Origin: Okamejei kenojei
Lineage: Eukaryota
Direction of reading: 5' to 3'
Assembly: GCA_035221665.1 (NCBI GenBank)
Contig: CM069141.1
Location: forward strand, 41,974,001 to 42,038,000
Length of the DNA stretch: 64,000 nt
Positions 1-64,000 of the stretch are shown here, in pieces (positions within the stretch are counted from its first letter, which is position 1; the number at the start of each line of letters is the position of its first letter). Position numbers and translations under genes: made by a program. The notes beneath the pieces were generated by a model. The model made no database searches and was not told where the DNA came from. It saw only the letters and a program-made list of their open reading frames with translations.

Positions 1-300
1 CCAAAGTGCAACACCTCACACATGCTCAGGTTTGAATCCATCAGCCATTTCTGCAACAAATCTATATCCCACTGTATCTTCTCACAGCATTCCTTACTGT
101 TTGCAACTTCTCCAATGTTGATGTCATCAGCAAACTTACATTTAGGTCATTGATATATATCATAAACTGCAGAGGTCCCAGCTGAGATCTCTATGGAGGT
201 CCACTGGTGACAGACATCCAGGCAAAATATCTACCTTCCACCACAACCATTTTCTATGAATAAGCTAGTTCTGAATCCAAATCTATGTATCTGTCCAAAT
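1..300 (-). mobile_element. CR1-type LINE RT fragment (degraded)
   Basis: The reverse complement contains a KFADD-like motif (gatgtcatcagcaaactt at ~120-138). Its paralog is part of the minus-strand CR1 at ~54580-55200. Confidence 0.7.
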
Positions 301-1719
301 GTCGATTATACATTGTAACTGTAACTACCTCAACTACTTCCTGCGGCAGCTCGTTCAATTTCTCCGAGGTGAATATGCAACATCCCAAGGTATTATTTCA
401 AAGAACAAGAAATATCCTCAGTTCTTGGCCAATAATCAGTCCTTAATTAAAATCAATTTAAAAATCTACATCGCAATCTATATCTCATAATCACCACATT
501 CTTGTCTGTAGAAACTGGCTTTCCATTTGTTGTTTGTACTTTGAAATCTCCTGACAGTTTTAAAAATACTTGATAAAATGTATGTCCCATTTCACTTTAA
601 TCACAAATATTTCCCAACTACATTTTGCAATACTTCACACAATTTAAATCCATGATATTTCATGTTGTTCTAATAGAAACATTAAACATTTTGTATTAAA
701 AGCAATTTCAAGGCATCCTTATCCACTTTGATCAGCTGCAGTCAAATCATGCAGTCTATGGAAATAGAAATATATTGCAACAGACATTAGAAGACAACTT
801 GTCATAGTTTGAACTTTTAGTCTGACCTTCAAATGTAGAAGCTGTGACAGAGTTTGTATCCTGTGCACGGAGAGACTCATTTGTGGTTAAAGGATTTTGT
901 GTGGTGATCTCTGGAACAGAAGAAATAATAATTTATTGTGCTGGTGCTGGTGAAGACATGTTCTGTCTCACTCACTGCTTTGCCACATATTGCATCAGCA
1001 TCATTCAGCTCACACACAGCTAACCCACTGGGTAGAATATAGAACCAGTGATTGTGGTGTTTTAGATCATTCATAGGGCCTTTCCAGATTTTCCACATTT
1101 AAAAATAATCATAATCCATTGGATTGTACTTACTGATGTGCACTCATTATCAAAGGTAAACAGCGTATGAGTAAACATTTTATTTTGAATTGGAAGCCTG
1201 AAGGTGGTGGGTGCAATGGGTCTGCCAGGACAGTGCAGCTGGTTGATCTCGGGGAAGCACTGGAAGTGGAACTGTGTGTGATGACGGGACTAGAAGTTGT
1301 CCAAAGAGTAAGAGGCTATAGGTGAGGCACTAAATGCTAACTTTGCATCTGTATTCATCAAGTAGAAGGACACGGAGGATAGTGGTCTATGACTTATGAA
1401 AATTGAAACACGAGGGGAAACCAAGGCAATGAACTCCACGCAGGTGGCACTGGTCAGGATCGAACCCGAATCACTGCAGCTGTGGGTAAACTGTGCTAAC
1501 AGCAACATCGTTGCGATGTCAGGAATGATACAGATATATGTAACATTGAGCTGTCTACAGTCCAAATTCACTAACACGTCTTGAAACAGTCCAAAGATCT
1601 TCACATGGCAACAAAACTAGCCAAGTCTTTGGGTATTTTTAAAGCGGAGATTGACATGCAATAACATATTATTGTGTAAATAATTATGGAAATCGGGATA
1701 AGCGTGAGAGACATTTAGC

Positions 1720-2220
1720 CTACATCAGAATTCCAAAAGTAAGGAGAAATGACGGTAGATAGAAGCAAGAGCTGAAGGGACAACAACAGCCAGAGTGCTT
1801 GGCGAACTTTGGCCATTTGCTCACTGCATTTCATCAACTAAGGCATTATTTGTGTTTTTTCTTGATTTCTTTGGCATCTAAAAAGTTTCAGAAGTGATAA
1901 ATCTGGCTGTAAAATCTAAAAATCGCCCATGGTTCTCAAGTGGGTTTTTACATACAAAATGAAAACGCCTCTGAAGCAAAATTTACAGTCAGATGTATCA
2001 CTTCTGAGACTTTTTAGATACCAAAGGAATCAAGAAAAACCACAAAAAATGCCTTACTGTTGATGAAATGCAGTGAGCAAACGCGATCATTCCCAATATT
2101 TTCAATTCCGATATCTGCACGGCCAATGTTCGCCAAGCACTTTAGCTGTTGTTGTCCCTTCAGCTCTCGCTTTTCTTTACCTTCATTTCGCTTCATTTCT
2201 GGAATTCTGAAGTTGGGTAC
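1720..2220. mobile_element. Fold-back remnant of a THAP-domain DNA transposon
   Basis: ORF 2014-2244(-) gives FRIP...LANIGRAD...RVCSLHF, a THAP zinc-finger signature. 1720-1898 is an imperfect inverted copy of ~1995-2215. Confidence 0.6.
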
Positions 2221-2365
2221 ATGTCCACACAGTGCGAACTCCACACAGGTGGCACTGGCGGTTAGGATCGAACCTGGGTCACACAGCTGCGAGGAAACTC
2301 TGTCAACAGCAACATCGTTGCGACGGCAGGAATGAAACAGAAACGTGTAACATTGAGCTACTTAC

Positions 2366-2713
2366 CATCCAAAACCAGGAGATTCAAATTCACTTTAACA
2401 TCATTAAACAGTCCAGTGATCGCCACACGGCAGCAATACCAGCCGCCGTCTTCTTTCCGGAGCTGATTTATCGTGAGCGACAAGTTTCCTTGCTCAATGT
2501 TACCACCAAGCTGATATTTCTCGGATCGTGCTGAAGTTACTGTTGCTCCGTTTGTTTGAATCAGTTCAGCTCCACAGCCAAAGGTCGGGCACTCTCCCCG
2601 ACCCCAGCACATCGCAGTTTTACCATACTTTCGGACAGAGAAGTGGCACGGCAGAGTGATCGCCTGTCCCGGGTATCCTCGCACTGGTGATCCAGTGGCA
2701 AGGGCCACTCGAC
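2366..2713 (-). CDS. TIM/HAVCR-family receptor, IgV exon (copy A)
   Basis: 348-bp phase1-phase1 exon with canonical sites (tttcag|GT...GATG|gtaagt). It has the six-Cys TIM IgV pattern LPC..MCWGRGEC..FGC..YCCRV..FND. Downstream exons of this copy would lie left of the window. Confidence 0.93.
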
Positions 2714-3134
2714 CTGAAACAGTCCGGGGAAAGACAGTTGTAGCCGGCGCTGAGTGATGAGATAGGGAGTGGCCACAGTGTGACAACCCGTCCCAGTTCT
2801 GAGAAAATGAGCCCGTTACCACTGGCGGCAATTGGGAATATTGTGAAAGGGTTTCTATTTATCGGGATGTGCGTATTGCAGGCAGATCCAGTGTTTACCC
2901 CCCAGCCCCATTTTATCCCAGGGTAAGTGGTGGCGAGCGGCCGTCTCCAATCGTGCAATTCTGTAGCAGCTTTGACACAACCGGTCGGCTTGTGAAGTAA
3001 TTTCAGAGACTGACACGGGGACATATGGGACAGGGACCGACACACATTGTGTTCCCTGAATGACTCCTGGGAAGCAAATATTTTCCTCTCTTGACATTTT
3101 GTTCACATTTCATTTCATTACATTCCAAACTCCC

Positions 3135-3275
3135 CGGGTAGGACCGGAACAAACAATTGGTTGTTAAAGAAGGAACTGCAGATGCTGGAGAATCTGAGTT
3201 TCTCTGAGTTTCTCCAGCTTTTTGTGTAACCACCGGAACAAACAACTCGGACCACAGCTCCAGCCTTAGGTCCAT
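3135..3275 (-). pseudogene. Candidate leader (signal peptide) exon of TIM copy A, interrupted and frameshifted
   Basis: caaATGG Kozak context; MDLRLELWSELFVPV(LP)G. An 89-bp insertion (including one copy of the 14-bp direct repeat accggaacaaacaa, 3143-3156/3232-3245) interrupts it. The expected phase-1 donor reads GGGAGT instead of GTGAGT. Confidence 0.5.
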
Positions 3276-3508
3276 TTGTCCGTTAACAAACCCATTGAAC
3301 TGCCAAAAACAGTGGAACGGATTCGGAGCCGAATATCCTCGATGCCGCCAGATCAGCGCCGACCTGAACTTCAACTCCAACCCCGTTAGTTCACCCCTCG
3401 ACCTTCTCAACTCCAGGGGATGGAGCCCGTCCTCACGATCAGACCCGGATCACTCGGTGACTCGGCTGTACCCCCTCGGTTACACACAGACACACACATC
3501 TCACTTAC

Positions 3509-3568
3509 CCAGGGGGTTTGAATAACACGATTGGACAAACTAATTCAATTCCTGACTCGGAAACGTAC
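3509..3568 (-). other. Candidate 5'UTR exon of TIM copy A
   Basis: tttttttag|GTACG...CTGG|gtaagt, 60 bp, no ATG; conserved at 58396-58455. Confidence 0.45.
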
Positions 3569-3686
3569 CTAAAAAAATAGATACTACGATCAAATGAGCC
3601 ACACCGCCAGTAACAACCATCGCGCTGGACACTGTAGTGCTGGCGTAACTCAGCGGGTCAGGCAGCATCTATGGAGAGAAGGAATA

Positions 3687-3720
3687 GGTGACGTTCCGGG
3701 TCCGGCCCCTTCTTCAGACT
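3687..3720 (-). ncRNA. Degenerate minimal hammerhead ribozyme motif in a Penelope-derived repeat
   Basis: Reverse complement agt-CTGAAGA-aggggccggaccc-GGAA-cGTC-acc; the GAAA box is mutated to GGAA. Paralog at 58574-58607. Confidence 0.5.
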
Positions 3721-4169
3721 CGAATGCACTGTCTCGGCCGCTCTCTGAGCTGTTGCTGGGCCACATCCTGTCCTGTGGCTGTTGTTTCCTACTTGACGTG
3801 GACACGAGTTTGCTTCACAGTATTGTTAATGAATTGAGTAAATTGAGGCAAATCATATCAGACACTCGGTTCCTGCTCTGGCGTTACATCAATATCCAAC
3901 GCGCATAAATTACAACCTCCTTCCGCGTTGCTGTCAGTTTAAATCCTCAGATCACTGGTGACAAAATGCACCGAGCAGATCTCGTGTCTGTCCTGTGCAG
4001 TAGCAGCAGGAAGAGTGAAAATGTTGCCAAGTGCCGACTGGCTGGTCGCTGATCCACCTGAGTCCTGGAATTTAGTGCCACTTTTCAATGTTTTATTTGT
4101 GAAGAGAAGGCGATGAAATGGGGAGAAGGCGAGAGTCTCCGGGAAACTGAGATAATATTTCTAGCATTT

Positions 4170-4605
4170 TTTATAATCATACTTTATTAGCCAAGTATGT
4201 TTTGCAACATATGAGGAATTTCATTTGCCATACAGTCATACCAATAAAAAGCAACAGAACACACAAAATACATTTTAACATAAACATCCACCACAGTGAC
4301 TCCTCCACATTCGTCGCTGTGATGGAAGGCGAAAAAATGTTAACTCTCTTCCGCTTCTTTGTTCTCCCGCAGTCGGGGGCCTCAAGCCTACCGTTGACCG
4401 GATGATCTAGGCTCCCGCAGCCAGTGGTCGGGCCCTCCGTGTCGGGGCAATCAAGCTCCTGCATCGGGGGGGGGGTCTCAGCTCCCCCGCGACGGGTGAT
4501 CTGACTCTGGGTCGGGGCTGGTGCGACCTCCTAGTTGGTGAAATCTGCAGTTGGAGCGTCGATCGAGGCAAGGGCTTGGCTCCAATGGTAAGTCCACATC
4601 CCCGT
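4170..4605 (-). mobile_element. CpG-rich unclassified non-autonomous repeat (truncated)
   Basis: Shares the cacagtga...cactgtg hairpin core and an AATAAA-bearing 3' end with 13280-14020, 16484-17311 and 52520-53330. Confidence 0.6.
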
Positions 4606-4739
4606 CAGTTTCTATTATCACTCCAGGCTGCACTAACGGTTTCATTCTGCACACCCTGCACAACACTGGAGTCTCTAAACTGGAATAATGTGAGCCCCAA
4701 AACTGGTTTATCCTGGGCTGGTGTTATAACCATGACATT

Positions 4740-5390
4740 AGAAATGGTAATACAAGTGGATAGAGTGGTAAAGAAGGCATATGCTATGCTTGTTTTTCAT
4801 AGGTTGGGACATTGAGTATAAGAGTCAAGAGTATAAGATTAGCTCTACAGAACTTTGGCTGGGCTGCATTTGGAGTATTGTGTGCATTTCTGGTTGTCCC
4901 CGTGACGGATGTGGAGACTTTGGAAAGGGTGCAGAGGAGGTTTACCAGAATGATACCTTGATCAGGGGGTATTAGCTGCTGGGAGACGTTGGACAGACTT
5001 GGATTGTTTTCTGTGCAACACTGGAGATTGCGGGCAGAAATGATAGAAGTATCGACAATTATGAGGTGTAGATTGGGTGGATGGTCAGAATCTCTATCCG
5101 AGGATGGTAAAATCAAATACTGCAGGGCATAGTTTTAAGGTGAGAAGGACAAAGTTTAAAGGAGGTTTGCAGGGCAAGTTTTTTACACAAAGATGGTGAG
5201 CACCTGGAATGCGCTGCTGAAGGTAATGGTTGAAGCAGATACGTTAGTGGTATTTAAGAGACTTTCGAATAGACATATGGATATACAGGGGATGGAGGGA
5301 TATGCTTTATGTGCAAGTAGACAAGGGTTGGTCTTGGCATCATGCTTGGCTCAGATATTGTGCTGACCTGTTACATGTTTATGTTCTATG
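4740..5390 (+). mobile_element. CR1-type LINE 3' fragment
   Basis: Degraded QVDRVVKKAY / HLEYCV.F / LERVQRRFTRM motifs followed by a CR1-type 3'UTR. Confidence 0.85.
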
Positions 5391-6464
5391 ACTGATCCCT
5401 GTGCTGGGGTCAGACCCAGGTCCTCTTGGATATGGAAGTGGGTGTATCAGGTACGTGGTGCACTCCACCCCAACTCCCCCACTCCCAGCCCCCCAGGCAG
5501 CTCACCGCTAAAGATTAGCTGAATATCAGATCCCCAAGTAGGGGAATCGATTGGGGGATGAACGGCAGATAGGTGAGAGGAATAAGTGGTGTGAGGTGAG
5601 TGAGGAATTGGGGAAGTAATCAAAAGTGTGAGGATTGAGAGAAGTAAATGATCACGATGATAAGTTGAAGGAGTCCAAAGAGACTGCAGAACAAAACAGT
5701 TGATTTGGTTATGAGAGACATTCAGTTTCCTTTGAGGCGAAACAACTTGTCAAGCTGGGAAATGTGATGTGGGGATGATCACGGGGATCTCAATACAGAG
5801 AAGCAAAGGGAGATGAAGAGGAGCTTCGGGAAAGATCAGCAGGATTCATTCACAGTTGGCAACACTTTCTCCACATCACGTCAACAAAAATAAAACTTCT
5901 AAAACAGCAGCAGAGTGATGCTGGGTTTCCATTTGCACACTGCACTGGGTGGTGATCTGGAAGGTGACATAGGGATAGCAGAGGCACCTATCGCACCAAC
6001 TCTTGCCGTACTTTGGAAAATCAGACTATCTGCCAATATTCCTGCTTCCTGCACATTGGCAGTGACTGATGGGGATTACTCTGGCTGAGAGGATTTTACA
6101 GAGCTGGTCAGGGGAGGCAGTGGAGTGACATCTCAACTATTTGTAGTTGGTAGACTGGACTCAGCAATGGACCTGCACAAATACCCAATGGTTGTTACTG
6201 ACAAATATGTGGAGGAGTGCATACTTACTAATCAAAATTAAGATGAACAACATGACTGCTTTGTTGGTGGAAAGTTCAGGTTCATCACTATGAAGCAGTT
6301 AATTAATATTTCCCCTGATATTTACACTTGAAATATCTGTTGAAGCCACCCATTGCCCCACTAGAATCAACTTGTTCGTTACACAACGGCTTCTTACATC
6401 GGTGTCATTGTAACATTGCTGGTGTCAAAAAGGAAACCTTGTGTTTACATGAACAAATATTTCA

Positions 6465-6930
6465 TAAGTGATAGAAGCAGAATGTGGCCATTCAGCCCAT
6501 CAAGTCTACTCTGCCATTTAATCATGGCTGATCTATCTTTTCCTCTTAACTCCATTCCCCTGCCTTCTCCCCATAACCCCTGACACCTGCACTAATCAAG
6601 AATATACCTATCTCTGCTGTAAAAAAAATATCCATTGACTTACCACACAGCCTTTGGCAATGAATTCCACAGATTCACCACCCTCTGATTAAATAAATCC
6701 CTCTGCATCTCCTTCCAAAAGGTACGTTCTTTTATTCTGAGGCTATGACCTCTGGCCCTAGACTCTCTCACAAGTGGAAACATTCTCTCCACATCAACTC
6801 TATCCAGGCCTTTCAATATTCAGGAAGTTCCAATGAGGTCTAAACTCATTGAGTAGAGTAGAGGCCCAGTGCCGTCAAATGTTCAACATATGTTAACCTA
6901 CTCATATCTGGGATCAATCTCTTGCCATTT
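6465..6930 (-). mobile_element. CR1-type LINE 3' fragment
   Basis: Antisense CR1 3' end (ggccattcagcccatcaagtctactc...catggctgatc), homologous to 32810-33450. Confidence 0.8.
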
Positions 6931-8053
6931 AATACCACTCTCCAAACATAGCAAACATAACTCATCTCTGTGGATCCCTTCATTGACCTTGTAGCATCAG
7001 TTTTTGTACACTTCCATGCAGACCCTTACAACTAGCAAGTCCACAAAAACCTTCCACCTAACAGTTTGCACATCACATCAAATCTAATACCCAGACATCC
7101 TGGGAACAAACTTCCAAAGAATCACTACATTTGGGTGAAGTTCCTTCTCAAGAAGATCCTGAATAGACAACAATTTATTTAGAACTTTTCACCTCTGGTT
7201 CATAGCAATCCCACCCACCAGGAAAAATATTAATATAGTTTCTACCCTGTCCAAACTCCTCAGAAACAGTTTCTTAACAAAATAGAGACCTTGTCTAATC
7301 CAGGCTGTTATAATTGATAAATGTTGTCTAAAGGACAGAGGGAAATAGGAACAAACTATCAACAGGTTTCACACAGACAGAAGGAAGCAGTTTGTTAACT
7401 ACAGGTAATGACAGGTCGTTAACTGGACTGGTGTAAGGGACGCACCTTTCCCCAGACGGTGGAAAGGGGGTTGGAATGTGGAAGCACATTTCCACAGAAT
7501 GCAGGAGGGGAGTGGGAACTTCAGTTATATAGGACGTTGGTAAGACAATACAAGGCCATTATGTATGGGTTTGGTTTTCTATATTTTATAAAATTACATA
7601 CCTGCTGTAGGAGGAAATGTTAGCTTTATACATGTACCCTGGATCTGGCTTTGCTTGGGACCCTGCTCAGATAGAAGGAGAAACAGATAAAATATCTCCT
7701 AGTGGTAGTTTCTAAAATAATTTGGTTTATTGAAAGCATAATAGTGCACACTGTGAAACAATCTGAGAGAATTCAAAATGTTTCAGTGATTCACAGCACC
7801 CACAGCATTTTTATATTCTCATGACACAATGGTTACTTGTAGAAGCTATATTTTTGAAATAATTCATAATTGATCAATGTCTCTGTAACCTTTCATCTTT
7901 GTCTTTCCACAGAGTTATCTTTAACCTTGTTCCCTGCAATTTACAAAACCACTCTCATTTGTCTAACAACCCCAATGTTTATTTTGCCTAAACTAGTTGT
8001 GCTGTGGAACATAAACACCATGATAAATCTATTTATTGCCTCACTAACATCCT

Positions 8054-8293
8054 TAAGTTTAGTTTAGAGATGCGGCTCGGAAACAGACACTTCAGCCCAC
8101 CAAGTCTGCACCGACAAGCGATCCCCACAAATTAACACTATCCTACACAATCTTGGGACAATTTTACACATACACGAAGCCAATTAACCTACATACCTGT
8201 ATGTCTGGAGTGCGGGAGGAAACCGAAGATCTCGGAGAAAATCCACCGGTTACGGGGAGAACGTACAAACTCCATAGAGAAAGCACCCGTAGT
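8054..8293 (-). mobile_element. tRNA-derived SINE (HE1/V-SINE-like), head truncated
   Basis: (tttag)n tail on the plus strand; body matches the SINEs at 12776-13012 and 42559-42903. Confidence 0.85.
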
Positions 8294-8384
8294 TTTAAAT
8301 ACATTACAAACTACTCAACTTCCATATAACTTTCAAAATTCCCAACATGACCCGCGAAAGCGACAATGCAATGAATATTCACAA

Positions 8385-8930
8385 CATTGGTTCCTGGAAT
8401 GGCAACTATGATGTATGAGGAGATATTGCGTAGACCAAGACTGTATTCTCTCGACATTAGAAGAATGAAACATGCAAAATTCATGTAGGTCTCAATAGAC
8501 AATAGGTGCGGGAGTAGGCCATTCGGCCCTTCAAGCCAGCACCGCCGTTCAATGTGATCATGGCTGATCATCCACAATCAGTACCCCATTCCTGCCTTCT
8601 CCCCATATCCCCTGACTCCGCTATCTTCAAGAGCCCTATCTAGCTCTCTCTTGAAAGTATCCAGAGAACTGGCCTCCACCGTCCTCTGAGGCAGAGAATT
8701 CTACAGACTCACAACTCTCTGTGTGAAAAAGTGTTTCCTCATATCCATTCTAAATGGCTTACCCCTTATTCTTAAACTGTGGCCCCTGGTTGTTGGCTCC
8801 CCCTACATTGGGAACATGTTTCCTGCCTCTAGCCAGTCCAAACCTTTAATAATCTCCATTCTCTCAGCATATGACAGTCCCCCCATCCCGGGAATTAACC
8901 TTGTGAACCTTGTGAACCTTGTGAAGTGAG
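8385..8930. mobile_element. CR1-type LINE fragments (short plus-strand piece, then minus-strand 3' end)
   Basis: 8495-8925 is the reverse complement of the young CR1 3' end seen at 54100-54580. Confidence 0.8.
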
Positions 8931-11742
8931 GGTGCTGAAAAAATGTTTCTCTGGGGCAGAGTCCAGAAATAGTTGCAAAAAAAGGAGATAATTTCTGATG
9001 GAGGGTCTTTGACTTGAAAAGTTAACTCTGTTAATCTTTCTACTGAACTTACCCGAGCTGCATCTTTACAGCATTTTCTGTCCATACCTGTATTTCAGTA
9101 GGGAATTCAAGGACTGTTGGAAATGACATTTCTTCACTCACAGGGTGCTGACTCTTTCAAATTCACTATTCAGAGGGCTGCAGAGAATCCTAGTTGTCGC
9201 ATTCATTTAAAGCAGAGATTTGCAGAGTTTTGAAGACAAAGTGAATCAAAGATATATGGGCAGGGCGGAAAAATGAGGGCGCCGAGGGAAAAGATCAGCC
9301 AAGTTCTTGAAGATTCCCAAAGCAGACTTAAAGACAGTTCTTTGTTCACAACATAATAATTCAATGCGGAAATCAGAATTGTAACTAAAAGAATAGTTAT
9401 TACTGTCAAGGGAATAAATGGACATGCAGTCTGTCTAATCTGAGGCATGGAGAAGGTTTGTTGTTGGTTTAAATTTGACTCACTACATTTCTCGAGTCTT
9501 ACATTTACTTCCTGTTTCATTTATCAAATTAACGAGCAAAGATAAAACTGTCAATTCCCTCTTTCATACCACTTCCCCCTCATGATAACCCACAACAGTG
9601 CAGAGAAAGGGGCCACTCATTTATCACCAAACGTTTCCTTGTTTCAACTTTAGGCACTGGATTTAGAAAATTAGTGCTTGTAAATTTGAACATGGTGCCA
9701 TTTTGCTGCAGTGATGATCTAGCTCCTGTTCCTTAAAGTTTTGGTCCAATGCCCAATGCATTTTGAATGCAGCGTTTAGTGAATCTGTTAATGATTCAAC
9801 ATCATAGGATGTGAGTGACATTGTTCCCAAATTAAATTAGAAAAACTATAAGCTAATTTACCTTCACTGAAATAAAGTTGGGAAATGCTTCTCACACAAA
9901 CAGAGGTCAATGCTTCAAAGTCTATGTCATAAATTTATAGATGTTAAAATGAATTGACCTGCAAGCTTCTGCAGTGTATATTGACTGTAACTGTGTACAG
10001 AAGATCGACAATATATTACTCAATCAAGAAATATTACTTACAACAAAAAACAGGATACCCGACTCACAGAGAGAAGTGGTGTGAGTATTTTCTCTGTCTC
10101 CCCCTCTTCTCGCCAGTGCCAGTGTTGAACCAATAGGTCAGCCTGGTTCTGTTCAGCATGTGTTGAATAATTTCCTGCTACTTTCAGGTATCAAACCAGT
10201 CATTTTAACACAACTCAACCAGGTTACATGGCCACCCAAATTATAGATTTAATTGGAGTTTGAATAATTTCAAAGCTTTTCTTAAAAATCTACAGTCCTG
10301 TAGTTAGAAATCTGAAATAAAAGAGAAACTAGAAATATTCAGCAGTTCATTCAGTTTCTATGGGGAGATGACCACTCATAGGGACTCGATTAAGTTAAAA
10401 AGTCAGAAATCCAGTGTGTTCAATGTTACTGAGTATGGGGTGGGACGGGGAGGGCAAAGGGGATGTCAGTGATGGCGTGGTACCGGGAAGGACTGAATAA
10501 GATTTACTGTGACAGCAGTAGGAGACACACCACTTGCCTATTTACTTCTTACCTTCTCAATATCCAGCAAATACAACATTCCGTCCTGCAGAAGCAGAGA
10601 TACACCAGTGCCTCTTCTAATTCAGTCCCTTCCAATCAAGGCTCACAAAGTGATCACCTCTACAGCAGGAAAACTAAACTCAGGAATCGATAAGCACTTT
10701 GCAAAATCAGTCCACGGAGATGTCCATCAGTTTTAATTTGCCTGTCGCTGAACTTTTTATTGCCTTCCCTCACGGTGGAAAATGTTGATCCTGCTGTGGG
10801 GGGATGTTCATGTTAAATTCTATAATGTGTTGTGTCTTTTCTTCTTTATTTTGTATGGATGTATGGAAACCCAATTTATTTTATGTACAGCACTTTGGTT
10901 TCAACACGAGTTGGTTTAAAAGTGCTATATAAGTAAAAAATAGTTACTTACTTAAATCCCCTTTTCCACTGTCATTGTCCTCTTTCACTGTCTCAGTGAG
11001 GCCCAACAAAAGATCAGTGCACTTCATCACTTCTTCCAACTGGGCGCATCACAGCTGCAAGATTTCAACACAATTTCTTGGAAAATGAATACCAAGGATT
11101 CACCACCTTTTGGTTGAAATCATTTCTTCTCATCTAAGTCTTGAGTGGGTCCTTTTGTTGCAAATGTGTCCCTGATTCTGGATGCCCAGTTATGAAGGAG
11201 TATTCTGCTGTCCTGGGCATCTCTCTTCTGCCCTGAAGCCTGGAATGAATTTAAAAGCTAACAGAGGTGGGTATGATATCAGATACATAGTTATGGGACC
11301 AGGGTTTGAGCTGAATAACAATGATGCAGAGTATGGAAAATCCCATGAACAACTTCCCACAAGGAAATCCTTGCTGTGTAATGAGGCATGGAGGAGAGAC
11401 TGAATGGGACGTTGTCACCACCACACCCCTCAGTAATTGCACAACCTTTTAGCCTTAGCTGCCCAATCAATGTGCTGATATACACCATTTAGCTTTGAAA
11501 CAAATGAAATTCAGCATTAACGCTTCTAGCCCCACCACCAAGAAGGTAAAATATGGAAAAGGTTCATAGATGGGGGGAGATTATGACCTTGTATAACTTA
11601 CTGCAGAAGACTATACTAACACCTAAAATCTACCACAAATCTGCACACCCTTCTGTGTTAAACTGAGTAAACAAGGAAATATATTGCATTGCCACTAATT
11701 CAGAAATGTAGAAGTTTACACCAGAATTTATCTGTGAAGTTT

Positions 11743-12313
11743 ATCACGGGATGCATAAAGACAACGCCAGTCCCGTGCCTCTACGCCCTAGCTGCTTTTG
11801 CCCCCCCCCCTATCAGACGATCCATCGTCGCCCAAGACGAGCGGAGAGCACAGGAGATCGATACCAGGCACCCCCTGCACGGACACACAGCACCTCCACC
11901 CCGACTGAAATTCAGAGCCAGTTTCTTGCAGACAGTCCCACCTCTCCAGACAACCGAAGAAACAGCAAGGACCAACATCTCGAAAGATGAATGGAACCAG
12001 CTCAACACACGAGCCCACGACTGGATGGAGAGAGGAATCACTCCAACTGAATGCCTCCCACGGCCAACCTGGAAGACCCTCAACAGATTACGAGTGGAGC
12101 AGGGGTGGTGCAAAGCACTTATGAAAGCATGGAACTACCAGGCAGAAGACACATGCAGCTGTGGAGCAGTACAGATAATGTCCCACCTACTGGAGTGTGA
12201 CGACGCCCCCCAGTGCAGCCCCCAGGACCTGGCTGAACCTACCCGACCAGCTGTGACCTGCGCCAGATACTGGCAGAACGACATCTGAGATTGCAATTGA
12301 CTCGAAGAAGAAG
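11743..12313 (+). mobile_element. 5'-truncated non-LTR retrotransposon (Vingi/Ingi- or RTEX-like C-terminus)
   Basis: Stop-free ORF ITGCIKTTP..APPPIRR..WKTLNRLR..CSCG..HLLEC ending at 12288, a (gaa)n tail, and a perfect 13-bp TSD atctgtgaagttt (11730-11742/12314-12326). Clade assignment is from recall only. Confidence 0.8.
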
Positions 12314-12775
12314 ATCTGTGAAGTTTCTTCTTATGTATTTTCTGTTCTTCCCTCGTCTTGAAAATGCCATCTCCAACTGGGTACCACCTCAGCTCGGTGC
12401 TGAATGAAACATTGAACTCAGTCCCTCTTCTACATCAGAAGTGTGGAAGAGAGGCTTTGGTGTCCCTTAGAGCAGAGTTTTCCTGCTCTCCTTGTTATAT
12501 TCATCATTTTTGCATTTATAGTTATTCATTTCACTGCTCTTTGTAGGACTGCTCACAAAATGGTCATCATAGTTGTCCAGAAAGAAAAACAAAGATTAAT
12601 AGGCTGCCAGAGATTAAGGTAATTGACAAACAAAATACTTATGACAGAAATATAATGTTTCTTTCCACTTGAGATGCATTTTCAACCCTTCTGGTCTAGT
12701 GATTCAATGCCACATAAATGTGTGGAATTTCTCCATTTAACTTGAAAATGGGCACTCTGTTGTACAGACTGTGCT

Positions 12776-13012
12776 GGGCAGCACAGTGGGGCAGCATTCC
12801 AGCGCTGGAGACCTGGGTACAATCCTGACTGTGAGTGCTGTCTGTACGGGGTTTGTACTTTCTCCCCATGACCTGCGTGAGTTTTCTCCTGGTGCTCTGG
12901 TTTCCACCCATGCTCCAAAGACGTGCAGGTTTATAAATTGACTTCGGTGTCGTTGTAAATTATCCATAGTGCGTGTAGGATAGAGCTCGTGTGTGGGGAT
13001 CTCTGGTCGGTT
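12776..13012 (+). mobile_element. tRNA-derived SINE (HE1/V-SINE-like), degraded
   Basis: Degenerate A/B box head plus the conserved body gtttgtac.ttctccccatgacctgcgtgagtttt. Confidence 0.8.
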
Positions 13013-13279
13013 TCTGGGACAAACCTAATCCTAACTCGGAAACGGAATATGATGGACACTACTTGCACGCCCATGGACTTACTTTTGTTTCTTCCACAAA
13101 TATCATGTCTTTTGCACAGTCTTTCTGTTTTCGCCGTGTTGGATAATTGAAGTATAATTTAAATCCTATGTGCTGATTGAGCCCCTGCCTCTGTTAAGCT
13201 GCTGCAAACGAGATTGTCATTGCAACTGTGCCACACTGTTCTTGTGCATAAGAGAATAAACTCAAATTGATTTGACTTG

Positions 13280-14020
13280 ATTAGGACAAAAGGACAAAGG
13301 ATATTTATTGTCACATACACCAATTGGTGTAGTGACATTTGTCTTGCCACGTGGCACACAGATAAAGATAAGACGCAACATTAAAGAATTTAACAATAAA
13401 CATAAAAAACATCCCCCCACAATGGTTCCCATTATGAGGGAATGCACGAAGTCCAGTCCCCATCCTCTTGTCCACCCATAGTTGGGCCTATTCAGGCCTC
13501 CGCAGTCGCCGCTATGGGGGACGATGTTACAGGTGATGGGTGATGGTGCTCCGGTGTCGGGAGAACCCACTCAGCGGCTCAGGGTGCCTGTAATGGCCAT
13601 TTCTTTGCTGGAGACCGCGGCTTCCGACGCCAACAGGCCGCACTGAATGGAGCTCCACAACTGGCGATCTCGCTGAGAGATCCCAGGCCCCCGACGTTAA
13701 AGTTGAAGTTCAGCGCCGCCGCCCACAGTCCCGCAGCTCCGCAAAGTTCACCGGAGCTCCAACGCGGCGACCCGGGCAAGGCATCGCCTGCTCTGCTCCG
13801 CAATAGCGCTCCAGTTCTGTGCAGCTGCCAAAGCCGTGGTTCTGTGCAGTCCCCGCAGGAAACGCCGCTCCAGGTCCGCTGGTAGGCCACAAGGACGGGT
13901 CAACAGTGCAGCCCGGAGAAGAGCTGCCTCTCCGACCAGGTAGGGACCCTAGAAAGCAGTTTCCCTCTCCCCCCACCCCCACATAAAAAAGGCTAGGACT
14001 CCGAAAACAAAAACACTCAA
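13280..14020 (-). mobile_element. CpG-rich unclassified non-autonomous repeat
   Basis: (ggacaaa)n tail and tttattgtcacatacacc are the reverse complement of the 3' end of 16484-17311. Confidence 0.7.
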
Positions 14021-14099
14021 CTATGAACTGAGAAAGAGAGAATGCAAATTAGTCTCAATGGCAGAGAAGGTGTAGGGGGAGGATATTGGGTAGAACAAA

Positions 14100-14620
14100 G
14101 GGAAACAAAAACTGAAGATGCTGCAATCTTAAGCAAGACATAACGTGTTGGAGGAATTCAACTGTTCAGGCAGCATCAGTGAAAGGAATGAAAGTGCCTT
14201 TGCAGGATAGAAGCCTTTGTTCCGAGAAGAGGAATGTCTGTATTGTCATGAACTGACGCAGCCATTAATTTGACTGTTAAGCTCATTTGCCTGTTTCAAG
14301 TGTTGAAATTATGAAGCCTGTTTCATCAAAACACGCTCAGACAAAACATGAGGTGTTCTTACTTGAGGTTATGCCGGGCCTCGTAATAGTGCAGAAGGCC
14401 ACACACACACAGAGGTCAAAGTGTGAGCAGAATGGCGATTTAAAATGGCGGACAATCGGAAGCTCAGGTTTACCCCTGCTGACTGAGTTCAGGTGCTCTG
14501 CAAATTGATTACCCGATCTGTGTTTGGTCTCTACAACGTAGTAGAGATTGTAAACATCAAAAGCAACAGACTAGATTGGAAGAAGTGCAAGTGAACTGCT
14601 GTCTCCTCTGAATGGTTGGA
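14100..14620 (-). mobile_element. Old degraded Penelope-like fragment
   Basis: Weak similarity to the GIY-YIG region and terminal repeat of the 14767-16462 element. Confidence 0.45.
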
Positions 14621-14865
14621 AAGGATAAGGTTTTTAGTTTAGTTTGATTGAGAGATACAGCACGGAAAGAGGCCCTTCGGCCCACCGAGTCTGCATCGAC
14701 CGGTGATCCCAGCACATTCACTCTACCCTACACACACATAGTACGGACAGAGTTACATTTAAACCAAGTTTTAAAGAAGGAACTGCAGATGCTGGAGAAT
14801 CGAGGGTACACAAAAAGCTGGAGGAACTCAGCGGGTGCAGCAGCATCTAAGGAGCGAAGGAGATA

Positions 14866-14899
14866 GGCGACGTTTCGGGTCGAGACCCTTCTTCAGACT
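14866..14899 (-). ncRNA. Minimal type I hammerhead ribozyme motif (PLE terminal repeat, antisense copy)
   Basis: Reverse complement: agt CTGAAGA a gggt-ctcg-accc GAAA c GTC gcc. Confidence 0.75.
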
Positions 14900-16366
14900 G
14901 GTCAGGGATCAGGGAAACGAGAAATATAGACGGTGATGTGGAGAGATGAGGAACAATGAGTGAAAGATATGCAAAAAAGTATCGGTGATAAAGGGAACAA
15001 GCCATTGTAAGCTGTTTGTGGTGTGAAAATGAGAAGCTGGTGCGACTAGGGTGGGGGAGAGAGATAGAGAGAGAGGGAATGCCAGGGCTCGAGGGCTGAG
15101 GGAGAGGTGGGAAGGGGAAGAAGGGGATGGTAGGGAAGTGTCGGAAATGGTCCAAGTGTATTTGAGTGCCGGATGGAAGTTTCCGACACTTCCCTACCAT
15201 TCCTTGACCTCACCATCTCTATTGCAGGTGATACGCTCCTGACCGACATCCACTACAAACCTACTGACTCCCACAGCTACCTGGACTACTCTTCCTCCCA
15301 CCCTGCTTCCTGTAAGGACTCCATCCCCTATTCCCAATTCCTCCGTCTACGCCGCATCTGCTCCCAGGATGAGGTGTTCCACACCAGGTCATCACAAATG
15401 GCCTCATTCTTCAGAGAACGGGGATTCCCCTCCCCACTATCGATGAGGCTCGCACCAGGGTCTCCTCCATACCCCGCAACACTGCCCTCGCTCCCCATTC
15501 CCCACTCGCAAACAGGGCAGAGTCCCCCTGGTCCTCACCTTTCACCCCACCAGCCGGCAAATACAACATATAGTCCTCCGCCAGTTTCGCCACCTCCAAC
15601 GTGACCCCTCCACCCGCCACATCTTCCCATCTCCCCCCCGTCTGCCTTCCGCAAAGACCGCTCCCTCCGCAACTCCCTTGTCCATTCTTCCCTCCCCTCC
15701 CACTCTACCCCTTCCCCGGGCACTTTCCCTTGCAACCGCAAGAAATGCAACACTTGTCCCTTCACCTCCCCCCTCCACTCCTTTCAGGGACCCAAGCAGT
15801 CCTTCCAGGTCCGATAGAGGTTCACCTGCACCTCCTCCAACCTCATCTACTGCATCCGCTGCTCCAGATGCCAGATGATCTATATCGGTGAGACCAAGCG
15901 GAGGCTTGGCGATCGCTTCGCCGAACACTCCGCTCGGTCCGCAATAACCAACCCGACCTCCCGGTGGCTCAGCACTTCAACTCCCCCTCCCATTCCACAT
16001 CCGACCTCTCGGTTTGGGCCTCCTCCACGGCCAGAGTGAGCAACACCGCAAGCTGGAGGAACAGCACCTCATATTCCGCTTGGGGAGTCTGCATCCTTTG
16101 GGCTTGAATATTGAATTTTCTCAATTCTGTTAACCCTTGCTGTCTCCTCCCCTTCCCACCTCTCCCTCAGCCCTCGGGCCCTGACATTCCCTCTATCTCT
16201 ATCTCCCTCCCCCACCCCAGTCGCACCAGCTTCTCATTTTCACACCACAAACAGCTTACAATGGCTTGTTCCCTTTATCACCGATACTTTTTTGCATATC
16301 TTTCACTCATTGTTCCTCATCTCTCCACATCACCGTCTATATTTCTCGTTTCCCTGATCCCTGACC

Positions 16367-16400
16367 AGTCTGAAGAAGGGTCTCGACCCGAAACGTCGCC
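16367..16400 (+). ncRNA. Minimal type I hammerhead ribozyme motif (PLE terminal repeat)
   Basis: CTGAAGA (16370-16376), stem II gggt-ctcg-accc, GAAA (16390-16393), palindromic ACGT stem III and a GTC cleavage triplet. Stem I is very short. Confidence 0.75.
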
Positions 16401-16483
16401 TATCTCCTTCGCTCCTTAGATGCTGCTGCACCCGCTGAGTTTCTCCAGCTTTTTGTGTACCCTACATTTAAACCAGGCCAATT

Positions 16484-17311
16484 GGCGAGGGGGCACCGTC
16501 GAGTATGGCTGCCCAGCCTGCAGCTGTCCATCCTTTCACCCTTTTTAAAATGTTTTAGTATGTTAAAAGTTCGTTTGGAGGTCTAATCTTTTTTATGTGG
16601 TGGGTGGGGGAAGGGGGAAACAATTTTTCTCAGTCCCTACCTGGTCGGAGATGCGGCTTTTCTCCGGGCCGTATCTTCGCCCCTTCCTCGCAGTTTACCA
16701 CCGGGACTGGAGCGCCGTTTCATGCCGGGACCGGCCAGAACTTCGACTTCAGCAGTGGCGCAGCACTGGGGGGGCCATCGCGGAGCGGTCGATGCCTTAC
16801 CCGGGACGCTGCGTGGTAAGCTCCGGAGTGCGGAGACCGCCGACTCCCAACATCGCGGAGCTGTCGTTGCGGAGCTTCCAGCTGCAGCGGCGCTAACTCT
16901 GAACACCGTGGAGCTTGGGATCTCTCGCCGAGATCGCCAGTGTCGGAGCTCCGACCAGCGCGGCCTGAGGACTTCGGGAGCCAAGTGGCCGTTCCAGATG
17001 CTCCAAGCCGCTGAAGAGTGTTCTCCCGACGCCGAAGCCCCATCATCCAGCGAGAGGGCCTGAACATTGGGCCGCCAGTGCAGCGACTGCGTAGGCCTCA
17101 ATAGGCCCGACCATGGGTGAACAAGGGGAAGGAGACTGGACTTTGTGCCTCTCCTCACAGTGGGAACCATTGTGGGGGGATGTTTTTATGTTTTATATTC
17201 AATTCTTTTTTAATGTGGTGTCTTACTTTTATTAGTGTGCTGCAAATGGCAACTCAAATTTCACTACACCAGAAATGGTGTATGTGACAATAAATGTCCT
17301 TTGTCCTTTGT
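16484..17311 (+). mobile_element. CpG-rich unclassified non-autonomous retroposon, apparently full length
   Basis: Flanked by ccaatt direct repeats inside a SINE; ends gtgacAATAAAtgtcctttgtcctttgt; no credible ORF. Confidence 0.7.
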
Positions 17312-18343
17312 CCAATTAACCTACAAACTTGTATGTCTTTGGAGTGTGAGGCGAAAATGAAGATTTTGGGGGGAAAACCCATGCAGGTCACGGGGAGAAT
17401 GTACAAACTCCGTACCGACAAGCACACCACAGTCAGGGTCTAATCCAGGTCTCTGGCACTGTAAGGCAGTAGCTCTACCACTATGCCACTGTGCCGCACT
17501 AAGGTGAAACACAGCCACTGGCCATTGCCGAACATGATGCCAGGTTAAACTAATCTCTCCTCCTCTGCCTGCATATGATCCACATCCCTAATTCACTGCA
17601 TATCCACACGTCTATCTCAAAACATCTTTGACACCACAATCCTATCTGCTTCCATCACCACCCTTGTAGCACGTTTCAGGCATTTTCCTCCGCATATAAA
17701 GAGCTTGCCTTGCAAATCTCCTTGCATCTTTCTCCCTCCTTAAAGCTGTGCCCTCTAGTCTTTAAAGCCCCTGTCCCACTTAGGAAACCTGAACGGAAAC
17801 CTTTGGAGACCGTGTGCCCCACCCAAGGTTTCCGTGAGGTTCCCAGGGGTTCCGGTCACTCTCCATGAGTCACCAGAGGTTCTGGTCAATTGCCTGGAGA
17901 GCCTCAACCGAAGCGTGAGCTGCATCTACTGACCAAAGATCTTTGCTGCCGACCGCGAGCACACACAAACACACAAACACATCTCGAAGGTGGGAGCCAG
18001 GGACAGCGGAGGAGCGTTTTCTGCATGTGAAGAGGAAAGTAAACGGCTGCCACAGAGCACGGTAAGTCCTTTAGAGAGCGAGGGAGAGAAGGACAGAGGG
18101 GGGGGGGGTGGGAAGAAGGGGGGGGGAGAAACGAGGGAGAGAAGGAGTGGAAACAGTTTTAGGAAGTTTAATAAAGTTAGCGGGCATTTTACCTTCTAGG
18201 TCCTGAAAACCAAAGAAGATTTCTTTGTTGAAAACTCCAATGAGCCAATCAGAATGGCCGGTCATTGAAGGCCTTCGACTGGCTGTAAGTAAAAATGTGA
18301 CCCCACCACTGGCTTCGACAAAACGGCAACCTATTTTTAGTTG

Positions 18344-18961
18344 TGTGAGAGATAAAGTGATTAAACCCCACTATTGTAAGGGGCTTTAAAGAGGATTCAA
18401 ACCGATAGGGGCCAGGGGGAGGGTTCTGACACAGCTGTGTATAAAAGTTACAGGTCCCATCCTTGAGTAAGAAGTGATAGCATTGTATAGCGGTAGAAGG
18501 GAGTGATGTAGATAGCTCCCTATCAGTAGAATGGGGTAATAGATGGGACCCTTGTCACTATAGCTTAGCTTTAGTGCTGATATAGGAGGACTGAGAGAGT
18601 TCACTTGGAGGTGAGTAAAACTAGGATAGGTCATGAACAACTGAGCATGCTTAATAAAATAAATGAATATTACAACACACCCCTGGTCAAGAAACTGCTC
18701 ATTACCATGAACATGCAATGTATGATGTGGGAGGTACTGGGGGAAGTACCTACAGGTTGTCCACCTCAGTGTCTGATTGGAGCGGGTCCAAGGAGGGAAG
18801 GTTGGATGTAGAATTGTGTGTATAAAGGGGGATGACTCTTCTGACTTCGGTGTGTCTCAACTTGGAGAGGCACCCGATTCTGCAGACTCGAAAATAAAGA
18901 ATCTCTTGCTTCCAAGATTTAGTCTTTGAGTAGTGATTGTGAGCACATTGCATATCTCACA
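18344..18961 (+). mobile_element. Solo LTR (ERV/LTR retroelement)
   Basis: TGTGAGA...TCTCACA termini, 4-bp TSD gttg, TATAAA at 18821 and AATAAA at ~18893. Confidence 0.85.
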
Positions 18962-19433
18962 GTTGCGGCCGGTTTTGATTTTTTTGAAATAATCGCAGGA
19001 ACATAGCAGAAGCCGCGATTACGCGGAAACCATTTTCCACGATTAGGGAGAGTGACAGGAACCTCCGGGAACCTCATGGAAACCTTGGGTGTGGCGGAAG
19101 GTTTCCGTTCAGGTTTCCTAAGTGGGAAGATCCGCCGGAAGGTTAAATGCCCGTTAACTTTATTAAACTTATTAAAACTGTCTCCACTCCTTCTACCCGC
19201 CGTTCTCCCCCCTTATTCCCCCTTCTCTCTCCCCTGCTCGCTCCCCTTCTCTCTCCCCTCCTCGCTTCCCTTCTCTCCCTCCCTCCCGCGCACTCTTACC
19301 ACTTACCATGCTCCATGGCAGCCGTTTACTTTCCTCTTCAATACGCAGAAAGCACTCCTCCGCTGTCCCTGGCCCCCACCTTCACGATGTGTTTGTGTGT
19401 GTGCGCGGTCGGCAGCAAAGAACCTATAGGATC

Positions 19434-22400
19434 TTTTTTTTTTTTTTTTATTTTTTTTTTTTAAAGATAGGAAGATAGAGAAAGAGAATAGAAAATAGAA
19501 AGAAAATGTGAGAAGTTTGATGGAGATTGAAGTATTACTAATAATCCATTCTTGGAGATACATTCATGATTTATTATATGTATTTCTTCATCCATTCAGA
19601 TATTCAGGCCTCAGTCAAGTCCCTGTGCCGAACCATTGTGACCCTGTAGATATTTAATATAGGGAGACCATATCCCTTTGAAGAGATCTAACCTGTCCAT
19701 AAGGACAAGTCTCAATCTCTCCAAGTGAAGTGTCTCCGTCATTTCTGTATTCCACATTTTAATTGTTGGGGATACAGGGCCTTTCCAAAATTTTAATATT
19801 AATTTTTTCCCAATTATTAAAGAATAGTCGATAAAAGTTCTTTGATTCCTTGTAATTATTTGTTCCGTTTCCGGTATTCCAAGTATGATTAACTTTGGGT
19901 CAGGAATCATAGTAATATTAATAACATTCGAGACTATCTTAAATATTTCATTCCAATATTCTAGAATCTTCGTACAATTAGTAAATGAATGTGACAAAGT
20001 TGCTTCTAAGATTTGACATTTATCACATATAGGTGATAATTTTGGAAATATATTATGTAATTTAGATTTAGAATAATGTAATCTATGTAAAATTTTAAAC
20101 TGTATAAGAGCATGTTTAGCATTTAACGAACAGTAATGTATGTGTTGTAAGCTTTCTTCCCATATTTCTGGGCTTATTATTTGACTTAATTCATTTTCCC
20201 AACGCTGTCTATGTGTTTTCCGATGATGGAATATCACTTTCCAACAAAATATTGTAAATGTATGATATCATTTTTTCTGTATTTTGGATGTTTATTCAAG
20301 CATTCATCTAAAAATTTCACTCTTTCTATTTCTGAGTTCTTGTGTATTTGCAGAGATATAGTTTCTGATTTGTAAATATCTGAAATATTCATTATTATGA
20401 AGCCCGTAAGTTTGTTGTAATTCTTGAAATGAAAGAGAAGAATTTTCCTTATAAAGATCCCCTATATTTAAAATTCCTTTATTTTTCCATTGTATAAAAG
20501 CCTTATCCATCGTTGACGGTTTAAACGTAAAATTGTTGGCAATTGTAAGACTAGCGGTATAAATTTTAGTTTTAGTGTTTTCTTTATTTGTTTCCAAATA
20601 CGTATTCACTTTCTATTATCAAATTTTCACTATAAATTTTCTTAGGTACATTAATATTAGCAAATATTATAGAGCTAATTTCAAATGGAAAAACAGTCTT
20701 CTCTTTCCATTTTTAACCAATTTGGTTTATTATCTGTTTCTCCTAACCAGAAATTCATATTTTTAATATTAACTGCCCAATAATAAAACATAAAATTTGG
20801 TAAAGCTAAAACCCCCGTTTATTTTAGCTTTACATAAATGTTTTTTATTTATTCTATGATTCTTATAATCCCAGATAAAGTTAGTGACTATTGAATCTAC
20901 TTTTTTAAAAAAATTTTTAGAGAGATATATCGGGATTGATTGAAATAAATATAATAATTGTGGGAGGAAAATCATTTTATTGCGTTTATTTTACCTAACA
21001 TTGAGATAGGTAAGCTTTTCCAGTATAAGATATTTTTATTTAATTTATTCATAAATTTGCATATAATAATTTAATCCAAGTAGTAAACTTATCACCAAGC
21101 TTAAAGGCTTCCATCACCGAAAATAGATAAGGCCATTCCACCTGGTCAAAAGCTTTTTCTGCATCCAACGAGATGACTACTAAGTCTTTTTTATCACTTC
21201 TTTTCGAATATATGATATTAAATAACCGTCTTAGATTATATGAAGAATATCTTTTAGGTATAAATCCTGTTTGATCAGGATGAATTAATTCGTTAACAAT
21301 TTTGCTTAATCTTTGTGCAAGAGTCTTTGTTAAAATTTTTTGATCCGTATTTAATAAAGCAATTGCTCTATATGATCCTGGGTCATCCAAATCTTTATTT
21401 ATTTTGGGTATAAGTGTTATAATAGATTCGTTCAATGTATCTGGTAATTTCTCTTGTGTATATATCTGTTCATATAATGATTTTAAATATGGGACCATTT
21501 GGTCATGAAAAATTTTATAAAATTCCGAGCCTATACCATCTGGTCCTGGAGTTTTACCATTTTTAAAGATTTAATAGATTCTTGGATTTCTTTTATTGAA
21601 ATATCGGCATTTAATAGTTCTCTATTTTGTAAATCTAATTCTTTAAGTTACATACATTTAAAAAGGCATCTATTTCTGTTTTATTTACTGTCGTGTTACC
21701 AGTATACAAATTTTTATAATATTGCATAAATCTTTCATTAATATCCTTGGGTTGTATTAATAATTCACCGTTTGTGATTTAATCCTATGTATAATTTTTT
21801 CAGCTTCAATTTTCCTTAATTGTCGAGCCAATAGTTTTTGTGGTTTGTCTCCAAATACAAACAACAATTGTTTAGTATGTTGGTAATATTTTAAAACTTG
21901 ATCAGTATATATTTTATTTAATTTATACTTCAATGCTACAATTTTATTATGTATTATTTATATCTGATTTTGTTGCATTCTGTATATCTAATTGTTTAAT
22001 CTCCCTTTCTAAGTCCTGTTGTTCCTTCCGAATCTTCTTATTATGGAATGCTTGTGAAGAAATCATAATTCCTCGAAGATATGCTTTAAATGTTTCCCAT
22101 AATAAAGAGCGAGATATTTCTGGTTGATCATTTATTTCAAAAAACATCTTAATCTGAGTTATAATGTATTCCTGAGTGGTTTTATTTTTTAAAATTTGTG
22201 GATTAAGTTTCCATTGTCCTAGATTTTCTGTTTTACCATTTATTTTAATTTTAAATGTTAATGGCGCATGATCTGAAATTATAATATTATGATATTTGGA
22301 TTCGTAAGTAAGTGAAATAAGCTTTGCATCTACCAGAAAGTAATCTATTCTTGAATAAGTTTTTATGTACTGGCGAGTAGAAGGAATATTCTCGGACCAG

Positions 22401-24271
22401 TAGGATTTTCTGTTCTCCAGACATCTTTAATGTTAGTCGTTTGGATGTATGCGTTTAATAAATCACTAGTATGCGATTTAATTTTTCTTTGTTTTGAAGA
22501 TCTATCTAAATAAGGGTCTAATGTACAATTAAAATCTCCTCCAATTATCAAATTGTAATGTGTTAATTCCGGAATATTATTAAGTACTTTCTTAAAGAAT
22601 AAAGGACTATCAAAATTTGGTCCATAGATGTTAACAAAAATCATTTTTTCCCTATTTATTTCTCCTATCACAATAATGTATCTGCCATCTTTATCAGATA
22701 TAGTAGATGTATGCTTAAATAAAGTACCTTTACGAAATAATATTGCTACGGCCTCTTGATTTATGCGTAAAGGAAGAGTGATATATTTTATCTATCCATT
22801 TAGCTTTCAGCCTATTTTCAGCGTCTTTCTTTAGGTGAGTTTTCTTGAATATAAATTACATCAGCTTTCATTGCCTTTAAGTGTGTCAATATTTTTTCCT
22901 CTTTTTATTGGTTCATTGATACCTTTAACATTCCAACTGCAAAAGGTTAATCCCTCGTTCCCCATATTTCTTTTTAAATCCTGCATTTTAGGTTTGTGGG
23001 AATCTAGAATAGGGTCCAAGGGTCCGCGCAGTAGACCTAACCTTACACCCGAACACCGAATAGATGAATTTTAGATCTCTTTTATGTACTTCACGAATAT
23101 ATCTCCATTGTTCCAGTGTATAGCTCCATTCAAACTGAAAGATATAGTAAACATAAAAGAATAGTGAAGAGTAGGTAAAAAGCTTAGTAGAGTGCATAAA
23201 GAGTAGAAAAACTACAAATAAAATATTTGTAGTTTGTGAAAGCCAAACTATATTGGCTATTAATCTAAAGGCTTCCGGCATTGATGTTATTAATTTAGCC
23301 ATCTCCTAATTTTAAGGAATTATTATTCCATGATAATATTTTAACGGGGATATAATATTAAAGAAATGAAAGGAGTGATATTAATCATCATAAAAGTATA
23401 TATATCTAAAATTAGTTTAAAAATCTAATTATAAAGCCGCAGATAAAGAGTTTTTTAAAATACAAAAAATAGAAATCATTATTAAAAAAAGGAAAAAAAA
23501 ACATTAAGGGGAGGGTATCTCCAAATGTAACAAGACATAAAATATTAATTATTAGTAGTATTAATTAGCAATAGTGAACAGTCTTGGTTAATAATAGTCA
23601 TAGTGATAATAAAACCGCGTTATAATTTTAGTATGTGTGTTATTTGTTTGTGTTAGTTATATATTATGACTAATTGTCAATGTTCGGTGAGCTTCTTCCA
23701 ATCCGGGAAAACATTTCGTTCCATACGACATTGTCCGTTCCTTCTAATTTCTTCAAATTCCATATTATCGTATGAAGTCTCATAGAATGTTAAGAGACCG
23801 TACTAGGTCTTTAAAAATAGTAAAAGACAGTATATTTGCTTGTAGATGGTTTTCAAGTGTCAAACTGCTTTGCAAATTCCATTGCTTCTGTTGGAGTCTT
23901 GAAGAAGTGTTCCACGTTGTTGTAAGTAACTCTTAGGATGGCTGGGTAATTCAAACCGTATCTCAAGTTTTCTACACCCCTCATAAGGTTTTTGGCTTCG
24001 TTAAACGCTTTTCGTTTTCTGGCGACCTCTGGGGGATAGTCTCGATAGATACTGAAACATCAGATTCTTGAAACATCAGATTCTTTGTTCTCGAGGCTCT
24101 CCGCATAATATCCTCGAGAATAAAATCATATTGTAAATTTACAATCATTTGTCTTGGGGGGGCGTTTGTTACTGGTCTGTCTTCTGCCGACTCGATGTGC
24201 ACGAGCTAATACAGGCATATCATCCAAAGATAAAACAGCTTGCAGTAATTTAGCAGTGAATTCTAACCTAT
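19434..24271 (-). mobile_element. L1-clade LINE, 5'-truncated in ORF1, fragmented ORF2
   Basis: Poly(A) tail (poly-T at 19434-19462) and TSD cctataggatcttt (19423-19436/24272-24285). APE motifs NIYGPN/GGDFN, RT motifs YRAIALLNTD/DQTGF/LDAEKAFD, a C-terminal CDKC..H...C knuckle, and an ORF1 C-terminal remnant at ~23860-24270. Confidence 0.95.
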
Positions 24272-24778
24272 CCTATAGGATCTTTGGTCAGTAGATGCAG
24301 CTCACGCTTCGGTTGAGGCTCTCCGGGCAATTGACCAGAACCTCAGGTGACTCATGGAGAATGACCGGAATCCCCGGGAACCTCACGGGAACCTCTGGGA
24401 ACCTCACGGAAACCTTGGGTGGGGCACACGTTCTCCAGAGGTTTCCGTTCAGGTTTCCTAAGTGGGACAGGGGCTTAACAAAAGATGAGGTGTTGATCCT
24501 CCTGTATATGTTGGGCCTCATTGTAGTAATGCAGGAGGCTACAGACAGAATGGTTGGAGTAAGAATAGGATGGTGATTTGAAATGCCAAAGTAATCAGAA
24601 GTCTAACGCCCTGAGGAATATGTTCTGACTGTTTATCATATCTATGCCTCTCATAATTTTATATACCTCTATCAAATCTCCCCTCAATCTCTGACAGTCC
24701 AGACAAAACAATTCAACAAAGAACAGCTATTTCTTTTGGTTGCATGGGAAAGTGCCCAACACTGGAAAGTAGGGAAGA

Positions 24779-25015
24779 GGACACAAAAGGTTTAGTAACT
24801 CGGCAGGTCAGGTAGCATCTCTGGAGAATATAAATATGGATAGGTGACGTTTCAGGTCAGAATCCTTCTTCAGAACAAAAAAGGGTCCCATCAGTCTGAA
24901 GAACGGTCCTGACCCAAAACTTCACTTATCCATATTCACCAGAGATGGTGCTTGAACCGCTGAGTTAATCCAGCACTTTGTGTTTTTTTTGGACACCAGC
25001 ATCTGCAGTTTCTTG
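24779..25015. mobile_element. Short fold-back Penelope derivative with two opposed hammerhead-like motifs
   Basis: Minus-strand motif at 24843-24876 (ctgaaga..gaaacgtc intact) and a degenerate plus-strand motif at ~24893-24926, inside inverted arms. Confidence 0.65.
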
Positions 25016-25333
25016 TTTTATAATGGGAAGTAGAATTCAGGAGAGTGGGAGCGTGGATCAGAGTGTTAAAAAGGGAACAATGTTCAAAATGCTGAAAAGC
25101 AATGTGTGATTGGTGGTGGAATTTTGTTGGAACTGGTGAAAATTGCATAGGATGATCTGTTGAGTGCACAAATTGGTGGGGCCAAATGAGAGGACTAGGG
25201 ATGTTCTGTTCTTCCAAAATCGCTATTCCATGGCTACATTACTTCAACACATTACTGACATTCCAATTCCCCTTGTTCCACCCATTGTCCTCCCCAACCT
25301 TCTCAGCGGCAAAGGCAAACTTGCATTCTCTTT

Positions 25334-25482
25334 GTTCTTTATCTCTCCACATCACCGTCTATATCTCTCGTTTCCCTGATCCTGACCAGTCTGAAGAAGG
25401 GTCTCGACCCGGAACGTCACCTATCTCCTTCGCTCCTTAGATGCTACTGCACCCGCTGAGTTTCTCCAGCCTTTTGTGTACC
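25334..25482 (+). mobile_element. Penelope terminal-repeat fragment with a hammerhead-like motif
   Basis: Near-identical to 16320-16462; 14-bp TSD cttgcattctcttt (25320-25333/25483-25496); GAAA box reads GGAA. Confidence 0.8.
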
Positions 25483-26167
25483 CTTGCATTCTCTTTCTCA
25501 GTTCTGATAAAGGGACTTCAAATCAGTTGTTTTTACAAAGTTCAGCACTGACACTTGGTTCCCTGCAGCTTTGTGGGATAGGTATTTCAGTCAATATATT
25601 CGGCTGATCTTTGATGTGCTATGTTTATGCCATCTTGTGGACGTCGAAGGAACAGTAGCCACCCAGTGTACAGAGTCTACTGGCTGCTGGTACAGTTGAG
25701 AAAGTTAATACAATCTAAAAACTTGTATGTCACAAAATGGAGGCTGGGATGTCTTTTCTAGTTCTATAATAAAATGGAAACCTACTGTAAGAAAGCATGC
25801 TTTGTCAAGGCTAAAAGAAGGAGGCAGTGCCAAGTGTGTAGAGCACAGCGTGTAATTGTAAAGATAAGTATCAGCTCTTTATTGGATAAGCCTGGTGTGG
25901 GTATAGCTTTTCTAAGCTTTTCATGTTCTAAAAGGCTGCAGAGCTTTTCAGTCATGCCATAAACGGACATGGGTGGAGTGTTTACTGATAAGATATTAGT
26001 AGAACGACATTGTCTCCACATTGTTTCGGTGAGTTGGAGCACGAGGAGGTGTGTGATGTAATCGATCATCTTAACAACTCTGCCAACTCCCGCCTGGCAT
26101 GCAATAAAATAATCTTGATTTACTTTTTGTCTGTTCGTCTGTGGAAGATATAACATACATTAACATT

Positions 26168-26185
26168 TGGCGTAGCCGGCAGGAT
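26168..26185 (+). promoter_or_regulatory. Retroviral primer-binding site complementary to tRNA-Ser
   Basis: TGGCGTAGCCGGCAGGAT begins 2 nt after the LTR-terminal CA. It differs at one position from the complement of the vertebrate tRNA-Ser 3' end as I recall it (TGGCGTAGTCGGCAGGAT). Confidence 0.8.
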
Positions 26186-27640
26186 TTCGCTGGACACTAT
26201 CTCTGAAGACTAAGTGGCTACTCTCTGACTGGCACCTCGAAGGCAATAGAAAGTGTACTATTGGACCCCTTGAGTTCGAGTTCCTGGGAACACTGTGGTC
26301 CCTCGTCTAAGGTTGATCTGGTTCCCTGCCGAAATCTTTATCACTGACAACGTAAGGTAAGAAGATTTTTCGCGATTTTTGGTTGAGTAGGTCAGACTAA
26401 GGAGGTAGTCTGTGGAGATTAATTGGCTACAGCAGTCCCACTCGTGGTCTGTCATAAATCTTGAGCATACCAGAGATCTGTGGAATTGGCTAGATCAGAC
26501 GAAGTGCGGTTTGTCGTAAATTGCAGATAAGATATCTGTGGAAGATTGCAGACTGTGGAAGATCTGTGGAAGATATTTTCGATTGGCTAGAGCACTCTGT
26601 GTGGGTCTGTCATCAATTAGAGGGCTGAGAATGCGACAAGCCCTAGGTAAGAATAATGGAGGGTGTCCAGTACAGTATATGTGTTATTTGGATCCGATAT
26701 GTTATTAGGATCCGAGAAAACTGAGAAAACTGATCAGGCAAAAGGATTTTCAAAAAAGAGAATATAAACAATTGGTAATGCGAAACATAAGCAAATATCC
26801 CTGGGGACCCATTGTCTGGCAAGGCGACCCTGTTTATAGAAGAGTGGGATGAGGAACAAAGTTGGGAATAGTGTAGACCACCTCCCCCATATGCCCTGGC
26901 CACCAGTTCCTAGCAGCAGGAGCTACCCCTCTAAGATCCCAAAGAGAGGGACTCCAGTACCCCTACAGGGAAAAGCACCCCCAGAAGAAAATTATTCTGA
27001 TAGCGACTCGGAAACTGAAAAGGAAAATGAGAAAGAAGAAGGGAAATTGCTGAGGCAGAAGAGGAAGGAGGAGCAGTAATTGAATCCAGCAGCGAGAGAG
27101 TTAAACAACGCAGAGTACCAGAGAGACAGGATATAAATCAAAAAGGCTGAATAGGGAAAAAGCATGAAATCAATGTGCTGATGACCTTCTGGTTGCAAGT
27201 ACAGAGATAAGGAGAATACTGAGGATACCAATGAGTTACTAAAAGCCTTCCATCGCTGGCATTACATTCTACCCAAACGGAAGGTAGTTCGGGGGCAGCA
27301 GAAGCAGTAGCAATGGCGATGGCTGTCCACAAGGAGAGATAGAAAATGATTTGGACAAAGGCTTTGTGGCCAGGTTTGCTGGTGATAAGAGTCTGCCCCC
27401 TGTACAAATTACCATCGAACTTTGTGTAATTTTTGGCACATAGCCCGTCTCCCTGATGGGGAGAGAGGAAGAGGTCATGGGGAGAGATGTGAGTAACCGG
27501 GCAAGTGTGAGGTGTGGCAAGAACCTGAACAGCATCTGAAGCACAGAAGTGCATTGCTGACTGACAGGGAGTCTGACCAAGCACAATTCTAATCACAGCG
27601 CCCAGGATCAAATTTTGCGATATTGCTCAGTACTACAGAA

Positions 27641-28336
27641 CAGGAGTGAAAAACCCGGGGGGGCTAGAGGGGACACGTCCCCTCCATGTTTTGAGAGGTG
27701 GGGGTCATCCCACCCAGGTTTTTGTGATCCGGATTTAAAAATCTCCGCTTTCCGCAAGACAGTGGAGGTGGGACTGCTGACCGAGGGCGCCGATTGGACG
27801 AGAGAGATGTCGGTCAGCAGGAAATGGGGGCGGGACATGATGATCCGGTGCGATGATTGGAGGAGGGAGATGTGAGTGCGGGGGGTGGGACTGAGGATAG
27901 AGTGCGGGGATTGGAGGAGGGAGACGTGTCACAGACCTGCACCTCAACCGCAGCCAGGATCGATCCCGGCCGGGTCTCCGGCGCTGTCCCATCCCCACCC
28001 TCCATGGGTGGCCAGAGACATTGGCAGTCAGACGGGCGCGGCACCCCCAGGCCCACAGAGAGTGCTAAACCCATCTCAACTCTGCCTGTCCCACTAAGTG
28101 AACCTGCCTGGGCTTGCGGGAAATATGGCCAGCGCGGAGAAGCAGCGCTGGTGTCCCATCAGTCCAAACAGGGCTATAGTTGACCCAGCAAGACGGGCAG
28201 AGTTGAGCTACATTTAGCACTGGATTGAGCCTCCGAAGCCTTGCGCTTGTGTGGGTGAGTATGCGCATGCGCGCGCGGCCGCCAAAAAATTGTGCCCCCC
28301 GTCCCCTCCATGTTTTGATAGCAAGTTCCGCTCTTG
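27641..28336. mobile_element. hAT-type non-autonomous DNA transposon inserted in the ERV
   Basis: 8-bp TSD ctacagaa (27633-27640/28337-28344); imperfect TIR caggagtgaa / ttccgctcttg. Confidence 0.75.
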
Positions 28337-30114
28337 CTACAGAATGAGCATTGACACCCCACCCGGGTGGATCCCATTGTGAACCACACCAGCCCGACCA
28401 CCCCTAAACAAATGAGGGCTTTTCCAGGCGTGGTTAATTTCTGCCAGTAGTGAATCCCCGATGGGGCATTATAAACTAAACTACTGTCTCCCATGCCTCT
28501 GTCAAGGCACTGAACAATTCACTATCTCACTCCAACAAGAAGACTTTCGCAACTTAAAAAAAGTGTTGGCTATTGCACCAGCCACCCTATGCGATGAGCC
28601 TACTGCACGCCTTATTCCTCCAAGTCAACCTGGCCATTATTAAGTCTAATGCCCATACGAGTGGCCGCGATAAAGTCTTCCAGGGGAATGCCCTGGCTGA
28701 CATTACTGTCTGCACGACAGCTTACGAATTCTGCAAATTGGTCCCCACAGAACCAAAGATTCTAGTAGACAGAATGGCTCTGCCAGACATGGGTGATGTA
28801 AAGTTAATGCAGGGGGGATGCCTCTACCGTGTAACATGATTTTTGGAAATGAGAGGGCTATTCCTTTGACCCTTTGACAGGCCTCTGGCTCACCCCTCTC
28901 AGATGAATTTGTATACCTGATGCTTTTCTGCCCATTCTATTGCACTATATACACTCCCTTACGCATGCTGGTAAGGAAGGAAGGGAATGTGGAATGTAGC
29001 TTACACTTTGAAGCTTTTATGAAATGGCCCGTGTCTAGGAGGGTGAGTAGCAACAGCGGACAGAGAGAGGGTCAAGTGGGATACAAGGGATGTATTTATG
29101 AACAAAGGATGAACGTATTTGGGTGTATCAAAATATTTAGAGTTTGCATGATTTCCTTGAGGTGAGAGTGAGAAAACTGTTACTTGTTTGTGGGCGAATG
29201 TTGAATGAATACTATAATTCAGATGAAATAGGATATCATTGAAAGAGCTTGCTCGTTTACGTGATAAATCTTTGTAGAGTCTCATGTGGTAGTGTCTCTT
29301 TAAGAAGTTGCAGTTATGTGGGGATGGAACCACACACAGTTATTTTCTTTTCCTTTGTTCTTTGCAAATGCGTTAGTAATCTATATGAAAACTAACTGGT
29401 TATTCTTTGTTTTCTCTTAACTTTCAAGGCAAATATGCAGTTTATTTTGTCTTATCGATGTTTTACGTTTGTTTTCTTCCTATTTCTTACCTTTTGAATT
29501 GAGTTCAAGATAGAGTAGAGGTGTTAAATGAAATTGGAAATGCCTTTATCTCAGGAAAAAAAACATTGTTAATTTCAAATTGTGAATTTGGGGAGATAGA
29601 TTGGAACAATTGGGAATAATTTTTTATTACTTTTTTTCTCTTAATATGATCTATTTTTAAAGAGTCTGCCTTGTAAGTAGTTAAAGAGTGATCTCACATC
29701 TCCCACCACTCATAGACTTCTGGATTAGTGGAGGGAATGAATATGACACTAAAGAGTTTAAGTAAGGCCATGACCGAGACTGTACAGGAATGGGTTAAGG
29801 TATTCCCAGCCATTCTGATGGTTCATAATTACCCCAGCTAGATTGGGTTAACGCCTTTTGAACTGATAACAGGACAAGCTATGTACCTACCAGAAGATGA
29901 CCCACTTTAAAATGAGGGTGACCCCACGCTACATACCCCGTGGGGTGCAACTAGAATGTGGAAGTTAGTTTTGACCTACAGGCCCTCAGCGATGAATTAA
30001 TTACATATGCACAGCAATTAACCCGAACCTTGTCAGTCTTGCATTCACAGGCATTGGAAGCGCAGAAGCCACTACCAGTTGAACACAGGGACAACCCATA
30101 CTACCGGGAGACTA

Positions 30115-31110
30115 CGTACTAATAATTCCTGTCACTGTAAAACATCCCCACAGCATGATGCTGCCACCACCATGCTTCACCGTAGGTATGGTATTGGCCA
30201 GGTGATGAGTGGTGCCTGGTTTCCTCCAGGCATGACGCTTGGCATTCAAGCCAAAAGGTTTAATCTTGGTTTCATCAGACCAGAGAATCTTGTTTCTCAT
30301 GCCTTTTGGCAAACTCCAAGCGGGCTGTCATGTGCATTTTATTGAGGAGTGGCTTCCGTCTGGCCACTCTACCATAAAGGCCTAATAGATGAAGTGCTGC
30401 AGATATAGTTGTCCTTCTGGAAGGTTCTCCCATCTCCACAGAAGAACTCTGGAGCTCTGTCAGAGTGACTTGGTTATTGGTCACCTCCCTGACCAAGGCC
30501 CTTCTCCCCCCGATTGCTCAGTTTGGCCGGGCGACCAGCTCTATGAAGAGTCCTGGTGGTTCCAACGTTCTTCCATTTAAGAATGACGGAGGCCACAGTG
30601 CTCTTTGGGACCTGCAATACTGCAGAAATTGTTTCATAATACCTTCCCCAGATCTGTGTCTCGACACAATCCAGGCTCGGAGGTCTACGGACAATTCCTT
30701 CATCTTCATGGCTTGGTTTTTGCTCTGGCATGCACTATCAACTGTGAGGCCTTATATAGACAGGTGTGTGCTTTTCCAAATCATATCCAATCCATTTAAT
30801 TTACCACTGGTGGACTCCGATCAAGTTGTAGAAACATCTCAAGGATAATCAATGGAAACAGGATGAACCAAAGCTCACTTTTGAATGTCATAGCAAAGGG
30901 TCTGAATACTAATGTAAATGTGATATTTCAGTTATTTCTTTTTAATTACTTTTGCAAAAATTTCTAAACACCTGTTTTCGCTTCTTCATTCTGGGGTATT
31001 GTGTGTAGATTGATGATGAAAAAAAAGAATTTAATCCATTTTTAAATAAGCCTGTAACACAACAAAATTTGGAAAAAGTGAAGGGGTCTGAATACATTCT
31101 GAATGCACTG
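30115..31110 (-). mobile_element. Tc1 transposon, 5' half (frameshifted transposase)
   Basis: TIR cagtgcattcagaatgtattcagacccc with flanking TA. Translated pieces [62 protein letters not shown]. Confidence 0.93.
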
Positions 31111-31680
31111 TATATGCTCTTCACAAGTTGCTCCATGTGTCTAAGCCCACTACCTATAAATTAAAAATAATAATCATGACATTTTGATTGCCACAACTTT
31201 CTTTATCAATTGTCCTTCTCGCCTAATATAGGCATGTTTGTTCTGCAAGCATTAGCACAAAAAAGATGCTTTGATTGAGAAAAGTTTGAGATCATCAGTA
31301 CACTAAAAATACGAGTAGTTAATGAGTACTTCTATACATTCTCTTATATTTACACTTGCAAATGTCTGCTGAAGCCAGCCTCGGTTACATTGAAGCCATC
31401 ATATTAGTTACGCAATGACCTGCTACTTTGGGTACACTGTCACATAGCAGAAATCCAGAAGAAAAGTTCATACAAACAAAAATTTCCACAAACAATATAT
31501 GGAGTCTCTCTTGCAATCATGCTGTTCTTGTTCACAAAAGTGAAGTTTGAGCCTGAGTAATACAAAGATGGCAGATCACTGGTGAATGGACCTTTGATGT
31601 TCTGCATGAACTAGACAGGCTGCTGTGCATGGTGTGAAGATGAGAAAGCATAGAACTATTACAGAATGAATGAAACACTT

Positions 31681-31715
31681 CTACGATGAAAGATGTTCAT
31701 TTTCTGTTTGTTTAC
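31681..31715 (-). CDS. Candidate terminal coding exon (cytoplasmic tail) of TIM copy B
   Basis: Acceptor atttttgtttctgattcatag|GT; phase 1 matches the TM exon and gives (C)KQTENEHLSS*. Nearby alternative acceptors (~31807, ~31957) would give even shorter tails. Confidence 0.5.
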
Positions 31716-32610
31716 CTATGAATCAGAAACAAAAATATTAATGATCTTCGATCAATTCGAAATATTTATGATCTTACAAGTATGTTTCACCAAATTTATA
31801 TATTAACCTGAAGCATAAAATGTTCCCAATATTGATTTGGATTTTTCAGTAACAGAAACATCTTCATAAATTCAGTATTAATTTCTGTATTAATATAGTA
31901 TTACAATTCTGAACTGCTATCAGACTTTCCATGTGGCAGTAATTCCTATATTCTATCCTGAAAGATCCAGTTTCAGTTTTAGCAATGCCATTTAATCCTA
32001 TTCTCCCAATTCATTAGAAAATATTTCTTTCAATATCCATCAATTTACTTTAACACCTTGAAGACATTCGTGCAGGGTCTTAAAATTGCTAAGATTACAT
32101 AAACTTTCACCTAGAAGTAGTTTCTTCCCACATTGAATCCAATATCATGTCCTTCTCCCCAATTTATCTTGCCTCGTTAACTTGCCAACCTCTATTACAT
32201 ATCTGTTCTCCATGTCTTTAAAATAATGTCTGCACCCCATCCATGACCTCTCCTCAATGTAAGCCTGCATCATTCTCGAGCTCTGCCTCCTAGCATTAGT
32301 CTCCCGTTCTTTTAATTCTCCTAATGTGCTGTCATTCCTCATCTCCACCATCAAAGGCAGGGGCCTTGGCCAATATAGCTCTGGCCGTATGAATGCTTTG
32401 AAATCCCCATCTATTTGGTTACATCTTTCCTATTTCTTCAAATGTGTAATTTTAATTCTTAAAATGTATTTTCTAATTAACCTAGCATTCATTCCCCTCC
32501 CCTGCATTAACTCACATCCATGGTCACATATTGCAAGTTAACAATAACTTGCACAAATATCACAAGAAAGTGTGTTGACTAAAGGCAGGTTCCTAGACAG
32601 TGATACTTAC

Positions 32611-32716
32611 ATATCCATTGGCAAAGGAGCAGAGTGATTGAAAGAAAGCAGATGACTAAGACACGGGCTACCCAGGGAAGATAAGAAATCAAGATGTTTA
32701 CCAACTCATCGGGAAC
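32611..32716 (-). CDS. Transmembrane exon of TIM copy B
   Basis: tatttcag|GTT...ATAT|gtaagt; 106 bp, phase 0 to 1; VPDELVNILISYLPWVARVLVICFLSITLLLCQWI; lies in non-repetitive DNA downstream of the IgV exon. Confidence 0.75.
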
Positions 32717-32809
32717 CTGAAATAGATACACAATATCAGAGAACAAGATTTTCTTCACTATTTTAAATCTAAAATGCATGAACTGCAACCATTGACCATT
32801 ATAAGGTCA

Positions 32810-33450
32810 AAAAGTCATAAAGCCATTCGGCCCATCAAGTCTACTCCACCAATCAATCATGATTGAATCATAGGTCTCCCTCCAAACCCTATTCTCCTGC
32901 CTACTCCCCATAACCTCTGAGACCTGTACTAATTAAAAATGTTTCTATCTCTGCCTTAAAAATATCCACTGACTTGGCCTCCCCAGCCTTCTGTGGCAAA
33001 GAATTCTACAGATTCACCACCCTTTGACGAAATAAATGTCTCCTCATCCCCTTCCCAAAAGAACGTCCTTTAAATTCTGTGGCTATGACCTCTAGTCCTA
33101 GACTCTCCCACTCGTGGAAACATCCTCTCCACATCCACTCTACTGAAGCATTTACTATTCTCTATGTTTCAATGAGGTCACCCTTCATTCTTCTAAACTC
33201 CAGCGAGTACAGGACCAGTGCCGACAAACATTCATCATAGATTAACCTACTCATTCCCTGGATCATTCTCGTCAACCTCCTCTGGACCCTCTCCAGAGCC
33301 AGCACATCCTTCCACAGATACAGTGCCCAACATTGCTCACGATATTCCAAATGCGGCCTTGCCAATAGAGCCTCAGCATTACATCCCTGTTTTTGTATAC
33401 ATGACCTCTTGAAATAAATGCTAGCATTGAGTTTGCTTTCTTTACTACCG
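32810..33450 (-). mobile_element. CR1-type LINE 3' fragment
   Basis: ORF 33162-33485 contains RPHLEY..LERVQRR.TRMI..LYSLEFRRMKGDLIE. Confidence 0.9.
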
Positions 33451-33846
33451 ATTACGCTAAGTAAAGTGCAATTGGAACCAAACAAACTGATAGAAGAACA
33501 TAACTATAAGAGCAGGAAGTCCCTCAAGTCATCTCTGGTGTTCAATAAGACCATGACTGACTGAGCTGTGGCCACAACTCTTCCCTCCCTGTGTGATGCT
33601 CAATGGCTGATCAATCGATAACCCATATTATCCAGTTGCCAGCATTCGGCTTGGAATGATAAAGCTGCCAGGCCACATATTTGGACAAGAAAATAGTTAA
33701 CCTTTCAGATCAATTAAATGATAGATCATCCACCTGAAACATAAATTCTGTTTCTCCCTTCACAAATGCTGTCTAACCTGCTGAGTATTTGGGGCATTTT
33801 ATATTAAATTTCAGATGATCAGAAGCACAGTAAATGTCCTCATGTA

Positions 33847-35057
33847 CAGTGCCCTCCATAATGTTTGAGACAAAGACCCATCATTTATTTTATTTGGCTC
33901 TATACTCCACAATTTGAGATTTGTTATATAAAAAAATAACATATTGTTAAAGTGCACATTGTCAGATTTTAATAAAGACCATTTTTATATATTTTGGTTT
34001 CAACATGTAGTAATTACAGCAGTGTTTATACAGACCCCCCATTCATTGGCACAACTTTGGTCCCCATGTTGATAAACAGCAATAACAGTTTCCATAGGTG
34101 ATGGAAAGACTGGAGGAAAGATAAGGTGCTGAGAGCTCTCTTATACATGCATTAAGTAGGTATGTTCCAATACTTTTTAAATGCCATTTTCTCCTGCCTG
34201 TCCGAGATATATTTTCTCGGGCTGCAAGGCAATTCAGAAAAATCGTTCCGACTTCCGTTCTCGGAAGTTTTTTTAAAAAAATCGCGGGACAATTTAATCG
34301 CTGGAGTAAAATAACGCCGACAGCGGGACGGATCTCACATAGGGGACAAACATCAGGTAAGTCGTCTATTTTACATGTAAACTTGTTTCTTAGGATGACT
34401 TTAATCAAAATTTCATTGCCGAAAATGTGATTTTGGCCCCATACGAACCGGAAGTGTTTTTTCTGCCGATATGGGGTTCAAATTCACTGCAACCGCAACG
34501 TTCCAATCGATCGCGTTCCACAAAATCCCACTCGCAAGATGATTTAAATGGCCATTAATTTACGGGAATTAAACATTAAATTCCTTCCATTTGGCCTATA
34601 AATTCATGACAATGAGATTTAAAAATCATGTTTAATTGTGGATTCTTGTCTGAATGTTATTTCAACACTTAGGCTATTTAAAAATGTTCATCTTTTCTTA
34701 AGAAATGGATAGATGTTTAGATCTAGTAATTGAATTTTGTAATTAGCTACGATTAGGTATGCTTTAATTTCAGATCATCCAAGTAAGATTGTTTCATATT
34801 TGTTTCAGAATGCTTTAATCTATAATAACTGAAAATGTATAACTGAATTATGGTGCCCTGAAATAGGGGGACTATGTATAAACACAGCTGTAATTTCTAA
34901 AAGATGAAACCAAAATGTATTAAAATACCATTTAATAAAATCTGACAATGTGCACTTTAACCACATGTGATTTTGCTTTATTACAAATCTCAAATTGTGG
35001 AGTACAGGCAAATAAATAAATGATGGGTCTTTGTCCCAAACATTATGGAGGGCACTG
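33847..35057. mobile_element. Non-autonomous Tc1/mariner element with ~200-bp TIRs
   Basis: ta|cagtgccctccataatgtttg ... caaacattatggagggcactg|ta; inverted arms ~33847-34040 and ~34850-35057. Confidence 0.85.
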
Positions 35058-35894
35058 TAAATGCAAAAAAAAAAAAGAATTTCCCTATTTATTTATTTAG
35101 ATATGTTTTCTCTTTATCTAAATAGGTAACATGCTTGTCAGTTTCTCAAACCCTTGGTGTGCTAAATCTAATATCTAATATGCAGTCCAATGGCCTCGTA
35201 TTATCACCTATTAATTGCTGAAAAGTTTAGTTTGTATCTTCCTCATCCTACACCTTCAACCGTCTACTTTTGATGCTCTGTTTGAATGAAATCAGCTCCA
35301 CTTTTACATTTTTCTCTGTCTTGTACTTGCTCATTTAAATCAGCAAGATCCAGCAGATCTGATAAGGCCCTCCATGTGAATTTTGTCAGAGAAAGAGAAT
35401 GATTTTCCTCCTCAAAATAAAGAAGTGCCCATTTCTCTATATGATTGATCACAATCCAAATGAAATCTCATTCTCAGTTGTTTCACAATCGAGCTGTAGA
35501 TTCCTTTGATTACATTTATTATTTGTTAATGATGCTAATCTGTTTTCTCTTAAGTGTAAATTACAAGAATTTTAAGGGGGGGATTCCAAATCTTGACAAT
35601 ATCAGAAATCCCTAGGAGGGTGAAAAAAAGTCTCCTGCTTTTGAATGTACAGGTGGTTCTGCTATCACGCATGTTTCTGTTACTCAAATTGAATATAACA
35701 CGAGTGATGAATTAGGGAACAATAATTGCATTATGTGCCTAATTGGTTAGAACCTAAGTTTGACAGGGAACCAGAGAACTAATTAGAAGTTACTTTGGAA
35801 CTCGACAAGCAGAAGAAAAGCTGCCTTGCATTTAAACAGTATAGAGAAAAAAACATCTGTTTTCATGTAATCTCCCAGCAGCTCTTGGACAACA

Positions 35895-36223
35895 TACTTG
35901 CTGGGCCCATCAGCCGCACCTGAGCAGTTGGGGGAGGGTTGCCGGGTGTACTTCATTCGCGTCACAATGGGGTTTTGTATGATTTAGCAAAGTAATTCAC
36001 TTTATAAACTTTAATTAACCACTTGCCGGGCCCGTCAGCCTCGTCACAATTGAAAATGGCGCCGGGCCCGTCAACCCTCCCCTAACGGCGCACGCACGGA
36101 TACTGGGTCTGGCACCTTCCCCCAACTGCGCAGGCGCGGCTGACAGGATGAGATCGTCATTTTCAGATCGCCTCGAGACTTTCAGAAACTGCCATCACAA
36201 AGGGGCCCAACGGGTCGTCTAGT
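35895..36223. mobile_element. Possible Helitron-like non-autonomous element
   Basis: GC-rich with an internal inverted repeat (cagccgcacctgagcagttgggg / ccccaactgcgcaggcgcggctg); ends gggcccaacgggtcgtCTAGt. Confidence 0.35.
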
Positions 36224-37460
36224 TACCTCTAAAGAACACAGCTGACACTTTAACTGTAGCCGACCACTGAAATTGACAAGCAATCACTCCTATGGGCATG
36301 TGTAACAATGCTCATAATGTGTGATCAGAACAGTATAGGTTTCAACAATGTTTTGAATGGAGATAAGTCTGGATCTTGCAGGAAGTTACTAAATTGGAGT
36401 AAGGCAAATTACAACATTATTAGGCAATTGTTCAGGAAGATACATTGGAAGCAGTCGTTAGTATGTAAGACCCTATCTGACATGTAGGAGTCGCTTTAAG
36501 GATAGTTCGTCAAAGTTCACGACTGGCATATTCCAGGAAGGAGGAGGGATAAGGATAGTAAATTAAGGGAACCTTGGATGACCAAAAAAAAATGGATGAT
36601 TGGAATATGATACCAACACAGATAGTAAGTAGTCTGGATTTTCCCCCAAAACACTGTGCAAATTGGCACAGGGAAGCTACAAGCAGAGAGTTAAATGTTT
36701 GACTCAAATATTGGTGCGGAAGAAATGGGTTTCAATTCATGGGACAGTGGCGGCAGAGTTGCAGGGAAAGAATAAATTGTTCATCTGGGACATGTTTTAC
36801 TTGAATCATGCTGAGACAATGTGAAGACCCCGCCAGCACGCATGCGTAGCATATCGTCGCGCGCATTTGCATCGTCAGGCTGGGGGGGGGAGTGCGCTCT
36901 CTCCTCCGGCTCCTTCATAAAAGGCCGGCAGGTAAGTACTTACCTTCACTCCACAGGATGGACAAGAGCAAGAGGAAGGCGACGCTGTTGAGGAACCGAG
37001 CTGCATCGACCAGCCAACGCACCGGCAGCTTCGAGACATGTGGGGGCAAGAATGCGGAAGTCGGGCGCTCCCGCTACTTTAGCGCCCGACTCATCACCTG
37101 AGTGGTTTACCGCCCCGGAGCTGGATGCAACTGATCCAGACTTCGAGCCCCCTTCCCCCAAGAAAAGAGGGGGGGAAACAGGTACGTGCCAAGGGGCTTC
37201 GCTCATCGCAAGCGACCCCACCCCGAGTTCCAGTAGACCCGAGGGGGCTGGGCCGGGGGACAGCTGCACTATAGGGGAGCCCTACAGCTGTGCACCACCA
37301 CGTACCACTGCCAGGGAGATCTGCCATAGTGCAGTCTGGCAGCGCTGCTGCTGCGTCGAGCAGGCCTGCAGGAGCAGGTGCCGCCGACTAAACACCCCGT
37401 CAGGCTGCGGTCAAGGGCGGAGGTGGCAGCAGTAGACGGTCGGTCAGCTCAGCTCTGGGA

Positions 37461-38741
37461 GTGGCCGACCATGCGCCTCCACGTCAAAAATTGGCCGATT
37501 GTGGAGGTAAGCCTGCACGGACTCCGGGGAGCCAGGTTCTGGGGGCCGGCGCCGATCCAACTCACCTGCCTTCGTATCAGACAGGTGGGCCGCCACAGTC
37601 TGGAAGAAGACAGACTAGCGGAGAGTCCGTGCGGGAGTCGTATGAGCCTACTCGGGCGGTAGGTCACGACAACCTGCCATTGGACCCTAGACAGCACCTT
37701 ACGGAGGTGTGGTCCGATGGTGGAAGCCCCAGTGATTTTGCAGGGCCTGGGGAAGTCGGCTTGTCCGCTGCACATAGCAGGGACGGTCGCATAGAGCGGT
37801 TGGAGCTCTTAGTGGAGCAACTCCTCCAGCGGGACCGGGAACGGGAAGAGCGGGACTCACGGGCATCCACAAGCCGTGCAAGGAGCCCGCTCAGCATCTC
37901 GTCGTCACCAGCCAGAAGTGCTAGCAGTTGCCCAGCCGCTGTGTTTGAAGACGACCCAGGACAGCCAGTGACCGCTGAGCCAGAGCATGAGGAGGATATG
38001 CTGGACGAGGTGGGCAAGTTTGCCGCTACTACACAAACAGGGGAACCCCTGCACCACAAACTGGCGGGCACCATTGATTACCTGACTACTCACCAACTCC
38101 AGAGTCAGGTTCTCAATGATACCATAGAGAAAATAAAACCGCCCGAGAACTGCATCAACCTCAGTGTGCCCTTGGTTAATGCCCAGATCTGGGGACACTT
38201 GAGTACGGCCACCAGGATGCAGGATGTCCGCCTCCAGCGTATCTTAAAGGTTCTCTCCACGGGCATAACGGCGTTTGCTAGGACCCTGGACGGGGATAAT
38301 GTGTCCAGTGAACAACAAGATGCACTGGCACTCCTATGCCACGCCCAGTATGAGATAAACTGCCTGCGTAAGAGCTCCATTAAGCCCACACTCAACCCCA
38401 AATTCGCGGGGTTGTGCCGTCCATCAACCGCTCCACCGCCTCATCAATTGTTTGGAGACCTGTCCAAACAGGTGAAGGAACTGGACGAGGAGGCCAAAAC
38501 AGCTGGCCTCATGAAACCTCCTACGGCCAGACTTCACCCATATCACCGGCAACAGCCAAACACAACCTGGAAACCACGACTGCCGGACAGGACACAAAGG
38601 ACCTATCCACCTCCACTTCCCCAAACACAACGACCTTTTTTAGGGCAAGGCCAACAGTGGCCTGCATGGAAGATGCGGCCGCCATCCCGTCAACCTCCAC
38701 AACGTCCACCCAAAACACCATACGTAAGGAACCGTCACTAA
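37461..38741 (+). CDS. DIRS ORF1 (gag-like); true start probably further upstream (~36958), frameshifted
   Basis: 426-aa ORF with P.NC..L.VP.VN..IW, D..LQ, and LFG motifs typical of DIRS gag; Pro/Gln-rich tail. Confidence 0.8.
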   Translation: MADHAPPRQKLADCGGKPARTPGSQVLGAGADPTHLPSYQTGGPPQSGRRQTSGESVRESYEPTRAVGHDNLPLDPRQHLTEVWSDGGSPSDFAGPGEVGLSAAHSRDGRIERLELLVEQLLQRDREREERDSRASTSRARSPLSISSSPARSASSCPAAVFEDDPGQPVTAEPEHEEDMLDEVGKFAATTQTGEPLHHKLAGTIDYLTTHQLQSQVLNDTIEKIKPPENCINLSVPLVNAQIWGHLSTATRMQDVRLQRILKVLSTGITAFARTLDGDNVSSEQQDALALLCHAQYEINCLRKSSIKPTLNPKFAGLCRPSTAPPPHQLFGDLSKQVKELDEEAKTAGLMKPPTARLHPYHRQQPNTTWKPRLPDRTQRTYPPPLPQTQRPFLGQGQQWPAWKMRPPSRQPPQRPPKTPYVRNRH

Positions 38742-38743
38742 CC

Positions 38744-40576
38744 ATGGAGGTAAGGGGGCCTGGTTCCTCTCACGCTGTAGCATCCCCTCCTGCACAAATT
38801 GGTGGGCGATTGCGCGCTTTTGTGGAAATATGGAACACTGTCACCACAGATGAGTTTATTTTACAAAGTGTTCAAGGCTATGTTATAGAATTTATTGGTG
38901 GTGTAAATCCCCCTACCCAGCATTCGCCTCATAGGAAGTTTACACTATCCCAAAAAGAGGTGGAGGCAGGACATGCTGAAATTATACGGCTAGCAGCAAC
39001 AGGGGTAATTGGCAAAACAACGCATGAACCCATTGAGTTTGTGTCCAACATTTTCACCAGAATTAAAAAAGATGGGGGATGTCGGATTATAATAGACTTA
39101 ACTGAGCTGAACACTTTTGCACAATATACCCACTTCAAAATGGACACTTTTGAAACAGCCAAACAGATGGTTTACCCAGGGTATTTTATGGCATGCATCT
39201 ATTTAAAAGATGCATACTATATGGTGCCCATTTCTGAGGCTCACAGGAAATTTCTGAAGTTTGTCTGGAAGGATCAATTATGGGAATACAAGGCATTGCC
39301 CAATGGGATCACCACAGCACCTAGGCTGTTTACAAAATTAGTAAAACCTATATTGGCTCTTCTCCGACAACAAAATTATATGGTTATGGCATATTTGGAT
39401 GATATCCTCATAGTGGGTCAGACCCTCCAATTGGCTACACGGGCAGTGGCTGCAACTAAGGCTCTCTTTGAGAAGCTGGGATTTGTAATCCATCCAGACA
39501 AGTCAAAATTGCACCTGGTACGGGTTATGGACTATTTGGGGTTCACTCTAGACACCAACTTAATGAAGATTACCATCCCAACCAATAAAGCTACTGCTAT
39601 TAAGGAAGAGCGCCACAGTCTTGCTTGCGCCAGGGTGCCGACCATTCGGCAAACGGCAAAAGTAATAGGGAAATTGGTAGCTACATTCCCAGCTGCACAA
39701 TTCGGACCACTACACTACCGAAATTTACAAAGAGCAAAGATCACAGCATTAAAAGCAAATGCTGGGCACTTTGATCGGCCAATTCGGTTACCACTAAAGG
39801 CTAGAACCGAGCTACTATGGTGGGTTGACAATATTAGTGAGTGTCATAGACCCATCATAGTCAGCAACCCAGACGTCGTGCTACAAACTGACGCAAGCGC
39901 ACAAGGCTGGGGAGCAACTGATACGATGTCCAGTTGTGGTGGTAGATGGAATTCTCGTGATTCTACCTTCCTGGAGTCACATGGGATAAATTATATAGAA
40001 ATGCTGGGGGCATTTCATGGACTGCGGGCTTACTGTACTAACTCACAGAATTTACATGTCCGCCTCCAAATAGATAACACTACAGTGGTGGCTTACATCA
40101 ATCATATGGGTGGTATCAGGTCGCTATCTTGTGATGAATTGGCAAACTCAATTTGGCACTGGTGCATTGAAAGGAATATTTAGATTACAGCGACCTATTT
40201 GCCAGGGAAGCTTAATACAGTGGCGGACACCAGGTCACGAGTATTCAATGACAACATCAAGTGGATGTTGAACCCCCAAATTTTTGGAGACATTATAGCT
40301 CACTATGGGACACCAGATATTGACCTTTTTGCGTCCAGGTTGAACCATCAGATACCAACGTATGTGTCTTGGGAACCAGACCCTGGGGCAATAGCAATTG
40401 ATGCGTTTTCTATCCATTGGGGGAAATGGTTTTGCTACGCATTTCCCCCATTCTGCCTCATCAGTCGGGTATTGCAGAAAATTAAATTGGATTCTGCAAC
40501 TGGCATATTGATCATTCCCGACTGGCCTACACAACCATGGTACCCGATGGTCGTTAAAATTTTAAAACAACCATGA
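38744..40576 (+). pseudogene. DIRS reverse transcriptase-RNase H-methyltransferase ORF (one premature TAG at 40181-40183)
   Basis: HFKM, YLKDAY (first catalytic D replaced by Y), LPNG..APR.FTK, YLDD, YLGF; RNase H TDAS..GWG, INYIEM, DNTT; MT region DIDLFAS..YAFPPF. Confidence 0.92.
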
Positions 40577-40662
40577 TTGGGAAAACACCCCAAATTGATT
40601 ACTCACCCCATTACGGGGGATAGTCATCCTTGCCATGGTCACCTAAACTTATTGGCCTGCAG

Positions 40663-41618
40663 GTTCTGAAAAGACCACTCATCCAGGCGGGCATCTCACC
40701 ACGAGCCATGGAACTCATCTCCGCATCATGCGGAGAATCAACTCGGAAACAGTACCTCACGCAAATCAGAAAGTGGGAGGCATTCTGTGCTCGTACCAAC
40801 AAGACTTCCAACACAGCAACGATACCTGATGTCCTGGAATTCCTAGCTTGCCTCCATTTCGATGCTGGCCTTAGCTACAGTGCCATCAACAGCGCCTGGA
40901 GTGCGCTGTCCTCATACCTGGATATAGGTATAGGCTCCAACCACCTGGTGTCTAAACTCATGAGGGGAGTGTTCAACACCAACCCTCCGCGACCCAGATA
41001 TTCTTTCACGTGGGATGTGGGGATCGTGCTGACCCTACTGAGGAGCTGGGCTCCAATGAATGAGCTACCACTGAAACAGCTCACCCTCAGATGCTAATGG
41101 CACTGACTACAGCCCAACGAGTCCAGACGTTATAAAAACTGCGACTGGACAGCATGGTGGCCACCCCTGGTCGAATAAATTTCTTTGTCCAAGATTTATT
41201 GAAGCAGCACAGGCCAGGGGCGCATGGGCAACAGTTGGAATTTCGGGCATACCATGTAGATGCCACTCTCTGCATAGTCACCCATCTCCACCACTACATC
41301 GGGATTACAGGAGCCATCAGGATGAAGGAACAGGGGTTCCTCATCAGCCACAAACCTCCGCATCATCAGGTGACTGTACAGACTATCGCCAGGTGGCTCA
41401 GGGTCGTGCTGGATGCAGCAGGAGTTGCTACTGACATTTTTAAGTCTCATTCCACTAGGGCTGCATCCACATCAGCGGCGAGGGCCATGGAGGTGCCCAT
41501 GGACCACATCCTCGCCACCACGGGCTGGGCCAGTGAAGAAACCTTTCAACGGTTCTACAATAAGCCACTGGTCGCCCCTGCGACATTCGTAGAAGCTGTG
41601 CTGGGAACCGCTCAGTGA
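40663..41618 (+). pseudogene. DIRS tyrosine recombinase (frameshift near 41090)
   Basis: ST.KQY..W..FC, LSYSAIN..SALS, PPRPRY..WDV, then HSTRAASTS and GW.SE.TF.RFY carrying the catalytic Tyr. Confidence 0.92.
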
Positions 41619-42558
41619 ATGTCTGTCCCCGAATTAGGGGTTATTTGTTTGTTTATTTGATTAATAAATTGTGTTGCTTTTTCAGCCAGTTTCAACTGAA
41701 CTGCATTTACAGCCTTCCTCCATCAGAATGGCGGCAGTGTGATAAGCATGGACGTTGTCCAGGGCGTGAAATCACAGAGCTTTGAAATCTTCACGAACTC
41801 ACTCACGTGACTCCGAAGTAAAATAGTAAGATTAAACGAGAACTTACCAAGTTTGAAGGTTGATCTGTATTTTACGAGGAGTCGCGGTGAGGGATTTTGT
41901 GCCCCCCGCTCCCACCCTCTATCATAGGATCAACTAGGAAGTTCTGCGTTCTTCATCTTACTATTTTTAGTCATGGTGCGTTCTGTGATTCCACACCGCT
42001 GCTTTGAAGGATGCTGCGCATGCGTGCTGGCGGGGTCTTCACGAAATCCCTCACCGCGACTCCTCGTAAAATACAGATCAACCTTCAAACTTGGTAAGTT
42101 CGCGTTTAATCTTACTATTTTATGTCTAAAAATACTTTGACGATATTCTTAAAAGGTGAAATGGATGAGAATATCGAAATTCCTAATTAATATTTATGGG
42201 AATTACATAAGTGCAGAAATTGAGGAGTGGATGATTATAAAGTCTATGCAGATGTTCAAGAAGTGGTGAGATGTAAACAAGGTATAAATGGTCAAGACCC
42301 TTAAATGACAACTTCACGTGACATCTACATTTGTTTTTTGACTGATTACCTGAGAGTCTTGACTTCCGGTTACTAGCTAGAGATGCATCCACAAGACCAA
42401 TGGCCCAGTGCTATTCTAATTTCACTTTCCACCACAAACTAGGTGCACAGGTAGGTAAAGAGCCAAGGATGGTGGGACCACATGGAGGAGGTCCAGTGTT
42501 CCGTGAACCTTAGGGAAGCCTGGTTCAGAGCAAGTCCACAGGCCCCCAACACCCAAGA

Positions 42559-42903
42559 GTGGCACGGTGGTGCAGCGGTAGAGTTGCTGCTTTACAGCGC
42601 CCGAGACCCAGGTTCGATCCTGACTACGGGTTCTGTTGTATGGCATTTGTACGTTCTCCCCGTGACCTGCGTGTGGTTTCTCTGACATCTCCGGTTTCCT
42701 CCCACACTCCTAAGACGAACAGGTTTGTAGGTTAATTAGCTTGATATAATTGTAAATTGTCCCTAGTGTGTGAAGGATAGTGTTAATGTTTTCTAAAGAC
42801 TCTTCTCCCCGGTGTCATCCCAGTTAAAGCGCTGATAGGTGCGAACATGGTGGGCCGAAGGGCCAGTTTCCACACTGTATCTCTGAACTAAACTAAAACT
42901 AAA
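42559..42903 (+). mobile_element. tRNA-derived SINE (HE1/V-SINE-like), full length
   Basis: A box tggtgcagcgg, B box ggttcgatcc, central conserved body and (aaact)n tail. Confidence 0.9.
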
Positions 42904-43069
42904 CCTGCTACTCTCTGGTCATGGAAGGGATGAATCCCACTCTTCATGAGTAGTGAGCCTCATTTTCGCACATTTTTTGCAAACTGCATAATATTAATTA
43001 GTAGCTACCACTTCATATCCAAACACAACCACATGGCTGGAGCTCTGTCGTCACAGCCTTGGAGGTCAT

Positions 43070-43455
43070 TAGTATGTAGATGCATTGTTGTTTGGACAGA
43101 GGAGGAAGAAGAATGGTTCTCAAGAACTTTTGAGATTATGGTCCTTCAAGTGCATTCCCAGGACCACTGGAGTCTAAAGCTAGCGACCATAGGTTCAAGG
43201 CGATAGGGGGAAGATTTAATAGGAACCCAAGGGACAGGAACTTGAGGCAACTTCTTTCACACAGAGGGTAGCTTCAGCAGAAGTGGTAATTGTTACATTT
43301 AAAAGACACTTGCATAGATACATGGATAAGAACATTTTGGAGGTATATGGGCCAGATGCAAGTAAGTCGGATTGACTTGGTTAGGCAATGTGGTTGGTAT
43401 GGACAAGTATGGTCAAGAGGCTAGTTTCCATGCTGTGAAGCTCTATGACTCTCTT
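43070..43455 (+). mobile_element. Old CR1-type LINE 3' fragment
   Basis: Degraded 3' ORF/UTR ending ctctatgactct. Confidence 0.6.
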
Positions 43456-44577
43456 TCTCTAAATCAGGAATCAATTGATGGTTCATCCCATTACATAGCC
43501 TTCAGCCCTTTTCTCCATTGTTCAGACATCCTGTCATGTGCATAGATCACAAAGAAAGCAAATTGATAAGTACATTAGTGAATCAAATATGGAAGTAATG
43601 GGGAGGTGCATGTGAATTCATGCCATCCTGTATGTTTGGGTCCATCACATAGAACTGCATATTCAGGAGTTCTACTGTCCACAATGTTCCAATTGTGTTA
43701 AATGATTATATTTATACTGCATGTTAGTGGATTAACCACACACCGGCTACAATGTAAAATAAAAGTCATTTCCAGGCCACTCTCCCTAATTTATGAATAA
43801 TGTTTTAAATCAAAGTTGCTTCCGCCCGTGCAGGTGGACAAATCCGATCCCTGGATAGTGGAGTGATTACTCTAATCTACTGATTTATATTTATTTCATG
43901 TTAAATCCCTCCATCAGATTTTATCTCTTATTTAATGCTATTGTAAGGAATATAAATTTCCCTGTTTTCTAAATACTCTTCTCCCCGGTGTCATCCCAGT
44001 GAATCTCTTCCTGACCTTGACGTCTTTAATAGACAAATTTAACTGCAGCCAAATCAATAGACATAGCTTTACTCAGTAATACCTTGGCTGGGCTTCCACC
44101 TCCTAAATACCGAATCCAGTGTGATTTTTAACGGCTGCATCAAATTAAAATTAATGTTTAAATCCATTTGTTCTGTTTTCTCTAATCCTTGTAAAGGTTC
44201 AGTATTATTATTTTTCCTGTCACTTTTGCTCGATTGGAATAACCCTTCTGTATTTCAAAATTGTAACTATGAGCAGTGTGTCCTAGGGTATTGATGCAGA
44301 TGAATGCACTGTTTTTCCATCTCCAAAATTCTATGGATTCTGGATAGTTCCCACAGATTGGAAAATGAATAACAGAAATTGACAAGAACAAACCAGTTGA
44401 TCAAACATACTTGTAATTTTAGGAGGCTTTCAATAAATTGCCACAATTTAGATTATTAAATAAAAATAAAATGCATATCATAAGAAAATGTATTTATATC
44501 CATACAGATTTATAATTAATTCTTTCAGACATTTCAAAATGTGGCTTTACATTCCCTTTTGCGGAATTTTACCACTA

Positions 44578-44870
44578 AAACCCCTGTCTCACGGTGCGAG
44601 TTGACCCACGAGTGAACCAGAGTTGTCACTCGCGGTAATCACGTACACTAAACGTAGCGGGAACGTCGGAACTCTTGCGAGCAACTTAGCGACTCGTGGC
44701 GCTAACGGCAGGTACCCGTGAAACTTGGATCAAAATCATGTTTGATTTTTTCCACGAGTCAAATTTACAGTTCAAGTTAAAAATTGAAACATTTTAAACT
44801 CGTTTATAACGTGGTGGCCCGTGCGTTTACCTTAAGTAATTCATGAGTCTACCGTGGGAACTCTTTTAAC
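44578..44870. mobile_element. Harbinger-like DNA transposon remnant
   Basis: Begins cccctgtctcac, similar to the TIR at 17766; CpG-rich internal repeats. Confidence 0.4.
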
Positions 44871-45032
44871 TCAGCGGGCAGGCAGCATCTCTGGATAGAA
44901 GGAATGGGTGACGGGATGACATTTCCAAATTTCTCCAGCCCCATGTGTTCACTTTTTTCAACTAGCATCTGCCCTTTCTTGTGTATGTCATTATTTGTAT
45001 CTACAGTGCCTTGTGTCTTGGCAATTCATGAT

Positions 45033-45520
45033 TCACACACACACAATGCTGGGGTAACTCACACACACACACACACACACACACACAATGCTGGGGTAAC
45101 TCACACACACACACACAATGCTGGGGTAACTCACACACACACACAATGCTGGAGTAACTCGCACACACGCACACACACAATGTTGGAGTAACTCGCACAC
45201 ACACACAATGCTGGGGTGACACACACAATGCTGGGGTAACTCGCACACGCACACACACAATGCTGGGGTAACTCACACACACACACAATGCTGGGGTAAC
45301 ACACACACACACACACACAATGCTGGAGTAACTCACACACACACGAACAATGCTGGAGTAACTCACACACACACTCACACACACAATGTTGGAGTAACTC
45401 ACACACACACACAATGCTAAGGTAACTCACACACACATACACACAATGCTGGAGTAACTCACACACACACACGAACAATGCTGGAGTAACTCTCACACAC
45501 ACACAATTCTGGAGTAACTC
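45033..45520. repeat. Compound minisatellite: about 16 units of aatgctgg(g/a)gtaactc separated by (CA)n
   Basis: Read directly. It runs straight into a Penelope-derived fold-back at 45520-45635. Confidence 0.95.
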
Positions 45521-45765
45521 AGCGGGACAGGCAGCATCTCTGGAGAGAAGGAATGATGATGTATCGGGTCGAGACCCTTCCTTAGACCACTACCCAGAGA
45601 TGCTGCCTGTCCCGCTGAGTTACTCCAGCATTTCGTCTAACGTTTGGTGCCGCTACAACTGGGTCGTTGCTGAGAGACTGATTTATTGCAGCATTCATTA
45701 AAAGTGTTCAATGTTCTAGATATACTTTAGATTTTATGTAGTTTGAGCCTTTGATAAATGCTTAC

Positions 45766-45827
45766 TTGTTCGGAAGTACTGTTGATTCTATTCGTAGTTA
45801 TCGTAGAGCTCAGAATTTCTCGGGTAC
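45766..45827 (-). CDS. Candidate Ser/Thr-rich stalk exon of TIM copy B
   Basis: tctctttccttag|GT...CAA|gtaagc; 62 bp, phase 1 to 0, bridging the IgV (ends phase 1) and TM (starts phase 0) exons; (G)TREILSSTITTNRINSTSEQ with an N-S-T sequon. Confidence 0.65.
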
Positions 45828-47589
45828 CTAAGGAAAGAGAATACCATTATGGCTGATATCTCCGGCAAGGATGTGGTGTCTAAAAACAAGGCAAGGTATA
45901 GAAGGTCTTAGATCTAAAACATCACTATTTTCCAAGATTCATTCTAACAATAATTTTCCACATAAGGCCAAACAGACATTATTTCTGTGATTTCCTAAAG
46001 CAAATCTTGCCAATCTGACAAGAATCTCCAACCCACGTGTCAATAAATGTTCTAACCAGTAGATGGGGCTGGGAGCCACAGGGGAATAATTTTCCTCGGA
46101 TAGCCATAGGTTGTGCCAGCACATTGTAACCACTTATGGGTTAGCTTCTGGGTTTACATCTTCTGGCTGTTGTGTTATGAATTTGCATTTACCCCTTCAG
46201 AGAATTGGATCTGGTATTCTGTTTACTCAAAGAGGTGCAACAGGTACTGAGGACATTTGTTTTACTTCTAGTTTTCTGCACAAACCAGTTGTGCCAGATG
46301 TGGGAACACTGGTAGTCGCTTTACCCATGGAATTCCCCATGACCGGGAAGATGGGTCTTAGTCACTCAGAGTAGGACGAACTACTGGTAGAGGAGAGAGA
46401 GAAGGGGATTAGAATCCATATCTGTGCTGGGACAAACTTATTTCCATAAAGTTTTGTCACTGAAATCTGCCAACTGTTCAAGATATAACTATACATTCAA
46501 CAGGAACAAGTCTACCTGTGGATGTAAAGTGATGAAAGCTTCATCCGGCTGGAGTTGGAAATAGGTTTGGCAATCACTGTTGCATGAAATAAATATTTCA
46601 TTCAATTTGCCAGAATCTACTAGGAAGATACAGTATGCAGCTATGCTGGATCAAATACAGACCAACCCCTGAATGAAAATGTTGTCCCTGAGGTCCCTCT
46701 TAAATCCTACCCTCTTAACGTCAGCTTATATCTTCTAATTTTCTAATCCTGTATCTGGTAAATAGACTGTGAGCGTTTGCCTTATCCATGCACCTCGTTA
46801 TCCTGTAGACCTTAATGAGGTCGCACCTCAGCCTCCAATGCTCCAAGGAAAGAATTCCCAGCCTAACCAATCTGTCCCACAAATCAAGGCCTCAAGCCAA
46901 GGCAACATCCTCCCTAGCTTGGTGACCAGAACTATATACTATACTCCGTGTCGTCTCACCAACAAATTCTACAGCTGCATCATGATGTCCCATCTTTTGT
47001 GCTCAATATTTTTCCCAATGAAAGGAGAGGTTCAGGTTGTAATACATTGAGTAGTGATTCCTTGGAAGGAAATGATTAAAGATGTGAGGATGGGAAATAG
47101 AAGATGACAATGGCTAACGAACAACAACGTAAACATTCTGTAGTAACATTCTGAAGTGAACTTGTGTAAACATAGTGCAGAGATATCCTGCCCTAAATCA
47201 CTAATTTGTGAGTTAGATAGAGTTCTTAAAGATAGCGAAAGGGATAGGCAGGAACGGGTTACTGATTGTGGATGATCAGCCATGATCACAGTGAATGGCG
47301 GTGCTGGCTTGAAAGGCCGAATGACATACTCCTGCACCTATTGTTTATTGTCTAATTGCTGATAAGGTTTCAACCAAGAAAGAAGCCGACAAATTAAAGT
47401 GTAACATCGGTTGTGCTGGTTTAGCTCGTACGCAAGGGTGTAACACAGCCTGTGGACACTTAGAGGTTGGGACTTCACTTTTAGACCAGGGACAAAAGAA
47501 AATTGTCATGACCAGGGACAAAAGAAAACTGTGAGCAGTGCTATGGACGATGCTGGCTGCCACTGACTGCGGGGTCAACATCCTCTTCC

Positions 47590-47900
47590 ACACCCACATC
47601 TCCAGCAATGAACATCTAATTATACTCAAATGGATCGGTTTGGTAGACTATGATCTTTGCATACCCAGCACCAGATTTCCGAAGCAGACATAATATTCGG
47701 AGCTCTATCATAGGAATAACTTACAAGGTGGACAGAGAAAAAATCCAAAGACATTTTCAAAACCTCCACGAAAATATTGCAAAATTTCCATTGATTCCTG
47801 GGAAACTCTAAGCCATGACCTCTTGATATGGAGAAGCATTTGGGTTGGCACTGAGAATCTTGCGTTCATGTGTGAGAAGCACACGAGAGAAGGAGCACCC
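47590..47900 (+). mobile_element. Degraded RTE-clade LINE 3' fragment
   Basis: Residual RFPKQ..SEL..G..GGQRK..KD motif. Confidence 0.5.
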
Positions 47901-48179
47901 CACATCATGGACCAACCCTCTTGCCCCATCTACATTGGATTCCGTTACCACAGAATCCACTTAACCTGAAACTGAGGGACTGCCAAAGAAGATGCGACCC
48001 AATAGTTTCATTGCGTGAGTTGGCCCATGAACGCTCTCAGCTAAATCATAAATTTATTGAGATACTTTGCCATTCAGTGAATTGGCATCCTTCTGTATTT
48101 CCCTCTGTCCCTCTCCAAGCCAATCACCCAGATTCCTCCTTTATGTTCTCCATTAGGCAAAGAATCAGCCTCTAAGCTG

Positions 48180-49105
48180 GTGAGAGTGAATGCGGTAACA
48201 AAAGCTGTATGTCACTATTGCTGCCTGATGTAGGACATTTCGAAAATTATCAGAAAGATGAGTAGATTGTAATATGTTTAACCCAAGAGCTTACATACTG
48301 GGGAACCATGATGGGAAAAAAGTCCAACATAGTGAAGGGAATTAACGATGTTAGGAGAGGCGTTGAATTGACCTATCATGGTATTTAGATTCCACAACAT
48401 AATTATAGCTGAGTTGCTTCCATAGTGAAGTTGAAATAGACATTGTGGGTTGTAAACTAATCACTGAGAGGGACAGAGGCAACTACAGATGGAGGGTCAA
48501 TTCACTGGATGGCAAAACTCCATCAAACCCTGACCTCACTCCCAGCACTTTGACTAATCTCTTCTATTTGGACTGTGATAATGGGAGAGGGTACTAAAGG
48601 CAGTAATAACACAAACCACGGAGACAGAATGAGGCCAGTCGCATACTATTCAACTATGCAAAGTCTAGTGGTGGCTGGGCTGCATTGATGTAGTCAAATA
48701 TTTAACTTTATGACAAGGGCAGTGGAAGTCTCAGAATCCATCTCGCTGAGGGTGACAATAGTTTTCCACTCGACTCTTAGAAGCAGGGAAGTACACTGCG
48801 ACTCTTTGAAGCAAGGAAGTTATGGACAGCACTAGATAGTTGACATTCCAAATGGGAGAGTGTGTCTTACCTGCTGACAAACATATGCAGATAGATTTCA
48901 CATGACCCTTACCCTAGTCTCAAAATAAAAGGTAATGTTTAGTACTGATTGACCACTTTATCCACTGGCAGAAGACATTCCCATGCCAAGAAAGTACAGC
49001 TAGAATTGTGGCATAGTGCCAAATAATAATATTTTGGATTACATTTCACATGACTCTGATCAGGGAACATATTTTACAGGGAAGGTGATGAAGGAGACTT
49101 GTCCT
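48180..49105 (+). mobile_element. ERV pol/integrase remnant
   Basis: MQIDFT (~48885-48902), LVLIDHF..W and DSDQGTYFTGKVMKETC (~49052-49102), matching an integrase core. Confidence 0.7.
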
Positions 49106-49599
49106 GAATTGCATCATATCTGTAGAGAGCTGGCGGTGCTGTAACCATCCTGGTAAGTGGAGAGAATTCTACTGCAATTCTGCTTTGGGACAAAGTGGAA
49201 AAGCCTTGGGTATCTGGGAATAAATCCCAAATTACAATTAACTGTCTATTTCAAACTCTAGACCAGCAGGCACATCTAGGTCAACTTTCAGCTGCTTCTT
49301 CGCCTTTACATGTTCAGTCCATCAGCAAGGAAATGCTGTAAATAGATCAGCGTTTAAGCTGCTAGCAAACATAACCATTGCTGTATTGCAGCAGTCAAAC
49401 ACACACTTTCAGTGTGCAAAAGTAAGCACTCCCACAGCAGGGATGATGTACTCCAAGTGAAACTATCTCAACCATTGAAGAATGAACAGGTGTCATTTTG
49501 TTTACACATTCTGATGTGGGTGTGACTAGCAAGGACAGCATTTATTGCCAATCTTTGTTCCAAATGTTCACTGGCATCATTCCCCAACTCCTTTTCCGC

Positions 49600-49860
49600 T
49601 TCACTTATGACTGCATCGGGGCTGCCTCCTGCACTCATGCTGAACCCAACGATTTATTAGTTTTACCATTAACTTCCACCCTGTCCTCAAATTCACAGAC
49701 TCAGACACCTATCTCCCCTTCCTTCAATTCTCTGACTCCGTCCCATGGCCAGATTATCCATTAACATCTACTACAATCCCACTGACTCTCACAGTTATAT
49801 GGACTACACCTCCTCTCACCCTGCCTCTTGCAAAGATAGCATCCCCTATTCTCAACTTTT
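49600..49860 (+). mobile_element. Penelope-like RT fragment (degraded)
   Basis: IYYNPTDSHSYMDYTSSHPASCKDSIPYS at ~49765-49853. Confidence 0.75.
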
Positions 49861-50179
49861 AATTCAACTTTAATTGTGCAGAGACTACAATTGACTACCT
49901 TAGTAATCAACTGCTAAAAAAAGCTATTTTTCAGTAGCTCTCTCACAGTCATCAAAAACACGTTCAACATAACTGACAATTTCCATTACATTTCAATGTT
50001 ACCCACGTGCCTATCCTTCATGAAGATATGAAAACCCTATAAAAAATGCAAATGGTTCTTTTGTGGCTACCACAGGAAGAGGTGTTCTGCGGCACTGATG
50101 CACTTTTACTCGTGCCAGATCAACCCAATATGGGTCCTGCATGAAATTCATACGACATGACATTATCAACTTCACACAA

Positions 50180-51280
50180 GCCAGCATGGTAGGCTGCTCT
50201 GGAAGGTTAGATTGCATGGGATCCAAGGGGAGATAGCTGATTGGATAGCAAATTGGCTCCTTGGAAGGAAGCAGAGGGTAATGGTGGAAGGTTGCTTCTC
50301 CGTGGTGTGGTGTGCTGGACCTGTTATTGTTTGTCATCTACATCAATGATTTGGATGAGAACATACTGGGCAAGATTAACAAGTTTGCTGATGATACAAA
50401 AGTTAGTTGTTTTGCAGATAGTGAAGATGGTTGTAAACAAATGCAGCAGGATCTGGATCGATTGGCCAGGTGGGTGGAGGAATGGTTGATGGAATTTAAT
50501 ACAGAGAAGTGTGAGTTGTTGCATTTTGGGATGTCGAACAAGGTCAGGACCTAAACAGTAAATGTTAGGCCTCTGGGGGGTGTTGTAGAGCAGAGGGATC
50601 TAGGGGTACAGGTGCATGGCTCCTTGAAGGTCGAGTCACAGGTAGATAAGGTGGTCACAGAGGCTTTTGGCACTTTGGCCTTCATCAGTCAGAATATTGA
50701 GTATAGAAGTTGGGAGGTCATGTTGCAGTTGTATAAGACATTGGTGAGACCGCATTTAGAATATTGTGTACAGTTCTGGGCACCATGTTATAGGAAAGAT
50801 ATAGTTAAGCTTGAAAGGGTACAGAAAAGATTTACGAGGATGTTGCCAGGACTAGAGGGTGTGAGATATAGGAAGAGGTTGAGTAGGCTGGGTCTCTATT
50901 CCATGGAGCGTAGGAAGATGAGGGGGGATCTTATAGAGGTATACAAAATCATGAGAGGAATAGATTGGGTAGATGCACAGTCTTTTGCCCAGAGTAGGGG
51001 AATCGACGACCAGAGGACATAGGTTCAAGGTGAAGGGGGAAAGGGGTAACTTTTTCACACAAAGGGTGGTGTGTGTATAGAACAAGCTGCCAGATGAGGT
51101 AGTTGAGGCTGGAACTATCCCATCATTTCAGAAACATTTATACAGGTACATGGATTGGACAGGTTTGGAGGGATATGGACCAAATGCAGACAAGTGGGAC
51201 TAGTGTAGCTGAGACATTGTTGGCCGGTGTGGGGAGATGGGCCAAAGGGCTTATTTCCACACTGTATCATTATATGTCTC
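50180..51280 (+). mobile_element. CR1-type LINE 3' portion
   Basis: LLFVIYINDLDE, KFADDTK, QQDLDRL, LYKTLVRPHLEYCVQFWAP, RGDLIEVYKIMRG. Confidence 0.93.
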
Positions 51281-51729
51281 TACCAGCACAGGCCATTGCC
51301 CAAATTTATGATAAATGTATTATAAATAACCAGCAATTATTTTTTCTTCCTCTCAACTACACACTCAACACCATGAACTGGACCTACAGGACCTATCCTT
51401 CCAGGGACTGAGTTTTCAGTGAACACTTCTCCAAACATCCTCGGATCCACCTGGCCAGGTCCTGGGGTTTAATCCACCTTTATGTCTTTTAGGACTTCTC
51501 CTTCTTGGTAATGTTGAAATGCTCCTTGATTTTACTGCTCCCTCTCCTGATCTCACTAGCTTCCACATACTTCTCCACAGTAAACACATTCATTTAAAGT
51601 GAAGTATTAATTTAAAACCTCACATATTACCCATAACTTCATAAATAGATTACCACACTGACACATTACCTACTCTCTAAGTTTTAATATACTTGTAGAA
51701 TCTTTTATGATTTTCCTTTATCTAGAATT

Positions 51730-52190
51730 TACTCAGATATAGGAAAGCATGGACTTATTAAGGATAGTCAGCATGGTTTTCTTTGTGTGAGGTCCCTTCT
51801 CACAAATTTGATACCGATCTTTTTGAGGAGCTGACAAAGATGATTGATGAGGATAGGGCAATGGATGTTGTTTACATCTAAATGGCCCTAATGAAACATT
51901 CCACAAGGTCCCTCATGGTAGGCTGATCCAAAAGATTAAGGCATATGGGATCAACAGAGACTCGGTAGAATGGATTCAAAAATAGCTTATCCATAGAAGA
52001 CAGAATGTAGTGGTGGAGGAGTGTTATTCTGACGGGAGGTGTGTGATCTGCAGTGTTCCAGAGGGGTCTGTGCTGTGAGCTCTGTTATTTGTGATATATA
52101 TAAATGATTTGGATGAAAATGTAGATAGGCTAGTTAACACATTTGCAAACAACATACAGTAACAATTGGTGGAGTTACAGAAAGTAAACA
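51730..52190 (+). mobile_element. CR1-type LINE RT fragment (degraded)
   Basis: SQHGF, KVPHGRL and YINDLDE remnants. Confidence 0.75.
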
Positions 52191-52519
52191 AAGGCAAACC
52201 TATACTTGCTCCACTCGTCTGTGTTTGGACCACATTCTACTGAACCATTTTTATAAAATGGTACAGCACAGAAACAGGACCTTTGGACAAAAATGTTTGT
52301 GCCAAACATGATGCCCAGTTAAACTGATGTCATCTGCCTGTACATGATCCATATCCCTCAATTCCCTGCACTTCCATATGCCTATCTAAAAGCCTCTTCA
52401 ATGCCGCTATCATATCTGCCTCCACCGCCTGCCCTGGCAATGCATTCCAGGTCCCAACCACTCTCTCTGTTTAAAAAAACTCGCCCTGTACATCTCCATT
52501 AAACTATACACCTCTCATC

Positions 52520-53330
52520 TATAAAGTATAAAATATAAAGTATCCTTTATTGTCATTCAAACTTGTTAGTTTGAACAAAATTACATACCTTGCAGTCATG
52601 ACAGAGAATAAAATAACAGAACACACAAAGAACACAGTTTAACATCCACCACAGTGAGTCTACTCGGTACCTCCTCACTGTGATGGAAGGCAAAAGTGTT
52701 AAAGTCCTTGTCTCTTCCTTCCTTGTTCTCCCTCTGCATTGAGGTGATCCAGGCTTTCGATGTCGGCCCCCCCGTCGGGTGATGGTAAGTCCCGCGGCCG
52801 AATCCGAGCTCCGCGAACGGGCCGGTTGAAACTCCGCGGCCCGGGGCGGACGAAGCTGCCACCCTCCAGTCCAGCAGACGAAGCTGTTGTTGCGGGAGCT
52901 CCAGAGAATTGGTCACTAACCTGGGACATGCGAGCTCTCGATGTTGTCGTCAACTGGGCCCGCGGCCGAAACCTCCGAGGCTCCGAAGTCGGGCCGCCGC
53001 CACAGCGCCACCACAGCCCCGAAGTCAACCAGCTTCTCGATGGTGAGTCCTGGCTCTGCCTCCGGAGCATCGAGGTCGGCCCCAGTTAGAGGCCGCCAGC
53101 TCCGCGATTAGGCCTCAGCGCAGACAGTGACTGAGATACGACAAACAAAAGGTTGCATCCCCCCGAAGGAAGAGACTAAAACAAGTTTCCCCCGCTCCCC
53201 ACATATACACAACTAAAAATAAACTAAGACATACGTCCAAAAAAACAAAAGAAAACAAAAAGAAGAAAAAGACAGACGGACTGCAGGCGAGCCGCAGCTG
53301 CTTGGGCAGCCTAGCCACTTCCGGAGTATT
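52520..53330 (-). mobile_element. CpG-rich unclassified repeat inserted in a minus-strand CR1 3' end
   Basis: Hairpin cacagtgag...ctcactgtg near 52650-52682 and AATAAA on the minus strand; the host CR1 occupies ~52260-52520 and resumes at ~53340-53485. Confidence 0.7.
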
Positions 53331-53489
53331 TAGCTATAGCTTATAGCTAAGCCTTCTATTCTTGGACACTTCCACCCTTGGAAAAAACGTTCTGACTGTC
53401 TACCCTATCTATGTTTTTTATAATTTTATATAATTCTATCAAGTCTCCCCTCAACTTCTGACATTCCAGAGAAATCAATCAAAGTCGAA

Positions 53490-54580
53490 AATTAGGGCAC
53501 ATGGTATTGGGGGTAGAGTGCTGACATTATAGAAAATTGGTTGACCGACAGGAACAAAGGGTAGGGATTAACGGGTCCCTTTCAGAATGGCAGGCAGTGG
53601 GGTACCGCAAGGCTCGGTGCTGGGTCCGCAGCTATTTACCAAGTACATCAATGATTTAGATGAAGGGGTTCAAAGTAGCATTAGCAAATTTGCAGATGAC
53701 ACAAAGCTGGGTGGCATTCTGAAATGTGAGGAGGATGCTATAAGAATGCAGGGTGACTTGGACAGGTTGGGTGAGTGGGCAGATGCAGTTTAATGTGGAT
53801 AAAGGTGAGGTTATCCACTTTGGTAGCAAAAACAGGAAGGTAGATTATTATCTAAATGGTGTCAAGTTGGGAAAAGGGGAGTACAACGGGATCTGGGGGT
53901 TCTTGTTCATCAGTAAATGAAAGTAAGCATGCAGGTACAGCAGGCAGTGAAGAAAGCGAATGGCATGTTGGTTTAGTAACAGGAGCAAAGAGGTCCTTCT
54001 GCAGTTGTACAGGGCCCCAGTGAGTATTTTGTGCAGTTGTACCTGGAGTATTTTGTGCATTTTGGGTCCCCTAATTTGAGGAAGGACATTCTTGCTATTG
54101 AGGGAGTGCAGCGTAGGTTTACAAGGTTAATTCCCGGGATGTCATATGCTGAGAGAATGGAGCAGCTGGGCTTGTATACTCTGGAATTTAGATGGATGAA
54201 AGGGGATCTTATTGAAACATATAAGATTTTTAAGGGTTTGGACATGCTAGAGGCAGGAAACATGTTCCCGATGTTGGGGGAGTCCAGACCTAGGGGCCAC
54301 AGTTTAAGAATAAGGGGTAAGCCATTTAGAACGGAAATGAGGAAACACTTTTTCTCACAGAGAGTTGTGAGTCTGTGGAATTCTCTGGCTTCCCGGGGGC
54401 GGTGGAGGCCGGTTCTCTGGGCTCTTAAAGATAGCGGTCAGGGGATATGGGGAAAATGCAAGAACGGGGTACTGATTGGGTACTGATTGAGGATGATCAC
54501 ATTGAATGGTGGTGCTGGCTCGAAGGGCCAAATGGCCTACTCCTGCACCTATTGTCTACTGTCTATTTTCTATTGTCTAT
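53490..54580 (+). mobile_element. CR1-type LINE 3' portion
   Basis: SGVPQGSVLGPQLF..INDLDEG..KFADDTK, EGVQRRFTRLIPG and a (ctattgt)n tail. Confidence 0.93.
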
Positions 54581-55200
54581 TCAACCATTCCCTTCATCTG
54601 AAACCCTCTAATCCAGGCAACATTCTGGTAAACCTCCTCTGCACTGTCTCCAAAGCCTCGACATCTTTCCTATAATACATGATCAGAACTGCCACAATAC
54701 TCCATATGTAGCCTAACCACGATCCTATAGAGCTAAATCATGACCACCTGATTCTTATATTGAATGCACCTAACATTGAAGGAAAGCACCCTATCTATGT
54801 GTGCTGCTATCTTCAATGAGCTATGAACTTGGACTCCGATCCCAGTGCACATCAATGCTGTTAAGGATCTTGCCATTAACTATATAGTCTCTCCTGACAT
54901 TCAACCTCCCAAAGTGCAACACCTCACACATGCTCAGGTTTGAATCCATAAGCCATTTCTGCAACAAATCTATATCCCACTGTATCTTCTCACAGCATTC
55001 ATTACTGTTTGCAACTCCTCCAATGTTGCTGTCATCAGCAAACTTACATTTAGGTCATTGATATATATCATAAACTGCAGAGGTCCCAGCTGAGATCTCT
55101 ATGGAGGTCCACTGGTGACAGACATCTAGGAAAAATATCTACCTTCCACCACAACCATTTTCTATGAATAAGCTAGTTCTGAATCCAAATCTATGTATCT
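54580..55200 (-). mobile_element. CR1-type LINE fragment
   Basis: Antisense LETVQRRFTRMLPGLEG and KFADD-like remnants. Confidence 0.75.
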
Positions 55201-56599
55201 GTCCAAATGTCGTTTATACATTCTAACTCTAACTACCTGAACTACTTCCTGCGGCAGCTCGTTCAATTTCTCAGAGGTGAATATGCAACATCCCAAGGTA
55301 TTATTTCAAAGAACAGAAATAACCTCAGTTCTTGGCCAATAATCAGTCCTTAATTAAAATCAATTTAAAAATCTACATCACAATCTATATCTCATAATCA
55401 TCACATTCTTGTCTGTAGAAACTGGCTTTCCATTTGTTGTTCAGTACTTTGAAATCTCCTGACAGTTTTAAAAATACTTGATAAAATGAATGTCCCATTT
55501 CACTTTAATCACAAATATTTCCCAACTACATTTTGCAATACTTCACCCAATTTAAATCCATGATATTTCATGTTGTTCTAATAGAAACATTAAAAGCAAT
55601 TTCAAGGCATCCTTATCCACTTTAATCAGCTGCAGTCAAATCATGCAGTCTATGGAAATAGAAATATATTGCAACAGACATTAGAAGACAACTTGTCATA
55701 GTTTGAACTTTTAGTCTGACCTTCAAATGTCGAAGCTGTGACAGAGTTTGTATCCTGTGCACCGACAGCCTCATTTGTGGTTAAAGGATTTTGTGTGGTG
55801 ATCTCTGGAAGAAGAAATAATAATTTATTGCGCTGGTGCTGGTGAAGACATGTTCTTTCTCACTCACTGCTTTGCCACATATTGTATCATTCAGCTCACA
55901 CACAGCTAACCCACTGAGTAGAATATAGAACCTGTGATTGTGGTGTTTTAGGACATTCATAGGGCCTTTCCAGATTTTCCACATTTAAAAATAATCATAA
56001 TCCATTGGATTGTACTTACTGATGTGCACTCATTATCAAAGGTAAAACAGCTTATGAGTAAACATTTTATTTTGAATTGGAAGCCTGAAGGTGGTGGGTG
56101 CAATGGGTCTGCCAGGACAGTGCAGCTGGTTGATCTCGGGGAAGCACTGGAAGTGGAACTGTGTGTGATGACGGGACTAGAAGTTGTCCAAAGAGTAAGA
56201 GGATGTAGGGGAGGCACTAAATGCTAACTTTGCATCTGTATTCATCAAGTAGAAGGACACGGAGGATAGTGGTCTATGACTTCTGAAAATGGAAACACGA
56301 GGGGAAACCGAGGCAATGAACTCCACGCAGGTGGCACTGGTCAGGATCGAACCTGAATCACTGCAGCTGTGGGTAAACTGTGCTAACAGCAACATCGTTG
56401 CGATGTCAGGAATGATACAGATATATGTAACATTGAGCTGTCTACAGTCCAAATTCACTAACACGTCTTGAAACAGTCCAAAGATCTCCACATGGCAACA
56501 AAACTAGCCAAGTCTTTGGGTATTTTTAAAGCGGAGATGCAATAACATATTATTGTGTAAATAATTATGGAAATCGGGATAAGCGTGAGAGACATTTAG

Positions 56600-57085
56600 C
56601 CGACATCAGAATTCCAAAGTGAGGAGAAATGACGGTAGATAGAAGCAAGAGCTGAAGGGACAACAACAGCCAGAGTGCTTGGCGAACAATGGCCGTTTGC
56701 TCACTGCATTTCATCAACTAAGGCATTATTTGTGTTTTATCTTGATTTCTTTGGCATCTAAAAAGTTTCAGTAGTAATAAATCTGGCTAAAATCTAAAAA
56801 TCGCCCATGGTTCTCAAGTGGGTTTTTAGAAAACGCCTCTGAAGCAAAATTTACAGCCAGATGTATCACTTCTGAGACTTTTTAGATACCAAAGGAACCA
56901 AGAAAAACCACAAAAATGCCTTACTGTTGATGAAATGCAGTGAGCAAACGCGATCATTCCCAATATTTTCAATTCCGATATCTGCACGGCCAATGTTCGC
57001 CAAGCACTTTAGCTGTTGTTGTCCCTTCAGCTCTCGCTTCTCTTTACCTTCATTTCGCTTCATTTCTGGAATTCTGAAGTTGGGT
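56600..57085. mobile_element. Fold-back THAP-domain DNA transposon remnant (copy B)
   Basis: Paralog of 1720-2220; ORF 56866-57111 contains RVCSLHF. Confidence 0.6.
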
Positions 57086-57232
57086 ACATGTCCACACAGT
57101 GCGAACTCCACACAGGTGGCACTGGCGGTTAGGATCGAACCTGGGTCACACAGCTGCGAGGAAACTCTGTCAACAGCAACATCGTTGCGACGGCAGGAAT
57201 GAAACAGAAACGTGTAACATTGAGCTACTTAC

Positions 57233-57580
57233 CATCCAAAACCAGGAGATTCAAATTCACTTTCACATCATTAAACGGTCCAGTGATCTCCACACGGCAG
57301 CAATACCAGCCGCCGTCTTCTTTCCGGAGCTGATTTATCGTGAGCGACAAGTCTCCTTGCTCAATGTTACCACCAAGCTGATATTTCTCGGATCGTGCTG
57401 AAGTTACTGTTGCTCCGTTTGTTTGAATCAGTTCAGCTCCACAGCCAAAGATCGGGCACTCTCCCCGACCCCAGCACATCGCAGTTTTACCATACTTTCG
57501 GACAGAGTAGTGGCACGGCAGAGTGATCGCCTGTCCCGGGTATCCTCGCACTGGTGATCCGGTGGCAAGGGCCACTCGAC
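57233..57580 (-). CDS. TIM/HAVCR-family receptor, IgV exon (copy B)
   Basis: 348-bp phase1-phase1 exon with canonical splice sites; LPCHYS..MCWGRGECPIFGC..GWYCCRVEITGPFND. Confidence 0.93.
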
Positions 57581-58001
57581 CTGAAACAGTCCGGGGAAAG
57601 ACAGTTGTAGCCGGCGCTGAGTGATGAGATAGGGAGTGGCCACAGTGTGACAACCCGTCCCAGCGCTGAGAAAATGAGCCCGTTACCACTGGCGGCAATT
57701 GGGAATATTGTGAAAGGGTTTCTATTTATCGGGATGTGCGTATTGCAGGCAGATCCAGTATTTACCCCCCAACCCCATTTTATCCCAGGGTAAGTGGTGG
57801 CGAGCGGCCGTCTCCAATCGTGCAATTCTGTAGCAGCTTTGACACAACCGGTCGGCTTGTGAAGCAATTTCAGAGACTGACACGGGGACATATGGGACAG
57901 GGACCGACACACATTGTGTTCCCTGAATGACTCCTGGGAAGCAAATATTTTCCTCTCTTGACATTTTGTTCACATTTCATTTCATTAGATTCCAAACTTC
58001 C

Positions 58002-58161
58002 CGGGTAGGACCGGAACAAACAATTGGTTGTTAAAGAAGGAACTGCAGATGCTGGAGAATCGAGGGTTACACAAAAAGCTGGAGAAACTCTGAGTTTCTC
58101 CAGCTTTTTGTGTAACCACCGGAACAAACAACTCGGACCACAGCTCCAGCCTTAGGTCCAT
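58002..58161 (-). pseudogene. Candidate leader exon of TIM copy B, interrupted in frame
   Basis: 108-bp insertion including the direct repeat accggaacaaacaa (58010-58023/58118-58131); expected donor reads GGAAGT instead of GTAAGT. Confidence 0.5.
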
Positions 58162-58395
58162 TTGTCCGTTAACAAACCCATTGAACTGCCAAAACCAGTG
58201 GAACAGATTCGGAGCCGAATATCCTCGATGCCGCCAGATCAGCGCCGACCTGAACTTCAACTCCAACCCCGTTAGTTCACCCCTCGACCTTCTCAACTCC
58301 AGGGGATGGAGCCCGTCCTCACGATCAGACCCGGCATCACTCGGTGACTCGGCTGTACCCCCTCGGTTACACACAGACACACACATCTCACTTAC

Positions 58396-58455
58396 CCAGG
58401 GGGTTTGAATAACACGATTGGACAAACTAATTCAATTCCTGACTCGGAAACGTAC
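58396..58455 (-). other. Candidate 5'UTR exon of TIM copy B
   Basis: cttattttag|GTACG...CTGG|gtaagt. Confidence 0.45.
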
Positions 58456-59055
58456 CTAAAATAAGAGATACTACGATCAAATGAGCCACACCGCCAGTAA
58501 CAACCATCGCGCTGGACACTGTAGTGCTGGCGTAACTCAGCGGGTCAGGCAGCATCTATGGAGAGAAGGAATAGGTGACGTTCCGGGTCGGGCCCCTTCT
58601 TCAGACTCGAATGCACTGTCTCGGCCGCTCTCTGAGCTGTTGCTGGGCCACATCCTGTCCTGTGGCTGTTGTTTCCTACTTGACGTGGACACGAGTTTGC
58701 TTCACAGTATTGTTAATGAATTGAGTAAATTGAGGCAAATCATATCAGACACTCGGTTCCTGCTCTGGCGTTACATCAATATCCAACGCGCATAAATTAC
58801 AACCTCCTTCGGCGTTGCTGTCAGTTTAAATCCTCAGATAACTGGTGACAAAATGCACCGAGCAGATCTCGTGTCTGTCCTGTGCAGTAGCAGCAGGAAG
58901 AGTGAAAATGTTGCCAAGTGCCGGACTGGCTGGGTCGCTGATCCACCTGAGTCCTGAATAGTGCCACTTTTCAATGTTTTATTTGTGAAGAGAAGGCGAT
59001 GAAATGGGGAGAAGGCGAGAGTCTCCGGGAAACTGAGATAATATTTCTAGCATTT

Positions 59056-59490
59056 TTTATAATCATACTTTATTAGCCAAGTATGTTTTGCAACATATGA
59101 GGAATTTCATTTGCCATACAGTCATACCAATAAAAAGCAACAGAACACACAAAATACATTTTAACATAAACATCCACCACAGTGACTCCTCCACATTCCT
59201 CACTGTGATGGAAGGCGAAAAAATGTTAAATCTCTTCCGCTTCTTTGTTCTCCCGCAGTCGGGGGCCTCAAGCCTACCGTTGACGGGATGATCTAGGCTC
59301 CCGTAGCCAGTGGTCGGGCCCTCCGTGTCGGGCAATCAAGCTCCTGCATCGGGGGGGGGTCTCAGCTCCCCCGCGACGGGTGATATGACTCTGGGTCGGG
59401 GCTGGTGCGAGCTCCTAGATGGTGAAATCTGCAGTTGGAGCGTCGATCGAGGCAAGGGCTTGGCTCCAATGGTAAGTCCACATCCCCGTC
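59056..59490 (-). mobile_element. CpG-rich unclassified repeat (copy B paralog of 4170-4605)
   Basis: Duplicated with the segment. Confidence 0.6.
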
Positions 59491-59624
59491 AGTTTCTATT
59501 ATCACTCCAGGCTGCACTAACGGTTTCATTCTGCACACCCTGCACAACACTGGAGTCTCTAAACTGGAATAATGTGAGCCCCAAAACTGGTTTATCCTGG
59601 GCTGGTGTTATAACCATGACATTA

Positions 59625-60282
59625 GAAATGGTAATACAAGTGGATAGAGTGGTAAAGAAGGCATATGCTATGCTTGTTTTCATAGGTTGGGACATTGAGT
59701 ATAAGAGTCAAGAGTATAAGATGTAGCTCTACAGAACTTTGGCTGGGCTGCATTTGGAGTATTGTGTGCATTTCTGGTTGTCCCCGTGGCAGGAGGGATG
59801 TGGAGACTTTGGAAAGGGTGCAGAGGAGGTTTACCAGAATGATACCTTGATCAGGGGGTATTAGCTGCTGGGAGACGTTGGACAGACTTGGATTGTTTTC
59901 TGTGCAACACTGGAGATTGCGGGCAGAGATGATAGAAGTATCGACAATTATGAGGTGTAGATTGGGTGGATGGTCAGAATCTCTATCCGAGGATGGTAAA
60001 ATCAAATACTGCAGGGCATAGTTTTAAGGTGAGAAGGACAAAGTTTAAAGGAGGTTTGCAGGGCAAGTTTTTTTACACAAAGATGGTGAGCACCTGGAAT
60101 GTGCTGCTGATGGCAATGGTTGAAGCAGATACTTTAGTGGTATTTAAGAGACTTCCGGATAGGCATATGGATATACAGGGGATGGAGGGATATGCTTTAT
60201 GTGCAAGTAGACAAGGGTTGGTCTTGGCATCATGCTTGGCTCAGATATTGTGCTGACCTGTTACATGTTTATGTTCTATGAC
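59625..60282 (+). mobile_element. CR1-type LINE 3' fragment (copy B paralog of 4740-5390)
   Basis: Duplicated with the segment. Confidence 0.85.
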
Positions 60283-60910
60283 TGATCCCTGTGCTGGGGT
60301 CAGACCCAGGTCCTCTTGGATATGGAAGTGGGTGTATCAGGTACGTGGTGCACACCACCCCCACTCCCCCACTCCCAGCCCCCCAGGCAGCTCACTGCTA
60401 AAGATTAGCTGAATATCAGATCCCCAAGTAGGGGAATCGATTGGGTGATGAACGGTAGATAGGTGAGAGGAATAAGTGGTGTGAGGTGAGTGAGAAATTG
60501 GGGAAGTAATCAAAAGTGTGAGGATTGAGATGATCCACAACGATAAGTTGAAGGAGTCCAAATAGACTGCAGAACAAAACAGTGGATTTGGTTTTGAGAG
60601 CCATTCACTTTCCTTTGATGCAAAACAACATGTCAAGCTGTGAAATGTGATGTGGGGATGATCACGGGGATCTCAATACAGAGAGCAAAGGGAGATGAAG
60701 AGGAGCTTCGGGAAAGATCAGCAGGATTCATTCACAGTTGGCAACACTTTTTTGCACATCACGTCAACAAAAATAAAACTTCTAAAACAGCAGCAGAATC
60801 ATGCTGGGTTTCCATTTGCACACTGCACTGGGTAGTGATCTGGAAGGTGACATAGGAATAGCAGCAGCTAACTCCTCACACAGTGAGAGCAGCAATGTAA
60901 CAGTGGTAGA

Positions 60911-61063
60911 TAGACACAAAAAGTTGGAGTAACTCAGCAGGACAGGCAGTATCTCTGGAGAGAAGGAATGGGTGACGTTTCGAGTCAAGACCCTTCTTCA
61001 GGCAAGTTACTCCAGCTTTTTGTGTCTATCTTCGGTTTAAACCAGCATCTTCCTACATATGTG
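60911..61063. mobile_element. Short fold-back Penelope derivative with a minus-strand hammerhead motif (60971-61003)
   Basis: Inverted ends gacacaaaaagttggagtaact / agttactccagctttttgtgtc; reverse complement CTGAAGA-agggtcttgactc-GAAAcGTC; flanked by atgtaaca(g/a)tggtaga (60895-60910/61064-61079). Confidence 0.75.
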
Positions 61064-61514
61064 ATGTAACAATGGTAGAGTGACCATGCGACAAGACCAT
61101 GGTCCCTGTAACAACGTCAAAGCAACAATTAAAGAGTAACAAGATCACACTGACAATTCTGCCACAGAGCTGTCAGTGTCAACATGAGAGCAACATTACA
61201 CCAGCTGCAGTATCATGTTGGCATCATCGACCTGATGGAGAAGTAGTTTCCCTATACCCATCCTCAGAGTTCAGTCAGAATCCATCTGGGTTGGAAAACC
61301 CATTCAGGCATGTGGAGCGGCACAACACAGAACTCTGGATATGTTGTTAAATCCAACCAAATGCCACAAAGAATACTTAAAACTTCCAGAAGAATTTTAA
61401 ATACTACAGATTGCCGTGCTCTAATGAAACCTCTGCACTCTGTACCATGCACAGCTTTAACACTAATTGCAACTCCAGACATCTCTGTCACTGTACCGGT
61501 GGTCAATTCAGTGT

Positions 61515-62277
61515 GTAGACAAAAGTGTTGGAGAAACTCAGCGGGCGGGCGAGCGAAGGAACAGGTGACGTTTCGGGTTGAGACCCTTCTTCAGACTAAT
61601 GTGGGGTGGGGGGGGGGGAGGGTGGAGGGAAGAAGAAAGGAAGAGGCGGAGCCAATAGGCTGTGGGAGAGTTGGGAAGGGGAGGGGAAGGAGGGGAAAAG
61701 CAAGGACTACCTGAAATTGGAGAAGTCAATGTTCATACCGCTGGGGTATAAACCTCTCAAGCAAAATATGAGGTGCTGTTCCTCCAATTTGCTGTGGGAC
61801 ACACTCTGGCCATGGAGGAGGCCCATGACAGAAAGGTCGGATTCGGAATGGGAGGGGGAGTTGAAGTCTGACCCACCGGAAGATCAGGCAGGTTAATGTG
61901 AACTGTGCGGAGGTGTTGGGCGAAGCGATCGCCATGCCTGCGCTTGGTCTCACCGATGTGGAACAGTTGACACCCAGAGCAGCGGATGCAATAGATGAGG
62001 TTGGAGGATGTGCAGGTAAACCTCTTCCTCACCTGGAAAGACTGTTAGGGTCCTTAGATGGAGTCAAGGGGAGAGGTAAAGCGACAAGTGTGCCATTTCC
62101 TGCGATTGCAAGGGAAAGTACCAGGGGAGGGGGTGGGAAGGGTGGGAAGGGACAAATTGACCAAGGAATTATGACAGGAACGGTCTCTGCGGAAAGCCGA
62201 AAGGGGAGGAGATGGGAAGATGTGGCCAGTGGTAGGATCCCGTTGGAGGTGGTGAAAATGGCGGAGGATTATCTGTG
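61515..62277 (-). mobile_element. Penelope-like element 3' part (GIY-YIG) with a hammerhead motif at 61564-61597
   Basis: ORF 61757-62032 RFTCTSSNLIYCIRCSGCQLFHIGETKRR; reverse complement agtCTGAAGAagggtctcaacccGAAAcGTCacc. Confidence 0.88.
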
Positions 62278-63180
62278 TAGTTCACTTGCAAGCTACTATA
62301 CAACATTAACTATTACTTACCTTTAGGTCAAGATTATTTTAGAGAGAGATCTTACCAAGAAAACCACAGGATGTTCTCCATCATAGCCTGAGGTTTCAAT
62401 CCGTCTTGCTTAAAGAACAAAACACATACTGCTGGAGGTCAGGACCATTCTTCCGACGGATGCTGTCTGACCTGCTGAGCTCCTGCAGCAGTTTGTTTTT
62501 TGCTCAATATCCAACATCTGCAGTTTCTTGAATCTCTAGCTTGAAGAAGACATTCTCATCAGCATATTCCCCGTCCCACCAGAGGATCAAATAGTCTCAA
62601 CCACTGGTGCTCCACTATTAGAGACACCTATTGCACCAACTCTTGCCCGCACTTTGGAAAAGCAGACTATCTGCATGTGTTCCTGCTTCTCACGCATAGG
62701 CAGTGACAGATGCAGATTGCTCTGGCTGAGAGGATTTTACAGAACTGGTCAGCGGAGGCAGTGGAGTGACTTCACAACTATTTGTAATTGGTAGACTGCA
62801 CTCAGCAATGGACCTGCACAAATACCATGGTTGTTACTGACTGAGTAAGGAAATATGTGGTGGAGTGCATTCTTACCAATTAAACACTCTTGACACTTGA
62901 AGATGAACAACAGGACTGCTTTATTCGTGGAAAGTTCAGGTTCATCACTATGAAGTAGTTAATTAATATTCTCCCGGATATTTACACTTGAAATATCTGT
63001 TGAAGCCACCCGTGGCCCCACTAGAATCAACTTGTTAGTTACACAATGGCTTCTTACATCGGTATCACTGTCACATTCCTGGGTTCAAAAAGAAAATCTT
63101 GTGTTTATATGAACAAACATTTCATAAGTGATAGAAGCAGAATGTGGCTAGTCGGCCCATCAAGTCTACTCTGCCATTTA

Positions 63181-63999
63181 ATAGTAAGATTAAACGAGAA
63201 CTTACCAGTTCGAAGTTTGATCGTTATTTTATGAGGAGTAACAATGAGGGATTACGTGAAGAAGCCCCGCCTGGCGCATGATCGGCATACTTCAAAGCAG
63301 TGGCATGAAAAACACAGAACATAATAGCCGGAGTAAGCTAGTAAGGCTCAACATAGATTTAGAACTACCAGATGATCATTTATTTTATGAGGGTCGGGAG
63401 TGGAGGGCACATAATCCCTCATCGTTACTCCTCATAAAATAACGATCAAACTTCAAACTGGTAAGTTCTCATTTAATCTTACTCCTTTACTTCGGAGTCA
63501 CGTGAGTGATTACGTGAAGATTTTGCAGCTCTGTGTTTTTTATGCCGTAGACTCATTCCATAGACACTCTGGCTCAATCAACACAGTAATGAGCAAATAA
63601 CACATTTTTTCCCAAACATTGCTTCAGTTTATGTGATAAGTTTTTTCATTATAAAAGAATGAAAGTAATGCCCTTTCTATTAAAAGGCAAATTTATCACC
63701 AAAATATCAATTGATAATATAATTTGATAATATAAACAAAGCAACAATTACAGAGAACCCAACACACCGTGTCCAATCCTGACACCATGACTGGTTCCTT
63801 GTTACTTTAATATTTATTTTACATCCTCCTACGGCTTTGAATCTTTGCTTGAGCGGCCCATCCTGTGCCATTCCTGTGAATGTATCTACCTCCTTAATGG
63901 AGTAATTTTCCACATCTCAATGTCTAGTTCCACTGAGTCTTAAACATGTTTTAACCATCTAGAATGTAATTATCTAGAACCATCAGTTTTTACTGATAC
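63181..63999 (-). mobile_element. 3' end of a second, diverged DIRS element running off the window
   Basis: 63181-63535 is the reverse-complement architecture of 41770-42121 (atagtaagattaaacgagaacttacca..., its inverted copy, then cttcggagtcacgtgagtg). Confidence 0.85.
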
Positions 64000-64000
64000 T

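Follow-up and report, generated by a model that had tools for sequence, protein, structure and literature searches.

How does a TIM-family receptor signal when its transmembrane (TM) segment carries an arginine and its tail is devoid of tyrosine? This question is raised by a gene of the skate Okamejei kenojei located in the window, i.e., the whole stretch of 64,000 nucleotides analysed here. To our knowledge, the TMs of the mammalian TIMs are uncharged, and the TIM-4-like and TIM-1-like rows among the homologs agree with this.

Gene model and family identity

A preliminary description of the locus had assembled the receptor from four exons, and all four hold, with AG acceptors, GT donors, the phases 1-1, 1-0, 0-1, and 1-stop, and a single open frame when spliced. 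It also allowed for missed stalk exons, and an additional stalk exon of 84 nt was indeed found, as was an overlooked leader exon; both have canonical sites and are in phase 1. The features of the gene, given in positions of the window, are as follows:

58456..58507, minus strand: leader exon encoding the signal peptide, beginning at the likely start ATG (tblastn with skate proteins; GT donor, phase 1; start context)
57233..57580, minus strand: TIM-type IgV exon with six Cys and an FG loop with PFND instead of WFND
55721..55804, minus strand: first Ser/Thr-rich stalk exon, 84 nt, phase 1-1 (79% identity to the Leucoraja exon; canonical sites)
45766..45827, minus strand: second stalk exon, 62 nt, phase 1-0
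32611..32716, minus strand: TM exon, Arg as residue 18 (codon 32665-32663); a contig of run X5 has it joined to the tail exon
31681..31715, minus strand: tail exon, 11 residues without tyrosine, then stop (identical tail in XP_055498902 and XP_032885391)
31445..31552, minus strand: possible alternative last exon, end approximate (downstream AG acceptor; used by Leucoraja isoform X2)

The six-exon model encodes 228 amino acids and agrees with the RefSeq proteins of two other skates, Leucoraja erinacea (XP_055498902.1) and Amblyraja radiata (XP_032885391.1), which are orthologs built of the same six parts and share 191-192 of 229 positions with it. Since 192 of the 229 positions are identical to XP_055498902, the model is not due to chance. 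The RefSeq models begin 48 nt farther upstream than the likely ATG, in a stretch of dispersed-repeat sequence that is matched by many repeat copies. The first stalk exon can be skipped in frame, and Leucoraja isoform X2 omits it, whereas X1 retains it. The direct junction 57233>45827 that had been proposed thus corresponds to isoform X2 but not to the full form, and since the 84-nt exon lies in between, it represents an exon-skipping form. The stalk is also longer than had been supposed from 21 amino acids between IgV and TM: the region comprises about 58 amino acids with 18 Ser/Thr and one N-glycosylation sequon, and the protein has a Ser/Thr-rich mucin-like stalk and a single TM as in the TIM/HAVCR family. 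The candidate last exon at 31445..31552 changes frame here after about 11 codons and contains neither an ITIM nor an ITAM.

The predicted junction between TM and tail exon (32611>31715) was found, joined exactly as expected, in one contig of run X5, which originates from a related species and is possibly RNA; the contig has a depth of 5.9 with 49 letters on the short side. Reads of four of the ten runs were mapped to the TM-tail stretch, which was picked since no gene other than the Arg-type one has it, and in the runs X1 (probably DNA), X2, and X6 no reads covered the TM exon, so that these are uninformative on the junction. As this support comes from a related species and not from O. kenojei, the copy in the window might be decaying or not expressed as modelled, with only the orthologs being functional. 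The neighbouring copy A has in fact a frameshifted IgV and no stalk exons, and the TM exon in the window has a deletion of one codon compared to the orthologs, to which it is 77% identical (broken copy A, 86%). However, each of the six exons has an open frame and canonical sites, and the gene is the only intact Arg-type copy found, which makes decay very improbable.

Judged from its sequence, the gene is a skate TIM-family (HAVCR-like) receptor, as proposed before. The 15 best PDB matches of the IgV are TIM-4, TIM-1, TIM-2, and TIM-3 (E 2e-31 to 2e-22), and pIgR is the next family with E 1e-11. The IgV contains six cysteines (Cys 22, 35, 41, 46, 93, and 94), and six cysteines, four of them non-canonical, define a TIM IgV according to the available part of PMC9611583. 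The WFND motif of the MILIBS reads PFND in the window gene and LFND in its partner, with N and D retained and W substituted. Since the first MILIBS residue is Pro and not Trp, binding of phosphatidylserine may be weak. The human TIM genes are linked to the MED7/ITK/SGCD region; in the skate, MED7 is located on the same contig as the TIM gene, 2.1 Mb distant and not adjacent, and a sarcoglycan gene of unspecified subtype lies 37 Mb distant.

The transmembrane arginine and its conservation

In the three best 19-residue Kyte-Doolittle windows the Arg takes the positions 6, 5, and 1, in the three best 21-residue windows the positions 3, 7, and 14, and the 23-residue windows put it at the positions 9-11; position 1 in the one 19-residue window corresponds to the membrane edge. 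In the shark and stingray proteins, 15-17 uncharged residues follow the Arg up to the next Lys/Arg, and hydrophobic residues precede it. As these proteins have no longer hydrophobic run beyond the Arg, the membrane span must include the Arg. Comparison of the TM exon with PDB sequences gave no matches at E<=10.

The expected conservation of the Arg was borne out, as the Arg-TM exon is present in seven shark and ray species, namely, besides O. kenojei, in Leucoraja, Amblyraja, Hypanus, Scyliorhinus, Mustelus, and Heptranchias; in the last of these, the IgVs of the two proteins do not differ and may represent a single exon annotated twice. The Arg-TM exons are 36-94% alike to each other and 5-27% alike to the uncharged type, and the Arg has persisted in sharks and rays although most of the remaining columns of the exon have changed. 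Its invariance in alignment A1 is partly by construction since the rows were picked for having Arg, and an exon of the Arg type without Arg was not found among 160 homologous proteins. On these sequence comparisons, both the Arg and the uncharged TM type are older than the split of sharks and rays. TIMs with an Arg-TM are also present in frogs, gar, and teleosts. Among 150 representatives surveyed, a TM was recognised in 92, and 16 of these 92 had a basic TM residue; the filter used is crude, with P0043 and P0083 as apparent false positives and with P0050, P0055, and P0095 missed despite their Arg pattern. The tail motif E/D/Q-N-x-Y occurred in 1 of the 16 basic-TM TIMs and in 32 of the 76 others, these rows not being independent.

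The receptor could alternatively be a non-signalling tether or decoy that binds, holds, or competes for a ligand shared with its neighbour, the Arg serving as a membrane-edge mark or for trafficking control. TIM-4 has a tethering role, the tail of the window receptor has no tyrosine, and one of the top hydrophobic windows has the Arg at position 1. Nevertheless, this is rather unlikely, given the run of just 15-17 hydrophobic residues after the Arg in sharks and stingray, the persistence of the Arg among changing columns, and the fact that most basic-TM TIMs are without the tail tyrosine motif.

A tandem partner with a homogenised IgV

The postulated tandem array is present: an adjoining TIM gene, copy C, has a near-identical IgV but another TM and tail. 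Its features, the last three located left of the window, are:

3569..3620, minus strand: leader exon
2366..2713, minus strand: IgV exon, 110/115 amino acids identical, FG loop with LFND
827..910, minus strand: first stalk exon
G000:C11:41960747-41960686: second stalk exon
C11:41955816-41955723: uncharged TM exon
C11:41954316-41954292 and 41954198-41954133: tail exons, the second ending in an EDNIY motif

In two other skates, uncharged-TM proteins match the TM of copy C with 87-90% identity. Compared to the window gene, the IgV is 96% identical, whereas the TM exons share 20%. On the DNA level, identity between the two genes is 95-99% over leader and IgV, falls to 80-90%, and ends about 950 bp before the TM exon; homogenisation is limited to the ligand-binding exons. 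The IgVs group by species, and a tree with the seven Arg-type IgVs together against seven others was rejected (p-AU 8.4e-6). Since the IgVs group by species although both TM types predate the shark-ray split, this is the pattern of paired receptors, and such homogenisation is described for paired opposing receptors in the available part of PMC3210942. Of the paired-receptor-like TIM cluster suggested before, the tandem pair stands, but the tail of the partner is not an ITIM, and no ITIM-tailed paralog was found within 264 kb around the window. Around the lone tail tyrosine of copy C, position -2 is Asn and position +3 is Ser; its motif, which resembles those of TIM-1 and TIM-3, is also found in alligator and other homologs. 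Since the partner tail has no ITIM, opposing signalling of the two receptors is only putative. Genome-wide, at least three TIM IgVs were detected on C11 and at least one on C36. The latter was considered as canonical TIM-4 and dropped; it belongs to the N-terminus of an adhesion GPCR.

Putative adaptors and mechanism

The placement of the Arg in the TM is that of FcR-gamma-coupled receptors by the rule given in the available part of PMC1440944. A short tail lacking a signalling motif of its own is another feature of such receptors, and the tail here has 11 residues and no tyrosine. The skate genome contains FcR-gamma, with a TM exon encoding Cys and Asp and two downstream tyrosine-motif exons (C24:20.998-21.001 Mb). 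It is likely that the TIM receptor signals via FcR-gamma and that it acts as the activating twin of its neighbour. From its place in the outer helix portion, the Arg would pair with the two Asp residues of a dimer of FcR-gamma (or CD3-zeta), and clustering by ligand would lead to phosphorylation of the adaptor ITAMs and recruitment of Syk-type kinases. Gene conversion or unequal crossover may hold the two IgVs alike, and since they are kept alike, both receptors are proposed to recognise a common ligand, which is probably either membranes bearing phosphatidylserine or a pathogen exploiting TIM. The partner would signal through its own tail tyrosine, with either sign.

Coupling to a different partner, such as DAP10, DAP12, CD3-zeta alone, or the neighbouring TIM, is quite unlikely. 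A CD3-zeta gene with a similar TM is present on C12, and DAP10 pairs with an Arg in NKG2D, but a type I protein with an N-terminal Arg follows the FcR-gamma pattern, and DAP12 has its Asp at TM position 9 and type I partners that use Lys (for DAP10 and DAP12, available part of PMC1440944). Complex prediction of the TM exon with two skate FcR-gamma TM exons, run without supplied alignments or controls, scored 0.15 and 0.12 against a mark of 0.34, an outcome that weighs on neither side.

Relation to known receptors and significance

With mammalian TIM-1 (HAVCR1), TIM-3 (HAVCR2), and TIM-4 (TIMD4) the skate receptor shares the six-Cys IgV, F-N-D of the WFND MILIBS, the Ser/Thr stalk, the single TM, and a contig with MED7. 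It differs from them in the TM Arg, the tyrosine-free tail of 11 residues, Pro as the first MILIBS residue, the stalk of about 58 amino acids, and the tandem partner with homogenised IgV. GPVI, NKp46, and LILRA/PIR-A are, like FcaRI, FcR-gamma-coupled receptors and have C2-type LRC domains, whereas the Ig domain of the skate receptor is a TIM V-set and its coupling is predicted. With PIR, KLRC, KLRI, KLRB, and KLRA it shares tandem genes, ligand-binding exons that group by species, and signalling exons that group by type, but the skate partner has no ITIM, and the available part of PMC3210942 does not name TIMs among such families. The RefSeq orthologs are named “TIMD4-like” or “HAVCR1 homolog,” names that are silent on Arg and pairing. 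As these orthologs are already in RefSeq under routine names, the novelty lies in architecture and history and not in the gene. No description of an Arg-TM, paired, or non-mammalian TIM was found in the literature searched, most subscription journals being outside its scope, and a review on fish immunity does not mention TIM-1, HAVCR, or mucin (PMC6795676). In the available parts of the sources, TIM-3 is described as a drug-targeted checkpoint that inhibits without ITIM/ITSM (PMC8514831), and TIM-1 as a virus attachment receptor (PMC8514831; PMC9611583).

If a TIM is conserved, coupled to an adaptor, and homogenised in its ligand-binding domain, this would add the TIMs to the paired-receptor families and would give evidence for FcR-gamma/Arg coupling in cartilaginous fish. 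Moreover, as TM and tail are almost the only differences between the two genes, the pair is natural material for testing the function of TIM tail tyrosines. We tentatively propose, as a possibility about which doubt prevails, that for a large part of the history of jawed vertebrates TIMs formed a paired-receptor family, in which a Tyr-tailed TIM-3-like member and an FcR-gamma-coupled activating twin had IgVs kept identical by gene conversion. The twin would have persisted in sharks and rays, with counterparts in gar, teleosts, and frogs, and would have disappeared toward mammals. If this is true, pathogen exploitation of TIM, e.g., by enveloped viruses that mimic phosphatidylserine, would be turned by the activating twin into a signal for activation.

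Gene Structure of the TIM Receptor

The window corresponds to G000:C11:41974001-42038000 in a genome of 2.76 Gb. The V-set exon on its reverse strand has TIM-4, -1, -2 and -3 as its top 15 PDB matches (E 2e-31 to 2e-22) and contains the six TIM cysteines, and the gene belongs to the TIM family. PFND replaces the WFND metal/phosphatidylserine motif, as the latter is defined in PMC9611583. The best protein matches come from two skates, Amblyraja and Leucoraja, at 82-84% over the IgV. The FG-loop residues directly before FND vary across all close skate paralogs and orthologs (P0001, P0004, P0010-P0012 and the window IgVs), and of the 5 amino-acid substitutions that separate the IgVs of the two window genes, 2 lie at these sites; judged from these sequences, diversifying selection may possibly act on them.

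The preliminary description assembled the gene from four exons (IgV, stalk, TM, tail), which lie where it placed them, have AG/GT sites and agreeing phases and splice to a single open frame. All four are correct, but two further exons, revealed by skate proteins, had been overlooked:

58507-58456, reverse strand, leader exon
55804-55721, reverse strand, first stalk exon, 84 nt

The six-exon model is open, has canonical splice sites and encodes a product of 228 aa whose residues agree with those of Leucoraja XP_055498902 in 192 of 229 positions; that it represents a decaying copy is very improbable. The originally suggested junction 57233>45827, which leaves out the first stalk exon, corresponds to Leucoraja isoform X2, which skips that exon. 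The junction 32611>31715 is borne out by one contig of sequencing run X5 that skips 895 bases with GT-AG ends in an exact match, this run being from another organism (about 92% alike), of guessed RNA status and one of four, out of 10 listed runs, that were examined, over the TM-tail stretch only. For the other junctions, the prediction draws on splice signals together with RefSeq orthologs. Translation more likely begins at the downstream ATG at 58507 than at the upstream one of RefSeq; the additional N-terminal residues in the skate models of RefSeq derive from a dispersed repeat (58508-58560) with many copies nearby.

The stalk-TM intron harbors two overlapping long open frames of 449 and 599 aa (37392-40180, forward strand). 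Since the second has a match to the reverse transcriptase family RVT_1 (E 8e-16), the region is a retroelement, and it has no counterpart in the partner gene, copy C. A CA-rich unit of 28 bp is repeated about 15 times in tandem at 45034-45521, 245 bp past the second stalk exon. The post-IgV intron of both genes (56318-57092 and 1431-2225) contains an incomplete duplicate of the 3' end of the IgV, interrupted by stops, as well as a roughly 500-bp imperfect inverted repeat.

The Transmembrane Arginine

The arginine, number 18 among the residues of the TM exon, occupies positions 6, 5 and 1 in the best 19-residue hydrophobic windows, 3, 7 and 14 in the best 21-residue and 9-11 in the 23-residue windows. 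The first downstream Lys/Arg lies 19 residues away in the window gene; the distance is 18 residues in Heptranchias as well as in two skates and shrinks to 16 in Hypanus, Scyliorhinus and Mustelus, and because this run is so short the membrane span must include the arginine. The conservation of the arginine among sharks and rays shows in an alignment of 8 proteins of 7 species, rows that were chosen for carrying Arg, in which L9, R18, V21, F24, I27, T28, L31 and W34 are invariant. According to PMC1440944, FcR-gamma partners using a basic residue have Arg in the N-terminal TM segment and type I partners of DAP12 a central Lys; coupling of the window receptor to another adaptor than FcR-gamma is considered rather doubtful.

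A Paired TIM Cluster

At least three TIM IgVs were found in tandem on C11 by genome IgV search, in agreement with the array described before. Right of the window, upstream of the window gene, lies the third copy:

G000:C11:42075152-42051060, reverse strand, copy A

Copy A has an intact Arg-TM exon and a tail exon encoding the same tail as the window gene, but its leader is divergent and its IgV is frameshifted by one base, and no stalk exons were detectable at the locus. It is probably a pseudogene, although the frameshift is possibly an assembly error. Two genome-wide IgV searches, whose counts are lower bounds, revealed no separate TIM-4-like gene.

The downstream copy C has leader, IgV and both stalk exons in common with the window gene. 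Their IgVs are identical in 110 of 115 aa (codon differences: 5 non-synonymous, 2 synonymous), whereas the TM exon of copy C is uncharged and unrelated (20% identity) and is followed by a pair of tail exons with a terminal EDNIY motif, an architecture matching XP_032885558 and XP_055498486. Copy C is not an ITIM-tailed paralog of the kind that the preliminary description suggested looking for, as its tail tyrosine lies outside any ITIM. In this respect copy C resembles TIM-3, which likewise has no ITIM/ITSM and signals via tail tyrosines; PMC8514831 reports stimulating as well as suppressing outcomes.

Compared with its counterparts, the Arg-TM exon of the window gene shows 77% identity in two skates, 61% in Hypanus and 38-55% in three sharks. 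For the TM exon of copy C the figures are 87-90% against uncharged-type exons of skates and 35-37% against those of two sharks; Arg-type and uncharged-type exons are 5-27% identical to each other. By these exon comparisons, both TM types are old. The IgV tree groups by lineage, joining the window gene with copy C (support 98/88) and the Arg-type with the uncharged-type IgV of Heptranchias. Constraining 7 Arg-type IgVs to group apart from 7 others cost 164.5 log-likelihood units (p-AU 8.4e-6), with 14 of 40 rows used and groups set by TM type after inspection of the first tree. At the DNA level, window gene and copy C are 95-99% identical over leader and IgV (500-bp bins), then drop to 93, 90 and 80-90%, and the similarity stops about 950 bp short of the TM exon. 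Such homogenised ligand-binding domains are described for paired opposing receptors in PMC3210942, which the two genes resemble in this. However, the ITIM of classical paired receptors is lacking here.

Related Genes Elsewhere

Among the best 150 representatives, the filter recognized a TM in 92, with a basic residue in 16 of these (14 Arg, 2 Lys), including two likely false positives and with three misses. Median tail length was 19.5 for basic-TM and 43 for other TM proteins, and an E/D/Q-N-x-Y motif occurred in 1/16 versus 32/76 (Fisher p 0.008, rows not independent). Species names, looked up for 20 of the 150, include Arg-TM examples from frogs (Lithobates, Hyla, Phyllobates, Engystomops, Hyperolius, Dendropsophus) and ray-finned fish (gar, Albula, cichlids), and no amniote was among the Arg-TM rows thus named. 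The IgVs of these frog and ray-finned fish proteins fall apart from those of sharks and rays in the tree.

On C36 (G000:C36:14844481-14872670, forward strand; loci L004, L052-L054, L057) a TIM-type IgV exon, 44% identical to the window IgV and with LAND replacing WFND, forms the N-terminus of an adhesion GPCR that also contains GPS and 7tm_2 domains. The exons are colinear with the unnamed 952-aa protein P0019, in which three IgVs of this kind occur, and the first TM exon is present twice, 5 kb apart.

Adaptor Genes and Proposed Function

The genome encodes FcR-gamma on C24, with Cys and Asp in the TM exon, FcR-gamma as best PDB matches and two tyrosine-motif exons downstream, as well as CD3-zeta on C12. 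V-set exons at 29-37% to the TIM IgV form a large cluster on the same contig as FcR-gamma (C24:5.1-6.3 Mb), and two more like these are located on C3 (35.4-35.8 Mb).

With a tail of 11 residues and no tyrosine, the window receptor might be a non-signalling tether or decoy, which we regard as unlikely. We rather favor, as the fairly probable reading, an adaptor-coupled receptor: the TM arginine would pair with the Asp of FcR-gamma, receptor and adaptor would assemble, clustering by ligand would trigger ITAM signalling, and the tyrosine-tailed copy C would bind the same ligand, the sign of the signal being likewise a matter of prediction. The orthologs are already in RefSeq under routine names, and neither Arg-TM TIMs nor paired TIMs were found described in the literature searched, which was mostly without subscription journals, so that an earlier mention is possible. 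The TIM receptor of O. kenojei would work like the FcaRI-type receptors, inside a paired cluster.

Follow-up and report, generated by a model that had tools for sequence, protein, structure and literature searches.

Predicted gag-end frameshifting and a predicted pol-spanning intron in a decayed DIRS1-like retrotransposon of Okamejei kenojei

How three proteins come from one RNA is the question raised by a retrotransposon found in a 64,000-nucleotide stretch of the Okamejei kenojei genome (the window). DIRS elements are widespread, and together with Ngaro elements they account for 2.1% of zebrafish genomic DNA (PMC9341512). As described by Piednoel et al. (2011, PMC3266345) and Malicki et al. 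(2020, PMC7192593), DIRS1-like elements carry gag, RT-RNase H-methylase (pol) and tyrosine recombinase (YR) ORFs, inverted terminal repeats (ITRs) and an internal complementary region (ICR) matching the ends. The available text of these two papers gives no expression mechanism for pol or YR, and that of PMC3266345 mentions neither splicing, introns nor translation. A first-pass annotation of the window had proposed two introns, with unspliced RNA giving Gag, removal of the first intron giving pol, and removal of both giving YR. When judged by conservation in distant DIRS loci, the second intron was supported and the first was not. From evidence that is comparative throughout, we estimate a probability of about 0.72 that Gag and Gag-Pol are made by frameshifting and a Gag-YR fusion by splicing out pol.

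The element at 36821-42122 is a decayed DIRS1-like retrotransposon (Table 1), matching published elements in its ORF set, its inverted terminal repeats and an ICR complementary to the ends. The short conserved ITR and the small pol/YR overlap agree with values tabulated for Aplysia elements. The left terminus is slightly truncated, and appears to be ~25 nt short in this copy when judged against the ICR. The final open frame of gag spans 37392-38741 (stop codon 38739-38741), with changes of frame upstream of 37392; the gag start resembles those of P0126 and P0129 (skate, sea urchin). The RT/RNase H ORF has 904 homologs and pol is 64% identical to P0001 over 640 aa, with premature pol-frame stops at 40181 and 40574 ahead of the natural stop (40667-40669). 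The methylase match after RNase H is under the curated Pfam cut-off (Dam, E = 0.012); the DLFAS and PPF motifs are present, and the element has the methyltransferase domain of a DIRS1-like retrotransposon. A YR is found instead of an integrase, matching the integrase SAM and catalytic Pfam families; it shows 63-66% identity to P0121, a frame change near 41091, and its first own ATG, in the YR frame, at 40708. With gag, pol and YR all broken, this copy is dead and no function is claimed for it. No second coding copy was found in the 64-kb window, and an Rfam search of 36000-42500 returned no match. A right-end fragment of the element lies at 63180-63539.

Table 1. Coordinates of element features and candidate expression signals in the window.
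Feature	Position	Strand	Observation
Left ITR, conserved	36821-36852	+	97% complementary to 42011-42042
Donor D1, intron start 36932	36929-36945	+	strongest U1 complementarity among 246 GT sites
Pyrimidine tract and AG (36956/36957)	36939-36960	+	top of 335 AG sites, ad hoc score
gag, 5' part broken	36958-38741	+	43-55% identity to 6 gag homologs
Putative -1 frameshift signal (A1 of the first-pass annotation)	38636-38645	+	heptamer T TTT TTA, then GGG
Pol-frame leader, slip site to D2	38642-38749	+	36 codons; ATGs 38666, 38744
GC-rich short hairpin, candidate stimulator	38645-38665	+	z -0.7, not significant alone
Donor D2, GAG/GTAAGG	38747-38755	+	phase 0 in pol frame; 8 nt past gag stop
Predicted intron D2-A2	38750-40662	+	1913 nt, coincides with pol coding region
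RT-RNase H-methylase (pol)	38750-40669	+	Pfam RVT_1 7.7e-16, Dam 0.012
Methylase PPFC motif (place of PPFS acceptor in distant relatives)	40439-40465	+	acceptor-like AG 40464/40465
Acceptor A2 (40662/40663)	40645-40665	+	terminal C-R codons of pol, YR phase 0
Tyrosine recombinase (YR)	40663-41618	+	Pfam Phage_int_SAM_4 2.9e-6, Phage_integrase 0.0013
ICR, left boundary approximate	41780-41901	+	41819-41901 98% complementary to 42040-42122
Right inverted repeat and right extension	42011-42122	+	complementarity to left ITR and ICR

All four splice motifs of the first-pass annotation were confirmed at their positions: the donors CAG/GTAAGT (D1, 36931/36932) and GAG/GTAAGG (D2, 38749/38750), and the claimed acceptors CCTTTTTTAG/G (A1, 38643/38644), where the gag frame reads R-P-F-L-G, and CTGCAG/GTT (A2, 40662/40663). 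The pol-frame ATGs at 38666 and 38744 were likewise confirmed, as was the in-frame join of 38749 to 40663, which is open for 146 codons from ATG 38744 and ends at the copy's own YR frameshift. Taken alone, the motifs do not clearly exceed chance: CAGGTAAGT occurs twice in 64 kb against 0.57 expected (10/100 shuffles reach two), MAGGTRAG 14 times in the window against 9.9, and Y8AGG 6 times against 12.7. D2 and the YR acceptor do exceed chance, because they are conserved in relatives. By ad hoc scores within the element, which are not MaxEntScan values, D1 ranked first and D2 11th of 246 GT sites, and the acceptors at 40662 and 38643 ranked 11th and 50th of 335 AG sites. The first-pass annotation had overlooked several features: the AG at 36956/36957, 25 nt past D1, adjoins the gag ATG at 36958; a third ATG, at 38673 in the gag frame, lies inside the supposed exon 2; the first ATG past A2 is 40708; the T-tract of A1 forms a canonical slippery heptamer in the gag frame; and the copy is broken.

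A heptamer for -1 ribosomal frameshifting is a better reading of the A1 site at 38643 than an acceptor. The heptamer (38636-38642) lies in the gag frame and pol is in the -1 frame, the arrangement expected of -1 frameshifting, for which the X_XXY_YYZ rule is described (PMC5009743). The HIV-1 gag-pol site consists of a heptamer followed by GGG (PMC4373837), and the window has the identical heptamer and GGG codon, with pol in the -1 frame and a candidate stimulatory hairpin downstream. At the heptamer, the gag frame encodes PFLG in all six gag homologs and the pol frame encodes FFR. A gag-frame slippery heptamer was present in 12/13 distant DIRS loci spanning the region. The exception, L007, lacks both the slip site and D2. 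With L007 excluded because its gag and pol share one frame, an X XXY YYZ heptamer was observed in the gag/pol overlap of all 12 overlapping loci and the window, compared with 2.8/13 expected from dinucleotide shuffles; the count falls to 9/12 if Z = G is forbidden. The heptamers of the 12 loci were A AAA AAC (four), T TTT TTG (three), T TTT TTA (two), G GGT TTT (two) and C CCA AAC (one).

The hairpin 3' of the heptamer is weaker in the window than its retroviral counterparts and has a candidate role only. Across 13 elements the mean z was -1.0 in pseudoknot-free folding, and 11/13 were negative; the other two fold less stably than shuffles. A pol-frame ATG between the slip site and the donor was absent in 10/12 loci, and in 3/3 database pol proteins spanning FFR to the donor motif. 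Leader ATGs are present in the window, L008, L011 and P0003, which weighs against the ATG-free pattern.

These comparisons bear directly on the first-pass reading, in which gag is removed by a D1-A1 splice, RT starts at an ATG within a small middle exon, and YR is translated from that same ATG after the second splice. In its favour, D1 matches U1 better than any other GT site of the element, TTTTTTAG/G would be acceptable as an acceptor with its PFLG codons shared by the homologs, ATG 38744 has a good context (P0003 likewise starts MEV), and the gag-frame W that is the source of ATG 38666 is found in 4/6 homologs. However, what is conserved at 38636-38642 is the slippery heptamer, whose variants are mostly without an AG or pyrimidine tract: in most relatives it is A-rich or AG-less, an AG follows it only in L008 and L015, and a leader ATG is present in just 2/12 loci. 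Even the PFLG-type sequences P0007, P0043, P0054 and L015 have no leader ATG, in P0007 and P0054 the W-derived codon specifies Leu or Val, and the ad hoc rank of A1 is low. Positional conservation of D1 was not seen in the nine loci with a 5' region; donor-like sites precede gag in about half of them at variable positions, both in a comparison without a control. The sequence around D1 (36930-36945) is a perfect 16-nt palindrome, which folds into a 6-bp hairpin covering the donor. The T-tract may double as an acceptor in the window's clade alone. Overall, we consider expression through the first intron improbable.

The in-frame join from D2 to an acceptor before YR, with pol removed, is supported by conservation in relatives. 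A phase-0 donor just past the gag stop was found in 12/13 distant DIRS loci spanning the region. At the DNA level, 14/17 donor-like sites were in phase 0, with one in each of 13 elements, at most 50 nt from the gag stop. The D2 Val codon was GTA or GTG in 12/12 cases, compared with 186/342 in RT. The corresponding protein motif, [EQK]V[SRGCW], was first spotted by eye and tested afterwards; it was present in 18/31 non-redundant pol N-termini against 2.3 in shuffles (0/5000 shuffles reached this) and topped 1024 codon classes, the sole tie being an indistinguishable class.

At the other end, a phase-0 acceptor with an open YR frame behind it was identified in 14/16 distant loci, and 12/16 had a phase-0 YAG within the methylase PPFS motif. 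The PPFS serine codon was AGY in 11/11 parsed loci, compared with 143/490 in the background. YR-frame stops occurred at 349/4007 codons upstream of the acceptor and at 0/904 between the acceptor and the YR start, and in L004, L010 and L015 the acceptor AG belongs to the final YR-frame stop. Joins from D2 to the acceptor were open for 317-400 codons in 10/10 loci tested; the acceptors of L012 and L019 were chosen once the open frame was known. A limitation of the comparison set is that 9/19 loci come from one record set; even so, pol identities are only 30-61%.

In the window, the AG at the PPFC motif is followed by three YR-frame stops in the next 66 codons, and YR homology begins with the codon at A2. 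In the window's clade, the acceptor has apparently moved from PPFS to the terminal C-R codons of pol. This clade comprises 59 rows (SH-aLRT 100 in a quick tree of 113 rows, with L006 and L009 omitted); residue PPF+1 is free in it (49 non-Ser among 59 rows), and 58/59 rows have the C-R arginine, compared with 4/38 outside. The shift counts as one event. The GT...AG ends of the intron are conserved and phase-matched, and the exact A2 position appears to be clade-specific, as judged from protein-level footprints. The C-R arginine could also be CGN-coded or retained for function, which would count against A2. We rejected a family-wide C-R acceptor: an AG was present at the exact A2 position in 0/16 distant loci, and those of them that have C-R or F-R encode the arginine by CGN.

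The database protein P0133 contains FFR, a leader ending in KE, and then YR from query position 1, with the join at the position matching D2-A2. The gag-to-pol switch of P0133 resembles a predicted intron, and the protein may therefore come from gene prediction. It was the one clear leader-to-YR join among 150 YR matches scanned; other long matches resemble gene models or read-throughs of a frame and were set aside, and searching with YR for longer proteins found just three matches.

A further possibility is that Gag-Pol arises by frameshifting and a free YR is made, perhaps beside the D2 product, by splicing D1 or another 5' donor to the YR acceptor, with a start at ATG 40708 or at the in-frame ATG 36842. 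The first ATG past A2 (40708) is in the YR frame with a strong context, P0121 starts at the equivalent Met, and the 90 nt from ATG 36842 to D1 are open and in phase 0. However, this leaves unexplained both the conserved phase-0 D2 and the 605 stop-free codons that lie, over 14 loci, from the acceptor to the first YR ATG. In L011 a YR ATG is missing for 101 codons, and for D1, as noted above, no positional conservation was seen. We regard it as about as doubtful as the first-intron reading. Less probable again is an absence of splicing, with YR reached by a second -1 frameshift from pol as Gag-Pol-YR. YR does overlap pol in its -1 frame, and for Ngaro, which shares this layout with the window element, YR by frameshift was proposed (Poulter and Butler 2015, quoted in PMC13003380). 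A pol-frame heptamer in the open YR stretch was nevertheless found in just 3/16 loci, the window not among them, and D2 and the AGY-only serine are left unexplained. Unlike the Ngaro proposal, the evidence from these DIRS1-like elements favours a spliced route to YR, with the frameshift serving pol. That the motifs reflect chance or protein-level constraint is very improbable: motif counts over the whole window are near expectation and PPFS and C-R are possibly catalytic or structural, but the synonymous-codon restriction, phase bias and stop-free YR frame are DNA-level signals.

On the favoured reading, frameshifting for pol and splicing for YR, a single transcript would begin in the left inverted repeat, with translation starting at the gag ATG. 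The majority of ribosomes would end at the gag stop and a minority would slip -1 at the heptamer into pol. On unspliced RNA, slipped ribosomes would translate RT, RNase H and methylase to give Gag-Pol, alongside the Gag made from the same RNA. On RNA spliced from D2 to A2, the slip would lead through the short leader into YR, giving a Gag-YR fusion, and this RNA would also yield Gag. Pol and YR, each fused to Gag, could thus be packaged by way of it.

In plant Ty1/Copia elements, conserved alternative splicing sets protein ratios and yields a Gag-only RNA (Oberlin et al. 2017, PMC5580714). The proposed DIRS program would similarly set protein ratios by a conserved splice, with the unspliced RNA doubling as genome; the DIRS splice would differ in exchanging enzymes and requiring a frameshift. 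Unlike in retroviruses, splicing in DIRS could put the recombinase in pol's place behind the slip site. In the papers searched, we found no description of a DIRS frameshift combined with a pol-removing intron, although the Goodwin and Poulter papers and Poulter and Butler 2015 may mention a gag-pol frameshift. Term searches found no such mechanism in the available text of PMC7192593, PMC9341512, PMC9210276, PMC5633606, PMC3266345, PMC6681497, PMC3950715, PMC4157794, PMC13003380, PMC5009743 and bioRxiv 10.64898/2026.05.21.726589, and the frameshifting review among them (PMC5009743) does not mention DIRS in that text.

It is reasonably likely, if slightly less so than the reading of this element, that animal DIRS1-like elements share the program: a retrovirus-type -1 frameshift at the gag end and a pol-spanning intron, yielding the recombinase as a Gag-YR fusion, with the acceptor in the methylase catalytic-motif codons and movable to new phase-matched sites. 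Such movement would explain why the length of the pol/YR overlap differs between families. The model names exact junctions and a slip site, open to testing with RNA-seq data that already exist and by reporter assay, and offers a testable answer to how three proteins come from one RNA. If it is true, the real products would be Gag-Pol and Gag-YR, which bears on biochemistry and tagged-element design, and part of the apparent protein conservation of the methylase (PPFS) would be a splice signal.

The element in the window is an ordinary DIRS1-like member, with an inverted repeat pair of 32 nt and an internal complementary region (ICR) complementary to its right end. The two closest named gag homologs were both from skate, with 45-46% identity, which suggests that the host is probably a cartilaginous fish. 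The window copy is dead: its 675 pol codons include two stops, and there is a frame change in the tyrosine recombinase (YR) near 41091 and others in the 5' gag. All four splice motifs, both pol-frame ATGs and the in-frame join were present as described in the first-pass annotation, which had proposed that one intron (D1 to A1) is removed to express RT, and both this and a second (D2 to A2) to express YR. D1 was the best U1 complement among the 246 GT sites of the element; the remaining three sites ranked 11, 50 and 11 by ad hoc scores.

Coordinates of the element, its candidate processing signals and other features
Feature	Position	Remarks
DIRS1-like retrotransposon	~36821-42122	gag, RT-RNase H-methylase, tyrosine recombinase (Pfam)
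Promoter-like motifs	36916-36952	TATA-like CATAAAA at 36916 and initiator-like sequence at ~36948
D1, donor	36932	before gag
A1, supposed acceptor	38643/38644	gag tail
D2, donor	38749/38750	after gag stop
A2, acceptor	40662/40663	YR start
High-scoring acceptor-like tracts	36956/36957; 38780/38781	25-31 nt past D1 and D2, too near to pair with them
AATAAA	near 41663	upstream of ICR
Donor-like GGTAAG near right end	window 42091-42099; L005 5213; L007 5379; L010 4643; L013 4986	window copy mirrored in ICR; may serve U1 control of polyadenylation or be a site for the recombinase
CA-rich array, ~30-nt repeat	45020-45560	adjoins dispersed repeat family (~9 occurrences in window)
Direct duplication	~1-5500 and 54909-60400	96-99% identity, ~54.9 kb apart; either tandem segmental duplication or assembly feature
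Right-end fragment (ICR and terminus), related DIRS family	63180-63539, minus strand	78% identical; coding region of the element not matched at the DNA level

The comparison used the best 120 of 904 pol homologs, 6 gag homologs, and 3 plus 150 YR homologs. Scanning genome records of bacteria and archaea yielded 19 DIRS loci (L001-L019); these were whole or partial animal-type elements under bacterial titles, nine of them in Sedimenticola records. Host DNA that entered the assemblies is their most likely origin. The gag/pol junction was spanned by 13 loci and the YR start by 16. As their pairwise pol identity was 30-61%, the loci represent distinct families, and none belongs to the window's own clade.

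The pol-frame footprint of a phase-0 donor at D2 is [EQK]-V-[SRGCW]. At least 22 residues preceded the RT start in 42 of the 120 pol proteins (31 after redundancy removal), and the footprint was present in 18 of these 31, compared with 2.3 in shuffles; among 1024 comparable codon classes it came top (z of 11; next class 3.6). In the DNA, the window and 12 loci each had a phase-0 donor no more than 50 nt from the gag stop, and the valine codon was GTA or GTG in 12/12; 14 of 17 candidates were in phase 0. The donor noted after ATG GAG is conserved in relatives. A stop within 50-55 nt of a junction generally escapes nonsense-mediated decay, and the gag stop beside the D2 junction would therefore be predicted to do so. 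L007 had no D2-like donor; there, a single open frame (829-4078) covers gag and pol without a slip site, yet the acceptor in PPFS and an open YR frame are retained. This is either a variant or a deletion.

For the YR acceptor, phase is conserved but position is not. An AG at the A2 position was found in none of the 16 distant loci. In 12 of them, a strong phase-0 acceptor lay 201-216 nt upstream, within the codons of the methylase motif PPFS; it was displaced by an indel in L009, the L006 locus is frame-broken, and L012 and L019 had lost the serine and carried later phase-0 candidates instead. The PPFS serine was AGY in 11/11 parsed cases, against a background of 29%. Stops accounted for 8.7% of YR-frame codons upstream of the acceptor; downstream of it, none occurred in 904 codons, 605 of them ahead of any YR ATG, which argues that translation enters from upstream. 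Joining D2 to the acceptor gave a frame open for 317-400 codons in all ten loci tested, and a D2-to-YR splice very likely exists in the family. The window has PPFC, with the YR frame closed up to 40623. Across the 59 members of its own clade, the position following PPF is variable, and the arginine of the terminal pol codons (C-R) was present in 58/59, compared with 4/38 outside. The closest YR (P0130) has Q ahead of the YR start, as CAG requires, and in P0133, which may be a predicted gene model, a leader carrying FFR runs into YR precisely at the A2 position. A2 is probably the acceptor of this clade, less firmly than the family-level signal.

At A1, PFLG was kept in 6/6 gag homologs and FFR in the pol frame of 3/6 proteins reaching that far, which together fix the DNA as T TTT TTA GG. 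Read in the gag frame, the heptamer T TTT TTA follows the X XXY YYZ rule for -1 frameshifting (PMC5009743), and pol lies at -1. The heptamer and next codon are identical to those of the HIV-1 site (PMC4373837). A gag-frame heptamer was found in 12/12 loci with a gag/pol overlap (expectation with the window counted in: 2.8 of 13), being A AAA AAC in four; for L015, two analyses name different heptamers, and the overlap test used an earlier one. An acceptor followed by an ATG, as first proposed for intron 1, failed in the distant loci: AG followed the heptamer in only two, and 10/12 had no pol-frame ATG ahead of D2. As the slip works in all of these, A1 is better read as a -1 frameshift site, which is highly probable in the family; downstream structure as a stimulator is suggestive only. 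The two-intron scheme, with 38644 as a possible partner for D1, is unlikely.

D1 is strong and lies inside a hairpin-forming palindrome. The acceptor-like tract 25 nt away was rejected as its partner, this being too short for a normal intron. The promoter-like motifs could mark a separate gag promoter starting downstream of D1. The replication model needs transcription to start within the left repeat (PMC7192593), so D1 should be transcribed. Splicing to 40663 is possible and would give free YR that starts at ATG 40708 or, in frame, at 36842; no D1 at a fixed position was seen in nine loci with the 5' region, and free YR from a 5' donor is as doubtful as the two-intron scheme. D1 could also act without a partner, as a U1 site affecting transcription or polyadenylation (cf. 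PMC5580714).

On comparative evidence, frameshifted Gag-Pol combined with a pol-removing splice is our favoured reading (probability about 0.72). The idea of three proteins from one transcript by splicing survives for the splice before YR, but not for RT, where the slip is preferred. Retroviral frameshifting and Copia splicing are precedents for the two steps. A frameshift proposed for YR in Ngaro elements (quoted in PMC13003380) is a further precedent; a second frameshift as the source of YR is quite improbable here. Motif counts across the 64-kb window, taken alone, showed no excess over chance, but chance is the least credible explanation; the D2 footprint far exceeded shuffles. The literature searched contained no description of the combination or, for DIRS1-like elements, of either of its steps. 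Under frameshift plus splice, unspliced RNA would serve as genome template and produce Gag, and Gag-Pol through the -1 slip, while spliced RNA lacking pol would produce Gag and, through the same slip, Gag-leader-YR.
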